Under the pieces are notes generated by a model. The model worked only from the letters and a program-made list of their open reading frames with translations, searched no databases and had not been told where the DNA came from. Of a stretch of DNA of 64,000 bases, positions 1 to 64,000 are shown piece after piece. The position numbers and the translations under genes are program-made. The stretch is from an uncultured Dehalococcoidales bacterium (GTDB lineage Bacteria; Chloroflexota; Dehalococcoidia; Dehalococcoidales; BS750m-G39): NCBI GenBank assembly GCA_964408935.1, contig CAYPBF010000001.1, forward strand, positions 100,283 to 164,282, written 5' to 3'. How positions within the stretch are numbered: position 1 is the first letter of the stretch; each line of letters begins with the position of its first letter.

Positions 1-906
1 GCTCTTGGTAGGGTGGATGTTAACATCAACGTCTTTGGTCGGCAGCGAGATATTGATGACGGCTATCGGGTGCCGCCCCACCATCAAAAGTCCGTGATAG
101 GCCTCTTCCACCGCCCGCGCCAGCATGTGGCTGTTCACCCAGCGGCGGTTGACGAAGAAGTTCAGGTCACCCCGTCCGGAACGGCTCACCTTGGGCAAGC
201 CGACCAGGCCCGTAACGCGGGGCGTTGTTTCGCCCCTTACCTCAATCATGTTGCCCGCTACGTCGGCGCCGTAGACGGCGGCGACGCTGTCGAGCAGCTT
301 ACCGCTGCCGGGAGTATTTAGGGCTGCCCGACCGTCAAGAGTCAAAGAGAATTTGACCTCGGGGAAGGCCAGCGCGTAGTGGCTGACCACATTGGCGGTA
401 TGGCTGTTCTCGGTAGGCACCGACTTGAGGAACTTGAGACGGGCGGGTATCTTGCGGAAGAGATTGAGCACGCTGACTGTAGTCCCTTTAGAACGTCCCT
501 TGGTAGCACGCTCGGCGATGGCGCCGTCCTTGAGACCGACGCGAGTGCCCGCCTTCTCTCCCTCGGCGCAGGTGGTCATATCTACTTGGGATACAGCGGT
601 GATGCTGGGCAGGGCTTCGCCACGAAAACCGAGGCTGGAAATAGACTCTAGGTCTTCGAGAGCACTAACCTTGCTGGTAGCGTAGCGCTCGAAGGCAAGC
701 TCGACCTCTGCAGATGGGATGCCAACACCGTTATCGGTGACCCTGATGAGGCTCACCCCACCCCCCTCAACGTCTACTGAAATCTGGCTGGCGCCCGCGT
801 CCAGCGAGTTCTCCACCAGTTCTTTGACCACCGAGGCTGGCCTCTCTACCACCTCGCCAGCGGCAATACGGGCAACCACCTGCGGGGATAAGGATTTGAT
901 TGGCAT
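1..906 (-). CDS. mutL: DNA mismatch repair protein MutL, N-terminal ATPase part (3' end runs off the window)
   Basis: The reverse strand from ATG (904-906) reads MPIKSLSPQVVARIAAGEVVERPASVVKELVENSLDAGASQI. It stays open to base 1, ending ...VDVNIHPTKS. These are classic GHKL/MutL motifs. It is not in the ORF track because no stop lies in the window. Confidence 0.9.
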   Translation of the reverse strand, partial: MPIKSLSPQVVARIAAGEVVERPASVVKELVENSLDAGASQISVDVEGGGVSLIRVTDNGVGIPSAEVELAFERYATSKVSALEDLESISSLGFRGEALPSITAVSQVDMTTCAEGEKAGTRVGLKDGAIAERATKGRSKGTTVSVLNLFRKIPARLKFLKSVPTENSHTANVVSHYALAFPEVKFSLTLDGRAALNTPGSGKLLDSVAAVYGADVAGNMIEVRGETTPRVTGLVGLPKVSRSGRGDLNFFVNRRWVNSHMLARAVEEAYHGLLMVGRHPIAVINISLPTKDVDVNIHPTKS

Positions 907-1023
907 AGCTGCTTAAAGTTTAACCCTTTGTTTTAATACAGTCAAAGAGTCTATTTTGCCTGCCGTGTAAAATCGTATAATACTAAATGGCACAAGCTTA
1001 TAATTTGACTAAGGAGGTGCGGC

Positions 1024-1260
1024 ATGGATATTGAAGAGTTGAGTAAGAAAATCGATAAGTATCGCGAAGAGGATACAAATAAATCGGAGAGGTATAGATA
1101 CCAAGATCTGAGTTACATACTATGGGGGTTTGCTTTGGGAGTGGTCGGCATCGCCTATGCTGAATCGGACTGGGTTTTATGTGTTATAGCAGTGATTTTT
1201 CTTATTGGGGGCTTCTGGGTCTTGTGGTACTCTACAAGATTTAGACCAAAAAAACACTAG
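1024..1260 (+). CDS. small hypothetical 2-TM membrane protein (AT-rich ORFan)
   Basis: 78-aa ORF with GGAGG 7 nt upstream. It has a charged N-terminal helix followed by two hydrophobic helices. Spot GC is ~37%, against ~55-65% in the flanks. Confidence 0.4.
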   Translation: MDIEELSKKIDKYREEDTNKSERYRYQDLSYILWGFALGVVGIAYAESDWVLCVIAVIFLIGGFWVLWYSTRFRPKKH

Positions 1261-1278
1261 CTTTCCCTAGTTATAAAG

Positions 1279-3480
1279 CTATTCTTTCTTTTTCTTCTCT
1301 AAGCGGGCAAAGCTCAAAAGCAGCTTTTTAACCCCCACCCCGCTGCCGAAAGCCACCACCGCCTCCTTGTCGTCCTTGACGGCGCGGCAGTTGACGACGA
1401 CGCCGTCGCCGAACTGGGCGTGGTGGACGTGGTCACCGGGCTTAAGCTCGGGAACATCAGAGCTGGGGGTGTTGGGGGCGGGCGTCCGGGTGCGGGAAGA
1501 GTAAAGGGGCGGCATAACCCGCCCTTCTTCTCCCTGCCAAAGGCCACCGCTAGTAACGAGGTCCTTGGGTATATCGTCCAAAAAGCGCGAAGGCGTGCTC
1601 GGCGTGCTTGAGCCCATCAGGTTACGGCGGAAGGCGTGCACCAGGTACAGTCTCTGCTTGGCCCTGGTTATACCCACGTAGCAGAGCCGCCGTTCTTCCT
1701 CCATCTGCTCGGCATCGGCAAAGGACTTGAAATGGGGCAGTATGCCCTCCTCGACGCCAACGATAAAGACAACGGGGAACTCCAGGCCCTTGGCCTGGTG
1801 TAGCGTGACCAAGGTGGCGGCATCCACTGTCTCATCGAGCCCGTCCACATCGGAAACCAGCGTTACCCCCTCCAGAAAGGCGGTTAGGCCCTCTGGTGGC
1901 GGCAAATGCTTATAGTCGTTGGCCACGGTGCGCAGCTCCAGCACGTTCTCCCAGCGCTCCTCACCATCCTTGCCGTTCTGTAGATAGTGCTCGTAGCCCG
2001 ATTTCTGTGTAATCAGATCGAAAAGCTCGACCAGATTGAGCTTACGGCTGCGCTCGATAAACTCCTCCATCATACCGTGAAAGCCGACCAGCGCCTTAAC
2101 TATACGGGAGCCGAAGGGTGGCGGCTCTTGTCCGCCGTTATTCTCCTCGGTTACCAGCCGCAGCGCCTCGTAACGAGAGATGCCCAACGATTTGGCCCAA
2201 CTGGAAAGCTGGCTCAGGCTGCGCTCGCCGATACCTCGCCCCGGTATGTTGATAATACGCAGCAGGCTGACGCTGTCGCTGGGATTCTGAATAACCCTCA
2301 GGTAGGCGACAATGTCTTTCACCTCGCGCCGCTCGTAGAAACGGGTGCCCGCCACCAGCTTGTAGGAAGTCCCGTACCGCATAAAGGCTTCCTCTAAGGC
2401 CCTGGACTGGGCGTTGGTGCGGTACATTACAGCACAGTCACGCAGTTTGGCCTTTTCCTGCCTGACCAGCTTATCCACTTCGCTGACGATGAACTGGGCT
2501 TCTTCCTGCTCGGTATAGGTTTCGACGACGTTGGCCAGCTCGCCTTCTTCGTTTTCCGTCCAGAGCTCCTTGGGCTTACGCATCTGGTTGCTGCTGATTA
2601 CGTGGGAGGCCGTCTCCAGTATTGCCTTGGTGGAACGATAGTTCTGCTCCAGTAGCACCAGCTTGGCTTTGGGGAAGTCCTTTTCGAAGCTGAGTATATT
2701 GCGCAGGTCGGCGAACCTCCAGGAATAGATGGACTGGTCGGGGTCACCGACGACGCAGACATTACCCTTCTTGCCGCTCAGCTTCTTGACCAGCTCGTAC
2801 TGGACGAGGTTGGTATCCTGAAACTCGTCAACCATTACGTGAAGGTAACGGGAGTGGTATTTCTCCAGTGTCTCCTTGCTCTTACGGAAGAGCTCCACCG
2901 CCTTCATGAGCAGGTCGTCGAAGTCGAGGGCGTTGCTCTCGGTAAGCAGCTGCTGGTAGCGCTCGTAGACCCGCCCCACCACCTCCTCGAAATAGCTGGT
3001 GGTGTGCTTGGCGTATTCCTTAGGACCTACGGTACGACTCTTAGAGGCGGATATAGCCGAAGATATGGCTCTAGGAGCGTACTGCTTGGGGTCGAGGTTC
3101 AGCTCCTGCAGCGTTCTTTTGAGCAGGCTTATCTGGTCGTCGTCGTCGTAGATAACGAATCGGGAGTCAACGCCGATGGCCTGGCCGTCGCGGCGCAGGA
3201 TGCGGGCGCAGATAGCGTGAAAGGTGCCGATAGTGAGGTTGCCCAGAGAAGCACCGATAAGCCGACCAAGCCTCTCTTCCATCTCGCGGGCGGCCTTATT
3301 GGTAAAGGTGACCGCCATAATGCGGTGGGGACTGACGCCGCAGGTCTTAATCAGGTAAGCTACCCGATGGGCGATGACCCTGGTCTTGCCGCTGCCGGGA
3401 CCTGCTAAGATAAGCACCGGTCCTTCGATGGTTTCAACGGCTTCCTTCTGCGCCAGATTAAGCCCGTCCAGAATATCCAT
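1279..3480 (-). CDS. pcrA: ATP-dependent DNA helicase PcrA/UvrD family
   Basis: 733 aa with LNLAQKEAV...ILAGPGSGKTRV (Walker A), DEFQDTN, YRS and VTLHQAKGLEF motifs of SF1 UvrD/PcrA helicases. Confidence 0.9.
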   Translation of the reverse strand: MDILDGLNLAQKEAVETIEGPVLILAGPGSGKTRVIAHRVAYLIKTCGVSPHRIMAVTFTNKAAREMEERLGRLIGASLGNLTIGTFHAICARILRRDGQAIGVDSRFVIYDDDDQISLLKRTLQELNLDPKQYAPRAISSAISASKSRTVGPKEYAKHTTSYFEEVVGRVYERYQQLLTESNALDFDDLLMKAVELFRKSKETLEKYHSRYLHVMVDEFQDTNLVQYELVKKLSGKKGNVCVVGDPDQSIYSWRFADLRNILSFEKDFPKAKLVLLEQNYRSTKAILETASHVISSNQMRKPKELWTENEEGELANVVETYTEQEEAQFIVSEVDKLVRQEKAKLRDCAVMYRTNAQSRALEEAFMRYGTSYKLVAGTRFYERREVKDIVAYLRVIQNPSDSVSLLRIINIPGRGIGERSLSQLSSWAKSLGISRYEALRLVTEENNGGQEPPPFGSRIVKALVGFHGMMEEFIERSRKLNLVELFDLITQKSGYEHYLQNGKDGEERWENVLELRTVANDYKHLPPPEGLTAFLEGVTLVSDVDGLDETVDAATLVTLHQAKGLEFPVVFIVGVEEGILPHFKSFADAEQMEEERRLCYVGITRAKQRLYLVHAFRRNLMGSSTPSTPSRFLDDIPKDLVTSGGLWQGEEGRVMPPLYSSRTRTPAPNTPSSDVPELKPGDHVHHAQFGDGVVVNCRAVKDDKEAVVAFGSGVGVKKLLLSFARLEKKKKE

Positions 3481-3487
3481 CTATCCT

Positions 3488-3496
3488 ATTATACCA
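3488..3496 (-). promoter_or_regulatory. extended -10 element TGGTATAAT only 7 nt upstream of the pcrA ATG (possible leaderless mRNA)
   Basis: The minus strand reads CCAATGGTATAATAGGATAG-ATG. There is no Shine-Dalgarno between the -10 and the start. Confidence 0.35.
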
Positions 3497-3529
3497 TTGG
3501 CGTGGCATAGCTGGAAAGGCGCAGAGCTA

Positions 3530-3558
3530 TTGACAAAAGTCAGCTAAAGCTATATGAT
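3530..3558 (+). promoter_or_regulatory. sigma70-like promoter for the ars cluster (TTGACA-17 nt-TATGAT)
   Basis: TTGACA at 3530-3535 and TATGAT at 3553-3558, with a 17-nt spacer. The palindrome ATGCGCAT lies just downstream as a possible ArsR operator. Confidence 0.45.
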
Positions 3559-3597
3559 AAAGTCGTAAATGCGCATATAGATACAAAGGCTCAGGCC

Positions 3598-3963
3598 ATG
3601 CGAGATGTAGTTAAAGCCTTCAAAGCTCTATCAGATGAAACCCGGCTCAGGATACTTAACCTGCTCCTGGAAAGGGAATGCTGTGTCTGTGAGGTGATGC
3701 AAGCGCTGGACATTTCCCAGACCCGAGCCTCTCGCAACCTGAGCACCCTTTACGACGCCGGTTTCCTCAAGTTGAGAAAAGAAGGACTGTGGTCGCTATA
3801 TTCTATATCCAGAGAGGAGTCGGGGGAATACTATGCCAACCTTGTTGACACCGTGAGAAAGGCATTAGAAGGTAACAAGGTGGTCGATACAGACCGGGAA
3901 CGATTGAGGAAAGCCGAGCGAGTCGGGCCTACCTGCGTAAACCGCATGAGAAAAACGACCTAG
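3598..3963 (+). CDS. arsR: ArsR/SmtB family metalloregulator
   Basis: 121 aa with ALSDETRLRILNLL...ECCVCEV: a winged-HTH with the CVC metal(loid)-binding motif in helix 3. Confidence 0.8.
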   Translation: MRDVVKAFKALSDETRLRILNLLLERECCVCEVMQALDISQTRASRNLSTLYDAGFLKLRKEGLWSLYSISREESGEYYANLVDTVRKALEGNKVVDTDRERLRKAERVGPTCVNRMRKTT

Positions 3964-4016
3964 TTCTTTTTTTGACTTCTTTAGATGCTAAGTTGCGCAC
4001 ATAGGGAAGAGGTTTC

Positions 4017-5060
4017 ATGGCCATTGACATCCTGTTTGGCGGGCTAACTGCTCTTAAAGATTACATCGCTCTCCATGTGCTTACCTGCCTCATCCCCGCT
4101 TTTCTCCTGGCGGGTGCCATAGTAACCTTCGTTTCACGAGAGGCTATCATCGGCTATCTAGGCGCCGCCGCCCGAAAACTATCATCTTTCGGTATTGCCA
4201 CAGGCGGCAGCTTCTTCGTCGCCGCCTGTTCCTGCACCGTCATCCCGGTTTCAAGCGGCATCTACTATGGCGGAGCCGGCATAGGTGCTGCCTTTATCCT
4301 TCTCTGGGTGGCCCCTGCCGCCAATATCCTGGCCCTGGTTTATACCGGGCAGATACTGGGGGCCGAGATGGTCGCTGCCAGATTGATAAGCGCTATACTT
4401 ATGTCTTTTGCCATAGGTTCAGTTATGGCTTACGCCTTTCTCAAGGAAGAGAAAACCCGCGTTTCTCACATCCAGATGAGTACTGGGCCTCTGATGAGTA
4501 AAAAGGGAGTGGGCTTGCTCCTGCTTCTGGTCGCCTGGCTCTTAGCGCCGAATTACATCGTGTCTCAAGGGCCTTACTGGCAGAAGGTGGCGATCTGGGC
4601 GGTGGGATTGCTGGCGGTGGCCACCTATGTCTGGAAGTTCATCGCTGTAGAGCGAATTAAAGCCTGGCTTAAGGAAACGTGGTGGTTTATCCGTATCATC
4701 TTTCCTTTCCTGCTGGCGGGTGTTTTTATCGTCGGCATTATCGGCGCCCTCATACCCAGCGAGTGGGTCGAAGCTTACCTTGGTGGTAGCGGCTTACGCC
4801 AGTCATTTCTGGCTACAATGCTTGGCGGCGTTACCTACTTCGCCACCATGACCGAAGCGCCTTTCGTGGATACTCTAATGAACCTGGGAATGGGTAAAGG
4901 GCCAGCTTTGGCCCTGCTACTTACCGGGCCGGGTATTAGTTTGCCTAACTGGTTAGCGATTGCCAAGGTTTTTGGAGTCAAGAAGGCACTGGTTTACGTT
5001 CCGACTATTATAGTTATCGGCACAATCGTCGGTTGGATTGCCGGTTTTATTTTAGACTAA
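4017..5060 (+). CDS. DUF318/ArsP-type permease
   Basis: 347 aa and polytopic, with the ACSCTVIP (CSC) motif typical of the 'predicted permease' family found in ars operons. Confidence 0.7.
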   Translation: MAIDILFGGLTALKDYIALHVLTCLIPAFLLAGAIVTFVSREAIIGYLGAAARKLSSFGIATGGSFFVAACSCTVIPVSSGIYYGGAGIGAAFILLWVAPAANILALVYTGQILGAEMVAARLISAILMSFAIGSVMAYAFLKEEKTRVSHIQMSTGPLMSKKGVGLLLLLVAWLLAPNYIVSQGPYWQKVAIWAVGLLAVATYVWKFIAVERIKAWLKETWWFIRIIFPFLLAGVFIVGIIGALIPSEWVEAYLGGSGLRQSFLATMLGGVTYFATMTEAPFVDTLMNLGMGKGPALALLLTGPGISLPNWLAIAKVFGVKKALVYVPTIIVIGTIVGWIAGFILD

Positions 5061-5086
5061 AGAATAATTAAGGAGGTATTAACGCA

Positions 5087-5338
5087 ATGATGATAGAAGT
5101 ATGTGGTCCGGGCTGTCCTCGGTGCCACGCCACTAAGGAGAATGTCCGCAAGGCGCTCAAGGAAATGGGGCTGGAAGACGGCAAAGAGGTAGGACTGACG
5201 GAAATCAAAGACCCCAGGATTATGGCTGAACGAGGCGTCTTTATGACACCCGCCGTCCTAATCGATGCCGTCAAGCTATGTGAGGGCAGGATTCCCAGCC
5301 CTCAGGAGATAAAAGGTTGGATTGAGGAGAGGAGATAA
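5087..5338 (+). CDS. small thioredoxin-fold protein (redox-active disulfide protein 2 type)
   Basis: 83 aa starting MIEVCGPGCPRCH, a CxxC at the N-terminus. Proteins of this family commonly follow DUF318 permeases. Confidence 0.7.
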   Translation: MMIEVCGPGCPRCHATKENVRKALKEMGLEDGKEVGLTEIKDPRIMAERGVFMTPAVLIDAVKLCEGRIPSPQEIKGWIEERR

Positions 5339-5364
5339 TAAAAAACTAGAACAAGGAGGATTAT

Positions 5365-5859
5365 ATGACCATGCGAAGCAAAGTTACGATATTGAGCTCG
5401 TTTTTGCTCATTATCCTGTTAGTCGGTATGCTCTGTGCTTGTGGAGGTACCACTATCGAAGTCCCTCCAGACTCGAACACACCTATAACTCCAGATGGCT
5501 CGGAAATGTCTCCCTCTCCAGTTGACAATATCGAGGTTATCTACTTTTACTGGCCACAGCGCTGCACCGGCTGTATCTACGCTGAAGACACCACCCTGTA
5601 TACGCTGGAAACCTACTTTGCCGACGAGCTGGCTAGTGGCAAGATAACCTGGGCTACTTACGATGTAGCCGCTGAAGAAAACGCTGCCATCGTCGAGAAA
5701 TATGAAGCTTATACCTCGTCTCTGTTTATCAACACCATAATAGACGGCACCGACCACATCGAACATGTAAGAGAAATCTGGTCTGTACTAGGTGATGATG
5801 AGGCGTTTATCGGGGTGGTGAAGAGCAAAATTGAGCAGAGTCTCAGTGTGGAGGGTTAA
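5365..5859 (+). CDS. lipoprotein with thioredoxin-like CxxC domain (possibly ArsF-like)
   Basis: 164 aa with a signal peptide plus lipobox (LCACGG) and a CTGC motif. Its stop overlaps the next start. Confidence 0.45.
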   Translation: MTMRSKVTILSSFLLIILLVGMLCACGGTTIEVPPDSNTPITPDGSEMSPSPVDNIEVIYFYWPQRCTGCIYAEDTTLYTLETYFADELASGKITWATYDVAAEENAAIVEKYEAYTSSLFINTIIDGTDHIEHVREIWSVLGDDEAFIGVVKSKIEQSLSVEG

Positions 5860-6575
5860 TGGATTTAAGCGGTTTTCTACATCAGCTCTCTGAGAGCATT
5901 AATATCCCGGTGTTCTCGGCGCTGCTTCTGGGGCTAATAACGGCCATCAGCCCCTGCCCTATGGCGACCAACATCGCCGCTACGGCCTATGTCAGCCGCC
6001 GAGCGACGGAGCGCAGGTACGCCATCATAACCGGAGCCCTTTATACTCTGGGGCGGATGGTCTCCTATTCCGTCCTCGGCATCCTGATAATCGTAATTGG
6101 CCTGGAAATCCCCGGCGTTGCTACGTTTTTACAAGACTGGGGCGAAAGAATACTGGGGCCGCTGCTGATTGTAGTGGGGCTTATAATGCTAGTCATTGAC
6201 CGCTTCTCTTTCGGTCTGGGGAGTGGAAAGCTGGCCGCACTAGGGGAGAAGGTAGCTAATAGGGGTATGCTGGGCGGATTCCTGTTAGGGGTAATCTTTG
6301 CTCTGGCCTTCTGCCCCTATAGCGCTATCATATTCTTCGGGGTATTAATACCACTATCCCTTGAATCTACAGGAGGGGTAACCCTACCGGCGGTGTTTGC
6401 CATCGGCACCGGGCTACCTGTCCTAGTATTTGGTATTCTTATATCGCTTGGCATATCCAAGGTCTCCAGATGGCTCAATGCCGTCGCCCGCGTTGAGAAA
6501 GTCCTTCGCATAATAGTCTCTATCATTTTTATCGGGGTTGGAATATACTATGTGGTACTCTGGATACAGGCATAA
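5859..6575 (+). CDS. CcdA/DsbD-like transmembrane thiol-disulfide protein (possibly ArsG-like efflux permease)
   Basis: 238 aa with ~6 TM helices. Cys-Pro motifs sit inside TM helices (ISPCPMA and FCPYSA). Confidence 0.55.
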   Translation: MDLSGFLHQLSESINIPVFSALLLGLITAISPCPMATNIAATAYVSRRATERRYAIITGALYTLGRMVSYSVLGILIIVIGLEIPGVATFLQDWGERILGPLLIVVGLIMLVIDRFSFGLGSGKLAALGEKVANRGMLGGFLLGVIFALAFCPYSAIIFFGVLIPLSLESTGGVTLPAVFAIGTGLPVLVFGILISLGISKVSRWLNAVARVEKVLRIIVSIIFIGVGIYYVVLWIQA

Positions 6576-6604
6576 GCAAATAGGCAGGTTTATCAAGCAA
6601 AACC

Positions 6605-7651
6605 ATGAGTGAACCGAAAGGCGTAGCCGGCGGACTGCCGACACTGGACCGTTTCTTAACCCTCTGGATTTTCCTGGCTATGGGTCTGGGGGTGGGGCTG
6701 GGCTATTTCGTCCCCAAGGTCGCCGATTTCATTACCCTCTTCCAGGTCGGCACCACCTCCATACCCATCGCCATCGGGCTCATACTCATGATGTACCCGC
6801 CCCTGGCCAAGGTAAAATACGAGGAATTGGGGCGGGTATTCCGCAACTGGCGGGTGCTGGGCGTATCGCTGATACAGAATTGGCTCATCGGCCCCGTGCT
6901 CATGTTCTTTTTAGCCATTATCTTCCTGCGCGCCTACCCCGACTACATGGTGGGGCTGATTATGATCGGGCTTGCGCGCTGTATCGCCATGGTCATCGTC
7001 TGGAACGAGCTGGCCAAGGGAGACAGCGAATACGCCGCAGGGCTGGTGGCCCTAAACTCCGTCTTTCAGATTGTCTTCTATTCTGTCTACGCCTACGTTT
7101 TCATCACCGTGCTGCCGCAGTGGTTCGGCCTGGAGGGGGCAGCTGTCCACGTTACCATCGGACAGATAGCCCAGAGCGTGCTTATCTACCTGGGAATACC
7201 CTTCTTTGGTGGCATGCTCAGCCGCTTTTTCCTGATGCGGGCCAAAGGGCGGGAGTGGTACGAACAGAAGTTTATCCCCAGGATAAGCCCCATCACGCTG
7301 GGGGCGCTGCTCTTCACCATTGTGGTCATGTTTTCGCTTAAGGGTGAGATAATCGTTCAGCTGCCGCTGGACGTGTTGCGCATCGCCCTTCCCCTGCTCA
7401 TCTACTTCGTGGTCATGTTCCTGGTATCATTCTACATGGGCAAGAAGATAGGCGCCGACTACCCCAAGACAACGGCTATCGCCTTCACCGCCGCCAGCAA
7501 TAACTTCGAGCTGGCTATCGCCGTTTCGGTAGCCGTTTTCGGCATCGGCTCGGGGGCGGCTTTTGCCGCCGTCATCGGGCCACTGGTGGAGGTGCCCGTG
7601 CTCATCAGCCTGGTGAACGTGGCGCTGTACTTTAGACGTAGGTTTTTCTGA
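6605..7651 (+). CDS. acr3: arsenite efflux transporter, ACR3 family
   Basis: 348 aa with [29 protein letters not shown] and [11 protein letters not shown] motifs of the ACR3/ArsB (BART superfamily) group. Confidence 0.9.
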
Positions 7652-7764
7652 TACGAACGCAATTTTCCTTACACTCCCCACTACTATTTCCCTATTTACA
7701 GCCAGGCTCGGCGCGCTATAATTAACGCCTCTGCAACCAAAATGTGGGTTGCGGTAGAGACATT

Positions 7765-7977
7765 ATGGTAAGTTTGGCAAACTACGAGAGGCTGACCATA
7801 CGGATTTCCCGAATCAGGGTCTTCCGAAGGCATAACGGCAACGGGAACTATCGTTTCGTGGCTAAAAGCGACGAGATACCCGGTTGTGCAGCGCACGGCC
7901 CGACCATCTCGGCAGCGCTGGATAACTTCCAGAAAACAGCGGAATTGTGGCTAAAGTGGCTCGGTAGTCCCGGTTAA
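7765..7977 (+). CDS. HicB-like (UPF0150) antitoxin-family protein, no HicA partner seen
   Basis: 70 aa from the internal ATG. YRFVAKSDEIPGCAAHGPTISAALDNFQKTAELWLKWL matches the HicB N-domain pattern (Y-x-a-x-vpelPGc-a-G-t-eEA). Confidence 0.5.
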   Translation: MVSLANYERLTIRISRIRVFRRHNGNGNYRFVAKSDEIPGCAAHGPTISAALDNFQKTAELWLKWLGSPG

Positions 7978-8969
7978 GCAGCCAGTCCTAGCCCCTTGTA
8001 CAAAGCCTCGAAGTCGAAGCGCTGCTGGATGATTTCGTCCAGCCTGGGCAGCTTCTTCTCCTGATTAAACTTGGTCATACCCAGAGCCAGCTCGACGCTG
8101 GCCATTACCGCAGCGGTATCTTCGTCGGTAACTATAATGGGAATGGCCTTGTCCTCAGCACTGCGGCGCACGTCATAGATAGGCTCACTGTCGCCGCTTA
8201 TAACCAGGCACCTGGTTGAGGTCTCCAGGGCCGCCAGCTGCATATCGGGGCGCTCGCCCTTGACCACCACCGCCTTGTCTACCTTACGACCAAAGTAGCC
8301 GAGGCCGGAGTCCACCCCCAAAGCCCCCAGCATATAGTTCTCCACCAGCTCGGCGGACTTTGAGGCATCGTTGACGATTTTGCCCTCGACGAGCTTGGCT
8401 ATTTCGGCCACGGAAAGGCTGAGCAGCGTCCTGTCTTCGGGGATGACCCCCAACACCATCCCACCCAGCTCGTTAACCGCTTCCATACGGCTCATCGGCA
8501 CCTTGTTGATGACAATACCGAGCAGGTCTTCGCCGAAGCCTTCGTACTTATCACTTAAATCCGTCTTGAAGAGGTCGGGCGAGTAGGCCTCGACGATAAT
8601 GACTTTGGCTCCCAGCGCTTTGGCCATTTCGAAGGAGGCTTCGGCAGTCTTGGTGCCAGGTCTTTGCCGCCAGACGCCCTCGATGATAACCACGTCCTTA
8701 TCCTTGGCGACTTTGTCGTAGGCCTGGTTCACCTTGTCGGCTCCCTTCCTACCGATAACCGGGCAAAGGTCTTCCACAGACTCCTTGAGGGAGAGGATAC
8801 GTTTGAGGAAGGCGGTGTCGCTGTCGGCAGGCTTTTTCTTGATAGCCGCCACCAGCGGCTTAAAAAAGCCCACCTTCTTGCCTTTACCCTTGAGGTGCTT
8901 AGCTAAGCCCGCGCAAACCAGTGTCTTGCCCGCCCCCGCCTGTGAAGAGGTTACGTATAAAGCAGCCAA
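7974..8969 (-). CDS. phosphotransacetylase-N-terminal-like protein (P-loop BioD/CobQ-like domain + DRTGG domain, no PTA_PTB catalytic domain)
   Basis: 331 aa with a TTG start behind GGAGGTGA. It has SSQAGAGKT (P-loop) and a C-terminal DRTGG-type region (IPEDRTLLSLSV...VISGDSEP...IPIIVTDEDT). Confidence 0.6.
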   Translation of the reverse strand: MAALYVTSSQAGAGKTLVCAGLAKHLKGKGKKVGFFKPLVAAIKKKPADSDTAFLKRILSLKESVEDLCPVIGRKGADKVNQAYDKVAKDKDVVIIEGVWRQRPGTKTAEASFEMAKALGAKVIIVEAYSPDLFKTDLSDKYEGFGEDLLGIVINKVPMSRMEAVNELGGMVLGVIPEDRTLLSLSVAEIAKLVEGKIVNDASKSAELVENYMLGALGVDSGLGYFGRKVDKAVVVKGERPDMQLAALETSTRCLVISGDSEPIYDVRRSAEDKAIPIIVTDEDTAAVMASVELALGMTKFNQEKKLPRLDEIIQQRFDFEALYKGLGLAA

Positions 8970-9123
8970 GTCTCACCTCCGCAATAAGTTAGGAACCACC
9001 CTATTATAACCATTGGAGTGGCGTTGGTAAAGACGCGTTTAGAAAGCAATCCCGCCTATTTTGATTGACAGCTATGCTATAATCCTGGTGTGCAAGGTCG
9101 GTAGAGCGGGTGAGAGGCACGTA

Positions 9124-9342
9124 ATGAGTAACGTTACCAGGGTTTTGGTAAACTTGTTCTTAAAAGCGGTAGGGGTCCTTCTCATCGTGGTCGCCTGGTT
9201 CGGCTATTTCGGGCTCTGGGAAGAGATGGGCAGCCTTTCGCTCGACTTTCTGCACGGGAGTCTACCCACGGCTATCGGTTTCACCCTCGGCGGGGCCTTT
9301 ATTATTGCTTTCAGCTCCAGCATAGCGCGGTTCGGTAGGTAA
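9124..9342 (+). CDS. small hypothetical 2-TM membrane protein
   Basis: 72 aa from the internal ATG, with two hydrophobic helices. It lies directly upstream of the HNH-like ORF. Confidence 0.35.
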   Translation: MSNVTRVLVNLFLKAVGVLLIVVAWFGYFGLWEEMGSLSLDFLHGSLPTAIGFTLGGAFIIAFSSSIARFGR

Positions 9343-9358
9343 ATAAAAGGAGACAGAT

Positions 9359-9592
9359 ATGGCTTTCAGTGCCGAGGTAGTGGACCAGGCCTGGCAGAGG
9401 TCCGATAAATCCTGCGAATGCGTCAGGCCCAACCACGGGCACTGGGCCCGGTGTCATAAAACTCTTCTGAAATGGGAGCGAGGCAAGGAGGGGTGGGGAG
9501 GCTGGGAGGCCCACCACGTCGGCAACCCCGATGATGATTCCCTAGCCAACTGCGAGATTCTATGTTGGGAATGTTATAAGAAGATTTCTTGA
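9359..9592 (+). CDS. small HNH-nuclease-like zinc-finger protein
   Basis: 77 aa behind AAAGGAG. The pattern CEC...H...WEAHHV...NCEILCWEC fits the Cys-flanked HNH motif (HH...N...CxxC). Confidence 0.45.
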   Translation: MAFSAEVVDQAWQRSDKSCECVRPNHGHWARCHKTLLKWERGKEGWGGWEAHHVGNPDDDSLANCEILCWECYKKIS

Positions 9593-9713
9593 GTAAATGA
9601 CAGAGGAACGAAAGACAAAGCCAAAAGTATAGTCCTGTGGTATAATTTAATCATGGCAGATAAAAATAATAAACCTAAACCACTACCACCTAAACCTGAA
9701 CCTGAGGTAGAAC

Positions 9714-10184
9714 TTAGGGAGACAGAAAGACCCCCAAAGAAAAAATAGTTATTAAGCTAAGTGCTTCAATAGAAAGGCCGATGTAGGCTATTCTTAGGCA
9801 GAGAGCCTTAATTCGTAGTGGTCTTTTATTATTAGCAACCGCATCCGACATCCATTTCGCTGACCAAAGAATAAGTGCTTCGTCATCATATTCTAACGAC
9901 TCTATGTGTTTAACCAGTTCCGATAAGTTTGGCTGGAATTCCCAATATCGCGACCATAATCCGGAGACTGTTGATATTGTTACAGCTATAAAGGCAATAC
10001 TAATAATAATAGCAGGGTAAATCGAATAATCCGTCCATTCTGAAGCCGCGAAAGGAGTAAGACTCAACAATATGCCAGCGAAGCCAAGAACTGCTATAGC
10101 TGTAGAACTGGAGTGTTGACTGGCTTTGTACTGTTCCTCTGCTCTTCTGCATACTTCACCATAATATAACTCAGCTTTGTTCAT
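9714..10184 (-). CDS. hypothetical membrane protein (AT-rich ORFan)
   Basis: 156 aa from an ATG behind AGGAGG, so the longer track ORF is probably over-extended. It has an N-terminal polar helix, 2 TM, a soluble segment and a C-terminal TM. Spot GC is ~38%. Confidence 0.4.
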   Translation of the reverse strand: MNKAELYYGEVCRRAEEQYKASQHSSSTAIAVLGFAGILLSLTPFAASEWTDYSIYPAIIISIAFIAVTISTVSGLWSRYWEFQPNLSELVKHIESLEYDDEALILWSAKWMSDAVANNKRPLRIKALCLRIAYIGLSIEALSLITIFSLGVFLSP

Positions 10185-10293
10185 GCTATTCCTCCTGTCT
10201 TTTTGGTTGGAGTATAACACTTTTCCATATAGGCTACACGACCCCATATACCCCCACAAAAACAACTCCCGAACCAGTCCCACATATAAATCC

Positions 10294-10322
10294 TTGCAAT
10301 CCCTGGGAAGAAGTGTTATAAT
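10294..10322 (+). promoter_or_regulatory. sigma70-like promoter of the pyr operon (TTGCAA-17 nt-TGTTATAAT)
   Basis: -35 TTGCAA at 10294-10299 and an extended -10 TGTTATAAT at 10314-10322. Confidence 0.45.
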
Positions 10323-10350
10323 ACTTAATTAAGTAAAACTGAATAAGGAA

Positions 10351-10437
10351 CCTTTAAGCCGGTCCGGCGAGACTGGCAAGGGAAAAATGGAAACGCGGAG
10401 CGAGGCCTCTTGCCAGTTTGGGTAAGAGGTTATTTTT
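10351..10437 (+). promoter_or_regulatory. PyrR-binding transcription attenuator (binding loop, antiterminator, terminator)
   Basis: CUUUAAGCCGGUCCGGCGAGACUGGCAAGGG resembles the B. subtilis PyrR binding loop (UUUAA..GUCCAGAGAGGCUG.GAAGG, quoted from memory). ACTGGCAAG (10372-10380) can pair with CTTGCCAGT (10409-10417). The competing hairpin CCTCTT (10406-10411) / AAGAGG (10424-10429) is followed by TTATTTTTA directly before the pyrR ATG. Confidence 0.65.
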
Positions 10438-10989
10438 ATGCCTAAAAAAACAATAATGACCCAGGAAGACATCAAGCGCACACTCGCCCGCATCGCCCAC
10501 GAGATTATCGAGCGCACCAAGGTTATCGAAGATTTAATACTGGTGGGCATCCATACCCGCGGCGTGCCACTGGCTAATAGACTGGCGGCCAACGTTGAAG
10601 AATTCGCTGGCGTCAAGATTCCCGTGGGCACGCTCGATATCAGCCTCTACCGCGACGACCTCCACTCCCTGGAGCTACAGCCCACCGTCAAGCACACCGA
10701 TATCCCCGTCAATGTCGACGGCAAGTCCATAATCTTAGTTGATGACGTCCTCTACACCGGGCGCAGCATCCGGGCCGCTATGGACGCCCTCACCGACATG
10801 GGCCGGCCCCGCCTTATTCAACTGGCCGTGCTCATCGACCGCGGTCACCGCGAAATACCCATCCGCGCCGATTACGTTGGTAAGAACATGCCCAGCTCTC
10901 GGCACGAGGACATACAGGTAAAACTACAGGAAAGCGACGGCACCGACGAAGTAGCCATCACCTCCGTGCCGACCAAGGAGGGACAGTGA
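10438..10989 (+). CDS. pyrR: bifunctional pyr operon regulator / uracil phosphoribosyltransferase PyrR
   Basis: 183 aa with [13 protein letters not shown] and [17 protein letters not shown] (PRPP-binding motif). Confidence 0.9.
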
Positions 10990-11972
10990 TGACGACAGAG
11001 CAGATAAAGACGGTAGCCCCCAAGCCGGCACCGGTCTGGCAGCACCACCATATCCTCGACGTTGACGACTTCAGCCGTGAAGAGATTGAGCTTGTCTTCA
11101 ACACCACCACGGCCATGAAGGAGGTGCTTTCGCGACCGATTAAACGCGTCCCCGCCCTGCGCGGTAAGACGCTGATAACCCTCTTCTACGAGCCGAGCAC
11201 GCGCACCCGCCTCTCCTTCGAGCTGGCCGCCAAGAACCTGGGTGCCGACGCCGCCTCTTTGAGCGCCACCGCCAGCAGTGTCACCAAGGGCGAATCCCTG
11301 ATTGACACCGTGAACACGCTGGAGGCGCTGGGGGCGGACATCATCGTCATGCGCCACCCCAACTCAGGTGCGCCCGCCGTGGCCGCCAAGTACGTCAAGG
11401 CTTCCATCATCAACGCGGGAGACGGCTGGCACGCCCACCCCACCCAGGCCCTGCTCGACATCTACACCATCAGCGAGCACAAGGAAAACCTGAAAGGCTT
11501 AAAAGCCGTTATCATCGGCGACATACTGCACAGCCGCGTGGCCCGCTCCAACATCTGGGCGCTGACCACGATGGGTATGGACGTGACGCTCTGCGGCCCA
11601 CCCACCCTGCTCCCCGACGAGATGGGGATGCAGAACCACCAGCTGCCGCCGACTCGTATCGAGCACGACATCGAGCGCGCCCTCGAAGGCGCCGACATCG
11701 TCATGCTACTCAGGCTGCAACTGGAAAGGCAGCAGAGCGGGCTTTTGCCCAGCATCAGAGAATACGTCCAGCTCTACCAGCTCACCGAGGCCAGGCTGAA
11801 GCTGGCCAAGCCCGACGCGCTGGTGATGCACCCCGGCCCGGTCAACGAGGAGATTGAGATTGCCCCCGCCATAGTACACAGCCCGCAGTCGGTCATCAAC
11901 GAGCAGGTGACCAATGGTGTGGCCGTGCGCATGGCGCTGCTCTACATACTAGCCGGGAGTCAGAAGCCATGA
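10986..11972 (+). CDS. pyrB: aspartate carbamoyltransferase catalytic subunit
   Basis: 328 aa with [21 protein letters not shown] and HPGP motifs. The start overlaps the pyrR stop. Confidence 0.95.
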
Positions 11973-13273
11973 ATAAGCCCTTACTCATCAAAGGCGGAAG
12001 AATAATCGACCCCAGCCAGAAAATTGACGAGGTCGGCAGCCTGCTCATTGCCGAGGGCAAAATCGCCTGGTGGGGAAAAGGGGCGGAGGCACCGCCTGAA
12101 GGCGCTTATGAAGTGTTCGACGCCAAGGGGTTGGTGGTCTGCCCTGGACTAATCGACCTTCACGTCCATTTGAGAGAGCCCGGCTACGAGGAAAAGGAGA
12201 CCATCGCCAGCGGAGCCAGGGCCGCCGCCCGAGGCGGCTTCACCACCGTCTGCTGCATGCCCAACACCAACCCGCCGCTAGACAGCCAGACGGCCATTGA
12301 ATACATAAAGTCGACGGCGGAGGCCGAGGGTGTAATCAGGGTGCTGCCCATCGGTTGTATCTCTAAGGGCCAGAAGGGCCAAGAACTCACTGAGATGGGG
12401 GAGTTAGCGGTGGCTGGTGTCATCGCCTTCAGTGATGACGGCCTGCCCGCCCTGAACTCCTATATTCTGCGACAGGCGTTGGACTACAGCCGCGCCTTCG
12501 GCCTGCCCATTATCGACCACTGCGAGGACACGACGCTCACCGAGGGCGGGCAGATGAACGAGGGCGTGGTATCGAATAAGCTGGGCCTGCGCGGCATACC
12601 CAACGCTGCCGAGGATATAATCGTGGCCCGGGATTTGGCGCTGGCGCAGCTGACAGGCGGCTGGCTGCACATCGCCCACGTCAGCACTGTGGGAGCCATC
12701 GAGCTTATCCGCCGTGCCAAGGAGAAGGGTATCAAAGTGACTGCCGAGGCCACACCCCACCACCTCACCCTCACCGAGGAGAGGCTCATCGGCTACGACA
12801 CCAACGCCAAGGTTAACCCGCCTCTGCGGACGGAAAAGGACATCGAAGCCCTGATTCAGGGACTTAACGATAGCATTATAGACATTATCGCCACTGACCA
12901 TGCCCCCCACACCGAGGGCGACAAGCTCTGCGAATTTGCCAAGGCCCCCTTCGGCATCAGCGGGCTGGAGACGGCCTTAGGCAGCCTGATGAAGCTGGTG
13001 CACGGCAAGAAATTAAGCCTGCCCGCGCTCATCGCCAAGCTGAGCGCTGAGCCAGCCAAGATACTGGGGGATAAAGCGGGCAAAATAGGTACGCTGGCCA
13101 TCGGCGCTGAAGCCGATGTCACCGTATTCGACACCGAGCGAGAGTGGGTGGTGAACACTAAAGACTTCGCCTCCAAGGGCAAGAACACCCCCCTCGAAGG
13201 CGAAAAACTTAAAGGAAAAGTAATAGCGACCATATACCAAGGGAAGATTGTCTATAAAGACGAAGGGAGCTAG
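11969..13273 (+). CDS. pyrC: dihydroorotase
   Basis: 434 aa with [14 protein letters not shown] and ATDHAPH motifs. ATGA overlap with pyrB. Confidence 0.9.
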
Positions 13274-13280
13274 ATAGCCC

Positions 13281-14369
13281 ATGAGCAAACGAGCGAATCT
13301 GGTACTAGCCGACGGCTCTGTCTTTGAGGGCTATTCCTTCGGCGCTGAGACCGACGCCTACGGCGAGGTCGTTTTCAACACCAGCATGGTGGGCTATCAG
13401 GAAATGCTCACCGACCCCTCCTACGCGGGGCAGATTGTCGTCCCCACCTACCCACTCATCGGCAACTACGGCATAAACGAGCTTGACATCGAGTCGGCCA
13501 AGATTCAGGTCAGAGGCTTCGTTATCCGCGAGGAGTGCTACCAACCCAACCATTACTTAAACAAGCAAACGCTGCACCAATACCTGGCTGACTACGGCAT
13601 ACCGGGCATAAGCGGCGTCGACACCAGGGCGATTACGCGTAAACTACGCTCCGTGGGCGTGATGATGGGTATAATAACCAGCGACAAGACGCCAAAACAA
13701 GCGCTGGCACAGCTCAAGAAGCAGCCCGACTACAACTCGACCGATTTTGTGAAGCAGGTAACGACAGAGAAACCCTACCCCTGGGAGAACGGGGGCAAAC
13801 CGCAGTACAAGGTAGTCGTCCTCGACTGCGGGCTGAAATACAACATACTGCGCCTGCTGGCGCAAAGGGGCTGCGCCGTTACCGTCGTGCCCTGCACTAC
13901 TTCGGCGGAGGAGATTCTGGAGCTAAAGCCTGACGGCGTTCTTCTATCGCCTGGCCCAGGCGACCCCGACCTGCTCGACTATATCGTGGACACGGTCAAA
14001 GGGCTGGCGGGGAAACAGCCGATGATGGGCATCTGTCTGGGCAACCAGCTCATCGCCCGCGCCTTCGGCGGCAAGAACTTCAAGCTCAAGTTCGGCCACC
14101 GCGGCGCCAACCACCCCGTCCGCGAGCTGTCCACGGGGCGCATCCATATCACCGCCCAGAACCACGGCTACGCCGTCGACCCCAACACCATCGGCAAAGA
14201 GTTGGAGGTTACCCACATCAACCTCAACGACGGCACGGTGGAGGGGCTGCAGCACAAAAAACTGCCCATCTTCGCCGTACAGTACCACTCCGAGGCCTCG
14301 CCGGGCCCGCTGGACAACACCTATCTCTTCGACCGGTTTATGGAGCTGATAAAGGAAAACAAGCGATGA
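13281..14369 (+). CDS. carA: carbamoyl-phosphate synthase small (glutaminase) subunit
   Basis: 362 aa with GYQEMLTDPSYAGQI, GICLGNQL and QYHSEASPGP motifs. Confidence 0.95.
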   Translation: MSKRANLVLADGSVFEGYSFGAETDAYGEVVFNTSMVGYQEMLTDPSYAGQIVVPTYPLIGNYGINELDIESAKIQVRGFVIREECYQPNHYLNKQTLHQYLADYGIPGISGVDTRAITRKLRSVGVMMGIITSDKTPKQALAQLKKQPDYNSTDFVKQVTTEKPYPWENGGKPQYKVVVLDCGLKYNILRLLAQRGCAVTVVPCTTSAEEILELKPDGVLLSPGPGDPDLLDYIVDTVKGLAGKQPMMGICLGNQLIARAFGGKNFKLKFGHRGANHPVRELSTGRIHITAQNHGYAVDPNTIGKELEVTHINLNDGTVEGLQHKKLPIFAVQYHSEASPGPLDNTYLFDRFMELIKENKR

Positions 14370-15826
14370 AAGCAAAGATACCCAAGTGCATGAGCACCCA
14401 GCACCCCGATAACGTTAACCAGCCCTTCTTTGCCGAGGACCCTCAGCTCAGCGGTGAGGACGAGATACAGGAGGCCTACTACGCCTTCTCCCACCTCGCC
14501 TGCGACGAGCAGATGTGGGACTGTGAGGGCAAAGAGGTCGATGACTACGTCGTCAAGAAGCTGCTCACCCGCTACGAGAGCTTCTTCCGCAACAATCGGC
14601 TGGGCAAGGACATCTTTATCACCCTGCGCGTGCCCAACCCCACCGTGGAGCGCGACGAATCCAAAATACTGCTGGAGACGCTGGAGAGCATACCCCGTTC
14701 CTTCGACGCCGCCAAGCTCTTCTACGGGGACGACATCGCCCCCATCTTCGAAGTCATCCTGCCCATGACGACTTCACACAAGTGCGTCGACCGCATCTAC
14801 CGCTATTACGCCGATTTTGTCGTGGGTAAGCAGAACATGTGCTTCAAAGAGGGCGATATCTCCATCCGCGACTGGATTGGCGAGTTCCAGCCGGAGACAA
14901 TTAACGTCATCCCCCTCTTTGAGGACATGGATACCATGCTCAACGCCCACGAAATCACCCGCACCTACCTCAAGGACAAGAAGCTGACCCACCAGCGGGT
15001 TTTTCTGGCCCGTTCCGACCCCTCCATGAACTACGGGCTGGTCAGCGCCGTCCTCCTCAACAAGATTGCTTTGAAGCGGCTGCATGAGATGTCGCAGGAA
15101 ACAGGGGTGGAGATTTACCCCATCATGGGCATCGGCTCGGCGCCCTTCCGCGGCAACATGAGGCCGGACACGGTGGACAAGGTGGCTAACGAGCACCCCT
15201 CCGCCCACACCTTCTCCATACAGTCAGCCTTTAAGTACGACAACCCCCACGATAAGGTCGTGGCCGCCATAAAGAAGCTGCAGCAGCGGGAAAGAAGCGC
15301 ACCGCGAGAGCTGGATGAGGAAAAGTGCCTGAACATCGTCAGGCGCTATTCCGAGGAATATCAGAAACAGGTCGAGGTGCTGGCGCCAACGATTATCGAG
15401 CTGGCCAAATACGTGCCCACCCGCCGTATGAGAAAGCTTCACATCGGGCTTTTCGGCTATCAGCGCAGTATGCGGGGCATCAGCCTACCGCGGGTAATCA
15501 CCTTCACCGCCGCGCTTTACTCCGTCGGTCTGCCCCCTGAGATACTGGGCTTGAACGCACTGACCAGAGACGATATCGAGTTCATCAAGAGCACCTATCT
15601 CAACTGCACCGAAGACCTGAAGGATGCCCTGCAGTACCTAAACCCCGATTCCCCCTACCTCACCAAGGAGCTGGCGGGGGTGATTGAGGCCTTTCCCATA
15701 GACTTCGAGGTCAACAAGCAGCACAAAGAAATAACCGACAACATACTTAAATCACTCAAAGGGGACAAGGCCTGGCTGGAGGAAATGATTTTGCGGGCGG
15801 CTAATATCAGGAAGTTTTTGGGGTGA
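14366..15826 (+). CDS. ppcA: archaeal-type phosphoenolpyruvate carboxylase
   Basis: 486 aa. The N-terminal IPKCMSTQHPDN signature and the ~490-540 aa size class fit the PEPcase_2 family. ATGA overlap with the carA stop. Confidence 0.8.
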   Translation: MKAKIPKCMSTQHPDNVNQPFFAEDPQLSGEDEIQEAYYAFSHLACDEQMWDCEGKEVDDYVVKKLLTRYESFFRNNRLGKDIFITLRVPNPTVERDESKILLETLESIPRSFDAAKLFYGDDIAPIFEVILPMTTSHKCVDRIYRYYADFVVGKQNMCFKEGDISIRDWIGEFQPETINVIPLFEDMDTMLNAHEITRTYLKDKKLTHQRVFLARSDPSMNYGLVSAVLLNKIALKRLHEMSQETGVEIYPIMGIGSAPFRGNMRPDTVDKVANEHPSAHTFSIQSAFKYDNPHDKVVAAIKKLQQRERSAPRELDEEKCLNIVRRYSEEYQKQVEVLAPTIIELAKYVPTRRMRKLHIGLFGYQRSMRGISLPRVITFTAALYSVGLPPEILGLNALTRDDIEFIKSTYLNCTEDLKDALQYLNPDSPYLTKELAGVIEAFPIDFEVNKQHKEITDNILKSLKGDKAWLEEMILRAANIRKFLG

Positions 15827-15850
15827 GGTTAAAAAAGGGGGTGACGGGAA

Positions 15851-16558
15851 ATGGATAAGAATGAAATGCTCCTCAATATTCTGAAGGAACATATGCTCTA
15901 CCAGAGGCATCAAGAAACGCAAAGGATGTGGACAGCCAACATATTCATCGCTGTCGTCGTCGGTACGTTGGTCTACTCGATTAACACGGGCTTCGAAAAC
16001 ATCCCCTGGTTTATTCCGCTTGCTTTTCTCATCATCTCAACCATCTGCCTTTTGATTACCTCGAAATTGAATACAGTCTTTTCCAGAACTCAAAACACGA
16101 TGGAAAACACTTTTAAGGACATTAGCCACTTTAAAAAGAGTAAGGACAAGGACTGGAATAACTACATGTGGGGAAGAAAATCACCTGGCGGGCTATGGAG
16201 TGCCCTGAGAATAAGGTATTTGTATCTTGCCCTTTATACTTTAGCTATCATTGGGTCATTAGCATGGCTTTTTGTACTCAATAAATGGGCATTCGCGATA
16301 GCAACGGTTATCACCGTGATTATATTCGCAGTAGTCATACCAGCCGCAATAAGTGAGCGTCGTAAAGAAAAAGAGGAGCAAGAAAAGACGGGCAAGGAGG
16401 TGAATGTGGCCATAGGTAAAAGTGGGGTAGAACAGCCAACTGAAGAAGACCGCAAAGCTCACGCAAAAATCCTGAGATGTTCAAAGGCTGCCTTCTGGAT
16501 TGCAATAGCTGGTTTAGTTGTGGCCATCGCCGCTATTATCGTCGCCATATCATATTGA
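15851..16558 (+). CDS. hypothetical polytopic membrane protein (AT-rich insert, gene 1)
   Basis: 235 aa with ~5 TM helices and a Lys/Glu-rich linker. Spot GC is ~40%, against ~58% in the flanking pyr genes. Confidence 0.45.
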   Translation: MDKNEMLLNILKEHMLYQRHQETQRMWTANIFIAVVVGTLVYSINTGFENIPWFIPLAFLIISTICLLITSKLNTVFSRTQNTMENTFKDISHFKKSKDKDWNNYMWGRKSPGGLWSALRIRYLYLALYTLAIIGSLAWLFVLNKWAFAIATVITVIIFAVVIPAAISERRKEKEEQEKTGKEVNVAIGKSGVEQPTEEDRKAHAKILRCSKAAFWIAIAGLVVAIAAIIVAISY

Positions 16559-16580
16559 GGGTATAAAGGGGGTGAGGTCG

Positions 16581-17054
16581 ATGGCAATTGCAGCATTATT
16601 AATATCTATTCTTGCTGCTTTGTTTGCAGGAGTCATGGCGTTACTGGCCTTTCGAGAACAGAGGCTTAGATTACGTCCACAGGTCTATATAGATAGAATT
16701 AAAACAAATGTTTCATCAAATCTCCTTACATTTCAGACCGTTATACAAAATGTTGGGCTATTACCAGCGAAGAACATGACAATATCGCCTGTATTGAAGG
16801 TGAATAATGCAATAATAGAATTAAGTGATGAAGCTAGACGTTCAAAAGCCATTGTTATCCCAAAACAGAAATTCGAGAACCCTATGCAAGTAAGCGGTAA
16901 AACAAAAGACGCCATATTAAAAGGAAGCGCAACACTCCACGCAGAGATAAGGGTCGATTATGAAGCCAATGGTAAGGAATATTACTTCTGGGCACGTTAT
17001 GAGTTTAATAGTGAGCGGGAAAGCTGGACTATTCTAGATGGCGATGCCAATTGA
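16581..17054 (+). CDS. hypothetical N-terminally anchored protein (AT-rich insert, gene 2)
   Basis: 157 aa from an ATG behind GGGGGTGAGG. It has one N-terminal TM and then a beta-rich soluble domain. Spot GC is ~38-40%. Confidence 0.45.
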   Translation: MAIAALLISILAALFAGVMALLAFREQRLRLRPQVYIDRIKTNVSSNLLTFQTVIQNVGLLPAKNMTISPVLKVNNAIIELSDEARRSKAIVIPKQKFENPMQVSGKTKDAILKGSATLHAEIRVDYEANGKEYYFWARYEFNSERESWTILDGDAN

Positions 17055-17095
17055 GTAAAACATCATACCATCCGAAATTATAATAAGGAGTAAAC

Positions 17096-20000
17096 TTGAC
17101 CAAACCTAAAAAAGTTTTGATTGTCGGTAGCGGCCCCATAGTAATCGGCCAGGCGGCGGAGTTCGACTACGCGGGAACTCAGGCCTGCAAAGCCATGCGG
17201 GAAGAAGAAGTGACCTCGGTGCTGGTCAACTCCAACCCCGCCACCATCATGACCGACGAGGGCATTGCTGACATCGTCTATATCGAGCCGCTTACCGTGG
17301 AGATGGTGGGGCGCATCATCGAAAAAGAACGCCCCGACGGCCTACTCCCCACCCTCGGCGGACAGACAGGATTGAATCTGGCAGTGGATTTAGCCAACGC
17401 AGGAATCTTAGAGAAATACAACGTAAAATCCCTGGGCACGCCCATCCAGACCATCAGAAATGCCGAAGACCGCGAGCTCTTCAAGAAGCTGATGGCTGAT
17501 ATCGGTGAGCCGACGCCCAAGAGCGCCACCGTCAATACTTTGCAACAGGCCAGAAAGGTAGCCAAAGAAATCGGTCTGCCCGTGATTATCCGCCCCGCCT
17601 ACACGCTGGGGGGCACGGGGGGTGGGGTCGCCCGCACGCCCAAAGAGCTGGACAGGGTGGTCAGCATCGGGCTGGCCGCCAGCCCCATCAACCAGGTGCT
17701 GGTGGAGGAATCGGTGTTAGGGTGGAAGGAAATAGAGTACGAGGTCATGCGCGACGCGGCCAATAACTGCATCACCGTCTGTAACATGGAGAACTTTGAC
17801 CCGATGGGGGTGCACACCGGTGACAGCATCGTCGTCGCCCCCAGCCAGACGCTGACCAACAAGGAATACCAGATGCTGCGCACCGCCAGCCTGAACATCA
17901 TCCGCGCCCTGGGCGTGGAAGGTGGCTGCAACGTACAGCTCGCCCTCGACCCCAACAGCGAGAAATACTACGTCATCGAGGTCAACCCCAGGGTTAGTCG
18001 AAGCTCAGCGCTGGCCAGTAAGGCCACCGGCTACCCCATTGCTCGCGTGGCCGCCAAGATAGCCGTGGGCAAGCGGCTGGACGAGATACCCAACCAGGTA
18101 ACGGGCAAGACAATGGCCTCCTTCGAGCCAGCTTTGGACTACCTGGTGGTCAAGATACCACGCTGGCCCTTCGACAAATTCGCTTCCGGAGATAGAATCA
18201 TCGGCACCCAGATGAAGGCCACGGGCGAGGTGATGGCCATCGACCGCTGCTTCGAAGCCGCCCTGCAGAAGGCCATCCGCTCATTAGAATTCGGCAAGCG
18301 CTCGCTGCTCTGGGAAGACCCGAGCTGGAAGATGGGCGAGGACATCAAAGATTACCCGCTGGAGCCAAACGACCTCAGGCTCTGGGCTTTGATGGCGGCG
18401 CTGAGGCGGGGGATAACTCCGCAAAAGCTTTCCGAGCACACCAAGATTGACCTCTGGTTTACCACCAAGCTGCAGAATATCGTCGATATGGAAAAAGAGC
18501 TGCTGGGCGAGACGCTGACCCCGGAGCTTATGCTCAAGGCAAAACGGCTGGGCTTTGCCGACGAACAGATAGGCACTTTAGCCGACAGGCTGCCCGAGCA
18601 GGTCAGACAATCGCGGCTTAACTGGAACATACGCCCCGTCTATAAGATGGTGGATACCTGCGCCGCTGAGTTCGATGCTGCCACCCCCTACTTCTACAGC
18701 AGCTACGAGCAGGAGAACGAGGCGCTGCCCCCCAAGGTGGACAAGGCAGTGGTCATCGGCAGCGGGCCCATCCGCATCGGCCAGGGCATTGAGTTTGATT
18801 ATTGCAGCGTCCACTCCGCCTGGGCTTTGCAGGAAGCCGATTACAAGGCCATCATGGTCAACTCCAACCCGGAGACGGTCTCCACCGACTTTGACACCAG
18901 CGACCGCCTCTACTTCGAGGCCCTGGACGAGGAGAGCCTGCGCGACATACTGGAAAACGAGGGGGGAAACGGGGAAGCACCGCCTTCAATCGTTCAGTTC
19001 GGCGGGCAGACGGCCATAAACCTGGCCGAGCCAATAGCCCGCAGCGGCCTACCCATTCTCGGCTCCAGCGTCGAGGCCATCGACCTGGCCGAAGACAGGC
19101 GCCGTTTCGAAAATTTCTTGAACGAGCTGGGCATACCACAACCCCCCGGTGCTGGCGTAACCTCAGCTAAAGAAGCCTTAAGCGTGGCCGAGCTTATTGG
19201 CTACCCGGTGCTGGTGCGCCCCAGCTACGTACTCGGCGGGCGGGCTATGGAGATAGTCCACAACGCTAAAGAACTCAGTCGCTACATCAAGCAGGCCATC
19301 GAGCTCGATACCAAGCACCCCGTCCTCATCGACAAGTACCTTGAAGGCAAGGAAGCAGAGGTCGACGCCGTCGGTGATGGTGAGGACATACTCATTCCGG
19401 GGATAATGGAGCACATCGAAAGGGCGGGCGTCCACAGCGGTGATTCCATGGCGCTTTACCCAGGAATAAACCTGACCGAGACTGAGGTGGACACACTGGT
19501 TGACTACGCCATACGGATAGGTTTGGGGCTTAAAATCAAGGGGCTGATGAACATCCAGTTCGTCATTATGCGTAACAGCAACGGCAATGGCTCATCGGTT
19601 TACGTATTAGAGGTGAACCCCCGCGCCAGCCGCACCATCCCCTTCATCTCCAAGGTGACTGGCGTGCCCATGGTGAAGGTGGCCACCAAGGTCATGCTGG
19701 GGCAGAGCCTCAAAGAGCAGGGCTACAAGACGGGCCTCTGGCCGCGGCAAAAGCTGGTAGCCATCAAAGCCCCCGTCTTTTCCATGTCTAAGCTCATCGG
19801 GGTGGATACCTACCTGGGGCCGGAGATGAAGTCCACGGGCGAGATAATGGGCATTGACTACAGCTACGACGCCGCCCTGGCTAAGGCGCTGCAGGCAGCG
19901 GGCATAAACCTCCGAGAGCAAGGCGCCATGCTCTTCAGCATCGCCGACCGTGACAAGCCCGAGGCGCTACCTATCATCAAAAAGTTCTCTGAGATTGGCT

Positions 20001-20329
20001 ACAAGCTCTACGCCACCGAAGGCACTGCCGCCATGATCAAAAAGTCGGGGCTGCCGGTAACGACCATACGTAAAAAACTGAACGAGGGACACCCCAATGT
20101 CCTTGATATCATCTACGACGAGACGGTAAACGGCATCGTCAACACCATTACTGGCGGGCGTATCTCCTTGAGGGACGGCTTTCGCATCCGTCGCGCCGCC
20201 ACCGAGAAGCGTATCCCCTGCTTCACCTCGCTCGATACCGCCCAGGCAGCGCTTAAGGTATTGCTGCGGGGCAGCCAGATTTACAGCGCTCTGCCCGTAG
20301 CCGACTACCGCCAGAAGGTGCCCGATTGA
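17096..20329 (+). CDS. carB: carbamoyl-phosphate synthase large subunit
   Basis: 1077 aa with a TTG start behind AAGGAG. It has duplicated ATP-grasp halves ([19 protein letters not shown] and [16 protein letters not shown]) and an MGS-like C-terminus. Confidence 0.95.
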
Positions 20330-21090
20330 TGCTGGAAATAGCCAAGGTCACCGCCAACACCGCGCCCATGACGGGTGCTCACCTGCTCTGGCTGGAAGCC
20401 CCCAAAATCGCCCAGGAAGCAAGACCCGGACAGTTCGTTATGGTGCGCTGCGGGGAAAAGGACGAATTTCCCCTGCGCCGCCCTTTAAGCATCCACCTCT
20501 TGGTGGGTAACGAAATCGCCCTACTTTTTAATATTGTAGGCGGCGGCACGCAGTGGCTTTCGCAGTGTAAAGAGGGCGATAAACTGGATTTACTGGGGCC
20601 ACTGGGCAACGGCTTTAGCATTAGCCCCCCCTCTAAAAACCTACTAATAATAGCGGGTGGAATCGGCATCGCCCCACTGATCTTTCTGGCCAAAACAGCC
20701 ACCGAACGAGGGCTGGCGGTAAAAATACTCTACGGCGTCGCTAACGCCGCCGAGCTCTATTCCCATCCCACCAAAGCCGAGCTGGTAACAGCCACCGAGG
20801 ACGGCAGTAAAGGTGAAAAGGGAATGATAACCAACCTCATCCCCGAGCAAATCGACTGGGCCGACCAGCTATTCGCCTGCGGGCCACTAGCCATGTATAA
20901 GTCTATGGCACGAATGACTGAACTGAAAAACAAATCCGTCCAAATCTCTTTGGAAGTGAGAATGGGCTGTGGATTAGGCGTCTGCTACGGCTGCACGGTA
21001 AAGACCCGAAACGGCTTGAAACAGGTATGCAAAGACGGGCCCATCTTCGAGCTTAACGATATTCTGTGGGAGGAATTAGACGATATTTAG
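20326..21090 (+). CDS. pyrK: dihydroorotate dehydrogenase electron-transfer subunit (FAD/2Fe-2S)
   Basis: 254 aa with the RPLS FAD-binding motif and a C-terminal CGLGVCYGC...C cluster. The start overlaps the carB stop. Confidence 0.85.
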
Positions 21091-21114
21091 GGGGAGGCGG
21101 AGGCAGAGAGACTT

Positions 21115-21134
21115 AAAGGGGTTACACCCCCTTT
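21115..21134 (+). terminator. weak hairpin downstream of pyrK (AAAGGGG-loop-CCCCTTT)
   Basis: 7-bp stem with a 6-nt loop and no separate U-tract beyond the stem. Confidence 0.3.
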
Positions 21135-21214
21135 AGGGTGGGTATTGGGTGGGAAAACAACACGTACGCTAAACAAGGTGGGGTGGAGAAGAATACCCCA
21201 GGGGAGGTAGAAAA

Positions 21215-21631
21215 ATGGTAGTGACTAAGAAAATCAGCCTTCAAAGTAAGGGGCATGGCGAAATCATTGACATCACGCCTGATGTGCAAAAGCACCTGGC
21301 TGAGACAAACTTGAGCGAGGGCACGGTTACCCTTTTCATTACCGGTTCCACGGCAGGCATCACCACCATTGAGTACGAACCGGGGCTGCTGGCCGACTTT
21401 AAAGCAATGTGGGAAAGGAATATACCCAAAGACATCACCTACGAGCACGACAAGGCCTGGCACGACGGCAACGGACACTCTCACTGCCGGGCTTCGCTGC
21501 TGGGGGCCTCGTTGGTAATCCCTTTTAGCGGTAAGAGCCTGGCGCTGGGCACCTGGCAGCAAATCGTGGTGGTTGACTTTGATAACAAGGCCCGTTCCCG
21601 CCAAATCGTGGTGCAGGTCACGGGGGAATAG
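21215..21631 (+). CDS. yjbQ: YjbQ/UPF0047 family protein (secondary thiamine-phosphate synthase type)
   Basis: 138 aa with ITPDV...GTVTLFITGSTAGITTIEYEPG and DGNGHSH motifs typical of UPF0047. Confidence 0.8.
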   Translation: MVVTKKISLQSKGHGEIIDITPDVQKHLAETNLSEGTVTLFITGSTAGITTIEYEPGLLADFKAMWERNIPKDITYEHDKAWHDGNGHSHCRASLLGASLVIPFSGKSLALGTWQQIVVVDFDNKARSRQIVVQVTGE

Positions 21632-21675
21632 GCTTTGACATCGTCTTAGCCAGCGCTTATAATTGGGTTTGACCA

Positions 21676-21795
21676 ATGGCAAACCAGATAGGCAAGAAAT
21701 ACAGCTGCAAAAAGTGCGGCGCCGAGTTTATCGTAACCCGCGGCGGTGAAGGCACTGTCCACTGCTGCAGCAAACCCATGGAACAAAAGAAGTAG
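21676..21795 (+). CDS. desulforedoxin-like micro-protein 1 (39 aa)
   Basis: MANQIGKKYSCKKCGAEFIVTRGGEGTVHCCSKPMEQKK. The spacing C-x2-C-x15-C-C is identical to D. gigas desulforedoxin (sequence recalled from memory). It is below the ORF-track length cutoff. Confidence 0.6.
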   Translation: MANQIGKKYSCKKCGAEFIVTRGGEGTVHCCSKPMEQKK

Positions 21796-21939
21796 ATGGC
21801 CAGTCAACTAGGTAAAAGATACCGCTGCACCAAATGCGGCACCGAAATACTCTGCACCAAAGCAGGCGAAGGCACGCCCGTCTGCTGCGACCAGGAAATG
21901 GAACTCCAGCAACCCCGCCCCGTCCCCTCCTCAGACTAG
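21796..21939 (+). CDS. desulforedoxin-like micro-protein 2 (47 aa)
   Basis: MASQLGKRYRCTKCGTEILCTKAGEGTPVCCDQEMELQQPRPVPSSD, with the same C-x2-C-x15-C-C spacing. Its ATG abuts the TAG of copy 1. Confidence 0.6.
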   Translation: MASQLGKRYRCTKCGTEILCTKAGEGTPVCCDQEMELQQPRPVPSSD

Positions 21940-22506
21940 CTATTTGCCGTGAAGCAACGAGAAGAACTCAGCCCTGGTCTCAGTACGGCTGCGGAAGCTC
22001 CCTCTCAAGGCCGAGGTAACGATAGCGCTCCCCGGTTTCTTAATGCCCCGCATTATCATGCAAAGGTGTTCCGCCTGGACGATGACTCCCACCCCATCGG
22101 GTTTGAGGCCGTTGACGATGGCATCGGCAATCTGTGAGGTCATCCTCTCCTGAATCTGGGGGCGCTTGGCGAAGATTTCCACCACCCGTGCCAGCTTGCT
22201 CCCCCCCACGACACGCCCTGTCTCATTGGGCAGATAGCCCACGTGCACCACGCCGTAGAAGGGCAAGAGGTGGTGCTCGCACATCGAGTAGAAGGGAATA
22301 TCCCTGAGGATGACCATCTCGCGGTGCCCTTCCTCAAAGCCCACGGCCAGGTCTTCCCTGGGGTTCATGGTAAGCCCGCTAAAAAGCTCGGCGTACATAT
22401 CGGCCACGCGTTGGGGAGTGCCTTGCAGGCCTTCCCGACTCGGGTCCTCGCCGATAGCCTTTATCATAGAGGTTACAGCTGATTTAATCTCTGCCTCGTT
22501 AATCAC
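21940..22506 (-). CDS. folE: GTP cyclohydrolase I
   Basis: 188 aa with GLQGTPQRVA, FYSMCEHHLLPF and VIVQAEHLCM motifs. Confidence 0.9.
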   Translation of the reverse strand: MINEAEIKSAVTSMIKAIGEDPSREGLQGTPQRVADMYAELFSGLTMNPREDLAVGFEEGHREMVILRDIPFYSMCEHHLLPFYGVVHVGYLPNETGRVVGGSKLARVVEIFAKRPQIQERMTSQIADAIVNGLKPDGVGVIVQAEHLCMIMRGIKKPGSAIVTSALRGSFRSRTETRAEFFSLLHGK

Positions 22507-22524
22507 TTCAGCCTCCTTGTTATG

Positions 22525-23577
22525 TCAAGTTAGCCCTAACGCCTTTTCCACCGTAGTCAGGTCAGGGGAAAGCTCCAAAAACGGTTCGCCGCCCTTGACC
22601 GCCGTTTCGGTGTCCTTGAGCCCCGTGCCAGTGACTATGCAAACGATACGACTCTTGGAGAAGTCCCTGCCCTGCTGGCGCATCTTTACCAGCCCCGCCA
22701 GCGATGCCGCCGAGGCCGGCTCGCCGAAAACGCCCGCTTTGGTAGCCAGCATCTTCTGGGCGGCCAGTATCTCGTCGTCACTGACCATATCGATAATACC
22801 CCCCGATTCATCACGGGCAGCCTCCGCCCTTTTCCAGCTGGCGGGGTTGCCGATACGGATGGCCGAAGCCACCGTTTCGGGCTTTTCGACAACGTGCCCC
22901 CTGACGATGGGGGCGGCGCCCTCCGCCTGGAAGCCCATCATCTTAGGCTTGATTTTCGATTTGCCCACCTGATGGTATTCCTTAAAGCCCTTCCAGTAGG
23001 CGGTGATGTTACCGGCATTACCCACGGGGATGAAGAGGTAATCGGGGGCCTCACCGAGGACGTCGATAATCTCGAAGGCGGCCGTCTTCTGCCCCTCAAT
23101 GCGGTTGGGGTTGAGCGAGTTAACCAGAGTGACGGGGTGTTTTTCGGTTAGAGCCAGCACGATTTTCAGCGCCTGGTCGAAGTTACCGCTGATGGCCACG
23201 ATTTTAGCCCTGTAGACGATGGCCTGAGCCATCTTGCCTATCGCAATCTTACCCTTGGGGATAACGATTATGGAGGAGACGCCGCAGCCGGCAGCATAGG
23301 CCGCCGCCGAGGCGCTGGTATTGCCCGTCGAGGCGCACATCAATGCCTTACTCCCCGCCTCCAGCGCTTTAGCCACCGCCACCACCATCCCCCGGTCTTT
23401 GAAAGAACCGGTAGGGTTACAGCCCTCCAGCTTAAAGTAAAGCTCGCCGACGCTAAGCTCCTTCTCTAACTGAGGACTCCGCACCAGCGGTGTGTCGCCC
23501 TCGCCCAGGGTAAAGAGAGGGGTTTTGGGGGTTATGGGGAGGAAGTCTTTGTATCTAAACAGAACGCCGGGTTTCAT
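22525..23577 (-). CDS. thrC: threonine synthase
   Basis: 350 aa from [14 protein letters not shown]. That ATG forms an ATGA overlap with the upstream stop. [10 protein letters not shown] is the PLP-lysine motif. Confidence 0.9.
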
Positions 23578-24146
23578 TTTTTCTCCCACTTCTCCAGGAA
23601 TTCTTTGGCTATTTTTCTTGTTTTGGGGCTTTCGCCGTTCAGCTGCTGCCTGACGAAGGCTATTATCCTCTCCTTGTCCTCAGATTCAGCGAAATAGTCG
23701 CCGAACGACTCTATGGCGCCCGCTTTTATCAGGTCTTTATGCTTCTGGGCGGTCTTGTCTATGTTCAACAGTCTATCCGTTATCGCCGCTCGTAGCTTGG
23801 GCTTGGCCCGGGCAATCTTTCCTGAGCTGGCGGTGATGTGCCCGGCAACAATGACGCTGTCGTTGAGCAGATTGTAGTATTTATCGAATATCTCCTCGAA
23901 TCTGCTTTCGCTATCGACAGTAGTTAGGTTAGCGATTAGCCTAACGGCAATCAGCTTCCAGTAGGCGTTCTGGCTATCGAGCATCTCGGCCAGGAACTCC
24001 CAGTGGGGGTAGAGTGATTCAGGCTTTTCCTCGCTTACACGTAACAGGACCTCGAAGCTGCCGTAGCGCTCTCTGTCGTCCTTGGATTTCAGCGCTTTCA
24101 GCAGCTCGGGAATGGATTTTTCACCTATAGCCGCATCTCTAGCCAT
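23574..24146 (-). CDS. hypothetical all-helical (HEAT/ARM-like) protein
   Basis: 190 aa with a helical repeat character and no catalytic motif that I recognise. It is translationally coupled to thrC. Confidence 0.4.
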
Positions 24147-24160
24147 CTAGCTCGACCCTC

Positions 24161-25459
24161 TTAAGCCTCCACCCGGATAAAGTTCCCTATCTCCTTGACC
24201 GAAGCCAAGCGCTCCAGCTCTTTAAGCGCCCGCTGCATCTCAGCTTCCTTGGCCGGGTGGGTCATAATGACAATCTCAGCCGTCTGGGCCTTATCGTCCA
24301 CCGTCTTCTGGATAACCGAGGAGATGCTTATGCGCTGGTCGCCCAGAACCTTGGATACCTGGGCCAGCACGCCAGGCTTATCGTCGACGTTAAGCCTTAG
24401 ATAGTAGCAGGTCAGAAGCTCGGCCATGGGCCTTATCTTTATATTTGGCTCCCGCCACCACCGCGCCCGAGTGCCCGTCCCCGTAACGATGTCGCGGGCG
24501 GCGGAAACGACGTCGGCCACCACCGCGCTGCTGGTCGCCGATGCCCCCGCCCCTTCACCATAGAAGAGCACCTTGCCCACCAAATCGCCCTCGACCAGTA
24601 TGGCGTTATAGACGCCGTCGACCTTGGCCAGCAGCGATTCTTCGGGGATAAAGACGGGGTGGACCCTGACCTCAATGAGGCCATCGGCCTGCTTACCTAT
24701 AGCCAGCAGCCTGATGGCGAAGCCTAGCTCCCTGGCATACTTAAAGTCGCGGCTGTCCAGTCGGGAAATGCCCTCGCAGTGGATGTCCTCGGGGCGTACC
24801 GGGTGGTGAAAGGCCAGTGAAGCCAGTATAGCCAGCTTATATCTCGAATCAATGCCCTCGATGTCGTTCGTGGGGTCGGCCTCGGCGTAGCCCAGCTTCT
24901 GAGCACTCTTTAGGGCGGTGGGGAAGTCAATGCCCTCACGCGCCATGCGGGTGAGTATATAGTTGGTAGTGCCGTTGATGATGGCGTATATACCGCTTAT
25001 CTTGTTGGCCACTAAGTCCTGCTGGAAGGGAGCAATTAAGGGAATGCCGCCGCCGACGCTGGCTTCGTAGTGCAGGCCGACGCCTTTCTTCTGAGCCAGC
25101 TCGAAAAGCCCCACACCGTGCTTGGCGATAACCTCCTTGTTGGAGGTGATCACGTGTCGGCCCGATTCCAGGGCGCGTTTTTGATAGTCGAAGGCAGGTT
25201 TTTCGCCGCCAATGGCCTCGACAACGATATCGATATCCTGACCGAAAAACTCGTCATCGTTGGTAGTGAAGAGCTTCGAGCCCAGTTTCTTGGCCAGAGG
25301 ACGAGAGAGGTCGGACTCCAGAACCTTTATCTTTCTAAGTACCAGCGGGCAGCCGACCTGGCGGGAAAGGACTTCCGCCTTTTCGGTTAAGACCTCTGCC
25401 ACGCCGCCAGCTACCACCCCCAGCCCCATTAAGCCAACACCGATGCTCTCTTTTTTCAC
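24161..25459 (-). CDS. hom: homoserine dehydrogenase with C-terminal ACT domain
   Basis: 432 aa with GLMGLGVVAGGV (NAD-binding), VITSNKEV and GAGASATSSAVVADV motifs, plus an ACT-like tail. Confidence 0.9.
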   Translation of the reverse strand: MKKESIGVGLMGLGVVAGGVAEVLTEKAEVLSRQVGCPLVLRKIKVLESDLSRPLAKKLGSKLFTTNDDEFFGQDIDIVVEAIGGEKPAFDYQKRALESGRHVITSNKEVIAKHGVGLFELAQKKGVGLHYEASVGGGIPLIAPFQQDLVANKISGIYAIINGTTNYILTRMAREGIDFPTALKSAQKLGYAEADPTNDIEGIDSRYKLAILASLAFHHPVRPEDIHCEGISRLDSRDFKYARELGFAIRLLAIGKQADGLIEVRVHPVFIPEESLLAKVDGVYNAILVEGDLVGKVLFYGEGAGASATSSAVVADVVSAARDIVTGTGTRARWWREPNIKIRPMAELLTCYYLRLNVDDKPGVLAQVSKVLGDQRISISSVIQKTVDDKAQTAEIVIMTHPAKEAEMQRALKELERLASVKEIGNFIRVEA

Positions 25460-26772
25460 GCTTCGCCTCCCGTGCGCATACGTATAACATAGTCAACTGC
25501 CCACTGCGCCTTTTCCTCATCAAGATAACTTACGATGACGTTATCTGGGTCATTTTTTATCTCCTCGAACCACGTGCTAAAAGCGTCACTGGTAAGAAGG
25601 AGCCGATTTTCCTCATCAATCTCGCGGTCTTCCTCGCTGGCTACGACCTGAATCAGCCAGTAACCACCCGTGAGGCTGATTTCCTCATCCCTTATCACCG
25701 GGCTCAACACCCCTAACTCCACCCCGGAGTCAAAGACGTATTCGTCAAAGGTGTCGGTGGTCGCGCCGGGGGAAAGCGTAATCTCACCGCCGTAGGCGCT
25801 GGAGTCCTCATGCAGGGAGAACTCGCTGGCCAACTCGGTAAAGTCCTCGCCTGCCTCCAGCCTAGCCCTAATGTCCTCAGCTTCTTGAGAGCTGGCCACC
25901 AGTATTACCCTGAGCTGGGCCTCGACGGGCTCGGCGGTATCATCGACGGCTATGACCTCAATCAGCCAGTAGCCTAAATTACGAGACTTGGTTTCCTCGA
26001 ATACGGGCGGGCCTAAAACCCCGACCTCGGCGCTAAAGGCGCTCTCTTCGAGCACCTCGCTATCCACCTTCAGGGGCAAGATGCCCAGCAGGCACCAGCC
26101 GAGGTCGCCAGCCGCTTCTTTAGTGACATCGTCCAGGGAAAGCTCGGCGGCCAGAGTGCCGAAGTCTTCGCCAGCTCCAATCCGATCGGAAACCTCGTCG
26201 GCCAGCGCCTCACCCTCCAAGAACATAGCCATTATATGCCTCTGGTCGGCGTACTGCGGTATCTGGGAGTCAAAATACTCGTCGCGCACTTTTTGCAACA
26301 GGAGATCAGTGGTGATGGCATCCCGGTATTCCTCTTCGTCCCAGTATTCTTCCGGCAGCGGCGGGTCGAGGCTGGCAAAAGCCTCGTCAATCTCATCATC
26401 GCTGATGGTTATGCCCAACCCCGCCGCCCCCTGCTTGAACAGCTCGTATTCCGTAATAAGGTCGATCACACTGCTCGTCATATAGCCAATGAAACCAGCA
26501 TCCATGTCACTGGTCTGGAGATCGAGCATCTTGCTGTAGTACTCCATATCGAACTCGGTCCCGTTGACTTCAAGAACAACGTCGTGGAGAGGCTTGTAGT
26601 CTTCAACGTACCAGCCCTTATAAACCCCGACGCCGACAACGGCTAACACGGCGATAAAAATCAGGATAGCCCCGCCGAAGATGATACGCTGCCGCCTCTT
26701 TTGCTTTTGCAGGCGGGAGCGCTGACGCCTGGTAATCTCGCGCCGCGGTTTTTCCTTTTTCTTTTTAGCCAA
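25456..26772 (-). CDS. membrane-anchored SurA/PrsA-like protein with two parvulin-type PPIase-like domains
   Basis: 438 aa with a basic N-terminus and one TM, and a very acidic body. Two repeats match the parvulin pattern (..EDF..LA.E.S.D....GG/GDLG...G...GYWLI.V). Confidence 0.6.
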   Translation of the reverse strand: MAKKKKEKPRREITRRQRSRLQKQKRRQRIIFGGAILIFIAVLAVVGVGVYKGWYVEDYKPLHDVVLEVNGTEFDMEYYSKMLDLQTSDMDAGFIGYMTSSVIDLITEYELFKQGAAGLGITISDDEIDEAFASLDPPLPEEYWDEEEYRDAITTDLLLQKVRDEYFDSQIPQYADQRHIMAMFLEGEALADEVSDRIGAGEDFGTLAAELSLDDVTKEAAGDLGWCLLGILPLKVDSEVLEESAFSAEVGVLGPPVFEETKSRNLGYWLIEVIAVDDTAEPVEAQLRVILVASSQEAEDIRARLEAGEDFTELASEFSLHEDSSAYGGEITLSPGATTDTFDEYVFDSGVELGVLSPVIRDEEISLTGGYWLIQVVASEEDREIDEENRLLLTSDAFSTWFEEIKNDPDNVIVSYLDEEKAQWAVDYVIRMRTGGEA

Positions 26773-26840
26773 CTACGAACCTCCGAATGTTAATCTCTAT
26801 AGTTATAACCTAAAAGCCTAATCTTTTCAATCGGATTTAT

Positions 26841-26869
26841 TTGTCGCCACAATCGAATTGTGCTAATAT
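26841..26869 (+). promoter_or_regulatory. candidate promoter of tRNA-Pro (TTGTCG-17 nt-TGCTAATAT)
   Basis: The -35-like and extended -10 elements end 12 nt before the tRNA 5' end. Confidence 0.4.
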
Positions 26870-26881
26870 GTTGCCGTAGTT

Positions 26882-26955
26882 CGGGGTGTAGCGCAGTCTG
26901 GTAGCGCACCTGAATGGGGTTCAGGTGGTCGCCGGTTCAAATCCGGCCACCCCGA
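26882..26955 (+). tRNA. tRNA-Pro (anticodon GGG)
   Basis: Manual cloverleaf: acceptor CGGGGTG/CACCCCG, D-arm GCGC/GCGC, anticodon stem CCTGA/TCAGG with loop AUGGGGU, T-arm GCCGG-TTCAAAT-CCGGC, discriminator A. No CCA is encoded. Confidence 0.9.
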
Positions 26956-26961
26956 CTTTGA
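26914..26961 (+). repeat. 48-bp direct repeat, copy 1 (attL-like; anticodon loop to 3' end of tRNA-Pro plus 6 nt)
   Basis: ATGGGGTTCAGGTGGTCGCCGGTTCAAATCCGGCCACCCCGACTTTGA is identical to 46404-46451. Confidence 0.85.
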
Positions 26962-26971
26962 AGCTAAAGAC

Positions 26972-27103
26972 TGGGTGGGCAGCATAAATTACTTCTCATT
27001 CGGCGCCACCCGTTACGGATCTGTGCCCACCAACAGGCAGTTCACCGACCAAAGGCTGGACGGCACAGGGCTCTAATACTACAGGGCAAGGTACTGCACC
27101 AAG
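26972..27103 (+). pseudogene. relic of an RHS/YD-repeat core C-terminus
   Basis: The frame reads WVGSINYFSFGATRYGSVPTNRQFTDQRLDGTGL*YYRARYCTK*. This matches the RHS core pattern (PFGe...fTGqe.D..TGLYYYRARYYDP) but has an in-frame stop and no 5' part. Confidence 0.5.
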
Positions 27104-27486
27104 TAAACCCCAAAATGGCTTTTTGTTACCTCGTTGCACTTTTCTGACAATTGTTCAATGTTGACTTGGGGATTTATAATTAAAAAGGCGGGATGCCACT
27201 TGCCCGATTACAGCTGAGGCTACCCACACGGGAGGGGGAGGGACAAAAATTTAAACCAGTGAGGAAGAAACTTAGAACTCCTAGTACCTCAGTTTCCCCT
27301 GGCAGAGCCCGCCATAAAGAAAGTATGAAGTGTTTTCAGGTACCATGCGTCTTATCCTATGCTCATTTAGCTCATAAGAAACGCTGTCCACTGCTCTGAC
27401 CCTACCCTACTCTGTATTGAAGAGGTCTTGAACCTTTAGTAAGACCAAAATATTGTCCTCCTCTCACTGCCTTAAACTAAAGAAGA

Positions 27487-28287
27487 TTATTTTTTTAATA
27501 CTATTCCCACCGGATCGATTTCTTTACGTAATATCATTATGTGTTCTTCAGTAGGCTCTGAGCTAGTGTTAATCTCATCCGGTGTAATTATCATGAAGCC
27601 GCTATTCTCTTTCACTTCTTCCAGACTGATACCAGGGTGCAGTGATATCAGCACTAGCTTTTTTGTTTCATTATCAAATCCGTAGATGCCTAATTGGGTG
27701 ATAACGCGATACGGCCCTGACCCTCTTGGTAATCCAGCGTTCTCTCTGCTGCCAGGGCCATCCAGGTAACCAGGTGTCGTTAAAAAATCGACCTTTTCGA
27801 CAAACGTTCTCTTGGACTGGTTGGAAATTATGATTATGAGCCTCCGTGAGAATGAGCCAACGTCATTAGCACCACCGCTACCCGGCAGACGAATCTGTGG
27901 TAAATCATGATCACCGATAACTGTTGTATTTATATTCCCGTATACATCCATCTGAGCAGCGCCCAGAAAACCATAATCAACATAACCTGCCTGGGATAGA
28001 GACATAATGTCATGCATACTGGAGGCGGCTATACCTTGGTAATAGGTTCTAGATTCGCCGACAGAGATAGGGAGTTCGGGTAATATTGGCCCTATTCCAC
28101 CAGCCTCAAAAATAGCAAGCAGGTTAGGGGCGTTCGTTTTTTGAGCCAGCATGGTGGCTATTATTGGCAGCCCAGTGCCTACAAAAACCGATTTCCTATC
28201 CTCAAGCATAACAGCCCCGATAAAGGCCAGATATTCTCTTAAATTGTACTTACCCTCTTGTACCCCGGTTATTGGCACAGATAACAC
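27487..28287 (-). CDS. CoA-transferase subunit B (glutaconate/3-oxoacid CoA-transferase family I)
   Basis: 266 aa with the IFEAGGIG (catalytic Glu region) and LPGSGGANDV motifs. Confidence 0.75.
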   Translation of the reverse strand: MLSVPITGVQEGKYNLREYLAFIGAVMLEDRKSVFVGTGLPIIATMLAQKTNAPNLLAIFEAGGIGPILPELPISVGESRTYYQGIAASSMHDIMSLSQAGYVDYGFLGAAQMDVYGNINTTVIGDHDLPQIRLPGSGGANDVGSFSRRLIIIISNQSKRTFVEKVDFLTTPGYLDGPGSRENAGLPRGSGPYRVITQLGIYGFDNETKKLVLISLHPGISLEEVKENSGFMIITPDEINTSSEPTEEHIMILRKEIDPVGIVLKK

Positions 28288-28301
28288 CTCTTCTCTCTAA
28301 G

Positions 28302-29318
28302 CTATGGCTCTTTGTTTCTTGGAACTACCATCGGCTCCTCGAGTAACTCCCGCTTTATGAGATAAGTGATCCTCTCCTTACCCCCACAGAGTTCCAGGTA
28401 ATCTTGAAAATCATCAACGCTGTAGACATATTTATCTAGATACTCACTTACTCCTTCAGGAGTTTTAGACAAGCTTAGCCATTCCGTGATATGCTCTTCG
28501 TCATAGTAGTAGAGACCTGGCATCTGACAAGGGTGGGAACCATACGGAATCTTAACGACAGAATCCACTACAAAGAATGGTATCTTCGTTTTCCACGGCT
28601 CTCTTCTTATTAATTCGTTATCAACTATCTCTTCTGTCGTTAGTATTAACCTTCTGGCACATCTGGATAACTCTATGTCTTCCACTACGATACCGTCTAT
28701 TTGACCATTGCCATACACGTCACAACGGTGGACATGAATAAAGGCAACATCGGGATAGGCAGCTGGAATTAGGTTAACAGGTTTGCCACTGAAAGGGTCC
28801 CTAACTACCTTACACGAGCTGTATTTACCCGTGTCGGTACCGAGCAGATTACGGCTTGGTATAAAGGGTATACCCATCATGCCAGCTAACAATCGCCATT
28901 GATATCCAGCATTGCTAGTCTCGGCAGCTACACTGCAATGACCGCTTTCAACCATCCGCCTTGAAGCCGGAGATAGTCCCCTGAGCTCATGGCCGAAGGA
29001 ATAAGCCACCTCAACCTTATTTACACAGCCGGAAGCCACTAAAATGTCTAAATCATGGACGGCTGTTTTACCGGCCATAACGATGTTCCTCTTATTTTGT
29101 CGGATAATTTCATAAATAATAGCCATCGATACTCGTACGTGCCCAAATCCTCCACTGGCGATATAATCACCATCATGAATATACGTCGAAACCGCCTCTT
29201 TGACCGACATCATTTTATTTTTCAACTCGCGAGGCTTTTGGTTCAAAACCCATTCCCTTGCCTCATCAGGATCATGCCAGCCTATTAGCTCTCCCTTGCC
29301 TTCACTCAATACTTCCAT
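28302..29318 (-). CDS. CoA-transferase subunit A (GctA-like)
   Basis: 338 aa. It is paired with subunit B, and has GDYIASGGFG and a C-terminal extension as in glutaconate CoA-transferase alpha. Confidence 0.75.
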   Translation of the reverse strand: MEVLSEGKGELIGWHDPDEAREWVLNQKPRELKNKMMSVKEAVSTYIHDGDYIASGGFGHVRVSMAIIYEIIRQNKRNIVMAGKTAVHDLDILVASGCVNKVEVAYSFGHELRGLSPASRRMVESGHCSVAAETSNAGYQWRLLAGMMGIPFIPSRNLLGTDTGKYSSCKVVRDPFSGKPVNLIPAAYPDVAFIHVHRCDVYGNGQIDGIVVEDIELSRCARRLILTTEEIVDNELIRREPWKTKIPFFVVDSVVKIPYGSHPCQMPGLYYYDEEHITEWLSLSKTPEGVSEYLDKYVYSVDDFQDYLELCGGKERITYLIKRELLEEPMVVPRNKEP

Positions 29319-29351
29319 TTCTCTAGTTCCCTGTCTTTAATTAGTCGAATC

Positions 29352-30290
29352 CTAGAAGTTGACCTTGTCCTTCCCCTTAAGCTTGAGCATTTTCCTCACG
29401 TCATCCGGAGTGGCTATCTCTCTCCCCATCCCCCCGGCCATTCGGACTACTTTTTCCACCAGCTCGACGTTGCTCTTGGCCAGAACCCCTCTCTTCACGA
29501 AGATGTTGTCTTCCAGGCCAACCCTGACATGACCGCCCAGCATAATAGCCAGCGGCGCTGTGTTAATGTAACCCAGGCCGGCGCCTATGATTGACCATCG
29601 GTAATTCTCGTCGCCGAGCAACCTATCTGCTGTCTGCTTCATGATCATCACGTCCTCAGGCGCCGAACCAATTGAGCCGACAACACCGGTGACGAACTGC
29701 AGCCAGATGGGAGGCTTTATCATTCCCTGCCTGACATAGTGGTAGATATTGTAGATGTGACTAACATCGTAGCACTCACACTCATTCCTGGTATCGTTCT
29801 CCTGCATGGTCTTTAAAAATATTTCTAGAGAGACAAAAGTATTATGCTGGATAAAGCCCTCCAGCTTATGCAGGTAGTCCTTCTCCCAAGGGTACTGGTA
29901 GTCTTCGTCTTTGTATCTCTGGTAAACACCGCGGAGGCTTAAGCATATCGGCCCCATATTGAAAGAGGCAAGCTCGGGTTTGAAGGTGGGAACAACCTCT
30001 ATCCTTTCTTCTGGGGTCATGCCGACAGCGCCGCCCGTGGTCAGGCCGATGACCACATTGCTGTGCTGCTTTATTTTGGTGATAATCTCCCGGAACAGCG
30101 CCGGGTCTGAGGTGGGCCGGCCGTCTTTAGGGTCACGGGCGTGAATATGCACCACCGCCGCCCCGGCCTCAGCCGCTTTGACCGACTCATCGGCAATCTG
30201 GTCCGGGGTTATCGGTAAATAAGGGGTTTGAGTGGGCACGGTCAGACTGCCCGTAGGAGCGCAGGTTATTATCAATTTCTCCATTGTCAT
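29352..30290 (-). CDS. beta-keto acid cleavage enzyme (BKACE/DUF849; 3-keto-5-aminohexanoate cleavage enzyme family)
   Basis: 312 aa with LIITCAPTGS...TP.LPITPDQIA....A.EAGAAVVHIHARDP.DG.PT and a GHVRVGLEDN motif. Confidence 0.85.
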   Translation of the reverse strand: MTMEKLIITCAPTGSLTVPTQTPYLPITPDQIADESVKAAEAGAAVVHIHARDPKDGRPTSDPALFREIITKIKQHSNVVIGLTTGGAVGMTPEERIEVVPTFKPELASFNMGPICLSLRGVYQRYKDEDYQYPWEKDYLHKLEGFIQHNTFVSLEIFLKTMQENDTRNECECYDVSHIYNIYHYVRQGMIKPPIWLQFVTGVVGSIGSAPEDVMIMKQTADRLLGDENYRWSIIGAGLGYINTAPLAIMLGGHVRVGLEDNIFVKRGVLAKSNVELVEKVVRMAGGMGREIATPDDVRKMLKLKGKDKVNF

Positions 30291-30352
30291 CTCCCTAAAG
30301 CTTTATTTCTCCTTAGCGCATTTTCTACAAACTTCAGCTCTTCCCCCCGCGT

Positions 30353-31480
30353 CTAGCTTTCCACCCTGGTATTCCGTAGATTCAAGCCCTGCTCTTTCCA
30401 GAAGGCCAGCAACCGCTCGGCATCCAAGAAAGCCTCCGGGCAAAGTACGCCCTTCTCCTTGACCTCCACACGGTAAAGCATCTCGGCAGCAAAGGCGCAA
30501 TTGTGGCCGGTCATACCACTGGGCAGCCCGGTTATATGGTGGGTATAGGTGACGTCTCTGCTGCCTTCCTTACCCTTGATAATGAAATACCTGTTGGCTG
30601 TGGTGAAGCGTTTCTTCTCCTTCTTCAGGAGGGCTGAGTTGTTTAGCCCTTCGACGATAAAGTCCCTGGGTACTATTGAGCTAGTGCTCGGTTCTACTAG
30701 TCCAGAGTTGGCGAGGCCAAGCTCAATACATTTTATGAACCACTCATTAATCCAGGTGGGCAAATTACAGAGCTTGAAGACCACTGTCTTTACCCCTTTT
30801 ATGTACCGGGGCAGTGTCACCGGCTCCGGGTGGCCGAAATAGAAGGCCTGCTGTTTACCGATCGGCTCACCAAAGTCTATCTCCTCCCTGCCCCAATCAT
30901 TTGGTGTCTGCAGCCGGCCATCAATAAACTGGAGGTTGGAATCCATTAAACAATGGAAAATATGGTAGAGGACGGCACGGCCGAAGCCACCCCCCAGGCC
31001 GACACCCACCAGTATTTGGATTTCAGCCACTTCATCAAGCTTATCGGCACTATGCTTGATTAGGGCATTGCTGAATCCGGGGCTGTTGCCACACCCCAGG
31101 CAGATGGCTACCCCTGCCTTTTTGGCCGCATCATCAAGGGTGAATGCCTCTTGAATGACGTCGGCATCATCACAGATATCAACATAGTCAGTGCCGGCCG
31201 CTATAGCCGCCTTCATGGGGCTGATGCCGTATCTATAAAAGGGGCCGACACAGTTGATTACCAGATCCTTGCCCTTCATCAGCCCGACCATGGCTTTATA
31301 ATCAGTGACATCTATTTCTTCTGCCTTTAGCTTCTGGTCCTGGCATAAGGAGGCTTCCAACTTTTCCCTGTCTATCACCCTGTCAGCCAGTATGACTTGG
31401 CTGATCTCGGGCTTAGCGATCAAATCACCAGCAATGACGACACCGGACATGCCGAAACCACCGAGGATTAATATCTTCAC
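30353..31480 (-). CDS. saccharopine-dehydrogenase-like NAD(P)-binding oxidoreductase
   Basis: 375 aa with an N-terminal MKILILGGFGMSG Rossmann motif and the overall Sacchrp_dh pattern. The start overlaps the upstream VOC stop. Confidence 0.65.
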   Translation of the reverse strand: MKILILGGFGMSGVVIAGDLIAKPEISQVILADRVIDREKLEASLCQDQKLKAEEIDVTDYKAMVGLMKGKDLVINCVGPFYRYGISPMKAAIAAGTDYVDICDDADVIQEAFTLDDAAKKAGVAICLGCGNSPGFSNALIKHSADKLDEVAEIQILVGVGLGGGFGRAVLYHIFHCLMDSNLQFIDGRLQTPNDWGREEIDFGEPIGKQQAFYFGHPEPVTLPRYIKGVKTVVFKLCNLPTWINEWFIKCIELGLANSGLVEPSTSSIVPRDFIVEGLNNSALLKKEKKRFTTANRYFIIKGKEGSRDVTYTHHITGLPSGMTGHNCAFAAEMLYRVEVKEKGVLCPEAFLDAERLLAFWKEQGLNLRNTRVES

Positions 31481-31917
31481 TCTTTTCCTTCCTCTAAAAG
31501 CTCAATCAAGACCTTATTGCCCAGTAGAAAAAAGATAATTTTGGAGGGCTGAGTGCTTCCCGGTCTGAAGCTTCTGTCATAGCCCGCGCATTCCACCGGT
31601 GGAGACACCAACTTAAAGTCTCTCTCCACCAGCTCATCCACCACGCTATCAATATCGTCAACCTCGAAGCACAGGTGGTGCAGCCCACCCCCCTTTCTTT
31701 CCAGAAATTTTGTTACGGGAGAGTCATCGGAAAGGGGTTCCAACAACTCAATGTATGTCTCCTCCCCTTCATTCGAAGCGATAAAGCTGGCCCTGACCTT
31801 TTGGATGGGGTCCGACTCAGGCTGCGTCGCCTGCTTAAGACCCAGGCTACGAAATACCTCGACCAGCTCTGAAAGGTGCGGGACAACCAATCCAATATGG
31901 TGCAACCTAAGCTTCAT
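31477..31917 (-). CDS. VOC/glyoxalase-fold protein, methylmalonyl-CoA-epimerase-like
   Basis: 146 aa with HHIGLVV...YIELLEP...GGGLHHLCFEVDDI, the metal-ligand pattern of MCE-type epimerases. Confidence 0.65.
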   Translation of the reverse strand: MKLRLHHIGLVVPHLSELVEVFRSLGLKQATQPESDPIQKVRASFIASNEGEETYIELLEPLSDDSPVTKFLERKGGGLHHLCFEVDDIDSVVDELVERDFKLVSPPVECAGYDRSFRPGSTQPSKIIFFLLGNKVLIELLEEGKE

Positions 31918-32402
31918 GTGTTCACCCAGGACCTCCAGACTACCTCAAAGATAATCCCCCCCACCCTTCGGGTGTCGAAATAGCAGGCCTTCAAATCTCC
32001 CTTATTGGCTTCTACATACATTTCCGCTCTGGTTAGGGGGGCAAAACCGGCTTTTACGAATCTGTTGAAAGTCTCTTCATAATCGGAGACCGGAAAGCCG
32101 ATATGCTGCAAACCCTCGCCCCGAGTTTCCAAGAACTCCTTATGCAGCGACTCTCCCTCAAGCGGCTGGATTAACTCCAACACGATATCGCCCCACACGG
32201 CCTTGCCCTGCTTTAGCCTGAAAGAAGAAGGCCTCTCTCTAAACCATTGCTTTTCGGGCTTGAATTCGTACACGTCAAAGGGCCCCAGCCCGAATACGGA
32301 TGAATAGTAGTCCATTGCCTTTTCCAGATCCCTAACCACTACACCTATATGTTCTATAGGAGGCAGGGAAAACTTTTCTCTAAGCGCTTTGGTATCGTTC
32401 AC
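31914..32402 (-). CDS. VOC/glyoxalase-fold protein
   Basis: 162 aa with IEHIGVVVRDLEKA...LELIQP...GLQHIGF. Confidence 0.6.
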   Translation of the reverse strand: MNDTKALREKFSLPPIEHIGVVVRDLEKAMDYYSSVFGLGPFDVYEFKPEKQWFRERPSSFRLKQGKAVWGDIVLELIQPLEGESLHKEFLETRGEGLQHIGFPVSDYEETFNRFVKAGFAPLTRAEMYVEANKGDLKACYFDTRRVGGIIFEVVWRSWVNT

Positions 32403-32419
32403 TTCTTCTTTCTCTTTCC

Positions 32420-33733
32420 CTATAGCCTTTTTATAGTACGGTCAACGCAATCCAGCACCTTATCCACATCCGCCTTGGTAACGGCGCTGCAGACGTACCA
32501 CCGGCCACCCCACATAATTAGCACCCCCTCCTCAGCCAATAGGACACGGAGTTTGTTCTGCTTTTCTACATCCGCCTCCTTCAAATCTCTGGCGCTGTAG
32601 GCGGCTTCCCTGTCTATGAACTGGAAGTAGAATACTCCCCTTGGTCCTTGGATGAGTGTTGGTATGCCGTGCCTCCGACTGATCTCCTGCAGACCATTCA
32701 TCAGCGGCTTTTGGAGCTCGTCGATTTTCCGATAGTAGGCACTATTATCTTTTTCGAGGATGGTCAGACTGGCCAGAGAGGCAGCGATACCGAAGGGGTA
32801 CCCGTTAAAAGTCCCCGCCCCGATAACCCTCCTCTCGAGAAGCATGTCCATGATTTCCTTCTTTCCGGCAACGGCCCCCATGGCCACACCGCCGGCCAAG
32901 GCTTTACCGAAGGTGGTGATATCGGGCGTTACATCGAACAACCCCTGGGCGCAATTAAGCGCTACCCTGAAACCGGTAATAACCTCGTCAAAACAGAGCA
33001 TAATGCCGTACTTGGTGCATAATTCCCTGACCTTCTCCAGGTAGCCGGGCCGGGGTGAGCAACAACCGCTATTGCAAAGTATAGGCTCCATGATAACTAG
33101 GGCCACCTCTTCTCCATATCTCTCCAAGACCCTTTCTAGGGTTTCTATGTCGTTCCAGGGCAACTTGAAAGATTGCTTGAAGGCTTTGGGATACCTGCCT
33201 TCGGTGCCCAAAGGGTCGGCCTCGCTTTCCACGGCAAAGGGCATGCCGGTGGAATTGTCATTGACCACTCCGCCTAGGACATTATCCAGCCATCCGTGGT
33301 AATGCCCTTCAAAACGGATAAAATAGCGCCGTTTGGTATAGGCGCGGGCAAGCCTAATAGCCAGCTGGACTGCCTCGGTTCCCGAGAGGCAGAAGCGTAC
33401 CTTCTCGGCGCAGGGGACATATTTTACAAACTTCTCCGCCAGCTCCACTTCCATCGGGGTCTGGGCGGCCCCGGAGACTAGGTAGTAAAGAGTGTCCAGT
33501 TGCTGCTTCAAAGCTTTGATGTATTCCCTGTTGCTATAGCCGAAAATGCCTGGGCCAGCTCCGCACATGAAATCAATATATTCATTGCCGTCGACGTCCC
33601 AGAGATGGGCTCCTTCGCCTCTGATAATGAAATTGGGTTTGGCGCTTAACGGACTCCTGAGGTTGCTCTGTGGCCCGGGCATAACCTTTAATGCTCGTTC
33701 CTGCCACTTCATATTTTCCGCATTATTTAGCAT
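32420..33733 (-). CDS. class-III (omega/beta) aminotransferase, GSA-aminomutase-like
   Basis: 437 aa with CLSGTEAV, FDEVITGFR and TFGKALAGG (PLP-lysine) motifs. Confidence 0.85.
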   Translation of the reverse strand: MLNNAENMKWQERALKVMPGPQSNLRSPLSAKPNFIIRGEGAHLWDVDGNEYIDFMCGAGPGIFGYSNREYIKALKQQLDTLYYLVSGAAQTPMEVELAEKFVKYVPCAEKVRFCLSGTEAVQLAIRLARAYTKRRYFIRFEGHYHGWLDNVLGGVVNDNSTGMPFAVESEADPLGTEGRYPKAFKQSFKLPWNDIETLERVLERYGEEVALVIMEPILCNSGCCSPRPGYLEKVRELCTKYGIMLCFDEVITGFRVALNCAQGLFDVTPDITTFGKALAGGVAMGAVAGKKEIMDMLLERRVIGAGTFNGYPFGIAASLASLTILEKDNSAYYRKIDELQKPLMNGLQEISRRHGIPTLIQGPRGVFYFQFIDREAAYSARDLKEADVEKQNKLRVLLAEEGVLIMWGGRWYVCSAVTKADVDKVLDCVDRTIKRL

Positions 33734-33790
33734 ATTGGGCGCCTTTTGCTTTATTCAGCTAACCTTTAAATCCCACCAGCACTTACTGTT

Positions 33791-34804
33791 TTATCCGAGC
33801 TGCATCTTCCTGAGGTTATCGGGGTAAAGCGCTTTGAGAATTCTGAGCATTTTAGCATCCCTGTCCCCGACCGCTTCTTCGTGTGTACTGTCCTTGGTAT
33901 AGCTATAATAGCCCCTGCCCTCAATACTAATCCTGTAATCTACCATCATCTCTTTTATCACCTGTCGAACCCTGCCCGGTCCCCATTCCTTTTCAAACAC
34001 TTCTGTGCTAGCCAGACGCTGCTCTTCGCTTTGATTACTGACTTGATCGGCATAAGCCATCATAAACCGCTCAAAAAGTCCCTGCACCGGTAGACGGAAA
34101 CCAAAAGTAGTGCGCATCACCGTGTCGATATCTTCGGCGTTGGAAACGCCTTCTTCACAGAGCGATGCGGCTTCATTGAGAACGGCAAACATTAGCCGCC
34201 CACCAATGATGGCATCTTTTTCCTTGCCAATCTTAATAGGGATCTTACCTATTTGTTCTAAAAAGGCACAGGTTCGCGCTACAGTCTCCTCCGAAGTCTC
34301 CAGACTGGGCACTACTTCCACTCCAGGCACGATGCAGGGCGGGTTGAACCAGTGTGCCACAATAATAGCATCCTTCCGTTCGCATAATACTCCAACCTGA
34401 GAAGCTGGTAGAGGGCCACTGTTGCCCGCCAGTATAGTGCCCTTTTGGCTCATAGACTCCATATCTTTATAGAGCTTCTGTTTCAGCGGCAGGTTATCTG
34501 TGATGGCCTCAAAAACAATCTGAACATCGCTCGCAGCAATCGCCAAGTCTGTGGTGGTCCTGATTCGGGCTAACACCTCTCGTTTTGTCTGTTCTGTGGC
34601 TAAGCCTTCACTGATGAAAGTATCCATATGGGAAGCGTTGAGCGATGTTGCCTTCTCCAAGACGGCTTCCCCTATGTCCTGAAGGATAACGTCATAGCCA
34701 CCGAGAGCGCATGCCAAGGCAATGCCCCGTCCCATACTTCCCCCACCAACTACCGCTACCTTCTTTACCTCTTTTAGCCAGACTTCAGCATCATTGACCG
34801 CCAT
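33791..34804 (-). CDS. 3-hydroxyacyl-CoA dehydrogenase family oxidoreductase (also the fold of L-carnitine dehydrogenase)
   Basis: 337 aa with VAVVGGGSMGRGIA (NAD-binding), the NSGPL and HWFNPP motifs, and a 3HCDH C-domain. Confidence 0.8.
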   Translation of the reverse strand: MAVNDAEVWLKEVKKVAVVGGGSMGRGIALACALGGYDVILQDIGEAVLEKATSLNASHMDTFISEGLATEQTKREVLARIRTTTDLAIAASDVQIVFEAITDNLPLKQKLYKDMESMSQKGTILAGNSGPLPASQVGVLCERKDAIIVAHWFNPPCIVPGVEVVPSLETSEETVARTCAFLEQIGKIPIKIGKEKDAIIGGRLMFAVLNEAASLCEEGVSNAEDIDTVMRTTFGFRLPVQGLFERFMMAYADQVSNQSEEQRLASTEVFEKEWGPGRVRQVIKEMMVDYRISIEGRGYYSYTKDSTHEEAVGDRDAKMLRILKALYPDNLRKMQLG

Positions 34805-34918
34805 ATTAATCTCCTTGAAGAGAATTTATGGGTTTAGTTAGTAGCATATCCTTTTGTACCCTCTCCTTCTGAATAAAGAGGAGGTGATTAAAGGAGTAAG
34901 ACCCTAAACCGCCCACTT

Positions 34919-36136
34919 TTATTTCGGGATAGTCTCCCATTCAGCACGCGCCTCCCTCAGGAGTTCGGGGCGTACTAACAAGTCAATTGTCGTCATTGCC
35001 ATCGCCTTCGCTGAGTCTACCATTGCCTGATGACCTTTCTCACTTAAGGTTACTTTAGTCGCCGCTGGCGTATGAAGGGTGACATCAACAGGAGCGATTG
35101 ACACTAGAGGCTGGATGGCTGGTGTGATCATACTAACGTTACCCATATCCGTACCAACCATTAGTTGATCGGGCAGCTGCGGAACTGGGTCCCAATTCTT
35201 GCGCACTGACTTCATATTGGTATCGAAGAGTTCGGCTATAACCCGGTTGCTGCGTTGTGCTCGGTATCTGTTCTCCCAATCATAATGGTATTCAAGGCTG
35301 GCACCAGTGGCCAAAGCTCCAGCCTTGAAACAGTTGAGCACTTTTTCTAGCCGATTCCTTAAATCCTCATCATCTGTAGCACGGATATGGCAATTAGCGG
35401 CGGTGTGATCAGGGATGACAGTGTGTTGCTCAACACCGCCTTTTATAATACTGCCGTCTATTGCCGGGTATGGGGTGGCAATGCGCAGAGTGTTGAAAGC
35501 GGTAAAAGCGATCAACATTGCGTCCTGTGCATTAATACCTTTTCCCGGCTGAGCGGGGTGAGCCGCCTTACCGAGGTATTCGATCTTAAGAAGAATAAAG
35601 GCAACACTATCAGAACATGCTTGGTCCTGGCCTGTGTTGGGGTGTATCATCATGGCAGCATCAATATCTTTGAAAGCACCGCGTTTTATCATTATCCCCT
35701 TGCCATTACCCCCCTCTTCCGCTGGGGTTCCCAGGACAACCACCGTTCCACCAAGTTCATTTATTACCGATGTTAGGGCGACCCCGGCACCAACTGCTGC
35801 TGATCCTATAAGGTTGTGTCCACAGGCGTGGCCCAAATCAGCCACCGCGTCATACTCTGCGAGAATGGCTATCTTCGAGCCCGCGTTGCCGATGGTACCT
35901 CTAAAGGCACTATCAAGACCATAGGCCGGGTACGTGATAGTAAATCCATTCTTCTTCAAGTAGTCCGTGAGCAATTTGGAAGCCCGAAACTCTTTAAAGC
36001 AGAGTTCAGGATTATCGTGAATTTCCACGCTGATTTCTATCAGTTTTTCTCTCTGCGAATCAACGTTAGCGATTACAGTGTCTTTTAGACTTTGTATCTT
36101 GGTTGCGATACTTTCCCTAGTCATTTGTCTCTTCAT
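34919..36136 (-). CDS. M20-family amidohydrolase (M20D/AbgB-like N-acyl-amino-acid deacylase)
   Basis: 405 aa with ALAEYDA...GHACGHNL and TPAEEGG motifs. Confidence 0.8.
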   Translation of the reverse strand: MKRQMTRESIATKIQSLKDTVIANVDSQREKLIEISVEIHDNPELCFKEFRASKLLTDYLKKNGFTITYPAYGLDSAFRGTIGNAGSKIAILAEYDAVADLGHACGHNLIGSAAVGAGVALTSVINELGGTVVVLGTPAEEGGNGKGIMIKRGAFKDIDAAMMIHPNTGQDQACSDSVAFILLKIEYLGKAAHPAQPGKGINAQDAMLIAFTAFNTLRIATPYPAIDGSIIKGGVEQHTVIPDHTAANCHIRATDDEDLRNRLEKVLNCFKAGALATGASLEYHYDWENRYRAQRSNRVIAELFDTNMKSVRKNWDPVPQLPDQLMVGTDMGNVSMITPAIQPLVSIAPVDVTLHTPAATKVTLSEKGHQAMVDSAKAMAMTTIDLLVRPELLREARAEWETIPK

Positions 36137-36250
36137 TTAATAATCTATATTCAGTTGATAGTGACGCCCTTTTACCAGATGGTATGGTCTGGAGATATCG
36201 CCTTCACATCAAGTAGTAATTCCCTCCTCCTGCGTTCACCAAAGCCACTA

Positions 36251-37213
36251 CTATTTTCCAGGGTGGGGCAAACTAATACCTCGTAATTTGATTATCTTGG
36301 TGTACGAGAAGGATTCTACAGAGGCAATGCCTCTTATTTCGGGGAGCTCCAAATTGACGAAATGATTTGCTGAATCTGCGTTTTCAAAGCGAGCCATCAC
36401 TATTAGATTGTATCTGCCTAACGCCTCTGCGGTGAAGAAGACAGACGGTTTTTTTACTATTATGTCCGCGACTTCCTGAGTGGACTGCCGCTTTACCACG
36501 ATTCCGAGAAAGACCACGCGACCATCTCCCAGTGTTTCAAGATTGGGTACTGTTTCCAGATTGAATAGCCTTCTTTTATACATATTATTGATACGTTTAC
36601 GTATCGTACGTTCTCCTATGCCAAGCCTTGCTTTTAAGCTAGCCGTACTGGCGAGCCCATCCTCAGTTAGGATATTAAGTATTGCCCTGTCTGTCTCGTC
36701 AATTTGGTAGCTGTTTTCGTCATCGGCATCTGAATACTGCACCCATTCGTTGTCTATCCTCTTGAAAGAAGGAGCCGGCCACGAAAAATGGTAGTACTTT
36801 CTAACGCAAGTAAACACTAACTTTTCTGTCGCTATAATTCCTTCGATCCCCATCAACTCTGAATTTATAAAGAATCCCAACCTAGCCAAAGAATCAATAA
36901 GTACCCCTACCCAAATATCATATGGGCCCATGGAATGGGCAATGGTATACGCCGGAGCATATTTCAAGAGTTCAGAGGTAACCGTATCCAAGTAGCCAGA
37001 CTCCACTTTTATGCCAATGTGGGCCCATGTTCTATACCCTAGTAATATGGGGTTGGGCATGGCAACCACGTTGATAATGCCCGCAGCTCTCATTCTGTTT
37101 GTTCGTCGGCGTATGGCTTCTGCTCCGATACCGAGGCTGGAAGCTAGGACAGCCGGTTTCTGATACCCTTGGACTTCCAATTCGCGCAGTATTTTGTTGT
37201 CTATCTGGTCCAT
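36251..37213 (-). CDS. tandem Lrp/AsnC-family protein (two HTH+RAM units)
   Basis: 320 aa. Two repeats of the D..ILR/NIL....LA..LGIG...IRRR/KRI motif are each followed by an AsnC-type ligand domain. Confidence 0.65.
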   Translation of the reverse strand: MDQIDNKILRELEVQGYQKPAVLASSLGIGAEAIRRRTNRMRAAGIINVVAMPNPILLGYRTWAHIGIKVESGYLDTVTSELLKYAPAYTIAHSMGPYDIWVGVLIDSLARLGFFINSELMGIEGIIATEKLVFTCVRKYYHFSWPAPSFKRIDNEWVQYSDADDENSYQIDETDRAILNILTEDGLASTASLKARLGIGERTIRKRINNMYKRRLFNLETVPNLETLGDGRVVFLGIVVKRQSTQEVADIIVKKPSVFFTAEALGRYNLIVMARFENADSANHFVNLELPEIRGIASVESFSYTKIIKLRGISLPHPGK

Positions 37214-37293
37214 ATTGTTCTTCCTTTGCCCAAATTATCTACCCGACGAATAGGCATCGGTTTCCTCCCACACTATGGGATACCCAGCTTTCA

Positions 37294-38547
37294 TCACAGG
37301 TACACCCCATACTTTTTGGTAAAGTCTGTCATCGCTTTGATATTCTCAGGCTTTGCTTCATCAATTATCGCCCCGGCATCCATGATAAAGCCTCCGTCCC
37401 TGCCAACGACATCTATAAGCTTCTTACAGTAATCTTTAACCTCTTGAGGCGTACCTGTAACTAAGAGCGAGTTTGGCACATTTCCTTTGATGCAGGCAAT
37501 CTTGCCCAGGATTTCCTTCGCTTCATGCATGTCTACAGCCTCAAAGTGATATATAACCTTTCCCTTAGGTATATCACTAATTACCTCCAGGCGTCCCGAA
37601 CCCCATTTACCCTCAAGTAGCAAATAAGGTGTGAGTCCCTGGTCAATTAATGCCAGCATGACCTTTCTTAGTCCTGGCCAGTAAAAGGTCTTAAACTGCT
37701 CCGGTGACATGAAAGACTCAGGGCACTTGTGGAGAGGAATGATTACTCTGGGATTTCCAGATGTTTTGGCGGCAGATACCGCCATCTGAATCATCCACGG
37801 TGTTACTTTATCAATAGCTTCGAGAAGCTTATCCGGTCTTCTATACATGTCCGTCATTATCCCACGTGTCCCCCTGAGGAAATCCCCGACGGTGTCATAA
37901 GGTGCCTGCGTCCCCGAGTCAAACATGGACGGAAATCCTAATTCGGTCATTTCCTTGTGAAATGGACCAACGGTGGCCATCCATCTGGAACATTCGCGCG
38001 CCGCTTTCAGAAGGGACTCGATAGCACCGGTAACTTCCGGTGTGCCCATCGCGCCAAGGCTGGGGTATAATCCCATATAATAGGCAAACGTCTGGTGTAT
38101 GGGAGGAAGCTTTTTTAAAGGCTCTAATATTCCAAATATGCGAGGAAAGTAGGTTCTTATCATAAAATCGGAAGGGTCTTCGAGGAAGGCATCGTATTCC
38201 TCGGCCTTCATGTATTCCTCTTCAACGAACTGGAATGAATAGTTGGGGTTAACTCCATGCCCAGGCCACCTGAGTTGCTTATAGTCAAGGAGCTCAAAGG
38301 TGGGACCTGTATTAGTATAACGCAGCGGCGTAATCATGTCCCACTGGAAGTCTAAGTATGTTTTCTTCCATGCCATATAGGCTTTGTCGTAATCATACAT
38401 TGCCTCTTTGAGGGTCATCCCAGCATATTTGGCGGGGAAAAAACCCACAAATGGCGCAATAGGAATCCTGTCTGGCACCTTCAACTGGACAGCATCACTG
38501 ATCCTCTTTTCCCTTTCTTGGTATAGTTCTTCAGGTGCTTTCTCCAT
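37294..38547 (-). CDS. uroporphyrinogen-decarboxylase-fold (URO-D/MtaA-superfamily) methyltransferase-like protein
   Basis: 417 aa with N-terminal ERISDAVQLKVPDRIPIAP and an overall URO-D TIM-barrel pattern. No H-x-C zinc motif was seen. Confidence 0.65.
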   Translation of the reverse strand: MEKAPEELYQEREKRISDAVQLKVPDRIPIAPFVGFFPAKYAGMTLKEAMYDYDKAYMAWKKTYLDFQWDMITPLRYTNTGPTFELLDYKQLRWPGHGVNPNYSFQFVEEEYMKAEEYDAFLEDPSDFMIRTYFPRIFGILEPLKKLPPIHQTFAYYMGLYPSLGAMGTPEVTGAIESLLKAARECSRWMATVGPFHKEMTELGFPSMFDSGTQAPYDTVGDFLRGTRGIMTDMYRRPDKLLEAIDKVTPWMIQMAVSAAKTSGNPRVIIPLHKCPESFMSPEQFKTFYWPGLRKVMLALIDQGLTPYLLLEGKWGSGRLEVISDIPKGKVIYHFEAVDMHEAKEILGKIACIKGNVPNSLLVTGTPQEVKDYCKKLIDVVGRDGGFIMDAGAIIDEAKPENIKAMTDFTKKYGVYL

Positions 38548-38932
38548 TTTTTAGTTACCTATTACCTATCCTTTGACTAGTGTTACTGCCGCCATAGCGT
38601 CCTTGCTCCAATTGAAAAACGCTGTCGGTACGAACACACCTAAGGCAATAGCAACATCTCAAGACAGTTTAGCAGAAATGTACAGTATTGTCAATATACC
38701 TCTTGACAAGAGGAAATTGGTGTGCTATTTTACTGTTTATAGTACTATTATTGTACCAATATGTTTAATCTAGTGGAATATAGTCATATACTTAGCTGCC
38801 GTATTGTGTGTTACGTCACGGTCATCAGGTCAAGATTGCATTTACCAAAGGTGCAAAGGGGAGGGATGAACATGAACGAATTTTAGGAAAGATGGTTAAA
38901 TAAACATCAACAAATTTCAGTAAGGAGGAAAG

Positions 38933-40123
38933 ATGAAAACGAGAACGTTTACCATAGTGTTTGCGATTTTGAGTATAATAGTAATCATGTCCACTTTTAG
39001 CATGCTGGGTTGCGGTGGTGAGCCCGAAGCCGTTGTTGAAGAATGGAACATCCCCTTACTAGTCCCTGTAACCGGTTATGCGGCACCATTTGGCCTTGAT
39101 GCCGAATGGGGAGCTGAAAGGGCAATGGAGGAGATAAATAATGCTGGCGGCATCAGGGGATTGCCGCTTAAGTTGACCTTGTATGATTCAGCCTTCGATC
39201 CCTCCAAAACAGTCCAAGTTATGGCCCAAGCACTTGAGGATAACCCATTAGTAATCCTCGGGCCAATGGGTGCCATCGAGACGCAATCGTGCCAAGACCT
39301 GGTCATTGGCCAGGGCATTCCTATATTCACCGACCTCTCCTTTCCGGCAATGCGCGATGAATTTTCACCTTGGGGCTTCTCTCTTTACGCAGATTGGGAC
39401 GCGGCAAATACCCTGGCTATAAGGGAATGGCTCAGGCTTAATCCAGACATCCAATCTGTGGTCTTAGTCCTTGTTGCAGGAGAAACATCCCATCTCCAAA
39501 GCATTGCCGTCGCAGAGAGAGAACTTGCAGCCCTGGGTATAGAAGTGAAAGGCAGGGTCGAGGTTTCTTGGGGTGGTCTAGACGCAGGAGCCGCGGCAGT
39601 AAAGGCTTTGGACCTAAACGCTGACGGATACTACAGTGCTCTTAACCAAGTTGAACAAGCTATGTTTATTAAAGCTCTGTACGAGCGAGGTATGACTGAA
39701 GGAAGGCGGATAGTCTCTGGTGGTGCCTGTATCTCAGTGACATTCTTTGAGATAGGTGCAGGATACTCAGAGGATACATATGTTTGGAATTCCTACGATA
39801 TGGATTACCAGGGTGATATTTGGCAGACTTATGTTGAAGCCTATAAGGCTGACCATGACGGTGGATTGCCATACTCCATAGCTATTGGCGATTACTATGA
39901 GGCTGTCTATGCCATAAAAACGGCCATTGAAAATCTAGGGATAACCGGTGACCCGGACAAGCTTGCCGAGGAAAGATTGGCGATAAAAGACTATCTCCGA
40001 GATTCAGATGGTATTCCTGGTCTCCAGGGTGAGTGGGGCTATACGGATGGCCTAAAAGATTCCCCACTATACATGTTCCAAATAAAGGACAACGAAGCGG
40101 AGTTGATTAGCCAGTTTCGCTAA
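38933..40123 (+). CDS. ABC transporter substrate-binding lipoprotein (LivK/type-1 PBP family)
   Basis: 396 aa behind AAGGAGG, with a signal peptide and lipobox (MLGCGG). The INNAGGIRGLPLKL motif is typical of branched-chain amino acid/amide binders. Confidence 0.8.
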   Translation: MKTRTFTIVFAILSIIVIMSTFSMLGCGGEPEAVVEEWNIPLLVPVTGYAAPFGLDAEWGAERAMEEINNAGGIRGLPLKLTLYDSAFDPSKTVQVMAQALEDNPLVILGPMGAIETQSCQDLVIGQGIPIFTDLSFPAMRDEFSPWGFSLYADWDAANTLAIREWLRLNPDIQSVVLVLVAGETSHLQSIAVAERELAALGIEVKGRVEVSWGGLDAGAAAVKALDLNADGYYSALNQVEQAMFIKALYERGMTEGRRIVSGGACISVTFFEIGAGYSEDTYVWNSYDMDYQGDIWQTYVEAYKADHDGGLPYSIAIGDYYEAVYAIKTAIENLGITGDPDKLAEERLAIKDYLRDSDGIPGLQGEWGYTDGLKDSPLYMFQIKDNEAELISQFR

Positions 40124-40224
40124 AGAACCAGAAGTTGGGATTGAAAGAATGCTATGTGAGGGGCACTGGCACTAAACACTCTCTCGTCAGTGCCAGTGCC
40201 CCGGTTAGAGGGAGGGAATTCAAC

Positions 40225-40866
40225 ATGTTTGACCTTAAGAAGATAGCCGAGAGTGTGATTGCCATGGACGTTGGCAAGACTGAGGAACTGACTAAGGCTG
40301 CCATAAAGGCCAAGATACCCGCTGAGGAAATATTGAAAAAAGGGCTCATTGCTGGCATGGAGGTGGTGGGTAGACAGTTTCGGGATGGCGAACTCTTCAT
40401 GCCAGAGGTACTAATGTCCGGGGAAGCCATGAAAGCAGCTATGAAATCGCTTAAACCGTTACTGACCAAGGAGGGTACTGTTAAAAGCTTTGTTGGCAAG
40501 GCGGCGATAGGCACTGTTGAGGGTGACATTCATGACATCGGCAAGAACCTTGTCATTATGATGCTTGAGGGGAATGGGTGGGAAGTCATTGATCTTGGCA
40601 TAGACATCTCTCCCGAAGAATTCTGTCAGGCAGTGAGGGAGAACGACTTTCAGGTTCTGGGCCTATCGGCTCTGCTCACGTCAACGATGGATAGCCAGGT
40701 AAAAACCATAGAAGCATTAGAAGCCGCTGGATTAAGAGACAAGGTCAAGATAGCCATTGGCGGCGCCCCTGTAAACCAGGCCTTCGCTGACCAGATTGGC
40801 GCTGATGCTTATGCCGCCAATGCCGGAGAGGCAGCCGCCAAGTTCAATAAACTGATAGGCAAGTGA
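40225..40866 (+). CDS. corrinoid (cobalamin-binding) methyl-carrier protein, MtaC/MtbC type
   Basis: 213 aa from an ATG behind GAGGGAGGGA. It has an N-terminal B12-binding_2 cap helix bundle and the GDIHDIGKN (DxHxxG) motif, plus SALLT and GGAP motifs. Confidence 0.85.
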   Translation: MFDLKKIAESVIAMDVGKTEELTKAAIKAKIPAEEILKKGLIAGMEVVGRQFRDGELFMPEVLMSGEAMKAAMKSLKPLLTKEGTVKSFVGKAAIGTVEGDIHDIGKNLVIMMLEGNGWEVIDLGIDISPEEFCQAVRENDFQVLGLSALLTSTMDSQVKTIEALEAAGLRDKVKIAIGGAPVNQAFADQIGADAYAANAGEAAAKFNKLIGK

Positions 40867-40917
40867 TATGGTTAGCTAATAAGTACGAGAAAGCTATCGT
40901 TACTTTGGAGGCAGAAA

Positions 40918-41958
40918 ATGAGCGAAATGACTGGTACCGAGCGTATGTTGAAGGCGATGAGACTTCAGGAGCCAGATAGGGTTCCCCATTTCGAGCTCTA
41001 TCTTGACCCTTCGGTGGGGCAGGCGATACTCCCGGGAAGTTCATTCTTTGACTGGGTTGAATACTTCGATTGGGATGGAATGCTGGCATGGATTGGTGAG
41101 TTGTCCAAGCCTGTGGACGAGTCAGGGAAACGTTTGCTGTCGGAATGGGGCTACATTGAGAGGGCGGCAGGAACGCAGCGCCCCCTTCCCACTGATCCGC
41201 CAGTGAAGTCGGAGAAAGACCTTAAGACCTGGAAACCACCCGACCCGGACAATCCGAATAGATACGGGGCTGTAAAGGAGGAGGTAAGAAGGTATAAGGG
41301 ACAGAGAGCCATTATTGGCATTAGCCTCGACCCTTTCGAGATGGCTAGCTATGTGCGTGGCACCGCCGACTTTTACATGGACCTCGTTCGTAATCCGGAT
41401 TTCGCAGACCGCTTGACCGGCATAATCCGCGACCACTACATCAAAGAGATGAGGAATGCCGTTGAGCTTGGGGCGGACATATGGTATTTCGGTGCACTCT
41501 ATGTCGCCAAGGAAGGGCCCTTGATTTCCCGGGAACTCATTGCCAAGCATGTCATGCCTTTTTTGAAATCCCTGGTTGATGAAGCCCATCGCTTGGGTGT
41601 CCCTGTTATATACCACCTTGACGGAAACATCCTGCCGATAATTGACCTTATTCTAGATACTGGCATTAATGCTTTGCACCCGATTGACCGGTTAGCTGGG
41701 CTGGACCTTGGTGAGATGAAAAAGAACTATGGAGACCGTGTCTGCCTAATGGGAAACATAGATTGCGGTTCAACCCTTGTACATGGCACGGTGGACGAGG
41801 TGCGAGACGAGGTAAAGAGATGCATCCGGCAGGCAGCAGTAGGTGGAGGCTATATTTGTAAGTCCAGCAACACCATTCAGTACGGAACCAAGCCGGAAAA
41901 CTATGAAGCCATGGTCAAAGCTATCCACGAGTATGGCAAATACCCAATATCGCTCTAG
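40918..41958 (+). CDS. URO-D-fold methylcobamide methyltransferase (MtaA/CmuA-like)
   Basis: 346 aa with ERMLKAMRLQEPDRVP at the N-terminus. It has YHLDGN where MtaA has the H-x-C zinc ligand region. Confidence 0.75.
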   Translation: MSEMTGTERMLKAMRLQEPDRVPHFELYLDPSVGQAILPGSSFFDWVEYFDWDGMLAWIGELSKPVDESGKRLLSEWGYIERAAGTQRPLPTDPPVKSEKDLKTWKPPDPDNPNRYGAVKEEVRRYKGQRAIIGISLDPFEMASYVRGTADFYMDLVRNPDFADRLTGIIRDHYIKEMRNAVELGADIWYFGALYVAKEGPLISRELIAKHVMPFLKSLVDEAHRLGVPVIYHLDGNILPIIDLILDTGINALHPIDRLAGLDLGEMKKNYGDRVCLMGNIDCGSTLVHGTVDEVRDEVKRCIRQAAVGGGYICKSSNTIQYGTKPENYEAMVKAIHEYGKYPISL

Positions 41959-42019
41959 ACGCTAGACAGCAGCAGGTACGATGCGAATCATAATCGATCT
42001 TTTACAAGGAGGTTATTAG

Positions 42020-42847
42020 ATGGCGGGAAAGCACGGGAGCGCTGAGAATCACCAATTAACGGTGGCACTTACATTTGATTTTGATGCCGAATCTGTCTTT
42101 ACCGGTATGTTTGGTGCTGGTGGGTTGGAATCGCGAGGAGTATACGGTGCACGGGAGGGTATGCCAAGGATTCTAAAGTTGCTAAGTAAGTACGAATTAC
42201 CGGTAACATTTTTCGTCCCGGGCTATACTGCCGACCACTACCCGGATATTGTACGTTCTATTGCGGCCGATGGACATGAAATAGCCCATCACACTTATTC
42301 ACATACGCCGGCACCAGCTCTGAAGCCTGAGGAAGAAAAGGCTGAGATAGTGAGAGGACTAGAAGCTTTGGAACGGGTAGTAGGCATAAAGCCACGCGGT
42401 TACCGCGCAGCAGCTATGGGACTTTTTGACGTGACAATTGAACTCCTGCTTGAGTATGGTTTTGAATATGATGCTAGTGAGATGGGAGCCGACCGCCCTT
42501 ACTGGCTGGAATATAAAGGGAAACGCACCGATATTGTTGAATTGCCTTCATCTCCTCAACTTGCCGATACCACTCATTTCCTCTTCATGTTTCCCCCAAA
42601 CTATATGACGGGATTGGCCGCGCCGTCTAAAGTCGAGGAGATATGGCATGAGGATTTCAAAGGGGCTTATGAAGAGGGGGGTGATATCTACTTCATGCTG
42701 ATAATGCATCCTTTCGTCATAGGTCACCTCCACCGGATGAGGATGCTGGAGAGATTTATTGGCTACATGTTAGAGCACGATGGTGTCTGGTTTGCCCGGA
42801 TGGGTGAGGTGGCTGATGATTTCCGGAAACGGCAGAACTTGGGCTGA
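42020..42847 (+). CDS. polysaccharide-deacetylase (NodB/CE4) family hydrolase
   Basis: 275 aa with LTFDFD, PVTFFVPG and GHEIAHHTYSH motifs. Confidence 0.75.
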   Translation: MAGKHGSAENHQLTVALTFDFDAESVFTGMFGAGGLESRGVYGAREGMPRILKLLSKYELPVTFFVPGYTADHYPDIVRSIAADGHEIAHHTYSHTPAPALKPEEEKAEIVRGLEALERVVGIKPRGYRAAAMGLFDVTIELLLEYGFEYDASEMGADRPYWLEYKGKRTDIVELPSSPQLADTTHFLFMFPPNYMTGLAAPSKVEEIWHEDFKGAYEEGGDIYFMLIMHPFVIGHLHRMRMLERFIGYMLEHDGVWFARMGEVADDFRKRQNLG

Positions 42848-42912
42848 TTTCCTAGACGTAGGATTGTTAGGGTATAAAAAATTACAGGAAACTGCTATAG
42901 CAATCTAAGGCC

Positions 42913-43677
42913 ATGAGCATACTTTCAACTTCAGGATTGAGTAAGCATTTTGCTGGCATTCATGCTCTCGATAAATTAGATATTACTATCGAAGAAGGTC
43001 AGATCCATGGTCTTATTGGCCCGAATGGTTCTGGAAAAACGACGTTCTTTAATGTAGTTACCGGCGTGCTGCCGGCTACAGAGGGAAAGATTTACTTCGA
43101 TTCCGCAGATATCACTAACTTTAGTCCTCAAGTTATCACCAAGATGGGTATCGGACGCACTTTCCAGAGAGCAATACTTATGCCGATGATGAGCTGCTTA
43201 GAGAATGTAATGGCGGGAATGTACTGCCGCACTAAAACAAACATACTGGGGACATTCTTCCGTTTACCTTTTACTCACTCGGCACAAGAAACCGAAATGA
43301 AAAAGCGAGCGATGGAGCTTTTGCAGTTTGTCGGTCTGGCAGATTCTACTGAGCGCTGGAGCAGCGAGCTAGTTTGGATAGAGAGCCAGCTCCTGCAAAT
43401 AGCCCGCGCCCTAGCTGTCGAGCCAAAGCTCCTGTTACTTGATGAGCCCACGGCGGGGATGGGACCTGATGAAACTGAAAGAGTCGACAGATTAATCAAG
43501 CAAATACGGGACGACATGGGGATAACGGTTATTTTGGTGGCCCATGACGTTAAGCTAGTCATGGGAATCTCAGATTGGGTCACGGTTCTAAGCTTTGGTA
43601 AAAAGATCGCTGAAGGAACACCGATACAGGTGCAAAACGACCCTGCGGTTTTGGAGGCTTACCTTGGCCAAGAATAG
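42913..43677 (+). CDS. livG: ABC transporter ATP-binding protein (LivG type)
   Basis: 254 aa with GPNGSGKTT, a Q-loop and LLLDEPTAGM. Confidence 0.85.
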   Translation: MSILSTSGLSKHFAGIHALDKLDITIEEGQIHGLIGPNGSGKTTFFNVVTGVLPATEGKIYFDSADITNFSPQVITKMGIGRTFQRAILMPMMSCLENVMAGMYCRTKTNILGTFFRLPFTHSAQETEMKKRAMELLQFVGLADSTERWSSELVWIESQLLQIARALAVEPKLLLLDEPTAGMGPDETERVDRLIKQIRDDMGITVILVAHDVKLVMGISDWVTVLSFGKKIAEGTPIQVQNDPAVLEAYLGQE

Positions 43678-44398
43678 GGAAAGTATCCTCAAGGTTGAGA
43701 ACCTTTCCGTATCCTATGGGCGTATTAGTGCAATTAGGCAGGTTAGTTTGGAAGTTAATAAGGGGGAGTGCGTAGCCCTTCTTGGAGCAAACGGCGCTGG
43801 AAAATCGACTTTAATGGCAGCGGTGCTCGGCGTGAGTCGAGCTATAAGCGGTACTATTCGTTTTATAGGGCACGATATCACACATAAATCTACTGACAAC
43901 GTCGTGGCTTCTGGCATATCTGTGGTTCCCGAAGGTCGTGGTATTCTGCCATTAATGTCGGTGATGGAAAATTTACAGTTGGGGGCTTACCATCTCAAAG
44001 GTGATAGCAATGAACTCTTAAATCGAATGTTTGATCGATTCCCCATTTTATCTAAGCGGAGGGAGCAACCAGCAGGAACTCTAAGCGGTGGAGAGCAACA
44101 GATGTTGTCTATAGCCCGGGCGTTGATGGGAGCCCCTAAGCTGCTACTAATGGACGAACCATCTCTAGGACTAGCTCCAATACTGGTAAGTAAGCTCTTC
44201 GATACAGTAGTAGAGTTAAAGAACGAAGGGTATACCATAATTTTAGCTGAACAGAACGCCCGAAAGGCACTAAAGTGCGCTGATAGAGCCTACGTTCTTG
44301 AAGTCGGTCGTGTTGTGCTTGAAGGCACTGCTCAAGAGCTAACTAATAATCCGAAAGTGCGTCAGGCTTATTTAGGCGGCACTGATAAACTTTGTTGA
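43664..44398 (+). CDS. livF: ABC transporter ATP-binding protein (LivF type)
   Basis: 244 aa from a TTG behind GGAGG. The longer track ORF would overlap livG by 83 nt. Motifs are GANGAGKST, LSGGEQQML and LLMDEPS. Confidence 0.8.
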   Translation: MAKNRESILKVENLSVSYGRISAIRQVSLEVNKGECVALLGANGAGKSTLMAAVLGVSRAISGTIRFIGHDITHKSTDNVVASGISVVPEGRGILPLMSVMENLQLGAYHLKGDSNELLNRMFDRFPILSKRREQPAGTLSGGEQQMLSIARALMGAPKLLLMDEPSLGLAPILVSKLFDTVVELKNEGYTIILAEQNARKALKCADRAYVLEVGRVVLEGTAQELTNNPKVRQAYLGGTDKLC

Positions 44399-44411
44399 GA
44401 GAGAAGCTCTT

Positions 44412-45287
44412 ATGGAAGTCTTTGTTGCCCAGTTAATTAACGGTCTGGCAATGGGTAGCATTTATGCCTTGGTCGTTGTAGGTGTTAACCTAATACTTTT
44501 GGTCAGGGGGGTCGTGCATTTCTCCTACGCCCACATTATGGTGATCTCTATGTACGTATCCTGGATGGTATTAGGACAAACGAATAATAATCTAGCTTTA
44601 GCAATCTTCTCAGGTATTATCGCTGCTACTTTGCTAACCACTGCCACCGAGTTTGTTTTCCGACCTCTAGCTGTGCGAGAAGCCCTTCTGGAAACAATTA
44701 TAGTAGCCATGGGTATAGGCATAATACTTACTGAAATAATGTCTCACTTCCTCCACCGCGGCTTGCCTATTAGCTTTCCGGCGAGCATAACAGGGGGAGG
44801 AGCTGTGGTGCAACTTGGTATGATTACTTTCTCACTGGCACACGTATATTCATTGCTTGGTAGTATTGGTGTTGTGATCGGGCTTTTCTTTTTACTGTAC
44901 CGCCATAAACAGGGTAGAGCTTTTAGGGCTATAGCCCAAAACCTTGGCGTAGCACGCCTTCTGGGCATTCCTGTTAATAAGACAGGCATTTACAGCTTCG
45001 CCATAGCCGGCGTATTGGCAGGCATCATCGGTGTGTTCATGGCTATGACTCTCGGTATGGCCTCATCTTCTCTCGGTGATACTCTTGCAATCAAAGCGCT
45101 GGTACTGATGTTATTCGCTGGTATGGGTAATTTGAAGGGGGGGCTGATCTGTGCCTTACTTTTGGGTTTGGCGGAGGCATTGACGATGGCTTATCTGCCA
45201 GGACGATGGACCGAGGCTATAGTCTTTGGGGCGATAATGATAGTAATAATACTGAGGCCAAAAGGGTTATTCGGTACCCAGGCGTAA
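44412..45287 (+). CDS. livH: ABC transporter permease (LivH type)
   Basis: 291 aa and polytopic, starting QLINGLAMGSIYALV like the family. Confidence 0.85.
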   Translation: MEVFVAQLINGLAMGSIYALVVVGVNLILLVRGVVHFSYAHIMVISMYVSWMVLGQTNNNLALAIFSGIIAATLLTTATEFVFRPLAVREALLETIIVAMGIGIILTEIMSHFLHRGLPISFPASITGGGAVVQLGMITFSLAHVYSLLGSIGVVIGLFFLLYRHKQGRAFRAIAQNLGVARLLGIPVNKTGIYSFAIAGVLAGIIGVFMAMTLGMASSSLGDTLAIKALVLMLFAGMGNLKGGLICALLLGLAEALTMAYLPGRWTEAIVFGAIMIVIILRPKGLFGTQA

Positions 45288-45320
45288 CCCTTGGTAAAAC
45301 GCTAAAGGAGCTCAGCAGCG

Positions 45321-46172
45321 ATGTCGTTGTCAGCAGTATATTACCTTCAGTTTACAGCCGTTTTTATTCTACTAACCTGGGCTTTCTACATACCCTTTCG
45401 TGGTGGGCAATTATATAATGGACCTATCTATTGTATGGCTATTGGCGGCTACTTTTCTGCCTTTTTGGCTCGGGATCTGGGTTGGCCCTTCGGGCTGGCA
45501 CTTATTTGTGCAGTAGTGGTAGGGACAATCTTCGGCTTCCTACCAGCTCTCGGATTCGCTCGAACTACTGGCATAGCCACAGCTATAGCTTCTATAGCCC
45601 TGATCTTCGTAATCCAATCAATTATTACGAATGCAGAGTTCTTGGGCGGCTCGCGGGGTTTTTGGGATATTCCGAAAGTGGATTACCTGTTGCCGATAAC
45701 CTATGGAATTGTCTTGATTGTCGGCATTATTATCTACCGGCTTGACCACTCTCGCCTCGGGAGAGCTATCGAAGCAATTCGCGTCGACCCTAGTCTGGGT
45801 GCTACCATGGGTGTTAACGTGACGCGGCTTAGCATGTTTACCCTGACACTTTCGTCAGCAATAGGTTCTCTGTCTGGGGTCATTTATGCGTTCACCTTGG
45901 GTACCATCCATCCTAGTAGTTTTGGCTTTTCTCTGCTACTTTATTCGTGGACTATGCTGTTTATTGGTGGTCGTTATACTATGTGGGGGGCGTTAGTTGC
46001 CGCCCCAATTCTGTGGGGTCTACCCCAATGGGTTCCTCAAGCCATCGCTGAATACACCAACATTCTTTATGGAGCATTACTCATCATCATCCTCCTCCTT
46101 CGACCTCAGGGTATCATTGATAGACGTACAATACAACGCATAAGGGGCGTGGCTAGGATTTGGCGTAGATGA
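45321..46172 (+). CDS. livM: ABC transporter permease (LivM type)
   Basis: 283 aa and polytopic. It follows livH as in liv operons. Confidence 0.8.
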   Translation: MSLSAVYYLQFTAVFILLTWAFYIPFRGGQLYNGPIYCMAIGGYFSAFLARDLGWPFGLALICAVVVGTIFGFLPALGFARTTGIATAIASIALIFVIQSIITNAEFLGGSRGFWDIPKVDYLLPITYGIVLIVGIIIYRLDHSRLGRAIEAIRVDPSLGATMGVNVTRLSMFTLTLSSAIGSLSGVIYAFTLGTIHPSSFGFSLLLYSWTMLFIGGRYTMWGALVAAPILWGLPQWVPQAIAEYTNILYGALLIIILLLRPQGIIDRRTIQRIRGVARIWRR

Positions 46173-46403
46173 TTACTGGTTTCTGTGAGTACTAGCTGCC
46201 ACTGATGCACAATTCCGTTATCTTCACTGTGTATGGGTAGTGTACTAAAGCTTGTTATATTACTCTACGTCACAAAAGAGGCTTTTGTGCACTCGTAACC
46301 CGAAGGCTACAGGCAGGGGTATTGGCTTTAGGAGAGTTAGCAGCATATAATGCAATTCGAAAGGAGGCAAGCTGCCCACTTTGCTTGCTTTTAGCTTCCG
46401 TAG

Positions 46404-46451
46404 ATGGGGTTCAGGTGGTCGCCGGTTCAAATCCGGCCACCCCGACTTTGA
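46404..46451 (+). repeat. 48-bp direct repeat, copy 2 (attR-like partial tRNA-Pro 3' half)
   Basis: Identical to 26914-26961. The upstream sequence cannot form the acceptor or D arm, so this is not a second tRNA gene. Confidence 0.85.
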
Positions 46452-46480
46452 GAGGTAGCCATCCGTCTGCCTCGAAGGGG

Positions 46481-47236
46481 CTAGTCCTTACCCTCACCGT
46501 AGAGCCCCCAGCGCTTGAAGAGCATCTGGTAGAACTCGGGCTGGGGGAAATCGGCCTGCATGTACATACTGGCCTTGTTGTAGGCGAAATCCCCCTTTTC
46601 AACCTCTTTGATTCCATCTAGCAGCCTGATCAGCTTATCTACGGGCACGGAGAGGATAATCTCGTCCTCAGCAGCCAGCGCCCGATGGTAATCACCGGGG
46701 TCGGGCAGCGTAACCATCAAATGCCCGGTGGACATTACCGGTATAATCTGGTAGGCGCAGGCCGGAGGGAAGAAGTGATAGTCGACCAGCCCCTCCTCGC
46801 CACCGAAATGAAAGGGTAGCAGCATATTGCGCAGCTGGGCGGGGTTGGAGTAGATAATAACCACGTCGGGTGCAAAATTAGCCGTCCCCAAGGGAGCCGA
46901 GACGATGCCGATATATTTATCCCGCTCGAAGGTGGGAAAATCAACAAAAAGCTGTAGCTCGGGGTCTTTGGGCTTATCCACCAGCCCGTAGGCGATGAGG
47001 GCAGCAAAGCACCAGTTGTCTTCCTTGAGCATGGCTATCGTCTCTTTCTGGCGACGGGACATGGCAAAGGTCTGGCACTGAGCGATATGGATGCCCCTAT
47101 CTCGGTAGGGCCTTATAGAGCCCTGGGGTATATCGCCTTCGGTTTTCAGCATCTTTACGGCGATAGGAGATGTCCGTAAGAGCATCAGGCGTTCCAATTC
47201 TTCGCCACAGCGGTTAAAGTCCTTGAGCGTTGTCAT
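46481..47236 (-). CDS. DUF169 family protein
   Basis: 251 aa from an ATG behind GGAGG. The opening MTTLKDFNRCGEELERLMLLRTSPIAVKML is typical of DUF169. Confidence 0.7.
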   Translation of the reverse strand: MTTLKDFNRCGEELERLMLLRTSPIAVKMLKTEGDIPQGSIRPYRDRGIHIAQCQTFAMSRRQKETIAMLKEDNWCFAALIAYGLVDKPKDPELQLFVDFPTFERDKYIGIVSAPLGTANFAPDVVIIYSNPAQLRNMLLPFHFGGEEGLVDYHFFPPACAYQIIPVMSTGHLMVTLPDPGDYHRALAAEDEIILSVPVDKLIRLLDGIKEVEKGDFAYNKASMYMQADFPQPEFYQMLFKRWGLYGEGKD

Positions 47237-47376
47237 CACTAACCTCCGATACAAAATACCAGTTACTCTTTAACATATTCCAAGGCCATTTGCAATGGTT
47301 TTTCAGCTATCTCACCAATCTATCGTCCGTTGACCCCCAGCCCCCCAAGCCTGTATAATCGGCCCAGAGTCAACGG

Positions 47377-48774
47377 ATGCAGATTAGCTTTCTCGGCGCC
47401 GCCCAGAACGTCACCGGTTCGCAGTACCTGATTGAGACGGAGGCTACCAGGCTGCTGGTCGATTGCGGGCTTTATCAGGAAAGAGAGCTATTGGCGCGCA
47501 ACTGGAACCGCTTTTTCATGCCCCCCCAGTCGCTAGGAGCCGTTCTTTTGACCCACGCCCACCTTGACCACTGCGGTATTTTGCCCCGCCTGGTGCAGCA
47601 GGGCTTCGACCAGCCCATTTATTGTACCGCCGCCACCGCCGAAATCACCCGCATCATGCTGCTCGACGCGGGCAAGCTGCAGGAAGAGGATGCCGCCTTC
47701 AAAAAGCGCCGCCACCAGAAAGAAGGGAGAAAGGGGCGCTACCCGGAGATACCATTGTACACACAGGAAGACGCCGAGGCCGTCTTTCCATTATTCGCCC
47801 ACGTTAGATACGGTGAGTCTATGCCCATCGGCAAAGGCGTCGAAGCCAGCTTTCACGATGCCGGCCACGTTTTAGGCTCGTCCATGGTCAGGCTAAGGAT
47901 AAAGCAGAATGGGGAACAGCGCACGATTATATTTTCGGGGGATATCGGGCGCTGGCAAAAGCCCATACTCGGAGACCCCACCCTCTTCGACGAAGCCGAC
48001 TACGTGGTGATGGAGTCCACCTATGGCGACCGACAACTGGAGCCCGTCGGTGATACGGCTAACGAGTTCGCTGAGATAATAAAGGCCACCGCCGACAAGG
48101 GGGGCAATATAATCATACCCAGCTTCGCCCTGGAACGCTCCCAGGAGATTCTCTACTACCTGAACCAGTTCCGCATCGAGGGGCGCATCCCCCGCCTCCC
48201 CGTTTTCGTCGACAGCCCCATGGCTATAAGCATCACCGAGGTCTTTAAGGACCACCCCCACCTCTTTGACGGCGATATGAAGAAGCTCCTGAGCCAAGAA
48301 AAATCGCCCTTCGACTTCCCTGAACTGAAGATGACACGGACCACCGAGCAGTCGAAAGAGCTAAACCGTCTTAGCGGCAGCAATATTATCATCGCTGGCT
48401 CGGGTATGTGCACGGGAGGGCGGATAAAGCACCACCTGGTGAACAACATCACCGGTGAGGAGAACACCATTCTCTTCGTCGGTTACCAGGCCTCGGGCAC
48501 GCTGGGTCGGAATATCGTCGATGGCGCCAAGAGCGTCAGGATTTTGGGGAAATACTACCCCGTCCGGGCGCGGATAGCCCAGGTGCATGGCTTTTCGGCC
48601 CATGCCGACCAGAACGAGCTCGTCAAGTGGCTCTCCGCTTTGAGCGCGCCGCCGAGGCGGGTTTTCATCACCCATGGTGAGCTCGACGCCTCGGAAAAGC
48701 TGGAGGAGCTAATAAGAGAGAAGGGCTGGGAAACGTTGATACCTCGCTACCGACAGCAGGTCTTACTGGACTAA
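47377..48774 (+). CDS. MBL-fold beta-CASP RNA-metabolising hydrolase
   Basis: 465 aa with THAHLDHCG (HxHxDH), beta-CASP motifs and a C-terminal HGFSAHAD / FITHGE pattern. Confidence 0.8.
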   Translation: MQISFLGAAQNVTGSQYLIETEATRLLVDCGLYQERELLARNWNRFFMPPQSLGAVLLTHAHLDHCGILPRLVQQGFDQPIYCTAATAEITRIMLLDAGKLQEEDAAFKKRRHQKEGRKGRYPEIPLYTQEDAEAVFPLFAHVRYGESMPIGKGVEASFHDAGHVLGSSMVRLRIKQNGEQRTIIFSGDIGRWQKPILGDPTLFDEADYVVMESTYGDRQLEPVGDTANEFAEIIKATADKGGNIIIPSFALERSQEILYYLNQFRIEGRIPRLPVFVDSPMAISITEVFKDHPHLFDGDMKKLLSQEKSPFDFPELKMTRTTEQSKELNRLSGSNIIIAGSGMCTGGRIKHHLVNNITGEENTILFVGYQASGTLGRNIVDGAKSVRILGKYYPVRARIAQVHGFSAHADQNELVKWLSALSAPPRRVFITHGELDASEKLEELIREKGWETLIPRYRQQVLLD

Positions 48775-48784
48775 GGAGGCTCAC

Positions 48785-49207
48785 ATGAACAAAGAGCAGT
48801 ACCTGGAGTACATCGACCACTTCAATAACAAGCGCTATGATGACGTCACCAGCTACTTTTCACCCGACGTCAGCGTGGAGTACTTCACCACACCGGGGGA
48901 TTATAAGACGGCCCGCACCCTGCACGGGCGCCAGGAGTTCATTGATTCGTATAAGGCCTTGCACGAGTACGTGAGAGAGGCGCTGGAGCTGGGCGATTTT
49001 CTAGTGACCGAGACGCGGCTCTTCGCTGAGCTTTACACCGAGTTCCACTGCTTCAAGGACTATCCTGGCTTCATGGGCGGGGGGCTAAAGAAGGGTGATG
49101 TCTCCGTGATGACTAACTGGGTACTCTACGACCTGGAAAACGATAAGATGAAGCGCATCCGCATCGCCCATTTTAGAATGCACGACCCTAAATCGGCGCG
49201 GCTCTAG
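48785..49207 (+). CDS. hypothetical NTF2/SnoaL-like fold protein
   Basis: 140 aa. The size and alternating pattern suggest an NTF2-like cone, and I recognise no catalytic motif. Confidence 0.4.
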   Translation: MNKEQYLEYIDHFNNKRYDDVTSYFSPDVSVEYFTTPGDYKTARTLHGRQEFIDSYKALHEYVREALELGDFLVTETRLFAELYTEFHCFKDYPGFMGGGLKKGDVSVMTNWVLYDLENDKMKRIRIAHFRMHDPKSARL

Positions 49208-49254
49208 CCCAGGGGAAAAGGGGGCTGGTTGAGGTCTTCGGTAACCCTGAGCTA

Positions 49255-49833
49255 CTATTTTAGCCGCTTGGTCACCATGTCCCAGTCTATATTCTGGAAG
49301 AAGGCATCTATGTAGTCCGCCCGTTTCAACCCGTAATCGAGCATAAAGGCGTGTTCGAAGACATCCATCACCAGGATAGGGGCACAGCCCGCGGGGTGGC
49401 CGACCTCGTGCTCGTTAATCCACTGGTTGAAGAGCCAGCCGTTGGTGTTATCCTGATAGAGTATCGCCCAGCCGACTCCCCTCATCGCCCCCGTCGCCCT
49501 GAAGTCCTGTTCCCAGCCTTCGTAGCTGCCGTAGGCCGCCGCCAGCTTTTCCACTACCTTCCCCGTCTTATCCAGTGGTTTCTCACCCCCCAGGTTGCCG
49601 AAGTAATATTCGTGGAGGCGCATGCCGTTGAACTCAAAACCGAAGCGGCGTTTGAGCTCAGCGTATTCAGGGGTGCCCGCCTTGCCTTCCTTGAGCATGG
49701 CCGTCATTATGTCCCAGAGCTTGTTGGTGTTGGTGACATAGCCCTGGTAGAGGGTGAAGTGGTTTTTGAGCAGGGTCTCGCTGAAACCCTTCATCCCGAT
49801 AAGAGCGCTGTAGTCCTTGGCGTCATAACCCAT
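49255..49833 (-). CDS. Fe/Mn-family superoxide dismutase
   Basis: 192 aa from the internal ATG behind AAAGGGAAAGAGG. It has the VGWAIL and LVMDVFEHAFMLDY motifs (family pattern D-V-W-E-H-A-Y-Y). Confidence 0.85.
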   Translation of the reverse strand: MGYDAKDYSALIGMKGFSETLLKNHFTLYQGYVTNTNKLWDIMTAMLKEGKAGTPEYAELKRRFGFEFNGMRLHEYYFGNLGGEKPLDKTGKVVEKLAAAYGSYEGWEQDFRATGAMRGVGWAILYQDNTNGWLFNQWINEHEVGHPAGCAPILVMDVFEHAFMLDYGLKRADYIDAFFQNIDWDMVTKRLK

Positions 49834-49871
49834 TGTCTTTACCTCTTTCCCTTTTGAGTTGCAGTCAAGGT

Positions 49872-50111
49872 TCAGATAGTGCCTAAAAACTCCTTGGCCT
49901 GATAGTCCCACTCCCTTGAGGCCACCTCCACCGAGGCGCCCTGGCCCTGTGCCGAGGCGCTAACCTCGATGCTGCCACCACCCCCCTCAAAACAAACGTA
50001 ATCGGGTAACTCGTCCTTGACCTGAAGCCCCTGTCCACCGGGGCCGAAGAAGTTCATCGCCCGCCTGACCACCTCCTCCGGCTTTAACTTCGTCTTGGCC
50101 GATATTCTCAT
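49872..50111 (-). CDS. hypothetical small protein
   Basis: 79-aa ORF between the USP and SOD genes on the same strand, with no recognisable motif. Confidence 0.35.
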   Translation of the reverse strand: MRISAKTKLKPEEVVRRAMNFFGPGGQGLQVKDELPDYVCFEGGGGSIEVSASAQGQGASVEVASREWDYQAKEFLGTI

Positions 50112-50148
50112 GGGTTTTAACCCCTCTCACTAACTATTTTAGCACTTC

Positions 50149-50622
50149 TCAGGCGCCGCTGCTTAGATTCTGGGCTCTTATCATCAGGATAGGGACATCA
50201 GCTGCCCTGAAGACCCGGTCGGCCACGCTGCCGTGCGCCCAGCGGCTGATACCAGAGCGGCCGTGGCTGGCCATAACGATGAGCCCACATTTCGTTTTAT
50301 GGGCGTAGATGATGATTTCCTCGGCGGGTTTGCCCATGAGCACCTCGGTACGCACCTTGACGCCCTTGGCCTCTAGCATTTTGGCTATCTTATCCAGGTA
50401 TTTTCTAGCCTGTTTTTCTTCCTTGCCCACCGCTTCAGGGACCAGACGCTGTCCCAAGGGCTGAGAGGAATCATCTAACATAGCGAAACCTCTGACACGC
50501 TCGGTGACAGAAACCAGAAGAACTTCTTTGACCCCGCACTCCGTCGCCAGTGCCTCAACATGGGGTAGAACACACTCCGCCCGCTCGGAACCGTCCAGGG
50601 GAACCAGAATCTTATCGTACAT
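50149..50622 (-). CDS. universal stress protein (UspA family)
   Basis: 157 aa with ILVPLDGS...A and the IVMASHGRSGISRWAHGSVA ATP-binding motif. Confidence 0.85.
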   Translation of the reverse strand: MYDKILVPLDGSERAECVLPHVEALATECGVKEVLLVSVTERVRGFAMLDDSSQPLGQRLVPEAVGKEEKQARKYLDKIAKMLEAKGVKVRTEVLMGKPAEEIIIYAHKTKCGLIVMASHGRSGISRWAHGSVADRVFRAADVPILMIRAQNLSSGA

Positions 50623-50634
50623 GTTTAGCCCCCT

Positions 50635-50814
50635 TTATTTTTTAGTTCGGCAGCCGCGGCCTTTAGTTTCCGCCTTCTTTTCAACTACCGTGCCGCAACC
50701 ACAGGCACATGTTCCACCGGTGGCGCAGGGCTCACAGCAGTATACTGTCCCTTCTTTTTCGTAGCCTCCACCCGTAATGATACATCCGCATACCGGACAA
50801 ACTTGCTCGGCCAT
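50635..50814 (-). CDS. Cys-rich 59-aa metal-binding-like peptide (TRASH/metallothionein-like)
   Basis: MAEQVCPVCGCIITGGGYEKEGTVYCCEPCATGGTCACGCGTVVEKKAETKGRGCRTKK has 12 Cys and GGAGGTGA upstream. It falls just below the ORF-track cutoff. Confidence 0.5.
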   Translation of the reverse strand: MAEQVCPVCGCIITGGGYEKEGTVYCCEPCATGGTCACGCGTVVEKKAETKGRGCRTKK

Positions 50815-50854
50815 AGTTAAATCACCTCCTCTAACAGGTTAACACTATCTATAG

Positions 50855-50919
50855 AATAGCGGGGTGGCGATAAAGAAGTTATAAAACGAGGCTGGAAAAA
50901 GTTACAGAATTATGTCATT
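50855..50919 (-). promoter_or_regulatory. promoter/operator module copy A with Pho-box-like direct repeat, facing the Cys-rich/USP/SOD unit
   Basis: The minus strand reads AATGACATAATTCTGTAACTTTTTCC...TTTTATAACTTC.TTATCGC......GCTATT. By hand count it matches copy B at about 53 of 65 positions, and at 25 of 26 in the box. Confidence 0.55.
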
Positions 50920-50934
50920 CCCTATAGTTGAGGG

Positions 50935-52608
50935 TTAACCCTGACTCAGGGGTATGGTGAAGGAAAAGGTGGAACCCTTATCGGGTTCCGATTCCACCCA
51001 GATGTGGCCGCCGTGCGCTTCCACCAGCCGACGGCAGACCATAAGCCCCAACCCCACCCCCCGCACGCCGCTAGGGCGTTCTCCCAAACGTTGAAAGGGA
51101 GCAAAGAGCTTCTCCTGGTCAGCGGGGGAAATGCCGATACCCCGGTCGCTGACGCTGAAGGCCAGCTGTTCCCCCTGCCGCTTGGCCGATACCCGCACCT
51201 CGCCACCGGAGGGCGAATACTTGGCCGCGTTTTCCAACAGGTTATAGAGGATGCGCTCCAGTCTTAAGGGGTCGGCCTGGACCCTGGGGAGACGGCGGGG
51301 GAGGCTGATAACGAATTTATGGGTAGCATACTGGCGTTTGACCTTATCCAAAGCTTCCTGGATTACCTTTTTAGCGTCTATCGCCTCGCTATAGAGGACC
51401 AGGCGCTGCGCCTGGACGCGGGAAAGCTCCAGAAGGTTGGTCAGCAGGTTAGAGAGCGTTTCCGACTCGGTGGCGGCATCCTTGAGCAACTGGCGGGTTT
51501 CTTCCGGGGAGAGGCGCTCGGCCTCGGTAAGAGCGGTGTTGATGGCCCCCGTGATTACCGTCATCGGGCTGCGCAGCTCGTGGGAGACTAGCCCGATAAA
51601 ATCGTCTTTGAGCTGGTCCAGCTTCCTGTGCTCGGTAACATCCACCATTATCGAGCGGCTGGCTACCACCCTCCCCTCTTTATCGCGTATCGGGCGCACC
51701 GACAGGTTGACCCAGAGGCTGGTGCCATCAGCCCTTTTTACCTCCAGTTCCTGGTCGCGGACTTCCTCCCCGCTAATAAACCTCTTGAAGACCGCCTGGG
51801 CAGTGGCCTTGCCCGACGGTGTATCGGCATAAAGGTCAATCACGGGCTTGCCCACCAACTCCTCGCGGCTGTAACCGAGCAGCTCGGTAGCGCGCAGGTT
51901 AGCCCGCTTGATAATGCCATCCGCTCCCACCGAGAAGTAGGCATCGGGGGCCTGCTCGTAGAGGTCGCGGTAGCGCTTTTCGCTTTCCTGAAGGGCCTCT
52001 TCAGCTATGAAGGTATGCAGGGCCTCACCTATGTAGATTCCCACCCGTTCTAAGAACTGTACTTTTCCCAGAGGGATTTTGTTTTCGCTTTCGTCAGCCA
52101 GATGGATTAAACCGAGGATTTTGTCCCCGTGCTTCATCGGCACCAAAGCCACCGATTCGTAGCCGTACTGGTTACAGACGTTCCGGGTATGGCGTTTGGC
52201 TTCCTGGCTAGCCGACGCCAGCAGCTTGGTCGTGCCGTTAGTCAGAAAGGAGCCGCCCTTGGTATAGGAGGGGAGCCATGAACCGGTATTGCCCGTTATC
52301 ACATTAACACACATGCACTCGTCCGAGCTGATGCAGAGAGGACTTTCGAACTCATAGAACTCCTGGCTGAATCCGGTATAGGCGATATAAGGTATATTGC
52401 CGCCCTCGTCCAAAAGGCGGATGCCCACGCAGCAGCACTTGGTATAGTTCTTAATCAGCTCAATGAGCCGTTCCAGATATTCATTCATATGTCGGCTCTG
52501 GCTCAGCGTCTCCAGGATACTGATAAGTAAATCCCTCTCCGCCTGCACAGTGGCGGCATTCTTGGGGCCTTTCTTTTGGGATAGTTTTCGCTTCTTATTG
52601 GCGGCCAC
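50935..52608 (-). CDS. sensor histidine kinase (GAF-PAS-HisKA-HATPase_c), no TM segment evident
   Basis: 557 aa with a GAF-like N-half, a PAS domain (YRDLYEQAPDAYFSV...), the H-box SHELRSPMT, and N/G boxes (NLLENAAKYS, DRGIGI, GLGLMV). Confidence 0.85.
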   Translation of the reverse strand: MAANKKRKLSQKKGPKNAATVQAERDLLISILETLSQSRHMNEYLERLIELIKNYTKCCCVGIRLLDEGGNIPYIAYTGFSQEFYEFESPLCISSDECMCVNVITGNTGSWLPSYTKGGSFLTNGTTKLLASASQEAKRHTRNVCNQYGYESVALVPMKHGDKILGLIHLADESENKIPLGKVQFLERVGIYIGEALHTFIAEEALQESEKRYRDLYEQAPDAYFSVGADGIIKRANLRATELLGYSREELVGKPVIDLYADTPSGKATAQAVFKRFISGEEVRDQELEVKRADGTSLWVNLSVRPIRDKEGRVVASRSIMVDVTEHRKLDQLKDDFIGLVSHELRSPMTVITGAINTALTEAERLSPEETRQLLKDAATESETLSNLLTNLLELSRVQAQRLVLYSEAIDAKKVIQEALDKVKRQYATHKFVISLPRRLPRVQADPLRLERILYNLLENAAKYSPSGGEVRVSAKRQGEQLAFSVSDRGIGISPADQEKLFAPFQRLGERPSGVRGVGLGLMVCRRLVEAHGGHIWVESEPDKGSTFSFTIPLSQG

Positions 52609-52688
52609 CGAGGCACTCCTTCAGCTTTTCCTTAGCTTATGCTGTTTTATTCTAGTTTCGGTCGCCAGTCTAGTCAAGGCGCTAACCT

Positions 52689-52717
52689 TTGACATCGGCG
52701 CAAAGGCGGATTATTAT
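52689..52717 (+). promoter_or_regulatory. sigma70-like promoter of the response-regulator gene (TTGACA-17 nt-TATTAT)
   Basis: Consensus -35 at 52689-52694 and a -10 at 52712-52717, 30 nt before the GTG start. Confidence 0.45.
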
Positions 52718-52746
52718 TACAGGCAACAGGCACCTGGGAAGATATA

Positions 52747-53442
52747 GTGAAGCGTTTTCGAATACTGGTCGTCGACGACGAAGAAAGAATCGTGCACTTC
52801 CTCACCACCAAGCTCAAGGCTTCGGGCTACGAGGTGCTCACCGCCGGCGACGGCGTTTCCGGGCTGGAACAGACCCAGGCACAAGAGCCCGACCTGATTG
52901 TGCTCGACCTGCTCATGCCCCGGATGGACGGGCTGGAGATGCTCAAAGAGCTGCGTAGCTTTTCGTCGGTACCGGTTATTATCCTCACCGCCAAGGGGGC
53001 CGACGCTGACCGCATCAAGGGGCTGCGATTAGGCGCCGACGACTACCTGCCTAAGCCCTTCAATCCCGACGAGCTGGTGGCCCGCATCGAGGCCATACGC
53101 CGTCGCCTGCAGCCCACAGACAAGGACAAGGAGACCGAGCTCTTCCGCATGGGAGACGTCACCATTGATTTCAGCAAGCGCCAGGCAACGGTCGGCGGCG
53201 AGTCCAAATACCTTACCCGCACCGAGTGGCTGCTGCTCAGCCAGCTGGTCAACAACGCGGGGCGGCTCATGCTCTACGAAGAGCTGCTCACCCGCGTCTG
53301 GGGTCCCGAATACCGCGACGATATCCAGATACTGCGCACCTGGCTCAGCCGACTGCGCCGCAAGCTCCAGAGCGACCCCAAGAATCCCCTCATCCGCACC
53401 GTGCCCAAGGCGGGCTATATCATTGACCGACCTCAGGACTAG
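52747..53442 (+). CDS. OmpR/PhoB-family response regulator
   Basis: 231 aa with a GTG start. It has a receiver domain (VVDDE...DLIVLDLLMPRMDG...LTAKG) and a winged-helix trans_reg_C domain (LTRTEWLLLSQL...VWG...LRTWLSRLRRKL). Confidence 0.9.
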   Translation: MKRFRILVVDDEERIVHFLTTKLKASGYEVLTAGDGVSGLEQTQAQEPDLIVLDLLMPRMDGLEMLKELRSFSSVPVIILTAKGADADRIKGLRLGADDYLPKPFNPDELVARIEAIRRRLQPTDKDKETELFRMGDVTIDFSKRQATVGGESKYLTRTEWLLLSQLVNNAGRLMLYEELLTRVWGPEYRDDIQILRTWLSRLRRKLQSDPKNPLIRTVPKAGYIIDRPQD

Positions 53443-53455
53443 CCCCTATCCCGTT

Positions 53456-53520
53456 AATGTCATAATTCTGTAACTTTTTCCCCCTTCATTTTATGACTTC
53501 GTTATCGCTCAGTCGCTATT
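53456..53520 (+). promoter_or_regulatory. promoter/operator module copy B with Pho-box-like direct repeat, facing the PfpI/heliorhodopsin unit
   Basis: AATGTCATAATTCTGTAACTTTTTCC...TTTTATGACTTC.TTATCGC......GCTATT. TGTCA-N6-TGTAA gives an 11-bp periodicity. Confidence 0.55.
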
Positions 53521-53585
53521 ATTGGGGATACAAAGCGATTACGAGTATCTCTTACGGGACATCCGTAGGAAGGGGTGATGTCGAG

Positions 53586-53774
53586 GTGTTGAGACTGAAG
53601 AGCTGTCCAAAGTGCAAGACAGGCGACATTACTATAGACAGAGACCACCACGGCTGGTACGAGTACTGTATCCAGTGCGGTTACATGAGCGACCTTATCA
53701 GCGTGGCCGAGTCAGAGCAGGAGCCAGCTTCCAGCGGCAAAAAGCGGCCGACACTTCCTAATAAAGGGGACTAA
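53586..53774 (+). CDS. small 4-Cys zinc-ribbon protein
   Basis: 62 aa from a GTG behind GGAAGGGG, with CPKC...CIQCG. The track start at 53493 lies inside the duplicated promoter module and is unlikely to be real. Confidence 0.45.
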   Translation: MLRLKSCPKCKTGDITIDRDHHGWYEYCIQCGYMSDLISVAESEQEPASSGKKRPTLPNKGD

Positions 53775-53779
53775 AAGGC

Positions 53780-54298
53780 ATGCTCGTCGGGAAGAGGATT
53801 GCCATCCTGGCTGAGGAGGACTTCGAGGACTCGGAGCTTATCGAACCCTTGAGGTCAATGAAGAACGCTGGCGCCAGGGTGGTGATTGTAGGCACGGGTT
53901 CCAAGAAGAACTACCAAGGCAAGCAGGGCAACGCTAAAATCAGCGTTGATACCACCGCCGATAAGGTCAAAGCCAAGGACTTCGCTGCTATTATCGTGCC
54001 TGGCGGTTACGCCCCCGACAAGATGCGCCGCGACCCCTCCATGATTGAGCTGGTGAAGAAGGCCTACGAGCTAGGCAAGGTGGTGGCGGCTATCTGTCAC
54101 GGGCCGCAATTGCTCATCTCGGCTAACATAGTTAAAGGGCGCAAGCTTACCTCATGGCCCTCGATAGCCGTTGACCTGGAAAACGCCGGCGCCAAGTGGA
54201 TAGATGCACCGGTGGTGCAGGACGGGAATCTAATCACCTCGCGCAAGCCCGCCGACCTGCCCCGTTTCAACAAGGCCATCATTGAAGCCCTGAGATAA
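53780..54298 (+). CDS. DJ-1/PfpI-family protein (PfpI-type protease/deglycase)
   Basis: 172 aa with the AAICHGPQLL nucleophile-elbow motif and the IVPGG and NLITSR motifs. Confidence 0.85.
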   Translation: MLVGKRIAILAEEDFEDSELIEPLRSMKNAGARVVIVGTGSKKNYQGKQGNAKISVDTTADKVKAKDFAAIIVPGGYAPDKMRRDPSMIELVKKAYELGKVVAAICHGPQLLISANIVKGRKLTSWPSIAVDLENAGAKWIDAPVVQDGNLITSRKPADLPRFNKAIIEALR

Positions 54299-54318
54299 AA
54301 CAGCGGAGGAGGTGAACA

Positions 54319-55086
54319 ATGGCTACTGACCAATCTATCGAACGGCGACTTAACCGACTACGTATCTGGAATATCGTTGTCGGACTGATTCTGGCCGCAC
54401 AGGCTGTTTTGATAGCAGTACTCACTAACAACTTTTCGCTTCCGGTGACGGCAGGGTTTATAACCGGCCCGCCCGGCAGCGAACCCGAGATTCACCACCT
54501 GTTTAATATCGCCACCGGCTGGGGTGTTTTCGCTTTCCTGGCAATCTCAGCGGTTGCTTTGTTGATAATCGCCTCGCCTCTCGTTTTCCCCTGGTACAAG
54601 CGTAACCTGCTACAGAACCGTAACTACGGACGCTGGATAGAGTACTTCTTCAGCTCCTCTATTATGATCGTGTTAATCGCTCAAATCACCGGTATCAGTG
54701 ATATTGCCGCCTTGATGGCCATCTTCGGCATCAACGCCTGTATGATACTCTTCGGAGCGCTTCAGGAGAAGTATGAAAACCCAGGCAAGCCCAGCTGGCT
54801 GCCATTATGGTTCGGCAGCTTTGCCGGCGCCATCCCCTGGATTGCTATTGCGATTTACGTCTGGGCGCCAGGGCTTAATTTATCGCCACCCGGTTTCGTC
54901 TACGGCATCATTGCCTCGCTGTTCGTTTTCTTTAACTGTTTTGCTATCAACATGGTATTGCAGTACAAGAAGGTGGGACCCTGGCGGGATTACCTGTTTG
55001 GGGAGAAGGTGTATATAATTCTCAGTCTCACGGCCAAGGCGCTGCTAGCCTGGCAGGTGTTCTTCCCAGTGCTGATGCCAGCATAG
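54319..55086 (+). CDS. heliorhodopsin
   Basis: 255 aa with 7 TM helices. RWIEYFFSSSIMIVLIAQI, FGINACMILFGALQEKY, LWFGSFAGAIPW, PGFVYGIIASLFVFFN and SLTAKALLAWQVF parallel the blocks of prototype 48C12 as I recall them. The TM7 Lys is K240 (55036-55038) and the TM3 Glu is E108 (54640-54642). Confidence 0.85.
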   Translation: MATDQSIERRLNRLRIWNIVVGLILAAQAVLIAVLTNNFSLPVTAGFITGPPGSEPEIHHLFNIATGWGVFAFLAISAVALLIIASPLVFPWYKRNLLQNRNYGRWIEYFFSSSIMIVLIAQITGISDIAALMAIFGINACMILFGALQEKYENPGKPSWLPLWFGSFAGAIPWIAIAIYVWAPGLNLSPPGFVYGIIASLFVFFNCFAINMVLQYKKVGPWRDYLFGEKVYIILSLTAKALLAWQVFFPVLMPA

Positions 55087-55110
55087 TTTAAGAAAGGAGT
55101 TGCCAGACAA

Positions 55111-55569
55111 ATGAACAAGAAACTACGTTACCTGGGGTTGGGGATAATAGTCATCGGGTTGGTAGCTATAGCCATAGGCATCGTCTTTATCCAGCAGGGC
55201 TTTGCCAAGGAAGCCTTCTTAAAAGAGGCGATGACGCAAGAGCAGATAACACTTGGGAGTGTAGAGGGTATAGATGGCATCATAGATACTCAAGAGGAAG
55301 CCCAAATTGCCGGCGATACCGTCCGAGGACATCGGCATAGCATTGCCCCGACCTACGGGGAGCTATTGGGGGATGAGCAATTCGACCCCACCAACCCCAC
55401 CCAGTTGTCCTACGCCCAAGCCCTTAACCTAGAGAACTACCTCTATCTGGCGGTAGCATCTTTCGGCGTTTTCACCTTGGCCAAGGGGGCTGGGGCCTTT
55501 ATGGCACTGACGGGTATCGGCCTGGGCGCTACCGGTTTTGTGCTCTGGAAGAAAGCTAAGGGTAAATAA
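55111..55569 (+). CDS. hypothetical membrane protein (N-terminal TM, C-terminal 2 TM)
   Basis: 152-aa ORF starting 24 nt after the heliorhodopsin stop, behind AAGGAG. Confidence 0.4.
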   Translation: MNKKLRYLGLGIIVIGLVAIAIGIVFIQQGFAKEAFLKEAMTQEQITLGSVEGIDGIIDTQEEAQIAGDTVRGHRHSIAPTYGELLGDEQFDPTNPTQLSYAQALNLENYLYLAVASFGVFTLAKGAGAFMALTGIGLGATGFVLWKKAKGK

Positions 55570-55599
55570 GCTAAAAAATCAAACAAGGAGGTAAAGAAA

Positions 55600-56151
55600 A
55601 TGGCTAAAGTAGCGCGAGAGATGGTGGAGTTGACCGGAGTAAACGTTGACGAATTACTAAAGCTGCTCGTCGATAATGCCGCCGCCGAACTGACCACCTA
55701 TTATTACTACACGATTCTGAGAGCGAACCTTATCGGACTGGATGGCGAGACGATAAAGGAGATCGCCGAGACCGCCCGCATCGAAGACCGCAATCACTTC
55801 GAGGCCCTGGTGCCGCGCATCTACGAGCTGGGCGGCAAACTACCGGAGAGCATGATAGACTTCCACAACTGCTCTGCCTGCCCGCCGGCCAGCCTGCCCA
55901 AGAAAGCCCACGACGTCCAGGCGTTGCTCAAGGTGCTGGTGGAGGCGGAAAGGTGCGCCGTCAGGGGATACACCAACATCTGTAACATCACGGCGGGCAA
56001 AGACCACCGCACCTATGACCTGGCCCAATCCATTCTCAACGAGGAGATAGAGCACGAATCGTGGTTCTCCGAGTTCCTGGGTGAGGGTCCCTCCGGTCAC
56101 TTCCTGCGTCGCGGCGAGACCTCTCCCTTCGTCTCCAAGTTTTTGAAATAA
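55600..56151 (+). CDS. ferritin-like diiron protein, DPS-like (DPSL) type
   Basis: 183 aa behind AAGGAGG. It has a four-helix ferritin-like pattern (E..H diiron ligands: RIEDRNHFE and EEIEHESW) and a Cys pair (CSACPP) as described for DPSL proteins. Confidence 0.6.
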   Translation: MAKVAREMVELTGVNVDELLKLLVDNAAAELTTYYYYTILRANLIGLDGETIKEIAETARIEDRNHFEALVPRIYELGGKLPESMIDFHNCSACPPASLPKKAHDVQALLKVLVEAERCAVRGYTNICNITAGKDHRTYDLAQSILNEEIEHESWFSEFLGEGPSGHFLRRGETSPFVSKFLK

Positions 56152-56173
56152 GAGCGCGACGGTGTATTATAAT

Positions 56174-56202
56174 GGGAGGCCCGGGGCTAATATAGGCCTC
56201 CC
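56174..56202 (+). terminator. GC-rich hairpin between the DPSL and ZIP genes (GGGAGGCC-13 nt-GGCCTCCC)
   Basis: 8-bp perfect stem with no U-tract, so its terminator function is uncertain. Confidence 0.3.
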
Positions 56203-56226
56203 CAAAATCGTACAGCCGGAGCGGTT

Positions 56227-57042
56227 ATGGAAATTAGCTTCCTGCAAAATCTCCATCCGGTGGTCCAGGCGCTTCTGGCCACCCTCTTTACCTGGGCGAT
56301 GACGGCAGCGGGGGCGGCGACGGTATTCACCGCCCGGAACATAAGCCGCCGCATCCTGGACGCCATGCTCGGTTTCACTGCGGGGGTTATGATTGCCGCC
56401 AGTTACTGGTCGCTGCTGGCGCCAGCCATCGCCATGTCCCAGGATATGGACATACCGTCATGGGTGCCGGCGGTGGTCGGTTTCCTAGGCGGGGGCTTTT
56501 TCCTCTGGGGCGTTGATAAGGTGTTGCCCCACCTCCACCTGGGCTTCCCCACCTCGGAGGCGGAGGGGGTCAAGACAAGCTGGCGGCGGAGCACGCTGCT
56601 CGTACTGGCCATAACCTTGCACAACATACCGGAGGGGCTGGCGGTGGGGGTGGCCTTCGGGGCTTTGGCCGTGGGCATGCCCTCGGCCTCTTTCGGCGCC
56701 GCCGTCGCCCTGGCTATCGGCATCGGCATCCAGAACTTCCCCGAGGGGATGGCCGTCTCCGTCCCCTTGCGCCGTGAGGGCCTTTCGCGCCGAAAAAGCT
56801 TTATGTACGGGCAACTATCGGGGGTAGTCGAGCCTATTGCCGGGGTTATCGGGGCAGCAGCGGTGGTTATCGCCCAGCCCATCTTGCCCTACGCGCTGGC
56901 CTTCGCTGCGGGGGCGATGATATTCGTCGTCGTCGAGGAGGTAGTACCCGAAGCCCAGCGCGGCGGTAACGCCGACATCGCCACCATGGGCGCCATGGTC
57001 GGCTTCGCCCTGATGATGCTGCTCGACGTCGCCTTCGGTTAA
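56227..57042 (+). CDS. ZIP-family divalent metal transporter (ZupT/GufA-like)
   Basis: 271 aa and polytopic, with the [11 protein letters not shown] and QNFPEG signature motifs. Confidence 0.85.
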
Positions 57043-57046
57043 CGAA

Positions 57047-57280
57047 ATGGAAACATTTAGTCTTGAGGAGCTAAAAAAATACGATGGCAGCCAAGGCATT
57101 AGCTATGTAGCCTACCGGGGCAAGGTCTATGATGTTTCTAAGAGCTTTCACTGGAAGAAGGGGGTACACCAGGTCAGCCACAAAGCGGGGCAAGACCTGA
57201 CTGAGGCCCTGAAAGACGCCCCCCACCTCCCCGATTTATTGTTTAAGTTCCCCGTGGTGGGTCAACTGGAAGAGAAATAA
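57047..57280 (+). CDS. cytochrome b5-like heme/steroid-binding domain protein
   Basis: 77 aa. [14 protein letters not shown]...[12 protein letters not shown] matches the cyt-b5-like/PGRMC-type domain. Confidence 0.7.
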
Positions 57281-57284
57281 GGAA

Positions 57285-59342
57285 ATGAACGAACACGAGC
57301 ACCATGAGCACGATATGACACAGCACGAAATGCCCGAACACGATATGCACGACATGCACGCGGGTCATAAGCCCGCCGAACACGACCACGCCGGGCATCA
57401 CGCCCACATGGTCGCCGACTTCAGGCGGCGCTTCTGGATATCGCTAATACTGACCGTACCTATACTACTGCTCTCCCCATTGGTCCAGGAGCTGCTCGGC
57501 ATCGAGGATGTAATCGCCTTTAGCGGTGATTCCTACGTCCTTTGGGGACTGGCTACAATTGTCTTCTTCTACGGCGGGTGGCCCTTCCTAAAGGGGCTAT
57601 GGGACGAGCTCAAGGTCAAAAACCCGGGCATGATGACCCTCATCGGGTTGGCGATTACGGTGGCCTACGTATACAGCAGCGCCGTCGTCTTCGGCGTGGC
57701 GGGTAAGGCCTTCTTCTGGGAACTGGCCACGCTGATTGATGTTATGCTTTTGGGGCACTGGCTGGAGATGAAATCGGTCATGGGCGCCTCGTCGGCATTG
57801 GAGGAGCTAGCCAAGCTGTTGCCCGCTGAAGCGCACCACCTCATGCCCGACGGCAGCATGCACGATATGCCCATTGAGATGTTGAAGGTGGGACACAGGG
57901 TGTTGGTCAAACCCGGTGAAAAGATACCCGCCGACGGCAGGGTAATCGAGGGCGAGTCCTCGGTAAACGAAGCCCTGCTCACCGGTGAGTCCACGCCCGT
58001 GGCCAAGCGGGTCGATTCCATAGTTATCGGCGGCTCGGTAAATGGCGAAGGCTCGATTACGGTTGAGGTACTCAAGACGGGCGAGGAGTCCTACATCGCC
58101 CAGATGTCGAGTCTGGTTTTGCAGGCGCAGCAGAGCCAGTCACGCAGCCAGACGGTGGCCGACCGCGCCGCCCGCTGGCTGACCTTTATCGCTATCAGCG
58201 CTGGCGCCCTTACCATTATTCTCTGGCTGACGCTTTCCAGCCAGGGGCTGGCCTTCTCCATGGAGAGAATGGTCACCGTGATGGTGATTACCTGCCCTCA
58301 TGCTCTGGGACTAGCCGTCCCTTTGGTAGTGGCCGTCTCCACGGCCATCTCGGCACGTAGCGGGCTGTTGATTCGCAACCGCAACAACTTCGAGCGCGCC
58401 CGTAAGATTGAGGCCATACTCTTCGACAAGACGGGCACGCTGACCAAGGGCGAGTTCGGCGTCACCGATGTCATCAGCTTTGACAAAGGTATAACTAAGG
58501 ACGAGCTTTTGAAATACGCCGCCTCGGTGGAAACACGCTCTTCGCACCCCATCGCCCGGGGAATAGTCGCTTCGGCCAAGAATACTTTCGCTGTTAAGGA
58601 CTTCAAAGCGATAGCGGGTAAAGGCACCGAGGGCAAAGTCAACGGTAAAGCGGTGAAGGTGGTCAGCCCCGGTTATCTAAAGGGAAATAAGATTCAGGTC
58701 GACAGCGAGCGCACCCGAAAGCTCACCGAGCAGGGCAAGACAGTGGTCTTCGTTATCATCGACGGTAAGCCCAAAGGCGCCATCGCCCTGGCCGATATCA
58801 TCCGACCCGAATCCAAGGAAGCCATCAAGCGGCTCAAGGAAACGGGCATCAGGTGCATGATGATAACGGGTGACAATAAAGAGGTAGCCAAATGGGTGGC
58901 TAACGAGACAGGACTCGACGAGTATTTCGCTGAGGTGCTGCCCGAACAGAAGGTGGCCAAGGTAAAAGAGGTACAAGCGCGGGGCATGATTGTGGCCATG
59001 ACGGGGGACGGGGTCAACGACGCGCCAGCGCTGGCCCAGGCCGACGTGGGCATCGCCATCGGCGCCGGCACTGAGGTCACGGTGGCCACCGCCGACATCA
59101 TACTAGTCAGGAGCAACCCACTGGATATCGTTTCCATCGTGGGGCTTTCGCGCGCCACCTACAAGAAGATGCTGCAGAACCTGGGCTGGGCCACAGGCTA
59201 TAACGTGCTGGCCATCCCCTTGGCAGCGGGGGCCCTCTATGGCTTTGGCGTCGTGCTCTCTCCAGCGGTGGGGGCGGCGCTGATGTCGCTGAGCACCATA
59301 ATCGTGGCCATCAACGCTCGATTTATTAAGGTAGAAAAGTGA
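57285..59342 (+). CDS. copB: heavy-metal P1B-type ATPase, CopB-like (His-rich N-terminus, CPH motif)
   Basis: 685 aa with the N-terminal [28 protein letters not shown]... stretch, a TM CPH motif ([12 protein letters not shown]), DKTGTLT, and [12 protein letters not shown]. Confidence 0.85.
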
Positions 59343-59352
59343 CTAATACGGG

Positions 59353-59381
59353 TTGACGGCCACTGGGAAACCGTCTAAAAT
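59353..59381 (+). promoter_or_regulatory. sigma70-like promoter (TTGACG-17 nt-TAAAAT)
   Basis: It lies 28 nt upstream of the 59409 ATG, which has AAGGAG as its RBS. Confidence 0.4.
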
Positions 59382-59408
59382 GCAACCCTATAAGGAGCCC
59401 GAAACGTA

Positions 59409-60521
59409 ATGAAAGCAGTCATTCTGGTGGGTGGAGAGGGAATCCGATTGCGTCCACTGACCTGCAACACCACCAAGGCGATGGTGCCCATACTGAACAT
59501 GCCCTTCCTGGAATACGTGCTCCGTTACCTAAAAAGGCACGACATAAAGGACGTCATCCTGGCTATGAGCTACCTGCCCGACCTCATCCAGGGTCAGCTG
59601 GGCGACGGCTCAGAGCTGGGCGTCCGCTTGAGCTACGCTATAGAAAGGGAGCCACTGGGGACAGGCGGAGCCATCAAAAACGTCGAGGCCAAGCTCACCG
59701 AACCCTTTTTCGTCCTCAACGGCGACGTCCTTACCAGCATCGACCTAGCCGATATGATGAAAAAGCACCGCAAGGCTAAGCCCAAGGTAAGCATCGCCCT
59801 GACCCCGGTGGACGACCCAACGATGTACGGCGTGGTGGAAACCGACCACACAGATATGGTAAAGCGCTTCGCGGAGAAACCCAAGCTGGAAGAGGTCACC
59901 ACCAACATGATTAACGCAGGCATTTATATCATCGACCCCGCTGTTTTAGCCAATATCCCCGCCAATACCCCCTCCATGGTCGAGCGTCAACTTTTTCCGC
60001 TGCTGCTGGAGAAGGGTGAGTCGATATTGAGCTACCCCTCCGACAGTTACTGGATTGACATCGGTACGCCCGAAAAATATCTAAAGGCGCACCACGACCT
60101 GCTTTCGGGTGAGGCGCCGTCTCTGGCGGCCTATTGGAACAACTTCGACCGGGAAATCCAGACGGCAGGCAGCACCATCGACCCATCCGCTGAGATTGAG
60201 GGGCCCGTGCTCATCGGCGAAGGCAGCACTGTGGCCAAGTGGGCGATGTTGAAGGGACCGGCCGTCATGGGGCCACGCTGTGAGATTGCCGAAGGCGCCT
60301 GCGTGGAAGGGTCGGTGCTCTGGGAGGGAGTCAAGGTGGGCAAGAAGGCATTGCTACGAAACTGTATCGTGGCCGCCAACTGCCACATCGGAGAAGAGAG
60401 TCAGATTCTGGATAACTGCGTGTTGGGGGATAACGTGGTGTTGGGGAAGAATAATAAACTGGCGCCGGAGATTAAAATCTGGCCCGATAAGCGTATAACC
60501 TCGGGCACGATGTCATTCTAG
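59409..60521 (+). CDS. NDP-sugar pyrophosphorylase (mannose-1-P guanylyltransferase / glucose-1-P nucleotidyltransferase family) with C-terminal LbH domain
   Basis: 370 aa with MKAVILVGGEGIRLRPLT, GGAIKN and a hexapeptide-repeat C-terminus. Confidence 0.8.
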   Translation: MKAVILVGGEGIRLRPLTCNTTKAMVPILNMPFLEYVLRYLKRHDIKDVILAMSYLPDLIQGQLGDGSELGVRLSYAIEREPLGTGGAIKNVEAKLTEPFFVLNGDVLTSIDLADMMKKHRKAKPKVSIALTPVDDPTMYGVVETDHTDMVKRFAEKPKLEEVTTNMINAGIYIIDPAVLANIPANTPSMVERQLFPLLLEKGESILSYPSDSYWIDIGTPEKYLKAHHDLLSGEAPSLAAYWNNFDREIQTAGSTIDPSAEIEGPVLIGEGSTVAKWAMLKGPAVMGPRCEIAEGACVEGSVLWEGVKVGKKALLRNCIVAANCHIGEESQILDNCVLGDNVVLGKNNKLAPEIKIWPDKRITSGTMSF

Positions 60522-60537
60522 CGTTTAAGTCCCAAAA

Positions 60538-60915
60538 CTAATTCTCGCTCAGGAACTTGTTTATCATGCGCATCAACGTCTGAGCATCGAATGGCTTAGT
60601 TACATAGCCTTGGGCGCCCATAACATCCTGGCTGAGCTTGCGGTTAAGCTCGTAGTCCACCGCGGTAAGCATGACAATCGGTATCTCCTTGGTTGCCTGG
60701 TTCCTCTTTATGGCGTAGCAGGCGGTAAGACCGTCCATCTTGGGCATCAGGATGTCCATCAGGATAAGGTCCGGCTTTTCATTAACGGCCACTTTCACCG
60801 CGTCCTCACCGTTATTGGCCTCAACAACCTTGTAGCTTTTACCCAGCAGCCTGGTTACCAGCGACCTTACCGTCTCTTCGTCATCAGCGATAAGTATTGT
60901 CTTGGGCCCGCTCAT
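60538..60915 (-). CDS. single-domain response regulator (CheY-like)
   Basis: 125 aa with ILIADDE...DLILMDILMPKMDG...LTA. Confidence 0.85.
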   Translation of the reverse strand: MSGPKTILIADDEETVRSLVTRLLGKSYKVVEANNGEDAVKVAVNEKPDLILMDILMPKMDGLTACYAIKRNQATKEIPIVMLTAVDYELNRKLSQDVMGAQGYVTKPFDAQTLMRMINKFLSEN

Positions 60916-60949
60916 TTTTTTCTTCCTCGTTTTTTTATCGGCAGACTTT

Positions 60950-61966
60950 TTAGGCTTCTGCCAGCACTATTCCGGTGACCGGTATCCTAAGGAAGGCGGC
61001 CGTTACCTCTGGGTCGAACTGAGTACCGGTGCACCGTTTGATTTCCACCAGGGCTTGGTCCATAGTCATCGCCTTGCGATAGGGACGGTCGGAGGTCATA
61101 GCGTCGAAGGAATCGGCTACGGCCAGGATTCTAGCCCCCAGGGGTATCTTCTCCTTGGCTACGGTTTGATTCATACCGCTACCATCGTAACGGTCGTGGT
61201 GATGTTCTATCATCTCCACCACCTTATCGTTAACCACCGGCTTGACGATGCCGGCGCCAACGTTGGCATGAGTCATAATATGCTCATACTCCTCTTCTGT
61301 CAACTTATCCGGTTTATTCTGAATAATCTGGTCAATGGTAATCTTGCCCACATCGTGTAACAAGCCTCCCCAGCGCAGGTCTTCGACGCAATCGTCGGAT
61401 AGCTTCATCTCCTTGCCTATGGCCACGGCGATCTCGGTTACGCGACGGGAGTGCCCCGCCGTATATTTGTCTTTAGCTTCGAGGGCGAAGGCCAGGGCTT
61501 CGATAGCGCCCAGAAAGACCTTTCGGATTTCCTTGGTCTGTTCCTCGACCTTCTCCTCCAGGTATTGCTGGTACTCTTTAATCTCACGTTCCAGCCGCTT
61601 CTTATCCAGCACCCCCTCCACACTTATCACCACCTCGGCCAGGTTAAAGGGCTTACAGACGTAGTCGTAAGCCCCTTCTTTCATACATTGGATGGAGATA
61701 TTGATATCGTTCAGGGCGGTGGCCATCATGACGGCGGTATCGGGGTAAGCGGCTTTTATTTCGGGCAGCAGTTCCATTCCCGATTTACCCGGCATCTTTA
61801 TGTCAAGAATTACCACGTCGGCGGGGTCGGCCTTTAGCTTCTCCAGCGCTTGTTCAGCACCGCCAGCTTCGTCGCACTGGTATCCTTCGCGGGACAGCCG
61901 TTGACAGAGAAGCTTCCTGACCATCGCTTCGTCGTCCACAACCAGTATTTTTGCGTTACTAGCCAT
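60950..61966 (-). CDS. response regulator with HD-GYP-type phosphohydrolase domain
   Basis: 338 aa with a receiver domain (ILVVDDE...ILDIKMPGKSG) and an HD domain (GHSRRV, LLHDVGK, HHHDRYDGSGMNQ, ADSFDAMTSDRPYR). The GYP position reads GMN. Confidence 0.85.
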   Translation of the reverse strand: MASNAKILVVDDEAMVRKLLCQRLSREGYQCDEAGGAEQALEKLKADPADVVILDIKMPGKSGMELLPEIKAAYPDTAVMMATALNDINISIQCMKEGAYDYVCKPFNLAEVVISVEGVLDKKRLEREIKEYQQYLEEKVEEQTKEIRKVFLGAIEALAFALEAKDKYTAGHSRRVTEIAVAIGKEMKLSDDCVEDLRWGGLLHDVGKITIDQIIQNKPDKLTEEEYEHIMTHANVGAGIVKPVVNDKVVEMIEHHHDRYDGSGMNQTVAKEKIPLGARILAVADSFDAMTSDRPYRKAMTMDQALVEIKRCTGTQFDPEVTAAFLRIPVTGIVLAEA

Positions 61967-61968
61967 TT

Positions 61969-62343
61969 TTAACTCTCTAAAGCTTCTTTCACTATAGACC
62001 TTAGCTCATCGGGTGTAAAGGGTTTGGGTAGATAGGGCCTCTCGGCTCCTTTAAGCATAGAAGCTAGTTTTTCGTCCAGAACGTCACCGGTAGTAAAGAT
62101 AATCTTTCCCTTGAAATCGGGGTATTTTTCCTGTATGTACTGATAAAGTTCTTTGCCGTTCATTATGGGCGTTCTCAAGTCGATAAGGCAAAGGTCATAA
62201 TCCACTTCACCGATCATTTTGCCAGCGATGGCGCCATTGACGGCAATATCGACATCAAAACCTTCGGCAGTGAGGGTTCGCAGGCACACCTGACAGATAG
62301 ACGGCTCGTCTTCAACCACGAGGATTCGTTTCGGTTGGTTCAT
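61969..62343 (-). CDS. single-domain response regulator
   Basis: 124 aa from an ATG behind GGAGGAAG ([16 protein letters not shown]...). It overlaps the 3' end of the kinase gene by 32 nt. Confidence 0.8.
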   Translation of the reverse strand: MNQPKRILVVEDEPSICQVCLRTLTAEGFDVDIAVNGAIAGKMIGEVDYDLCLIDLRTPIMNGKELYQYIQEKYPDFKGKIIFTTGDVLDEKLASMLKGAERPYLPKPFTPDELRSIVKEALES

Positions 62344-64000
62344 TGACTTCCTCCGATTGCTCCTGAGCATTAATCGGCAACTCGACGATGAAGGTGGCGC
62401 CTTGGCTAGGTTTGCTCCGGGCATATATCTTGCCGCCGTGCTCCGCGATTATTCCGTGACAGACACTGAGCCCCAGGCCTGTCCCCTTACCTACTTCCTT
62501 GGTGGTGAAGAACGGGTCGAATATACGATTCAGGTTTTCCTTATCTATTCCAGGGCCGTCATCGGCAAACGACGCCCTGACGCTGTGGTTGAACCTCTGA
62601 GTGGTAATCGTCAACGTACCGCCGTTGCTGGCTTCGAGCATGGCCGCTTCGGCGTTAAGAATAATGTTGATAAAGACCTGCTGTAGTTGAGAATAGTCAG
62701 CCATAACCTCAGGCAAGTCGGAAGCAAGCTTGGTATTAATCTTAATATTGCTCACGTTCTGCTCATAGGCGCGTAAGGACAGCACTCCCTCTATAATACT
62801 ATTGATACTGGTCGGCTGCTGAGAGGGAGCGTGCTTACGGGCAAAGGTGAGAAGGTTGCGCGCCACGCCCGCCGCGCGCTGGGCTTCCTTATGTATGATG
62901 GTCAGGTCTTCTTTAATCTCTTCGGGGAGGTCGTTATCCATGAGCAGCTGGGCAAAACCGATGACGGCGGTGAGGGGGTTGTTTATCTCATGGGCAATAC
63001 CCGAGGCCATCTCCCCTACCGAAGCCAAGCGGCTGGCCAGGTGGGCCTTCTGCTCCAACTCTACTTTCTCCTCTTCAGCACGCTTACGGTCGGTAATGTC
63101 AAGCCAGCTGATAAGGAAGTAGCGCAGCTTTTTGCGGTAAATTACTGGCGCTGAGTTCAACGCCACCCAGAACGGCTCTCCGTTCTTCTTGTGGAAAATA
63201 TGCTCACCTTTCTTGCCGCCGCTTAAGATGGCCTTTTTTAGGGATTGGGTCATTACCCTTCTCCCTTCTTTCGGCCACCAGGGGTAGGGGGCTTTGATGC
63301 CGACAACTTCGGCCGTTTTATATCCGGTCAGTTTCTCAAAGGCCGGATTAACATAACGTATTGAGGTGTCCGGATTGAGCACAGATTTCGGGTTGGGCGA
63401 ATTTTCCATCAGGCTTGAGCTGAACTCCTGGCTTTCCTTGAGTTCCTCAGCCACCCGCTTGCGCTCGGTGATGTCTTTATTGATACCGACATAGCCCTTG
63501 AAATTACCTTCGTTATCGAAGAAGGGGCTACCGCTAACTTCAAAGATAAGGGGAGTGCCGTTCTTATGGTGATGGAGGACCTCAAAACCAGCGAAGGTCT
63601 TCCTTTTAGCATTGGCTTCCTTGAAGCGCTTGAGCCACTTCTTGAGTTCCTTCTTAGGGGTAAAATCGAGCGTCCTCTTCTTGCCCACCACCTCTTCCAC
63701 CTCGTAGCCCAACAGCTCTTTAATGTTGGGGCTAATGAAGGTGTACATACCCTGGGTATCCGCCTCCCAGATAATATCACTGGCAGCTTCCACCAGGTTT
63801 TTATACTTCTTCTCCGCTTCGGCTAATGCCTCCTCCGCCTGCTTGCGCTCGGTGATGTCACGGCAAACGCAGAAGATGAGCTTCTGGCCTGCGTAGACGG
63901 CGCCGTTGGTGCTGATTTCAACGTCAAAGACCGAGCCGTCCTTACGGCGGTGTTTCGTCTCAAAGCGGTCGCCCTCGGGGCCGACATTGGCAATCATCTC
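62312..64000 (-). CDS. multi-PAS sensor histidine kinase (5' end outside the window)
   Basis: More than 561 aa and open to base 64000. It has at least three PAS units each followed by an ITERK/ITDRK linker, the H-box HEINNPLT, and HATPase motifs (DDGPGI, GLGLSV). Confidence 0.85.

Follow-up and report, generated by a model that had tools for sequence, protein, structure and literature searches.

A probable horizontally acquired 19.4-kb catabolic island at tRNA-Pro(GGG), carrying no integrase gene, in an uncultured Dehalococcoidia bacterium

How does a block of catabolic genes come to lie between two copies of the 3′ part of a tRNA gene with no integrase gene beside it? Uncultured Dehalococcoidia are known almost only from metagenome-assembled genomes (MAGs), and the question arose in a 64-kb stretch of a metagenome-assembled contig from such an organism (hereafter, the window). 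An earlier note on this DNA had described a perfect 48-bp repeat at tRNA-Pro(GGG), the second copy of which lacks the 5′ half of the tRNA. Both statements were confirmed, and the features concerned are as follows.

26882-26955/6, + strand: intact tRNA-Pro(GGG) gene, the integration target, whose 3′ part is attL (ARAGORN; Rfam, 66.2 bits)
26914-26961, + strand: attL, a copy of the 48-nt direct repeat (repeat search; position in the tRNA from the Rfam alignment)
46404-46451, + strand: attR, where the 48-nt direct repeat recurs as a displaced tRNA 3′ fragment (repeat search; ARAGORN, single tRNA)

The 48-mer ATGGGGTTCAGGTGGTCGCCGGTTCAAATCCGGCCACCCCGACTTTGA is identical at all 48 of 48 positions in the two copies, which have the same orientation, are spaced at 19,490 bp and enclose 19,442 bp (~19.4 kb). 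No further copy with up to three mismatches was present in the window (0 expected in 100 shuffles), nor was either half of the 48-mer found elsewhere in it. In attL, 42 nt belong to the tRNA, beginning with the anticodon loop's first base and ending with the discriminator base; the other six are the downstream nucleotides CTTTGA. At attR, the tRNA 5′ half is absent, and ARAGORN calls only one tRNA. The 42-mer is not a generic repeat; among 98 related loci, it was found solely within full tRNA-Pro genes. The Rfam alignment puts the start of the repeat at base 1 of the anticodon loop (AUGGGGU), a crossover sublocation typical of tyrosine integrases. Anticodon-centred attP sites form the largest class in Islander, with 2083 of 3919 islands (PMC4383910).

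The composition of the enclosed segment differs from that of its surroundings. GC content was 48.1% inside and 55.1% outside, and 1-kb windows gave means of 0.482 ± 0.028 and 0.551 ± 0.037, respectively (Mann-Whitney p = 8e-8). GC3 was 0.52 in island genes and 0.68 in the flanks (p = 3e-6), and the tetranucleotide distance to the flanks was approximately doubled (0.22-0.36 inside; 0.11-0.16 outside). The lower GC that the earlier note had estimated from spot counts was borne out by the full computation. The two flanks are alike in GC (0.549 and 0.553) and begin with the following genes.

25456-26772, − strand: SurA-like parvulin PPIase gene, left flank (Pfam)
46481-47236, − strand: DUF169 gene, right flank (PF02596)

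The gene order homoserine dehydrogenase (HomDH), SurA-like protein, tRNA-Pro is conserved in many related loci. In four Dehalococcoidia contigs (L002, L008, L009, and L010), the SurA-like gene, an identical tRNA-Pro, and DUF169, followed by a beta-CASP gene, are contiguous and have no insert. The DUF169 orthologues that adjoin tRNA-Pro there are 77-84% identical to that of the window, and the tRNA at the empty site of L002 is 100% identical to the intact gene described here. The empty site that had been predicted, with tRNA-Pro followed directly by DUF169, therefore exists with both flanks conserved, in relatives that are distant (~63-66% SurA identity).

We then analyzed the gene content of the segment, which is arranged in three blocks.

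27487-29318, − strand: CoA-transferase subunit genes, B then A (PF01144)
29352-38547, − strand: catabolic operon (Pfam, NCBIfam)
38933-46172, + strand: uptake and methyl-transfer operon (Pfam, NCBIfam)

According to Pfam and NCBIfam, all 19 intact island genes function in transport, regulation, or metabolism, in agreement with the self-contained gene set that had been proposed. The catabolic operon encodes a BKACE protein, a saccharopine-dehydrogenase-like protein, two VOC/glyoxalase proteins, a class-III aminotransferase, a 3-hydroxyacyl-CoA-dehydrogenase-like protein, an M20 amidohydrolase, a tandem AsnC/Lrp regulator, and a 417-aa URO-D/MtaA-like protein. The uptake operon encodes a Peripla_BP_6 binding protein, an MtgC-like corrinoid protein, a methyltransferase of the MtaA/CmuA family, a PuuE-like deacetylase, LivG/LivF-like ATPases, and two LivH/LivM-like permeases. 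As judged from these assignments, the cargo is a LIV-type ABC importer, a set comprising a corrinoid protein and MtaA-family methyltransferases, and a dehydrogenase/BKACE/CoA-transferase module. The last of these would convert a beta-hydroxy or beta-keto acid to acetoacetate and an acyl-CoA, as predicted from its enzymes. The cargo is accordingly annotated as a self-contained uptake-and-catabolism unit for a putative methylated or acylated amino or phenolic compound.

A second copy of the cargo was found in a related contig, L093, in which the same 17 genes, at ~90% nucleotide identity, lie between unrelated genes (GC of the left flank, 60%). The catabolic operon shares ~90% nucleotide identity with L093, with dN/dS of 0.10-0.19, and the uptake operon shares ~90% with both L093 and L094. 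The dS between the two island copies is ~0.32, ranging from 0.06 to 0.77 along the cluster, and overall dN/dS is 0.15. The cargo is shown to be intact and, by these ratios, under purifying selection. The CoA-transferase pair forms a sub-module of lower GC (GC3 0.42-0.44) that is missing in the L093 copy.

The DNA next to the two repeats contains further features.

26960-26983, no strand: inverted-repeat arm beside attL, GAAGCTAAA-N6-GTGGGCAGC, pairing with 46371-46398
46371-46398, no strand: inverted-repeat arm beside attR, GCTGCCCAC-N10-TTTAGCTTC, pairing with 26960-26983
26990-27100, + strand: RHS-core-like pseudogene fragment of ~36 codons with an internal stop (TIGR03696 Rhs_assc_core)

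The inverted repeat that flanks both att copies is imperfect. Its arms share four inverted 8-mers, a number reached by 44 of 200,000 shuffles and by 105 of the 200,000 pairs of real windows drawn at random. The attL-side arm is probably a piece of the former attP. The same arm follows tRNA-Pro in L003, a contig that stops 83 bp further on, and neither the 42-mer nor the att arm had a match in IMG/VR. In the L093 copy, nothing corresponds to the att-proximal arms at 26962-27143 and 46289-46403, so that an intact relative of the element at hand was not found. The region common to the two contigs reaches to within 115-182 bp of the two repeats. The RHS fragment is likewise missing in L093. Its match is weak (TIGR03696, E = 9.3e-4, 19.7 bits, under the 32.5-bit cut-off), and Pfam gave no match. 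The fragment is a mark of gene decay at the tRNA-proximal end.

We searched for the enzyme that could have inserted the segment. Integrase, excisionase, and transposase families matched none of the ORFs of at least 120 aa in the 64-kb window, and recombinase families matched none of the six-frame translations of the non-coding ends of the island. PF00589 was absent from both the island ORFs and the six-frame ends, and no small excisionase-like ORF was found in the island. These results uphold the claim that the island has no integrase, excisionase, or transposase, and extend it to its non-coding ends and the whole window. A tyrosine integrase from the same tRNA site in a related contig, L085, gave no tblastn hit against the window at E <= 10. 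No integrase remnant of any kind was detectable within the island by tblastn or in the six-frame ends.

Taken together, the repeat, the empty site, the composition, and the L093 context support the earlier proposal of an island inserted into the 3′ half of the tRNA through att-type recombination. We consider it likely that the segment is a 19.4-kb horizontally acquired tDNA island that entered tRNA-Pro(GGG) by tyrosine-integrase-type insertion and whose recombination module has since gone. A circular element would have carried an attP composed of the 3′ 42 nt of tRNA-Pro(GGG) and ~6 nt more, surrounded by imperfect inverted-repeat arms. Site-specific recombination of the tyrosine-integrase type between attP and the chromosomal tRNA-Pro, with crossover in or beside the anticodon loop, would have rebuilt a complete tRNA gene at attL and pushed its original 3′ half away to attR, beside DUF169. 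The recombination module would then have been lost, most probably by deletion at the island end that holds the RHS fragment and non-coding DNA, and an element without this module would not excise by itself.

The same tRNA-Pro is used by other elements in related genomes. In L085, L014, and L007, it carries tyrosine integrase genes of the prophage type that have decayed by truncation to three different stages: in L085 only the catalytic domain remains (PF00589, E = 9e-27), fused to a truncated phage clamp-like gene, and the remnants in L014 and L007 are 77 aa with a stop and 49 aa, respectively. These elements resemble the island in their target and in the progressive loss of the recombination module. 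They differ in that the sequence adjoining the tRNA is the 3′ end of the integrase gene, unlike in the window, and in that L085 has phage-like neighbours, which the window lacks; their integrases may belong to another element family. tRNA-Pro(GGG) beside the SurA-like gene is shown to be a recurrent integration hotspot in this lineage, where recombination modules decay quickly.

By analogy with these decayed integrases, and from the RHS pseudogene fragment by attL, we infer that this element lost its integration module by deletion. The deletion was deduced rather than seen, because no integrase remnant was detectable. Of the earlier reading as an immobilised island with a deleted integration module, the island and the lack of an integrase therefore stand, whereas the deletion and the immobility are inferences. 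With both att copies perfect and flanked by conserved inverted-repeat arms, the island could still move in cis or in trans by means of an integrase encoded elsewhere, as a CIME does. A repeat that is still 48/48 identical at a cargo dS of ~0.32 implies either recent insertion or constraint on attR, and constraint would argue against a dead relic.

The strongest alternative, which we nevertheless regard as unlikely, is a cis- or trans-mobilizable hitchhiker of the CIME type, with functional attL and attR, which could be excised or co-transferred by means of an integrase-bearing element that is specific for tRNA-Pro and either resides in the same cell or inserts beside it by accretion. The persistence of a perfect repeat despite the divergence of the cargo from its nearest copy is consistent with this view, but is equally explained by recent insertion. 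Conservation of the inverted-repeat arms, also beside tRNA-Pro in L003, and the use of the same tRNA by tyrosine-integrase elements in relatives fit it too; however, the integrases of those relatives are truncated and adjoin a different att-proximal sequence, and a helper integrase is absent from the 64 kb. The presence of the cargo in another genomic context (L093) also points to mobility, although the L093 copy lacks these att arms. The concept itself is documented, including integrase-less ssrA islands in Dehalococcoides (PMC3146451, PMC6323972). A more specific version, to which we give a similarly small chance, is that a functional CIME-like hitchhiker of uncultured marine or subsurface Dehalococcoidia is moved between genomes by temperate-phage-like tRNA-Pro(GGG) integrases, the L093 copy being one such transfer. 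If so, it would spread an uncharacterised pathway of corrinoid-dependent demethylation and beta-keto-acid cleavage.

It is also conceivable, but improbable, that the cargo never integrated by itself and entered an older att-flanked hotspot by homologous recombination or interior replacement, the repeats being left by an earlier occupant such as a carrier of RHS. The compositional mosaic, in which the CoA-transferase genes of low GC3 are absent in L093, the wide range of dS along the cluster, the att-proximal arms and RHS relic that L093 does not share, and the several different occupants of the tRNA-Pro site among relatives are compatible with such an exchange. However, neither flanking homology nor a second set of repeats points to a replacement, and a region shared with L093 that ends 115-182 bp from the repeats fits a single unit equally well.

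Very unlikely, in our view, is an assembly artefact, in which an extrachromosomal or otherwise located element sharing the 48-mer was threaded in at the tRNA or the contig is chimeric at this highly conserved gene. The tRNA is 100% identical between different genera, and short-k assemblies of related samples break within it, making it an ambiguous node in the assembly graph. On the other hand, the flanks are equal in GC and exactly syntenic with single contigs of relatives, and the joint between the right end of the island and a tRNA 3′ fragment without its 5′ half must exist in real DNA anyway. Moreover, a 19-kb circle without replication or recombination genes is implausible, and the final k-mers and the reads of an assembly are usually longer than 48 bp. 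Least credible is that the segment is ancestral and was lost from relatives by recombination between the repeats: the distance of the empty-site genomes means that the direction of change is not formally established, but the segment departs strongly from the host's composition, insertion is what leaves a displaced tRNA half behind, the cargo occurs elsewhere in L093, and four independent relatives lack the segment while none has it at this site.

As a horizontally acquired tDNA island, the segment is of a well-documented, ordinary kind. Like the tDNA islands of Islander (Hudson, Lau and Williams 2015, PMC4383910), it has its two ends marked by an intact tRNA gene and a displaced 3′ fragment of that gene in the same orientation, and it is similar in size (19 kb) and in its foreign composition. 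The identity block, which runs from the anticodon loop as far as the gene's 3′ end, corresponds to Williams' anticodon-loop sublocation class. The Islander definition (PMC4383910) requires an integrase gene, however, and the present island would be filtered out. The segment falls into a known category, corresponding to either a decayed island or a cis-mobilizable element. CIMEs, such as CIME19258 and CIMEL3catR3 of Streptococcus thermophilus, number 235 in ICEberg 2.0 (PMC6323972), and share with it an intact attL and attR enclosing cargo only, with no integration or transfer genes. Unlike the CIMEs of S. thermophilus, the island resides in an uncultured Dehalococcoidia bacterium and targets tRNA-Pro, and a cognate ICE or IME with the same att was not identified.

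Integrase-less islands flanked by att sites are known in both Dehalococcoides and streptococci (PMC3146451, PMC6323972). In Dehalococcoides, 15 ssrA islands lack the integration module, and it was proposed that they are either CIMEs or relics that have become fixed (McMurdie et al. 2011, PMC3146451). These belong to the same bacterial class; like the present island, they are low in GC and are delimited by directly repeated 3′ ends of a small-RNA gene. Their target is ssrA, their repeat measures 20 bp, the recombinase used is DsiB, a CcrB-like serine enzyme, and they carry rdhA genes, whereas the island described here is in tRNA-Pro, has a 48-bp repeat anchored at the anticodon loop, as tyrosine integrases typically produce, and carries catabolic genes. 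Membership of the Dehalococcoides ssrA-GI family was ruled out by the tRNA-Pro target, the 48-bp repeat, and the absence of a Resolvase or Recombinase domain (Pfam) from the island. A prophage, ICE, or IME was likewise ruled out, as no Pfam families for phage structural proteins, conjugation (T4SS/relaxase), or an own recombinase were found in the island. A composite transposon or IS insertion was rejected, with no transposase and no long terminal repeats besides the tRNA fragment.

The island leaves the current understanding of how genomic islands work unchanged. It provides a cleanly delimited case, with single-nucleotide ends and an empty site, of the movement of a catabolic module in uncultured Dehalococcoidia. 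For annotation, it illustrates that island finders demanding an integrase miss such islands. The pair of URO-D/MtaA-type methyltransferases, together with the MtgC-like corrinoid protein, BKACE, and the LIV-type importer, constitutes a candidate pathway for methylated or acylated organics in anoxic sediments.

The tRNA-proximal 0.5 kb had been described as non-coding apart from the RHS relic. The relic is present, if weak, but this region also holds one further feature.

27184-27316, + strand: ~130-nt structured repeat, a candidate ncRNA (conservation, covariation)

It is 95.5% identical to its counterpart in L093 and 88% identical to that in L026, and had no match in Rfam. In the alignment, 91% of cells are paired, and five pairs show compensatory changes. 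L088 contains three further copies, and the viral contig L099 also carries it; the structured repeat is a dispersed element, not one specific to the att site.

The only tRNA gene in the window is tRNA-Pro(GGG), and its 3' part recurs 19,490 bp away (start to start) within an exact direct repeat, ATGGGGTTCAGGTGGTCGCCGGTTCAAATCCGGCCACCCCGACTTTGA. The island lies between the two repeat copies.
26882-26955/6, + strand: tRNA-Pro(GGG), detected by ARAGORN and Rfam
26914-26961, + strand: first copy of the 48-nt direct repeat (attL)
46404-46451, + strand: second, identical copy (attR)

According to the Rfam alignment, the repeat starts at the first base of the anticodon loop (AUGGGGU) and spans the 3' strand of the anticodon stem, the variable loop, the T arm and the 3' strand of the acceptor stem up to the discriminator base (42 nt), followed by 6 nt, CTTTGA. 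ARAGORN, Rfam and the repeat search thus bear out what the earlier note had read from the sequence, a same-strand match of 48/48 nt whose second copy (46404-46451) lacks the tRNA 5' half. A search of the window allowing up to 3 mismatches gave no further copy; the two halves of the 48-mer, taken singly, are also absent elsewhere in it, and the 48-mer did not recur in any of 100 dinucleotide-preserving shuffles. Among 98 fetched loci, the 42-mer was confined to full tRNA-Pro genes, indicating that the repeat is not a generic one, a possibility the note had wanted checked.

We then compared the site with those of relatives. The SurA-like protein encoded in the left flank has best matches of 60-67% identity in GTDB genomes and JGI metagenomes, which place the window in Dehalococcoidia, and the order homoserine dehydrogenase, SurA, tRNA-Pro(GGG) is widely kept among relatives. 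The predicted empty site, with the tRNA followed directly by DUF169, was found in four loci, all from distant relatives (L002, from Dehalococcoidia MAG E44_bin88, L008, L009 and L010); in each, an ortholog of the DUF169 gene of the right flank (77-84% identical) directly follows the tRNA, with the beta-CASP gene next in L002 and L009. This arrangement equals the window flanks minus 19.4 kb. The tRNA of L002 is 100% identical to that of the window, and similarity ends after it. The best SurA homologs (94% and 88% identity) lie on contigs of 1.8-2.1 kb, L095 and L096, that end inside the tRNA, L095 at 30 nt into it. Unitigs built with k = 31 end about 30 nt into sequence common to co-occurring genomes. 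These ends are therefore k-mer breaks in shared sequence, uninformative about the island, and we dropped their reading as breaks at the repeat.

The lower GC of the segment, previously judged from spot counts, was confirmed by full computation. Overall GC is 0.481 in the island (26962-46403) versus 0.549 and 0.553 in the left and right flanks; in 1-kb windows it is 0.482 +/- 0.028 versus 0.551 +/- 0.037 (Mann-Whitney p = 8e-8), and gene GC3 is 0.52 versus 0.68 (p = 3e-6). The tetranucleotide distance to the flank profile in 5-kb windows is 0.22-0.36 for the island and 0.11-0.16 for the flanks. The island is itself a compositional mosaic, with GC3 of 0.42-0.44 in its two CoA-transferase genes and 0.60-0.67 in the block from the beta-keto acid cleavage-type enzyme (BKACE) gene to the aminotransferase gene.

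The island is densely coding, with just three non-coding gaps (26962-27486, 38548-38932 and 46173-46403), and Pfam and NCBIfam searches recovered the self-contained set of transporter, regulator and catabolic genes described in the note, organized in two divergent operons.
27487-38547, - strand: 11 genes, encoding CoA-transferase subunits B and A, BKACE, a saccharopine-dehydrogenase-like protein, two VOC/glyoxalase proteins, a class-III aminotransferase, a 3-hydroxyacyl-CoA-dehydrogenase-like protein, an M20 amidohydrolase, a tandem AsnC/Lrp regulator and a 417-aa URO-D/MtaA-like protein
38933-46172, + strand: 8 genes, encoding a Peripla_BP_6 binding protein (38933-40123), a corrinoid protein closest to MtgC, an MtaA/CmuA-family methyltransferase, a PuuE-like deacetylase, LivG/LivF-like ATPases and two LivH/LivM-like permeases

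Integrase, excisionase, resolvase and transposase families gave no match to the ORFs of the island. Across the 64-kb window, ORFs of 120 aa or more gave no recombinase-family match, nor did the small ORFs of the non-coding gaps or, at E <= 10, the two att-proximal gaps translated in all six frames. A tblastn search of the window, with a tyrosine integrase that a relative carries at this tRNA as query, likewise returned nothing at E <= 10. The absence of integrase, excisionase and transposase genes thus stands at the level of ORFs, six-frame translations and tblastn.

Immediately inside both repeat copies, we found an imperfect inverted repeat.
26960-26983: arm beside attL, GAAGCTAAA-N6-GTGGGCAGC
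46371-46398: arm beside attR, GCTGCCCAC-N10-TTTAGCTTC

This many shared inverted 8-mers arose in only 44 of 200,000 shuffles; when real 45-nt windows were paired at random, 105 of 200,000 pairs had as many. The arms carry the motif GAAGCTAAAGACTGGGTGGGCAGC; in a circularized element they would bracket the tRNA-identical core, as those of an attP are expected to. The reconstructed attB reads tRNA + GAGGTAGCC..., and the reconstructed attP ...TTAGCTTCCGTAG + 48-mer + AGCTAAAGACTGG... Adjoining the left arm is an RHS-associated-core-like fragment of 36 codons, interrupted by a stop; this relic, noted earlier near the tRNA, is plausible, and its match is weak (TIGR03696, E = 9e-4, below cut-off; no Pfam match). 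In one relative (L003), the left att arm of the window lies directly 3' of tRNA-Pro (24/27 nt), after which the contig ends. Scans of IMG/VR gave no match to the tRNA 42-mer, the att arm or relatives of the L085 integrase described below.

At the same tRNA in three relatives, one tyrosine-integrase gene is present in three stages of 5' truncation.
L085, 142-1029: tyrosine recombinase ORF (PF00589, E = 9e-27), ending 32 bp from the tRNA 3' end
L014, 3098-3325: integrase remnant of 77 aa with an in-frame stop, against the tRNA
L007, 1049-1192: integrase remnant of 49 aa, against the tRNA
L007, 1-240, - strand: fragment of the MttB family (trimethylamine methyltransferase superfamily; PF06253, E = 4.5e-8)

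The L085 integrase consists of the catalytic domain only, PDB integrases aligning from their residue ~112 onward, and directly beside it lies the C-terminal third of a phage sliding-clamp-like gene, whose product shares 67% identity with a protein encoded on IMG/VR contig L099. The junction of two truncated genes indicates that a deletion removed both 5' ends. Beyond the L014 remnant lies a metabolic gene, an acyl-CoA dehydrogenase as judged by eye from the ORF translation, and the MttB-family fragment in the decayed island of L007 indicates that corrinoid-dependent methyl-transfer cargo recurs at this site. tRNA-Pro(GGG) is thus a prophage or island hotspot; the decayed integrases and the arm in L003 indicate that different elements have used it, and loss of recombination genes is the rule among the cases seen. 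An ORF near tRNA-Pro in L020, taken at first for the C-terminus of a large serine recombinase, had no Pfam match and was dropped. Eight more distant relatives (L020, L023, L028, L032, L034, L038, L075 and L003) carry paired direct copies of a 12-nt motif, TAGACCACCTGA or TAGACAACCTGA, within ~100 nt downstream of tRNA-Pro, which may be sites for a recombinase or regulator belonging to another family of elements.

Tyrosine integrases insert circular elements into tRNA genes, regenerating the gene and displacing a fragment of it. Anticodon-centered attP sites form the largest class in Islander (2083 of 3919 islands; PMC4383910). Taken together, these findings support the island interpretation: an element with an attP anchored in the anticodon loop would have inserted at tRNA-Pro, and a later deletion would have removed its integrase. 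Deletion of the integration module is plausible because of the decayed integrases at the same tRNA in relatives and the pseudogene debris at attL, and immobilization of the island is likewise plausible; no integrase remnant is detectable in the island itself. Cis-mobilizable elements (CIMEs) also keep attL and attR and have no integration or transfer genes, and accretion allows them to be mobilized in cis (PMC6323972). The same two readings were offered by McMurdie et al. for 15 integrase-less ssrA islands in Dehalococcoides (PMC3146451). The window comes from a metagenome-assembled contig, but an assembly chimera is unlikely, since the flanks are syntenic and equal in GC. The island is a decayed or CIME-like tDNA island, a known category, and a well-delimited, useful but unsurprising example in Dehalococcoidia.

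The cargo is also present elsewhere. Through a cluster mate of the 417-aa protein, we reached L094 and L093 (GCA_034419075.1, contig DAOULR010000016.1, 78.8 kb), the latter matching window 29348-46288 at ~90% nucleotide identity and 27144-27322 at 95.5%. The two CoA-transferase genes have no counterpart in L093, nor do the att-proximal segments 26962-27143 and 46289-46403; neither a tRNA-Pro fragment nor the 48-mer was found in it. Its cluster is flanked by unrelated genes, one flank having 60% GC versus 48% for the cluster. The 17 genes common to both copies have a dN/dS of 0.15 (dS = 0.32); this value and the different context argue that the cargo is functional and has moved. Given a 48/48 repeat at this dS, either the insertion is much younger than the split of the copies or attR has been conserved. 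The two URO-D-family genes (37294-38547 and 40918-41958) have dS of only 0.06 and 0.09, versus 0.18-0.77 for their neighbors, which suggests recent recombination or gene conversion within the cluster, confined to the methyltransferase genes. Conservation of the cluster as a unit beyond L093 and L094 was rejected, as homologs of the 417-aa protein (79-83% identity) in L087, L088 and L090 occur in unrelated contexts. At the permease end of the L093 cargo, a degenerate tRNA-like sequence (2076-2154, - strand) was detected with relaxed ARAGORN settings only, and 2236-2256 (+ strand) matches exactly, over 21 nt, the end of the L085-type integrase gene (last codons, VGKMLAN). The two may be the scar of another integration event; a 19-mer of the match also occurs in two unrelated viral contigs rich in AT, roughly as often as chance would give in that collection, and as a trace of a second att site the match is suggestive at most.

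The leftmost gap contains a conserved structured repeat of ~130 nt.
Window, 27184-27316, + strand
L093, 19260-19392
L026, 89-221
L099, 5793-5910
L088, 17092-17227, 18814-18915 and 19636-19758

Its invariant ends are GGCGGGAUGCCACUUGCC ... UUUCCCCUGGCAGAGCCCGCC. The fold is predicted to comprise multiple helices and to branch once; 91% of cells are paired, and compensatory changes occur in 5 pairs. G-U pairs favor the + strand of the window, and Rfam gave no match. Within catabolic clusters, and also in a single viral contig of IMG/VR, the copies lie convergent to gene 3' ends. Logan contigs break inside the repeat, and the ends of L097 and L098 within it have the same k-mer-break explanation as those in the tRNA. 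We regard it as a candidate for a new family, ncRNA or REP-like, in Dehalococcoidia.

In carnitine catabolism, lysine fermentation and phloroglucinol degradation, a beta-hydroxy acid is oxidized to a beta-keto acid, which undergoes acetyl-CoA-dependent cleavage to acetoacetate. The dehydrogenase, BKACE and CoA-transferase may, with low confidence, fit this logic. The closest NCBIfam model to BKACE is 3,5-dioxohexanoate:acetyl-CoA acetone transferase, at 406 bits versus a cut-off of 430. The phloroglucinol pathway includes a reductase and a cyclase (PMC10470551), but both are missing here. Carnitine, lysine-fermentation and O-demethylation readings are all possible, each with support too weak for a substrate assignment. 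The corrinoid protein and two URO-D/MtaA-family proteins point to a putative methyl-transfer step, and the amidohydrolase, deacetylase, aminotransferase and AsnC regulator to what may be an N-substituted amino compound.

The flanks carry housekeeping genes, encoding GTP cyclohydrolase I, a PLP enzyme, homoserine dehydrogenase and a SurA-like PPIase on the left and DUF169, a beta-CASP RNase, SOD and Usp on the right. Three ORFs at 15851-17054 and 9714-10283, two of which sit between the PEP carboxylase gene and carB, have low GC (0.40-0.43; GC3 0.35-0.50) and match no Pfam family; they may be small separate acquisitions. In the chromosomal flank, a DJ-1/PfpI gene and a ferritin-like gene border a heliorhodopsin gene (54319-55086, + strand; PF18761, E = 8.5e-95) on either side.

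Follow-up and report, generated by a model that had tools for sequence, protein, structure and literature searches.

A tRNA-Pro-linked island of a Dehalococcoidales bacterium that joins corrinoid methyl-transfer genes to a BKACE module

Enzymes of the BKACE family occur in several catabolic settings, and in the lysine fermentation pathway kce is found together with atoAD. To our knowledge, no characterised enzyme of the URO-D family demethylates an aliphatic amino-acid derivative. The family members named in PMC13222342 include none with that activity. Our literature search found no description of corrinoid demethylation paired with a BKACE pathway, in agreement with the sequence-only reading of this DNA, which did not know the combination as a characterised pathway. 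Both sets of genes occur in the window, the whole 64-kb stretch analysed here from an uncultured Dehalococcoidales bacterium, within a mobile island of ~19.5 kb (26962-46451). The best explanation, which we hold to be about equally likely right or wrong, is a horizontally acquired catabolic island at tRNA-Pro that encodes one substrate-specific pathway built from exchangeable modules.

Borders and variants of the island

The island adjoins its integration target, a tRNA-Pro gene with anticodon GGG (26882..26956, plus strand; ARAGORN, and 66.2 bits with Rfam tRNA), and is bounded by two 48-bp direct repeats on the plus strand, of which the left, attL-like copy (26914..26961) consists of the 3' part of tRNA-Pro and 5 nt while the right, attR-like copy (46404..46451) is a partial tRNA-Pro. 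The copies match perfectly, and none of 100 shuffles gave such a repeat; with these repeats and the tRNA gene the label 'island', given earlier without evidence, proves real. The island has a GC content of 0.481, lower than that of its two flanks (0.549 and 0.553), which are housekeeping genes by Pfam, and the window copy of the island holds no integrase. Its left end (26962..27486; blastn and sequence) is non-coding and includes a segment, 27144-27322, with 95.5% identity to L001, where it lies directly 3' of the BKACE gene (blastn). All 19 ORFs lie where the sequence-only reading had placed them and all 19 family assignments are confirmed by Pfam, and of the 'several' 4-nt overlaps it described two exist, VOC1/VOC2 and VOC2/SacDH.

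Four variants of the island were compared, those of the window, L001, L098 and L094/95; the L001 copy has flanks different from those of the window, and the island in L098 ends in the same partial tRNA-Pro fragment. Common to all four is an arm Lrp-M20-HADH-aminotransferase-VOC-VOC-SacDH-BKACE, divergent from a second arm comprising binding protein, corrinoid protein, 346-aa URO-D enzyme, NodB hydrolase and livGFHM. As this divergent core is kept in the four variants, the arms are stably linked, and the earlier proviso that they might never be found together in other genomes is narrowly answered by the same arrangement in three further variants. Co-occurrence is limited so far to these variants, which are closely related and probably of one lineage, and the linkage may therefore reflect common descent on a mobile element. 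The front-end genes are co-inherited, with 77-90% protein identity across variants, and the most divergent genes, those for VOC, SacDH and BKACE, fall to 58-64% identity between the window and L094, a pattern which suggests that the island is a mosaic of exchangeable modules. Each module is also found alone elsewhere, which counts against a single pathway: the back end aminotransferase-VOC-VOC-BKACE occurs without corrinoid genes in L082/83, L085 and L087, and in such modules outside the island a GDH-like enzyme replaces the SacDH-like protein.

In a rival reading, which we judge rather unlikely, a methyl-harvesting unit acting, for example, on a methoxylated aromatic acid (importer, corrinoid protein and one or two URO-D enzymes) and a separate amino-acid catabolic unit (aminotransferase-VOC-VOC-dehydrogenase-BKACE) would share only the mobile element and the intergenic region. 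The back end is found beside transporters of the TRAP or another Liv type, and the corrinoid protein with a 350-aa URO-D partner stands alone in unrelated contexts; both speak for such independence, as do the frequency of Liv-type ABC genes beside O-demethylase-type homologs of the 417-aa enzyme and the fact that aromatic-acid binders of the LivK family match the binding-protein model as well as amino-acid binders. Against it, the divergent arrangement has survived recombination and gene gain or loss in all four variants; the island has one transporter and one regulator only, on different arms, so that the catabolic arm carries no transporter and the transporter arm no regulator; the gene for the NodB hydrolase sits between the methyltransferase and ABC genes; and the identities of M20 and HADH, again 77-90%, follow those of the plus arm and not those of the BKACE block.

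The importer and methyl-transfer genes

The two arms diverge from a control region of 385 bp (38548..38932), whose extent and AT-richness (37.4% GC) are as first described and which carries back-to-back TTGACA promoter-like boxes; an inverted repeat, TTGTCAA-N8-TTGACAA (38688-38709), makes up two -35-like boxes of opposed orientation and recurs in L098. The island's only regulator, a tandem Lrp/AsnC protein of 320 aa with two HTH_AsnC domains and AsnC_trans_reg (Pfam), is encoded on the minus strand (36251..37213). The plus arm begins with the island's only LivK-family binding protein (38933..40123; 396 aa; Pfam Peripla_BP_6 128.3 bits), which has an N-terminal lipobox-like signal (...SMLGC) and an AF2 model with a pLDDT of 91.8. 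Further along the same strand are a NodB/CE4-fold hydrolase of the PuuE/HpPgdA-like branch (42020..42847; 275 aa; Pfam Polysacc_deac_1 82.7 bits; PDB matches 3rxz at 3.9e-48, 3qbu at 1.4e-39 and PuuE at 4.1e-24) and the ABC ATPases and permeases livG (42913-43677), livF (43595-44398), livH (44412-45287) and livM (45321-46172), identified by NCBIfam and Pfam (ABC_tran twice, BPD_transp_2 twice).

Between these lie the corrinoid protein (40135..40866, plus strand; Pfam B12-binding and B12-binding_2) and the 346-aa URO-D-superfamily methyltransferase (40918..41958, plus strand; Pfam URO-D 135.3 bits). The former has the expected DxHxxG motif as DIHDIG at residue 131, counted on the ORF as listed; translation probably begins at the ATG at 40225, which gives 213 aa as in orthologs. 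The HLDGN of the latter, pointed out in the earlier reading, aligns with LHICGN of MtaA (4ay7), and H-x-D-G-N is invariant in 116 homologs. NCBIfam scores are 97.6 for mtaA_cmuA (cut-off 235.4) and 36.2 for hemE (cut-off 302.95); neither URO-D protein is HemE, an outcome on which the earlier proposal depended (TIGR01464, 36 bits against 303). In all three unrelated contexts examined, homologs of the 346-aa enzyme adjoin a corrinoid protein of 212/213 aa, with corrinoid protein/methyltransferase identities that drop in step (66/55, 56/48 and 52/46%), and we regard the two as the cognate pair. As had been noted, tblastn over the 64 kb and Pfam analysis of all flanking ORFs reveal neither a pterin-binding methyltransferase nor a RACo activase nor an MttB homolog, and a complete methyl-transfer cycle is thus not readable from the window, which holds neither methyl acceptor enzyme nor corrinoid activase. 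In L094/95 a pterin-type methyl-corrinoid:THF methyltransferase gene follows livM (NF005719, 278.7 bits against a cut-off of 259); the second methyltransferase missing from the window is of this type.

The second URO-D-superfamily gene, encoding 417 aa (37294-38547), lies in a 1.4-kb cassette on the minus strand (37246..38669; indel mapped against L098 and L094) that the window and L001 carry and L098 and L094/95 lack. Between window and L001 the cassette has 98% nucleotide identity, compared with ~87% for neighbouring genes. The gene occurs in two of the four variants only, and therefore the proposed unit of two URO-D enzymes and one corrinoid protein is not a conserved one; this family, moreover, is usually accompanied by a corrinoid protein, pterin-binding methyltransferase and RACo of its own. 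Among the 79 genome loci represented by the best 80 of 202 matching stretches, the 78 other loci have a corrinoid protein nearby in 51 cases, a pterin-binding protein in 18-24 and RACo in 12. The closest solved relative in the PDB is CdmB (8.9e-44), and we class the enzyme as a substrate methyltransferase of the CdmB/O-demethylase type, a later addition to the island.

The catabolic arm

All genes of this arm are on the minus strand. The M20 amidohydrolase (34919..36136; 405 aa; Peptidase_M20 with M20_dimer) belongs to the N-acyl-amino-acid/dipeptide hydrolase subfamily (TIGR01891, 185.8 bits against 153.75; PDB matches HmrA at 6.7e-54 and Xaa-Arg dipeptidase at 1.7e-46). The 3-hydroxyacyl-CoA-dehydrogenase-family enzyme (33791..34804; 337 aa; Pfam 3HCDH_N 166.8 bits, and 3HCDH) scores under the cut-off of every NCBIfam equivalog, and an SDR takes its position in L082. 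The class-III aminotransferase (32420..33733; 437 aa; Aminotran_3 212.3 bits) is HemL/GntE-like by its PDB matches and its scores (NF000818, 341 against 398; GntE, 312 against 525), so that the identity as a beta-aminotransferase suggested earlier is not demonstrable. VOC protein 1 (31914..32402; 162 aa) overlaps VOC protein 2 (31477..31917; 146 aa) by 4 nt; both belong to Glyoxalase_4 (Pfam) and keep an intact H..E..H..E motif in the alignment, and the second is methylmalonyl-CoA-epimerase-like (TIGR03081, 86.9 bits against 114.95; PDB 3rmu, 1.8e-14). The saccharopine-dehydrogenase-like oxidoreductase (30353..31480; 375 aa; Pfam Sacchrp_dh_NADP/_C), kept in all four variants, has only weak PDB matches (4ina, 8.9e-10).

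The BKACE (29352..30290; 312 aa; Pfam 330.6 bits) scores best with NF053538, the 3,5-dioxohexanoate enzyme, at 406.2 bits, below the cut-off of 430, and falls far short of the two other BKACE models that it matched at all, Kce (262.5 bits against 382) and 3-oxoadipate, the dehydrocarnitine-cleaving enzyme not being among those compared. The analogy to carnitine catabolism drawn earlier is weakened by this best model and by HADH scores far below the carnitine dehydrogenase cut-offs. In the PDB 3lot (2.8e-108), which is uncharacterised, stands above BKACE15, with 8rio at 2.6e-87. By these scores the enzyme is assigned to the TAL/BKACE15-like, neutral-substrate group (triacetate, beta-ketohexanoate) in the subgroup frame of PMC11961710 and PMC10470551. 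The accessory CoA-transferase subunits, B-like (27487..28287; 266 aa; CoA_trans 87.7 bits) and A-like (28302..29318; 338 aa; CoA_trans 122.7 bits), are present in two of the four variants and absent in L001, which lacks 2,025 bp (27323-29347; blastn), and in L094; subunit B has orthologs in L087 (92% identity) and L098 (90%). The pair is far below the 3-oxoacid-CoA-transferase cut-offs (pcaJ_scoB, 31.4 against 243.55 for B; pcaI_scoA, 25.9 against 128.5 for A), and so the role in acetoacetate handling assigned to it earlier lacks support.

The presence of a BKACE together with a CoA-transferase of two subunits resembles the kce-atoAD combination, and the minus arm might belong to lysine or beta-lysine fermentation as a variant branch, the corrinoid genes serving an N-methylated or N-acetylated lysine derivative. 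Here 3,5-diaminohexanoate or 5-amino-3-oxohexanoate would be deaminated by dehydrogenase and aminotransferase, and BKACE cleavage would give acetoacetate with acetoacetyl-CoA or 3-aminobutyryl-CoA. Of the four module types compared, three have two deaminating enzymes each (AT3 + SacDH, AT3 + GDH-like, AT3 + AT3), which would suit this scheme, and the acetyl group of N-acetyl-beta-lysine could be removed by the M20 and NodB enzymes. The Kce score, the HemL/GntE-like aminotransferase, a VOC pair without counterpart in lysine fermentation, and the absence from the island of lysine 2,3- or 5,6-aminomutase, Kdd and Kal make it highly improbable.

A possible pathway and its relation to described systems

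If the island does encode one pathway, the binding protein and LivGFHM would import an amino-acid-like compound, whose acyl, amide or lactam mask would be taken off by the NodB-fold hydrolase and M20 amidohydrolase. The 346-aa enzyme would pass the substrate methyl to the Co(I) corrinoid protein, and a pterin-type methyltransferase, island-encoded in L094 and presumably encoded elsewhere in this genome, would pass it to tetrahydrofolate. That no characterised URO-D-family enzyme is known to act on aliphatic amino-acid derivatives speaks against this reading. The HADH-family enzyme may then oxidise a beta-hydroxyl and the aminotransferase remove the amino group, with the SacDH-like dehydrogenase regenerating the amino acceptor or taking off a second amino group and the VOC pair carrying out an epimerisation or isomerisation. 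BKACE would convert the neutral beta-keto acid and acetyl-CoA to acetoacetate and an acyl-CoA, and the optional CoA-transferase pair might handle the acid product. Both arms would be co-regulated by the tandem Lrp regulator through the shared divergent promoter region; the later cassette places the 417-aa enzyme directly behind the minus-strand promoter, where it would most likely add a second methyl-substrate specificity via the same corrinoid protein. Whereas the gene families, the borders of the island, the conservation of its modules and the structure of the cassette are established, we infer the step order, the SacDH-like and VOC roles, the methyl acceptor and the substrate; we agree with the earlier statement that sequence cannot name the last, for which a methylated amino or hydroxy C5-C6 acid with an acyl or lactam mask is the probable candidate. 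Of the unit first proposed, the general logic of import, hydrolysis, demethylation and beta-keto-acid cleavage stands, while the two-URO-D unit, the carnitine analogy and acetoacetate handling are not supported.

The BKACE scores bear on a further, improbable reading, in which the island degrades a methoxylated polyphenol by a variant anaerobic phloroglucinol route: the URO-D enzymes would O-demethylate, non-orthologous enzymes would perform the ring steps (SacDH-like protein as reductase, VOC pair as ring hydrolase), HADH would be the 3-hydroxy-5-oxohexanoate dehydrogenase, BKACE the triacetate acetoacetate-lyase, and the CoA-transferase would activate acetoacetate. Besides the best BKACE model, this is favoured by the 417-aa enzyme's place in the O-demethylase/CdmB branch and by the rank of 3lot, which we take to be from Archaeoglobus fulgidus. 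The phloroglucinol cluster is reported from that genus (PMC10470551). The characterised cluster, moreover, shares with the island a dehydrogenase of the 3HCDH family, a BKACE and a CoA-transferase (PMC10470551). The island, however, is without phloroglucinol reductase (SDR) and the cyclase-family dihydrophloroglucinol cyclohydrolase; the route has no place for M20 and NodB; the 417-aa O-demethylase-type gene is missing from two variants; and the aminotransferase, invariably in the block and with a GDH-like partner in sister modules, points to an amine substrate. In favour of the single pathway proposed here for a masked amino or hydroxy acid, livGFHM is 75-82% identical to the transporter of locus L097, a related importer that serves another corrinoid system consisting of MttB and a corrinoid protein.

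A tRNA-bounded island and its variants

The left border of the island is formed by tRNA-Pro(GGG) (26882-26956), whose last 43 nucleotides, together with 5 further nucleotides, recur as a perfect second copy at 46404-46451, as is typical of tRNA-integrated islands, which run from a tRNA gene to a directly repeated copy of its 3′ end. GC content is 48.1% within the 19.5-kb interval compared with 54.9% and 55.3% outside, and this deviating composition is accompanied by gene content and location that vary between strains, as seen in the flanks of the related locus L001 and in the accessory genes. The element is a true genomic island. Every ORF within it was assigned to other families by the ORF table and Pfam, with no integrase or recombinase among them; in the variant L094/95, from another genome, a large serine recombinase adjoins the BKACE end. 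The flanking genes comprise SurA-like, hom, thrC, folE, pyr and car genes on one side, and those for DUF169, an RNase J-like protein, SOD and a two-component system on the other. The pyrimidine operon (13281-20329, plus strand; pyrR-like, pyrB, pyrC, carA, carB and pyrK-like genes) is broken between carA and carB by a gene for an archaeal-type PEP carboxylase (14366-15826; PF14010, 650 bits), followed on its 3′ side by two ORFs without a Pfam match (15851-16558 and 16518-17054) in a low-GC stretch of approximately 48%. A full-length heliorhodopsin gene is found at 54319-55086 on the plus strand (PF18761, 317 bits), with a DJ-1/PfpI gene on one side and an unassigned ORF followed by a ferritin-like gene on the other.

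All 19 genes that the sequence-only reading had placed in the island were reproduced, coordinates included, by the ORF table, and Pfam confirmed each gene family that it had named. The control region shared by the two arms (38548-38932) is indeed 385 bp long, with a GC content of 37.4% and two opposed TTGACA boxes inside. Overlaps of 4 nt, previously described for several junctions, are real and number two. Neither promoter-like sites (34 versus 25.8 ± 5.2 in shuffled sequences) nor terminator-like sites (8 versus 18.3) exceed expectation, so that the operon structure is assigned from spacing only. An Rfam scan gave the tRNA as its sole match, with no cobalamin or other riboswitch.

Four variants of the island share an invariant core in which the genes for the tandem Lrp protein, the M20 amidohydrolase, HADH, the class-III aminotransferase, two VOC proteins, the saccharopine-dehydrogenase-like (SacDH-like) enzyme and BKACE diverge from those for the binding protein, the corrinoid protein, the 346-aa URO-D protein, NodB and livGFHM. 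The window variant additionally carries the 417-aa URO-D gene and the CoA-transferase pair, has no pterin-type methyltransferase, and is bordered by tRNA-Pro on the left and partial tRNA-Pro on the right. L001, a Dehalococcoidales MAG and the nearest genome among the matches listed (the best 80 of 202 matching stretches), is approximately 90% identical at the nucleotide level over 29348-46288; it has the 417-aa gene within different flanks, and lacks the CoA-transferase pair and, within its 21-kb locus, a pterin-type methyltransferase. L098, whose proteins are 72-99% identical to those of the window, has the CoA-transferase pair without the 417-aa gene, ends with the same partial tRNA-Pro, and shows no pterin-type methyltransferase as far as the contig end, approximately 1.2 kb past livM. 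L094/95 lacks both the 417-aa gene and the CoA-transferase pair, and has after livM a pterin-binding enzyme identified as a methyl-corrinoid:THF methyltransferase (NF005719, 278.7 bits, cut-off 259); its identity to the window is 77-90% in the front end, 77% for the aminotransferase and 58-64% for the VOC, SacDH-like and BKACE proteins. The variants show evolution by cassette exchange around a fixed core, with the second methyltransferase, the CoA-transferase pair and the THF methyltransferase coming and going.

Two local features emerged from these alignments. A 179-bp non-coding stretch at the left island end (27144-27322) is 95.5% identical to L001 19254-19432, an identity above that of most coding DNA in the island. 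As L001 has no CoA-transferase genes, the stretch lies there directly 3′ of BKACE, and it may represent a conserved element, either regulatory or marking the island end. The second VOC gene of L094/95 (L094 3698-3964) is called as 88 aa only, compared with 146 aa in the window, and could reflect a truncation or frameshift in that lineage.

The URO-D-type methyltransferases and their corrinoid protein

The corrinoid protein presents its DxHxxG motif, as had been read from the sequence, in the form DIHDIG at residue 131, and contains a B12-binding_2 cap and a B12-binding Rossmann domain (73.9 and 91.9 bits). The 346-aa protein (Pfam URO-D, 135.3 bits) falls in the UroD superfamily, as expected of a substrate:corrinoid methyltransferase (MTI), and belongs to a clade of approximately 350-aa proteins in Dehalococcoidia and Deltaproteobacteria. 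In the three unrelated contexts examined, its homologs all have an adjoining corrinoid protein of 212/213 aa and no other methyltransferase. It is exactly these partners that the window corrinoid protein most resembles, the identities of both proteins declining in step, which together with the adjacency indicates that the two are probably a cognate pair.

The HLDGN sequence of the 346-aa protein, earlier noted at the position of the MtaA H-x-C zinc site, aligns with HICGN of MtaA (4ay7). Within the family H-x-D-G-N is invariant in the alignment, retaining the histidine of H-x-C and replacing the cysteine by an aspartate. As H233, D235, C283 and C314 are conserved in the clade, a metal site may be present. 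MtaA/MtbA-type methylation of coenzyme M was rejected for both URO-D proteins, in the case of the 346-aa enzyme given the invariant H-x-D and a TIGR01463 score of 97.6 against a cut-off of 235.4; a second CoM-methyltransferase model scores 57.9 (cut-off 400). Of MtaA, UroD and CdmB, none is markedly closer to the 350-aa clade than the others (36, 33 and 31 bits, respectively). Identity with HemE was rejected for both URO-D proteins, TIGR01464 giving 36.2 for the 346-aa protein (cut-off 302.95) and no match for the 417-aa protein. The reported lack of a pterin-binding methyltransferase, RACo or MttB in the window was borne out across the 64 kb by tblastn, the other ORFs being housekeeping genes by Pfam; RACo proteins of related loci likewise gave no tblastn match to a RACo/RamA-type activase there. 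At another locus, L088 (6075-14776), a 350-aa URO-D/corrinoid pair is followed by genes for a 236-aa protein, a CocE/NonD-type hydrolase and an EutA/arylmalonate-decarboxylase-like protein; around this group lie genes for two enoyl-CoA hydratases, an MFS transporter and an AsnC regulator. The 236-aa protein matches the MetH reactivation domain weakly (PF02965, 24.8 bits) and may be a corrinoid reactivation partner of the 350-aa clade.

The gene for the 417-aa enzyme occupies a discrete 1,424-bp segment (37246-38669), bounded by the start of the Lrp gene and the promoter region common to both arms. Its nucleotide identity to L001 is 98%, compared with approximately 87% for neighbouring DNA, which suggests recent acquisition or exchange. 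No record was returned by an exact look-up of the protein sequence. A homology search gave 202 matching stretches, the best 80 of which represent 79 loci, so that homologs occur at at least 79 loci, in Dehalococcoidia, Desulfobacterales, Promethearchaeota, Hadarchaeota and Moorellales. Among these best 80 of 202 stretches a corrinoid protein lies nearby at 51 of the 78 other loci (58 of all 79 by phmmer), a pterin-binding methyltransferase at 18-24 of the 78 and RACo at 12 of the 78; transporters of the Liv or TRAP type are common neighbours as well. The sole strong solved relative is CdmB (PDB match, 8.9e-44), a substrate-side UroD-superfamily methyltransferase related to MtoB, MtvB, OdmB and VdmB (PMC13222342). 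This relationship and the neighbouring genes of the family argue that the 417-aa enzyme is likewise a substrate-side methyltransferase. A role as a second, acceptor-side methyltransferase was rejected, since members of the family elsewhere are accompanied by a dedicated corrinoid protein, a pterin-type methyltransferase and RACo. The three-component layout with two URO-D enzymes put forward by the sequence-only reading is therefore not upheld, the 417-aa enzyme being a predicted substrate-side enzyme and not the acceptor-side partner that such a layout implies. On a Chloroflexi contig (L071 9824-19947) eight tandem ORFs match this methyltransferase, two of them short fragments, which suggests a large expansion of putative substrate-side enzymes around one corrinoid system.

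The catabolic back end and its proposed coupling to demethylation

The BKACE matches PF05853 over the whole length of the model (330.6 bits, positions 1-274 of 274). Among the four BKACE models matched, NF053538 (triacetate/3,5-dioxohexanoate acetoacetate-lyase) ranks first, with a near miss at 406.2 against a cut-off of 430, and the protein is nearest to the 3,5-dioxohexanoate enzyme and BKACE15. A BKACE 70% identical to that of the window is found at L080 (428-17406) in a different, BKACE-rich context, where it is joined by another two BKACE paralogs, two genes of the acetoacetate-decarboxylase family, two for amidohydrolases and one succinyl-CoA-ligase-like gene. BKACE homologs with 76-93% identity belong to aminotransferase-VOC-VOC-(GDH-like)-BKACE(-CoA-transferase A-B) blocks, accompanied by a TRAP or another Liv-type transporter and devoid of corrinoid genes, which argues that the aminotransferase-VOC-VOC-BKACE block is in all probability a back end of general use that can be exchanged. 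The BKACE/CoA-transferase end of the window lineage is 92-93% identical to one such block, L087, versus 59% to the sister island L094, and another, L082, has an SDR at the position held by HADH in the window.

The GDH-like partner in the sister blocks points to catabolic operation of the aminotransferase, with 2-oxoglutarate being recycled; the SacDH-like enzyme may have the same role as the GDH-like protein, or remove a second or secondary amine. The aminotransferase is HemL/GntE-like, and enzymes of this type act on carbonyls adjacent to an amino group. As the aminotransferase-VOC-VOC linkage is tight and the H..E..H..E motifs are intact in the alignment of both VOC proteins, we infer as candidate reactions for the VOC pair a glyoxalase-type isomerization or a methylmalonyl-CoA-epimerase-type proton transfer.

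For the steps proposed to precede these reactions, the M20 enzyme, which is similar to HmrA and Xaa-Arg dipeptidase, scores above the cut-off of TIGR01891, and the NodB protein falls in the PuuE/HpPgdA branch. An AF2 model of the binding protein matches leucine, aromatic-acid and urea binders in the PDB equally by Foldseek, at 14-22% identity, and a metagenome scan with this protein gave one weak 39% fragment as its sole match. The transporter is related to that of L097, an MttB-type corrinoid locus, with 75-82% identity for livGFHM and 49% for the binding protein. The L097 gene order (707-14908) runs from an opine-type dehydrogenase through a corrinoid protein, a non-pyrrolysine MttB-family methyltransferase, an Asp/Glu-racemase-like protein, caprolactamase-like HyuA/HyuB and an M19 dipeptidase to the binding protein and livGFHM.

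The exchangeability of the back end raises the alternative that the two arms are independent modules merely sharing one island, which we consider somewhat unlikely. Coupling is argued by the arrangement kept in all four variants, by the presence of one transporter and one regulator on opposite arms, by the co-variation of M20 and HADH with the transporter arm, and by the close transporter relative in L097, which serves a corrinoid demethylation system as well, there one of MttB type. In a coupled pathway, the single ABC system would import one compound, which the NodB and M20 hydrolases would unmask and the 346-aa enzyme would demethylate onto the corrinoid protein. The methyl group would pass to THF via a pterin-type enzyme, encoded within the island in L094 and presumably elsewhere in the window genome. 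HADH would oxidize the carbon skeleton and the aminotransferase deaminate it, with or without the SacDH-like enzyme; the VOC pair would then process the skeleton, and BKACE with acetyl-CoA would split the product to acetoacetate and an acyl-CoA.

The favoured candidate substrate of this coupled pathway is an amino/hydroxy C5-C6 acid that is methylated and masked by an acyl or lactam group. Acetylcarnitine, N-acetyl-β-lysine, anserine-type dipeptides, hydroxylated lactams and mycosporine-like amino acids were each considered and set aside, none explaining every gene. The fullest reading is that the 350-aa H-x-D-G-N URO-D clade and its corrinoid protein constitute a new class of substrate methyltransferase for a non-aromatic amino-acid-derived compound, the skeleton of which enters an undescribed anaerobic aminotransferase/VOC-isomerase/BKACE route to acetoacetate and acyl-CoA on a tRNA-Pro island spreading among Dehalococcoidia; taken with all its parts, this is rather unlikely. 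An example substrate would be a methylated, acyl-/lactam-masked β/ω-amino-hydroxy acid, osmolyte or necromass-derived.

Relation to known systems

The 346-aa enzyme has the URO-D fold in common with MtaA and MtbA of methanogens, from which the replacement of cysteine by aspartate and the sub-cut-off scores set it apart; coenzyme M is not known in the Dehalococcoidales, to which the organism belongs. The island resembles the MtvABC, OdmABCD and MtoABCD O-demethylases and the CdmBCA chloromethane system (PMC13222342), which also combine a UroD-superfamily substrate methyltransferase with a small DxHxxG corrinoid protein and, as in the sister island L094, a pterin-binding methyl-corrinoid:THF methyltransferase (MTII). 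It differs from them in that the window lacks the pterin-type methyltransferase and a RACo activase, in that the conserved island methyltransferase forms a separate 350-aa clade, and in that the system is joined with an importer of amino-acid type, a pair of hydrolases and a BKACE pathway and not with aromatic-ring metabolism. Among non-pyrrolysine MttB-superfamily quaternary-amine demethylation loci, L097 has a closely related transporter lineage, likewise coupled to a corrinoid protein, to hydrolases and to an opine-type dehydrogenase, but its methyltransferase has the MttB and not the URO-D fold and it has no BKACE block.

For the back end, the lower part of the anaerobic phloroglucinol pathway (the TfD dehydrogenase, TAL, which is a BKACE, and a CoA-transferase; PMC10470551) likewise brings together a 3HCDH-family dehydrogenase, a BKACE and a CoA-transferase, and a phloroglucinol-like route for methoxylated polyphenols could be envisaged. 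No adh_short or cyclase-family domain, as expected of the phloroglucinol reductase (an SDR) and the cyclase-family dihydrophloroglucinol cyclohydrolase, was found among the 19 island proteins, however, and the island has in addition the aminotransferase, VOC pair, SacDH-like enzyme, M20, NodB and corrinoid genes, making such a route very unlikely. BKACE15 of Paracoccus denitrificans (PDB 8RIO/8RIP/9HNF) belongs to the same BKACE branch (2.6e-87). It is described as lying in an aromatic-degradation context, its physiological role itself being unknown (PMC11961710), and this context differs from the window in having no aminotransferase-VOC block. The logic of lysine fermentation, with Kce, 3-aminobutyryl-CoA aminotransferase and AtoAD, and of carnitine catabolism, with carnitine dehydrogenase and a BKACE that cleaves dehydrocarnitine, is the same: a dehydrogenase or transaminase produces a β-keto acid, which BKACE splits with acetyl-CoA, and a CoA-transferase deals with the products. 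Nevertheless, the island lacks aminomutases, Kdd and Kal, and scores fall far below the cut-offs of the Kce equivalog (262.5 bits, cut-off 382) and of the 3-oxoacid CoA-transferase models ScoAB/AtoDA (TIGR02429, 25.9 versus 128.5; TIGR02428, 31.4 versus 243.55), the CoA-transferase pair matching only the general CoA_trans family; a lysine or β-lysine variant is highly improbable. The carnitine route was rejected on the scores for carnitine dehydrogenase (NF005716, 124 versus 592; NF005471, 80.6 versus 414).

Literature searches gave nothing related for BKACE with corrinoid, and no paper treating both BKACE/DUF849 and Dehalococcoidia. Each part of the island belongs to a known family, while the combination of an H-x-D-G-N URO-D/corrinoid pair, hydrolases and an aminotransferase-VOC-BKACE block is undescribed in the searchable literature. 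Because the Dehalococcoidia, an abundant group of the anoxic subsurface, are for the most part uncultured, little is known of their carbon sources. The island presents a well-bounded, testable candidate pathway, a compact transferable unit of 17-19 genes whose single importer and single regulator make it directly amenable to heterologous expression, and it could both extend the URO-D-type corrinoid methyltransferases to a new class of substrates and give a physiological role to the widespread aminotransferase-VOC-VOC-BKACE module.

Follow-up and report, generated by a model that had tools for sequence, protein, structure and literature searches.

In an uncultured Dehalococcoidales bacterium, a two-component system (TCS) is bracketed by two inverted, outward-pointing copies of a 67-nt module that has sharp boundaries, is under selective constraint, and recurs at the same position and orientation beside orthologous systems and in front of stress genes. 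Each copy is probably an activator-dependent, sigma-70-type promoter for the adjacent OmpR-family response regulator (RR), belonging to a dispersed stress regulon, and the module most likely marks a large regulon of this kind, driven by that RR and including a heliorhodopsin. We infer the assignment of the RR to the box in the module from conserved adjacency and the type of site.

The two-component system and its flanking operons

The window (the whole 64-kb stretch of DNA that was analyzed) carries the genes for a histidine kinase (HK) and the RR in divergent orientation, each followed by a putative target operon.

49255-50814, minus strand: left target operon, encoding the Cys-rich protein, USP, 79-aa protein and Fe/Mn-SOD
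50635-50814, minus strand: Cys-rich protein, 59 aa
50149-50622, minus strand: USP
49872-50111, minus strand: lineage-specific protein, 79 aa
49255 to about 49833, minus strand: Fe/Mn-SOD
50935-52608, minus strand: HK, 557 aa, with a weak-GAF, Cys-rich N terminus, PAS, HisKA and HATPase_c
52649-52717, divergent: near-consensus sigma-70-type promoters between HK and RR (promoter prediction)
52747-53442, plus strand: OmpR/PhoB-family RR, 231 aa, recognition helix DIQILRTWLSRLRRKL (Pfam domains)
53586-56151, plus strand: right target operon, with intergenic gaps of 5-30 nt
53586-53774, plus strand: Zn-ribbon protein, 62 aa
53780-54298, plus strand: DJ-1/PfpI
54319-55086, plus strand: heliorhodopsin
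55111-55569, plus strand: membrane protein, 152 aa
55600-56151, plus strand: ferritin-like protein, 183 aa

ATG 49833 is the probable start of the SOD gene, and GTG 53586 most likely that of the Zn-ribbon gene, rather than ATG 53493, which falls within one of the modules (module B, below). The RR consists of a receiver and a winged helix (Response_reg, 2e-32; Trans_reg_C, 8.4e-17), and its recognition helix is nearly invariant across orthologues of 58-93% overall identity. No membrane segment was predicted in the HK of the source genome. The first-pass annotation had described this protein as a GAF-PAS kinase; the PAS domain was confirmed, whereas the N-terminal GAF match was weak (Pfam E = 7e-4, under the curated cut-off). 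Since the N-terminal sensor module varies among HK orthologues, it does not point to any one signal. The promoters predicted between the two genes were TTGACA-17-TATTAT for the RR (11/12 matches) and TTGACT-17-TAGAAT for the HK (10/12 matches).

Architecture of the module

A repeat search of the window recovered the inverted elements of about 65 bp that the first-pass annotation had placed on either side of the TCS, and the sequences it quoted were correct. The arms (50855-50919 and 53456-53520) are 65 nt each, 82% complementary and separated by 2,536 nt, and no further copy of them was found in the window. With up to 3 mismatches allowed, the 26-nt box matched only twice in the 64 kb (with 0 and 1 mismatch) and in none of 100 shuffled sequences, and a 17-nt core and a 20-nt second block were both restricted to the same two sites. 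The length of 65 bp held for the repeat, but the conserved unit is 67 nt, its last two bases completing a -10 hexamer. With a position matrix made from 55 homologous copies, module B scored 94.1 bits and module A 80.8 bits, while the best score among 20 shuffled windows was -17. The module is made of three blocks at fixed spacing, namely a 25-nt box, a "-35 zone" (TTTTATGACTT) and a -10 of the form TAnnnT.

53456-53522, plus strand: module B, complete operator and promoter unit, starting 13 nt past the RR stop codon
53456-53480, plus strand: box of module B, AATGTCATAATTCTGTAACTTTTTC, putative RR operator, near-invariant in RR orthologue loci
53488-53508, plus strand: -35 zone of module B, ATTTTATGACTTCGTTATCGC, with the -35-like ATGACT at 53493-53498
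53517-53522, plus strand: -10 hexamer of module B, TATTAT (promoter prediction; TAnnnT conserved)
50853-50919, minus strand: module A, 67 nt, starting 15 nt past the HK stop codon
50895-50919, minus strand: box of module A
50867-50887, minus strand: -35 zone of module A
50853-50858, minus strand: -10 hexamer of module A, TATTCT

Module A points into the Cys-rich/USP/hypothetical/SOD operon, and module B into the Zn-ribbon/DJ-1/heliorhodopsin operon.

The box carries the direct repeat TGTCAT-N5-TGTAAC (53458-53474 in module B), whose half-sites occupy module positions 3-8 and 14-19, 11 bp apart, and are both nearly invariant across 55-196 copies; its general form is TGTNAY-N5-TGTNAY with an 11-bp period. 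This repeat ends at position 19 and the -10 begins at position 62, which leaves 42 nt between them. Promoter prediction gave ATGACT, an 18-nt spacer and TATTAT for module B (9/12 matches), with a predicted transcription start near 53529; the start of module A is predicted near 50846. The -35 hexamer ATGACT is poor, and the zone around it lies about 18 nt past the operator, with the -10 a further 18 nt downstream. Given the box at positions 1-25 and the fixed spacings to the -35 zone and the -10, the operator would be centered near -62. An operator centered some 62 nt ahead of the predicted start, combined with a poor -35, would suit an activator, and the RR would activate rather than repress at the module. 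Conservation of the -35 zone, however, reaches well past a -35 hexamer and includes TTATGAC, the reverse complement of the half-site core GTCATAA, and a simple activator-promoter model leaves both features unexplained.

No box was found in the HK-RR intergenic region, and apart from the two modules a matrix scan gave nothing box-like that reached 8 bits anywhere in the window. The pair therefore lacks the positive autoregulation usual for a TCS, and neither of its genes has a module ahead of it.

Conservation and distribution in Dehalococcoidales

We collected 196 module copies from Dehalococcoidales MAGs and metagenomes; all of these come from MAGs or metagenome contigs of uncultured organisms, and no cultured relative turned up among the hosts of homologues. 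High information was restricted to positions 1-25, 33-53 and 62-67 in 135 TCS-adjacent and 45 dispersed copies, with 1.72, 1.54 and 1.31 bits/position, respectively (55-135 copies). Conservation ended sharply at either edge, dropping to 0.12-0.15 bits/position just outside the module (0.12 upstream, 0.13 downstream). Mean identity to the window copy was 89% at the 52 core positions, against a mean of 53% at four-fold degenerate sites of the adjacent RR gene (0.32-0.45 in more distant loci) and 28-35% in the module flanks. The box was near-invariant where the RR orthologues were 72-94% identical to the RR of the window, and diverged RR clades had a diverged box at the same place (e.g., AATGTGATAACTTTTTAACC).

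Most copies (135 of 196) lie directly after the stop codon of an RR (80) or HK (55) orthologue and always point outward. In 35 loci the module is found on both flanks of one RR-HK pair, and in 1.15 Mb of RR-centered loci the box is nearly confined to these two positions. The view of the first-pass annotation that duplicated, outward-facing promoter modules are tied to the TCS was thus upheld, and the modules recur at these two places across the Dehalococcoidales loci retrieved. Its proposal of a compact regulon was wrong, because the regulon is dispersed: at least 35-45 complete copies occur apart from RR and HK orthologues, ahead of about 25 other gene families, and some of these are on short contigs whose source genomes are not proven to carry the TCS. 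The dispersed copies are single and unpaired. One locus, L017, has a third copy 8 kb from its TCS.

Among the dispersed targets are Hsp20, rubrerythrin, USP (in tandem), SOD, NfeD protease, TusA/DsrE, an HMA-domain protein, a ferredoxin with a NifS-like gene, an MBL-rhodanese, a glycine-betaine-binding protein and a glycosyltransferase. The genes behind modules relate to oxidative stress (SOD, rubrerythrin, DJ-1, ferritin and SIMPL), protein stress (Hsp20 and NfeD), osmotic stress (OpuAC and glycosyltransferase) and metals or sulfur (HMA, TusA, DsrE and rhodanese), and also include USPs. As in a general stress regulon, one shared cis-element precedes many unlinked genes of several stress types, and the target set looks like an oxidative or general stress regulon of Dehalococcoidales. 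Of 189 copies, 178 had TAnnnT at exactly positions 62-67, and in 182 an ORF in the same orientation, with its ribosome-binding site, lay no more than 350 nt away (median, 66 nt after the -10).

Alternative explanations

The module could be a regulon promoter whose box is bound by another transcription factor, a paralogous RR or a dedicated sigma factor, the TCS merely residing in an island of stress genes. Dispersed copies far in excess of what TCS adjacency requires would fit this, as would the paralogous OmpR-type RRs found beside modules in contigs L085, L120, L172 and L192, the unusually conserved -35 zone with its inverted copy of half-site 1, and the absence of modules ahead of the TCS genes. 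We nevertheless consider it unlikely, given the modules on both RR-HK flanks and abutting TCS stop codons, the box variants that track RR clades at the same position, and a tandem repeat whose 11-bp period is of the OmpR-family type. As to sigma factors, TAnnnT at a fixed place is a -10 of the housekeeping type, not of the ECF type, and a box 42 nt upstream of it is too distant for sigma contacts.

Another reading places an extended -10 (TGTCATAAT) inside the box and takes the remaining module as a transcribed cis-regulatory RNA leader, such as an anti-Shine-Dalgarno element or a thermometer. Promoter prediction did give TTAACC-18-CATAAT with an upstream TG in copy A, the ribosome-binding site GGAAGGGG has a complement in CCCCTTC of copy B (53481-53487), and the copy-B leader folded with z = -2.1. 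However, the copy-A leader was unremarkable (z = -0.6), the sequence upstream of the box is unconserved (0.12 bits/position), and the pyrimidine stretch is one of the module's least conserved segments. RNAalifold returned one 7-bp helix with 0 compensatory changes and a covariation term of -0.04 kcal/mol, and an Rfam search was without match. Invariant blocks, rigid spacing and a terminal TAnnnT are expected from protein-DNA contacts and not from an RNA fold, and we regard an RNA leader as highly improbable. A riboswitch, thermometer or attenuator was rejected, there being no structure supported by covariation and no Rfam family.

We find equally hard to credit a mobile or invertible HK-RR cassette with the arms as its terminal inverted repeats, or arms that are copies of a dispersed repeat of the MITE/REP type. 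The inverted pair does bracket a 2.5-kb segment, copies are dispersed, the HK-RR segment lies the other way round between its flanks in 5 of about 98 loci, and copies within one genome are homogenized. Yet only the HK and the RR lie between the arms, no transposase or recombinase lies between or beside them, the flanks are syntenic across species, identity does not extend past the module and target-site duplications were not seen. Dispersed copies are single, those facing a nearby gene start make up nearly the whole collection (182/189), and conservation is block-wise and promoter-like, ending at a -10. Homologous recombination between two functional promoters suffices for both swaps and homogenization: gene conversion probably keeps the two TCS-flanking copies alike, and recombination between them has probably inverted the HK-RR segment on occasion. 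When operon sides swap, the module stays with its target operon. The first-pass annotation had regarded a dispersed REP/MITE-like repeat as fatal to its reading; the element is dispersed in the literal sense, but its copies are gene-proximal, co-oriented promoters still linked to the TCS. A MITE or REP element was discarded on three grounds: the sole internal inverted repeat is 7 bp, copies are oriented to genes and the blocks end at the -10.

The least credible reading is a Pho regulon, with PhoB as the RR, PhoR as the HK and the box serving as a Pho box. Sequence agreement of the box is 15 of 18 positions with the E. coli Pho-box consensus and 13 of 18 with the mapped pstS site TGTCATAAAACTGTCATA, and the PnpS and PhoR models were among the best NCBIfam matches for the HK core, but the RR scored far under the PhoB equivalog cut-offs (TIGR02154, 177.6 versus 296.2; NF007546, 127.9 versus 471), the HK under that of PhoR (TIGR02966, 182.5 versus 334.2), the box ends 42 nt ahead of the -10 without replacing the -35, and phosphate-uptake or phosphatase genes (pst, phoA, ugp and similar) were found in none of about 35 downstream families examined.

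Comparison with known regulators

The preferred reading, a promoter activated by the adjacent RR, agrees with the site type of OmpR/PhoB winged-helix regulators, a tandem direct repeat with a 10-11-bp period, also known from WalR (TGTWAH-N5-TGTWAH) and from PhoP of B. subtilis. The locus combines a winged-helix RR, a direct repeat and a fixed place upstream of predicted core promoters. The OmpR/PhoB-type architecture proposed by the first-pass annotation was upheld; its count of 15 of 18 Pho-box matches was also right, while the Pho system itself was excluded by equivalog scores and targets. With PhoB of E. coli the system shares an OmpR-family winged-helix RR and two direct TGTNAY hexamers with an 11-bp period, the box being built, like PhoB sites mapped by experiment, as TGTNAY-N5-TGTNAY. 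The Pho box stands in for the -35, some 10 bp ahead of the -10, whereas the operator of the module lies near -62 and leaves the -35 in place, the targets are stress genes rather than phosphate genes, and the HK, unlike the Pho kinase, is a soluble protein that carries GAF-like and PAS domains.

The best NCBIfam model for the RR was RpaB (NF045944), at 216.4 bits under a cut-off of 330, and the RR was rejected as an RpaB equivalog. The RpaB site, HLR1, consists of two (G/T)TTACAWW octamers with 2 nt between them (PMC6525291). On its opposite strand the box reads GTTACAGA-ATT-ATGACATT, an HLR1-like octamer pair matching at 13 of 16 positions; it is not a true HLR1, the spacer being 3 nt instead of 2 (11-bp versus 10-bp period). 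RpaB controls a large, dispersed light/redox-stress regulon in which the effect is set by operator position, and it activates from sites centered about 50-60 nt upstream, around -51 (PMC6525291). The two systems would resemble each other in a repeat-type operator, a large dispersed regulon and a comparable activating position. Unlike those of cyanobacterial RpaB, the hosts here are non-photosynthetic anaerobes, and the entire 67-bp promoter is conserved rather than the repeat alone.

The best PDB sequence match of the RR was KdpE (4kfc and 4kny; 160 bits over residues 5-215). An equivalog score of 167 against a cut-off of 325 excluded KdpE, no kdp operon or KdpD-type kinase was found near the HK-RR locus, and the name "KdpE" that JGI gives to homologues reflects the nearest hit. 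The site from which KdpE activates lies upstream of the -35, as proposed here for the module. In Mycobacterium tuberculosis, the soluble GAF kinases DosS/DosT and the RR DosR control, through one operator, a dispersed dormancy regulon rich in USPs, alpha-crystallin/Hsp20 and ferredoxin. The likeness is one of design, with no homology claimed: a soluble GAF-type kinase with an RR, one operator, and USP, Hsp20 and ferredoxin among the targets. DosR, unlike the RR of the module, belongs to the NarL family and binds a palindrome, and the GAF domains of DosS/DosT bind haem.

A regulon of this kind had seemed new to the first-pass annotation, but the link between heliorhodopsin, TCS and redox genes has already been reported at the level of neighborhoods: those of heliorhodopsins, including in Chloroflexi, are enriched in HisKA/PAS/GAF kinases, Response_reg/Trans_reg_C regulators and oxidative-stress genes, from which it was argued that heliorhodopsin signals to kinases (Bulzu et al. 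2021, PMC8612252). In contrast, the defined cis-element described here would put heliorhodopsin downstream of the RR, as an output of the regulon, and the regulon extends far past the heliorhodopsin locus.

A proposed stress regulon

In the proposed mechanism, the HK and the RR would be made from their own near-consensus divergent promoters, and a stress signal, presumably oxidative or general stress, would lead the HK to phosphorylate the RR. TGTCAT-N5-TGTAAC, within positions 1-25, would serve as the operator for an RR dimer; bound there, the phosphorylated RR would recruit RNA polymerase to the weak core promoter and turn on both flanking operons together with the dispersed promoters that carry the module. 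A broader proposal, that the HK-RR pair governs, as a master switch, a general stress response common to the order Dehalococcoidales, acting through the 67-bp module and with heliorhodopsin as an output, we put forward as a tentative possibility. If it is true, the pair would be a functional counterpart of SigB, RpoS or PhyR-EcfG, and heliorhodopsin would be made alongside SOD, DJ-1 and ferritin rather than act as a light sensor feeding the HK.

Inverted modules around the two-component system

The mirrored elements noticed in the first-pass annotation are confirmed: a repeat search found a single long inverted pair in the window (50855-50919 and 53456-53520; 65 nt, 82% complementary, arms 2536 nt apart), and the arms read exactly as had been quoted. 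The pair is real, but the 65 nt assigned to it leave out the last 2 bases of the -10 element, and we refer here to a 67-nt module. The two copies enclose a divergent histidine kinase (HK) and OmpR/PhoB-family response regulator (RR), which form a two-component system (TCS).

Features of the TCS and its flanking modules
50853-50919, minus strand: module A, candidate operator and promoter
50935-52608, minus strand: HK, PAS/HisKA/HATPase kinase
52649-52717, HK-RR intergenic region: back-to-back near-consensus sigma-70-type promoters (TTGACA-17-TATTAT and TTGACT-17-TAGAAT), no box
52747-53442, plus strand: RR, Response_reg/Trans_reg_C regulator
53456-53522, plus strand: module B, candidate operator and promoter

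Each arm starts 13-15 nt past a stop codon and faces outward, the left one toward genes for a Cys-rich peptide, USP, a 79-aa protein and SOD, and the right one toward genes for a Zn-ribbon protein, DJ-1/PfpI, heliorhodopsin, a membrane protein and a ferritin-like protein. Shuffled sequences ruled out chance or a simple repeat as the origin of the arms. A pattern search found the 26-nt box, which carries the direct repeat TGTCAT-N5-TGTAAC, at only two sites in 64 kb with up to three mismatches and nowhere in shuffled sequence; the 17-nt core and the second conserved block were each confined to the same two sites of the 64-kb window. A matrix scan of the window revealed no further module copies of 8 bits or more, including at an autoregulatory position between HK and RR. 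HK and RR appear to be constitutively expressed and not autoregulated through the module, because two near-consensus promoters and no box lie between them.

The RR has plentiful homologs in metagenomes, and the named ones belong to MAGs of Dehalococcoidia/Dehalococcoidales. Look-ups of identical proteins for the RR, P0001 and P0121 gave no match. A scan using one genome per species gave 80 loci with RR orthologs (58-94% identity), nearly all labeled Dehalococcoidales, Dehalococcoidia or Chloroflexota. The 26-nt box was present almost unchanged in around 30 species at both positions, i.e., past the RR stop codon on the RR strand and past the HK stop codon on the HK strand. More distant RR clades showed a diverged box in the same place (e.g., AATGTGATAACTTTTTAACC and GATGTCACAAACTCGCAACC). 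Across 1.15 Mb of RR-ortholog loci, the box was nearly restricted to the two TCS flanks. In 47 of 80 loci, the gene immediately downstream of the RR-side module encoded the 62-aa Zn-ribbon protein.

The N-terminal sensor part of the kinase (residues 1-215; 51964-52608, minus strand) showed a weak GAF match (E = 7e-4). Four cysteines (Cys58, Cys60, Cys100 and Cys145) are conserved in the 17 of 49 kinase orthologs that share this N-terminus, and one might guess at a cofactor bound through cysteines (an Fe-S cluster or a metal, for instance). In the remaining orthologs, membrane-anchored or multi-PAS N-termini precede the same PAS-HisKA-HATPase core, which is conserved. Within the last ~15 kinase codons, ~40 nt upstream of module A, positions 50961-50989 (minus strand) hold a terminator-like hairpin followed by a T-rich tail (GGAACCCGATAAGGGTTCC ACCTTTTCCT).

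Predicted promoter architecture of the module and selection acting on it

The module copies align without gaps and contain three blocks of high information, outside of which, immediately beyond the module edges, the information drops to about zero (0.12 bits per position upstream and 0.13 downstream).

High-information blocks of the module
Module positions 1-25: block 1, the box, AATGTCATAATTYTGTAACTTTTTC
Module positions 33-53: block 2, the -35 zone, ATTTTATGACTTCGTTATYGC (also called the TTTTATGACTT zone)
Module positions 62-67: block 3, the -10 element, TATTAT

Among the matches listed, 178 of 189 copies carried TAnnnT at precisely positions 62-67, and 182 of the 189 were followed within 350 nt by a co-oriented ORF with a ribosome-binding site, at a median distance of 66 nt past the -10 element. 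A promoter scan of copy B returned ATGACT, an 18-nt spacer and TATTAT. The block layout, the fixed TAnnnT, the gene-facing ORFs and the promoter scan together argue that the unit is a core promoter whose -10 element is good and whose -35 element is poor, and the module is very probably a conserved promoter module. The center of TGTCAT-N5-TGTAAC would lie ~62 nt upstream of the inferred transcription start, which is predicted ~7 nt past TAnnnT, near 53529 for module B and near 50846 for module A.

Selection was assessed in 30 loci with the window as reference. The mean identity to the window was 89% at the 52 core module positions, 53% at four-fold degenerate sites of the adjacent RR gene (down to 0.32-0.45 in more distant loci), 28% in the 40 nt upstream of the module and 35% in the 43 nt downstream. 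Core identity per locus ranged from 0.83 to 1.00 in most cases and was 0.77 in locus L018; in locus L006 the module is interrupted by the contig end. These values indicate strong purifying selection on the module, ending at its edges.

The module also contains an internal inverted repeat, GTCATAA (53459-53465, module positions 4-10) and TTATGAC (53492-53498, module positions 37-43), with centers 33 bp apart. The first arm forms the core of half-site 1 in the box, the second lies inside the -35 zone, and both are invariant across all copies, so that they show no covariation. The regulator or a second factor may make a further contact, in reversed orientation, at the -35 zone.

Other readings of the element fared poorly. 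A mobile cassette or MITE was rejected, since there was no transposase, the flanks were syntenic, the dispersed copies were single and gene facing, and identity ended at the module edges. A role as terminator of the TCS genes was dismissed: no terminator-like site was found from the stop codons to the boxes, and the dispersed copies do not lie behind gene ends. The lack of such a site makes read-through from the TCS genes possible, which might supply the flanking operons with a basal level of expression. A leader RNA or anti-SD element would need a promoter upstream of the box, and none was conserved there; the pyrimidine stretch able to pair with the ribosome-binding site was poorly conserved, and RNAalifold gave a single invariant 7-bp helix without compensatory change. 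Rfam had no match in the region, and one tRNA-Pro was its only match in the whole window.

The candidate regulator of the module

The RR is a generic member of the OmpR family, with KdpE, RegX3, MtrA and PhoP as its best solved relatives and RpaB as its best NCBIfam model; all equivalog scores were below their cut-offs, which rejects the identities RpaB and KdpE. A Pho regulon fails on equivalog scores, operator position and targets. Mapped PhoB sites share the TGTNAY-N5-TGTNAY form of the box, whose opposite strand is similar to the HLR1 repeat of RpaB, but with a spacer of 3 nt instead of 2 nt. The recognition helix of the RR (D[IV]Q[IL]LRTW[ILV]SRLR-KL) is nearly invariant throughout the family. 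Its QIL and QLL forms are associated with box variants (10/20 versus 5/76), but the association is confounded by phylogeny and by the selection of metagenome hits and is given no weight here.

The RR of the window is the best candidate for binding the box, because adjacency to the box is conserved on both sides of the same RR-HK pair, the box variants follow RR clades and the type of site fits the regulator family. The position of the putative operator near -62, combined with a weak -35 element, suggests that the RR activates. RpaB is reported to activate from about -51 and to repress from a site at the transcription start (PMC6525291). A tandem-repeat operator served by an activator of the OmpR family would be mechanistically ordinary. 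We consider the full mechanistic statement reasonably probable; our confidence is higher for a conserved promoter module and lower for this very RR binding and activating.

The main rival is that the same module is bound by a different factor, which we regard as unlikely given the conserved arrangement around the RR. Paralogous OmpR-type RRs (30-45% identical to that of the window) were seen directly behind or next to modules on a number of contigs (L085, L120, L172, L192, L014, L018 and L023), which hints at either a regulatory cascade or an alternative binder of the box.

Dispersed copies and the putative stress regulon

We scanned metagenome contigs with an exact pattern of 22 nt of the box, and at least 120 contigs matched. 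Metagenome and genome loci combined gave at least 196 module copies, at least 80 of them directly past an RR ortholog and at least 55 directly past an HK ortholog. At least 61 were elsewhere, at least 45 of these with 1 kb or more of upstream sequence, and at least 35 of the 45 had no RR or HK ortholog anywhere on the contig. The information profile showed that the whole module is present at dispersed copies. In the genome locus L017, a third copy sits 8 kb away from the TCS, ahead of MetF-like, rubrerythrin-like and NifS-like genes. The "compact bidirectional regulon" previously proposed thus stands as regards duplicated, RR-linked promoters, but it is not compact: with copies dispersed, the arms would belong to a large regulon.

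Genes downstream of the dispersed copies encode Hsp20, rubrerythrin, tandem USP, SOD, SIMPL/DUF541 and SRPBCC proteins; an NfeD protease, TusA with a DsrE-like protein, an HMA-domain protein, MBL-rhodanese and a Rieske protein; ferredoxin with a class-V aminotransferase (NifS-like); OpuAC, GT1/GT4 glycosyltransferases, an O-methyltransferase and DUF1059; and a MerR/HTH_17 protein, a HisKA_3 kinase and surface proteins. This content reads as that of a putative oxidative/general stress regulon.

Candidate target operons and heliorhodopsin

Immediately downstream of the HK-side module, the first gene (50635-50814, minus strand) specifies a protein of 59 aa that contains 11 cysteines (CPVCGC...CCEPC...CACGC). 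Its match to prokaryotic metallothionein was sub-threshold (21 bits for a cut-off of 33), and its homologs again occur behind module copies, e.g., in locus L136. The 79-aa protein (49872-50111, minus strand) is encoded between USP and SOD, the latter being its usual neighbor. A search of 5.8 billion proteins returned a family of only 334, none of the homologs having a Pfam domain; the few named ones were from uncultured Chloroflexi/Dehalococcoidia, and no cultured host was seen among them. With ATG 49833 as the start of SOD, the apparent 40-nt overlap of the two genes would vanish.

In the right-hand operon, the 62-aa Zn-ribbon protein (CPKC...CIQC; 53586-53774, plus strand) is free-standing and shares the operon with heliorhodopsin; Zn-ribbon domains are fused to heliorhodopsins in Thermoplasmatales (Bulzu et al. 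2021, PMC8612252). ATG 53493, inside module B, is probably not the start of this gene. A promoter-like site (TTGAAA-16-TATTAT; 56143-56170, plus strand) lies just past the ferritin-like gene and ahead of a ZIP-family metal transporter (56227-57042, plus strand). Given this separate site, the operon driven by module B may end at 56151.

Two-component and redox genes were found enriched around heliorhodopsin, Chloroflexi included, and it was proposed that heliorhodopsin signals to kinases, mitigating photo-oxidative stress (Bulzu et al., PMC8612252). A cis-element, a direction of control and a wider regulon are not described there, and PMC11919646 mentions heliorhodopsin for Patescibacteria only. 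We found the motif string in no relevant context in the published literature, and no stress-regulon paper on Dehalococcoides or Dehalococcoidia in the literature searched.

Evolution of the inverted pair

At non-conserved module positions, copies from the same genome had a mean identity of 0.65 (median, 0.73), compared with 0.49-0.52 for copies from different genomes. This likeness does not extend past the module, which points to gene conversion over ~67 bp. The target operons were side-swapped around the HK-RR pair in 5 of about 98 loci, four with the order HK-module-ZnR/DJ-1 (L016, L037, L118 and L188) and one with RR-module-USP/SOD (L166). Inversion of the 2.5-kb HK-RR segment (50853-53522 in the window) through recombination of the two inverted promoters with each other would yield just such swaps. 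The two candidate promoters thus seem to act like a recombination substrate, homogenized over 67 bp and with the regulator cassette flipped at times.

Implications for uncultured Dehalococcoidales

Dehalococcoidales are abundant in anoxic sediments and nearly all are uncultured; we know of no description of how their stress response is regulated. A single, sharply bounded and searchable 67-bp module, unusually rigid and conserved, would make a stress regulon readable from MAGs and trackable in metatranscriptomes, the first such readable regulon for this uncultured lineage. It also offers a clue to heliorhodopsin function, since the gene lies in a module-led operon with DJ-1 and ferritin, mirrored by the USP/SOD operon. 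From this place, heliorhodopsin is predicted to be co-induced with oxidative-stress defenses by this regulator, a testable assignment that would make it an output of the stress regulon.
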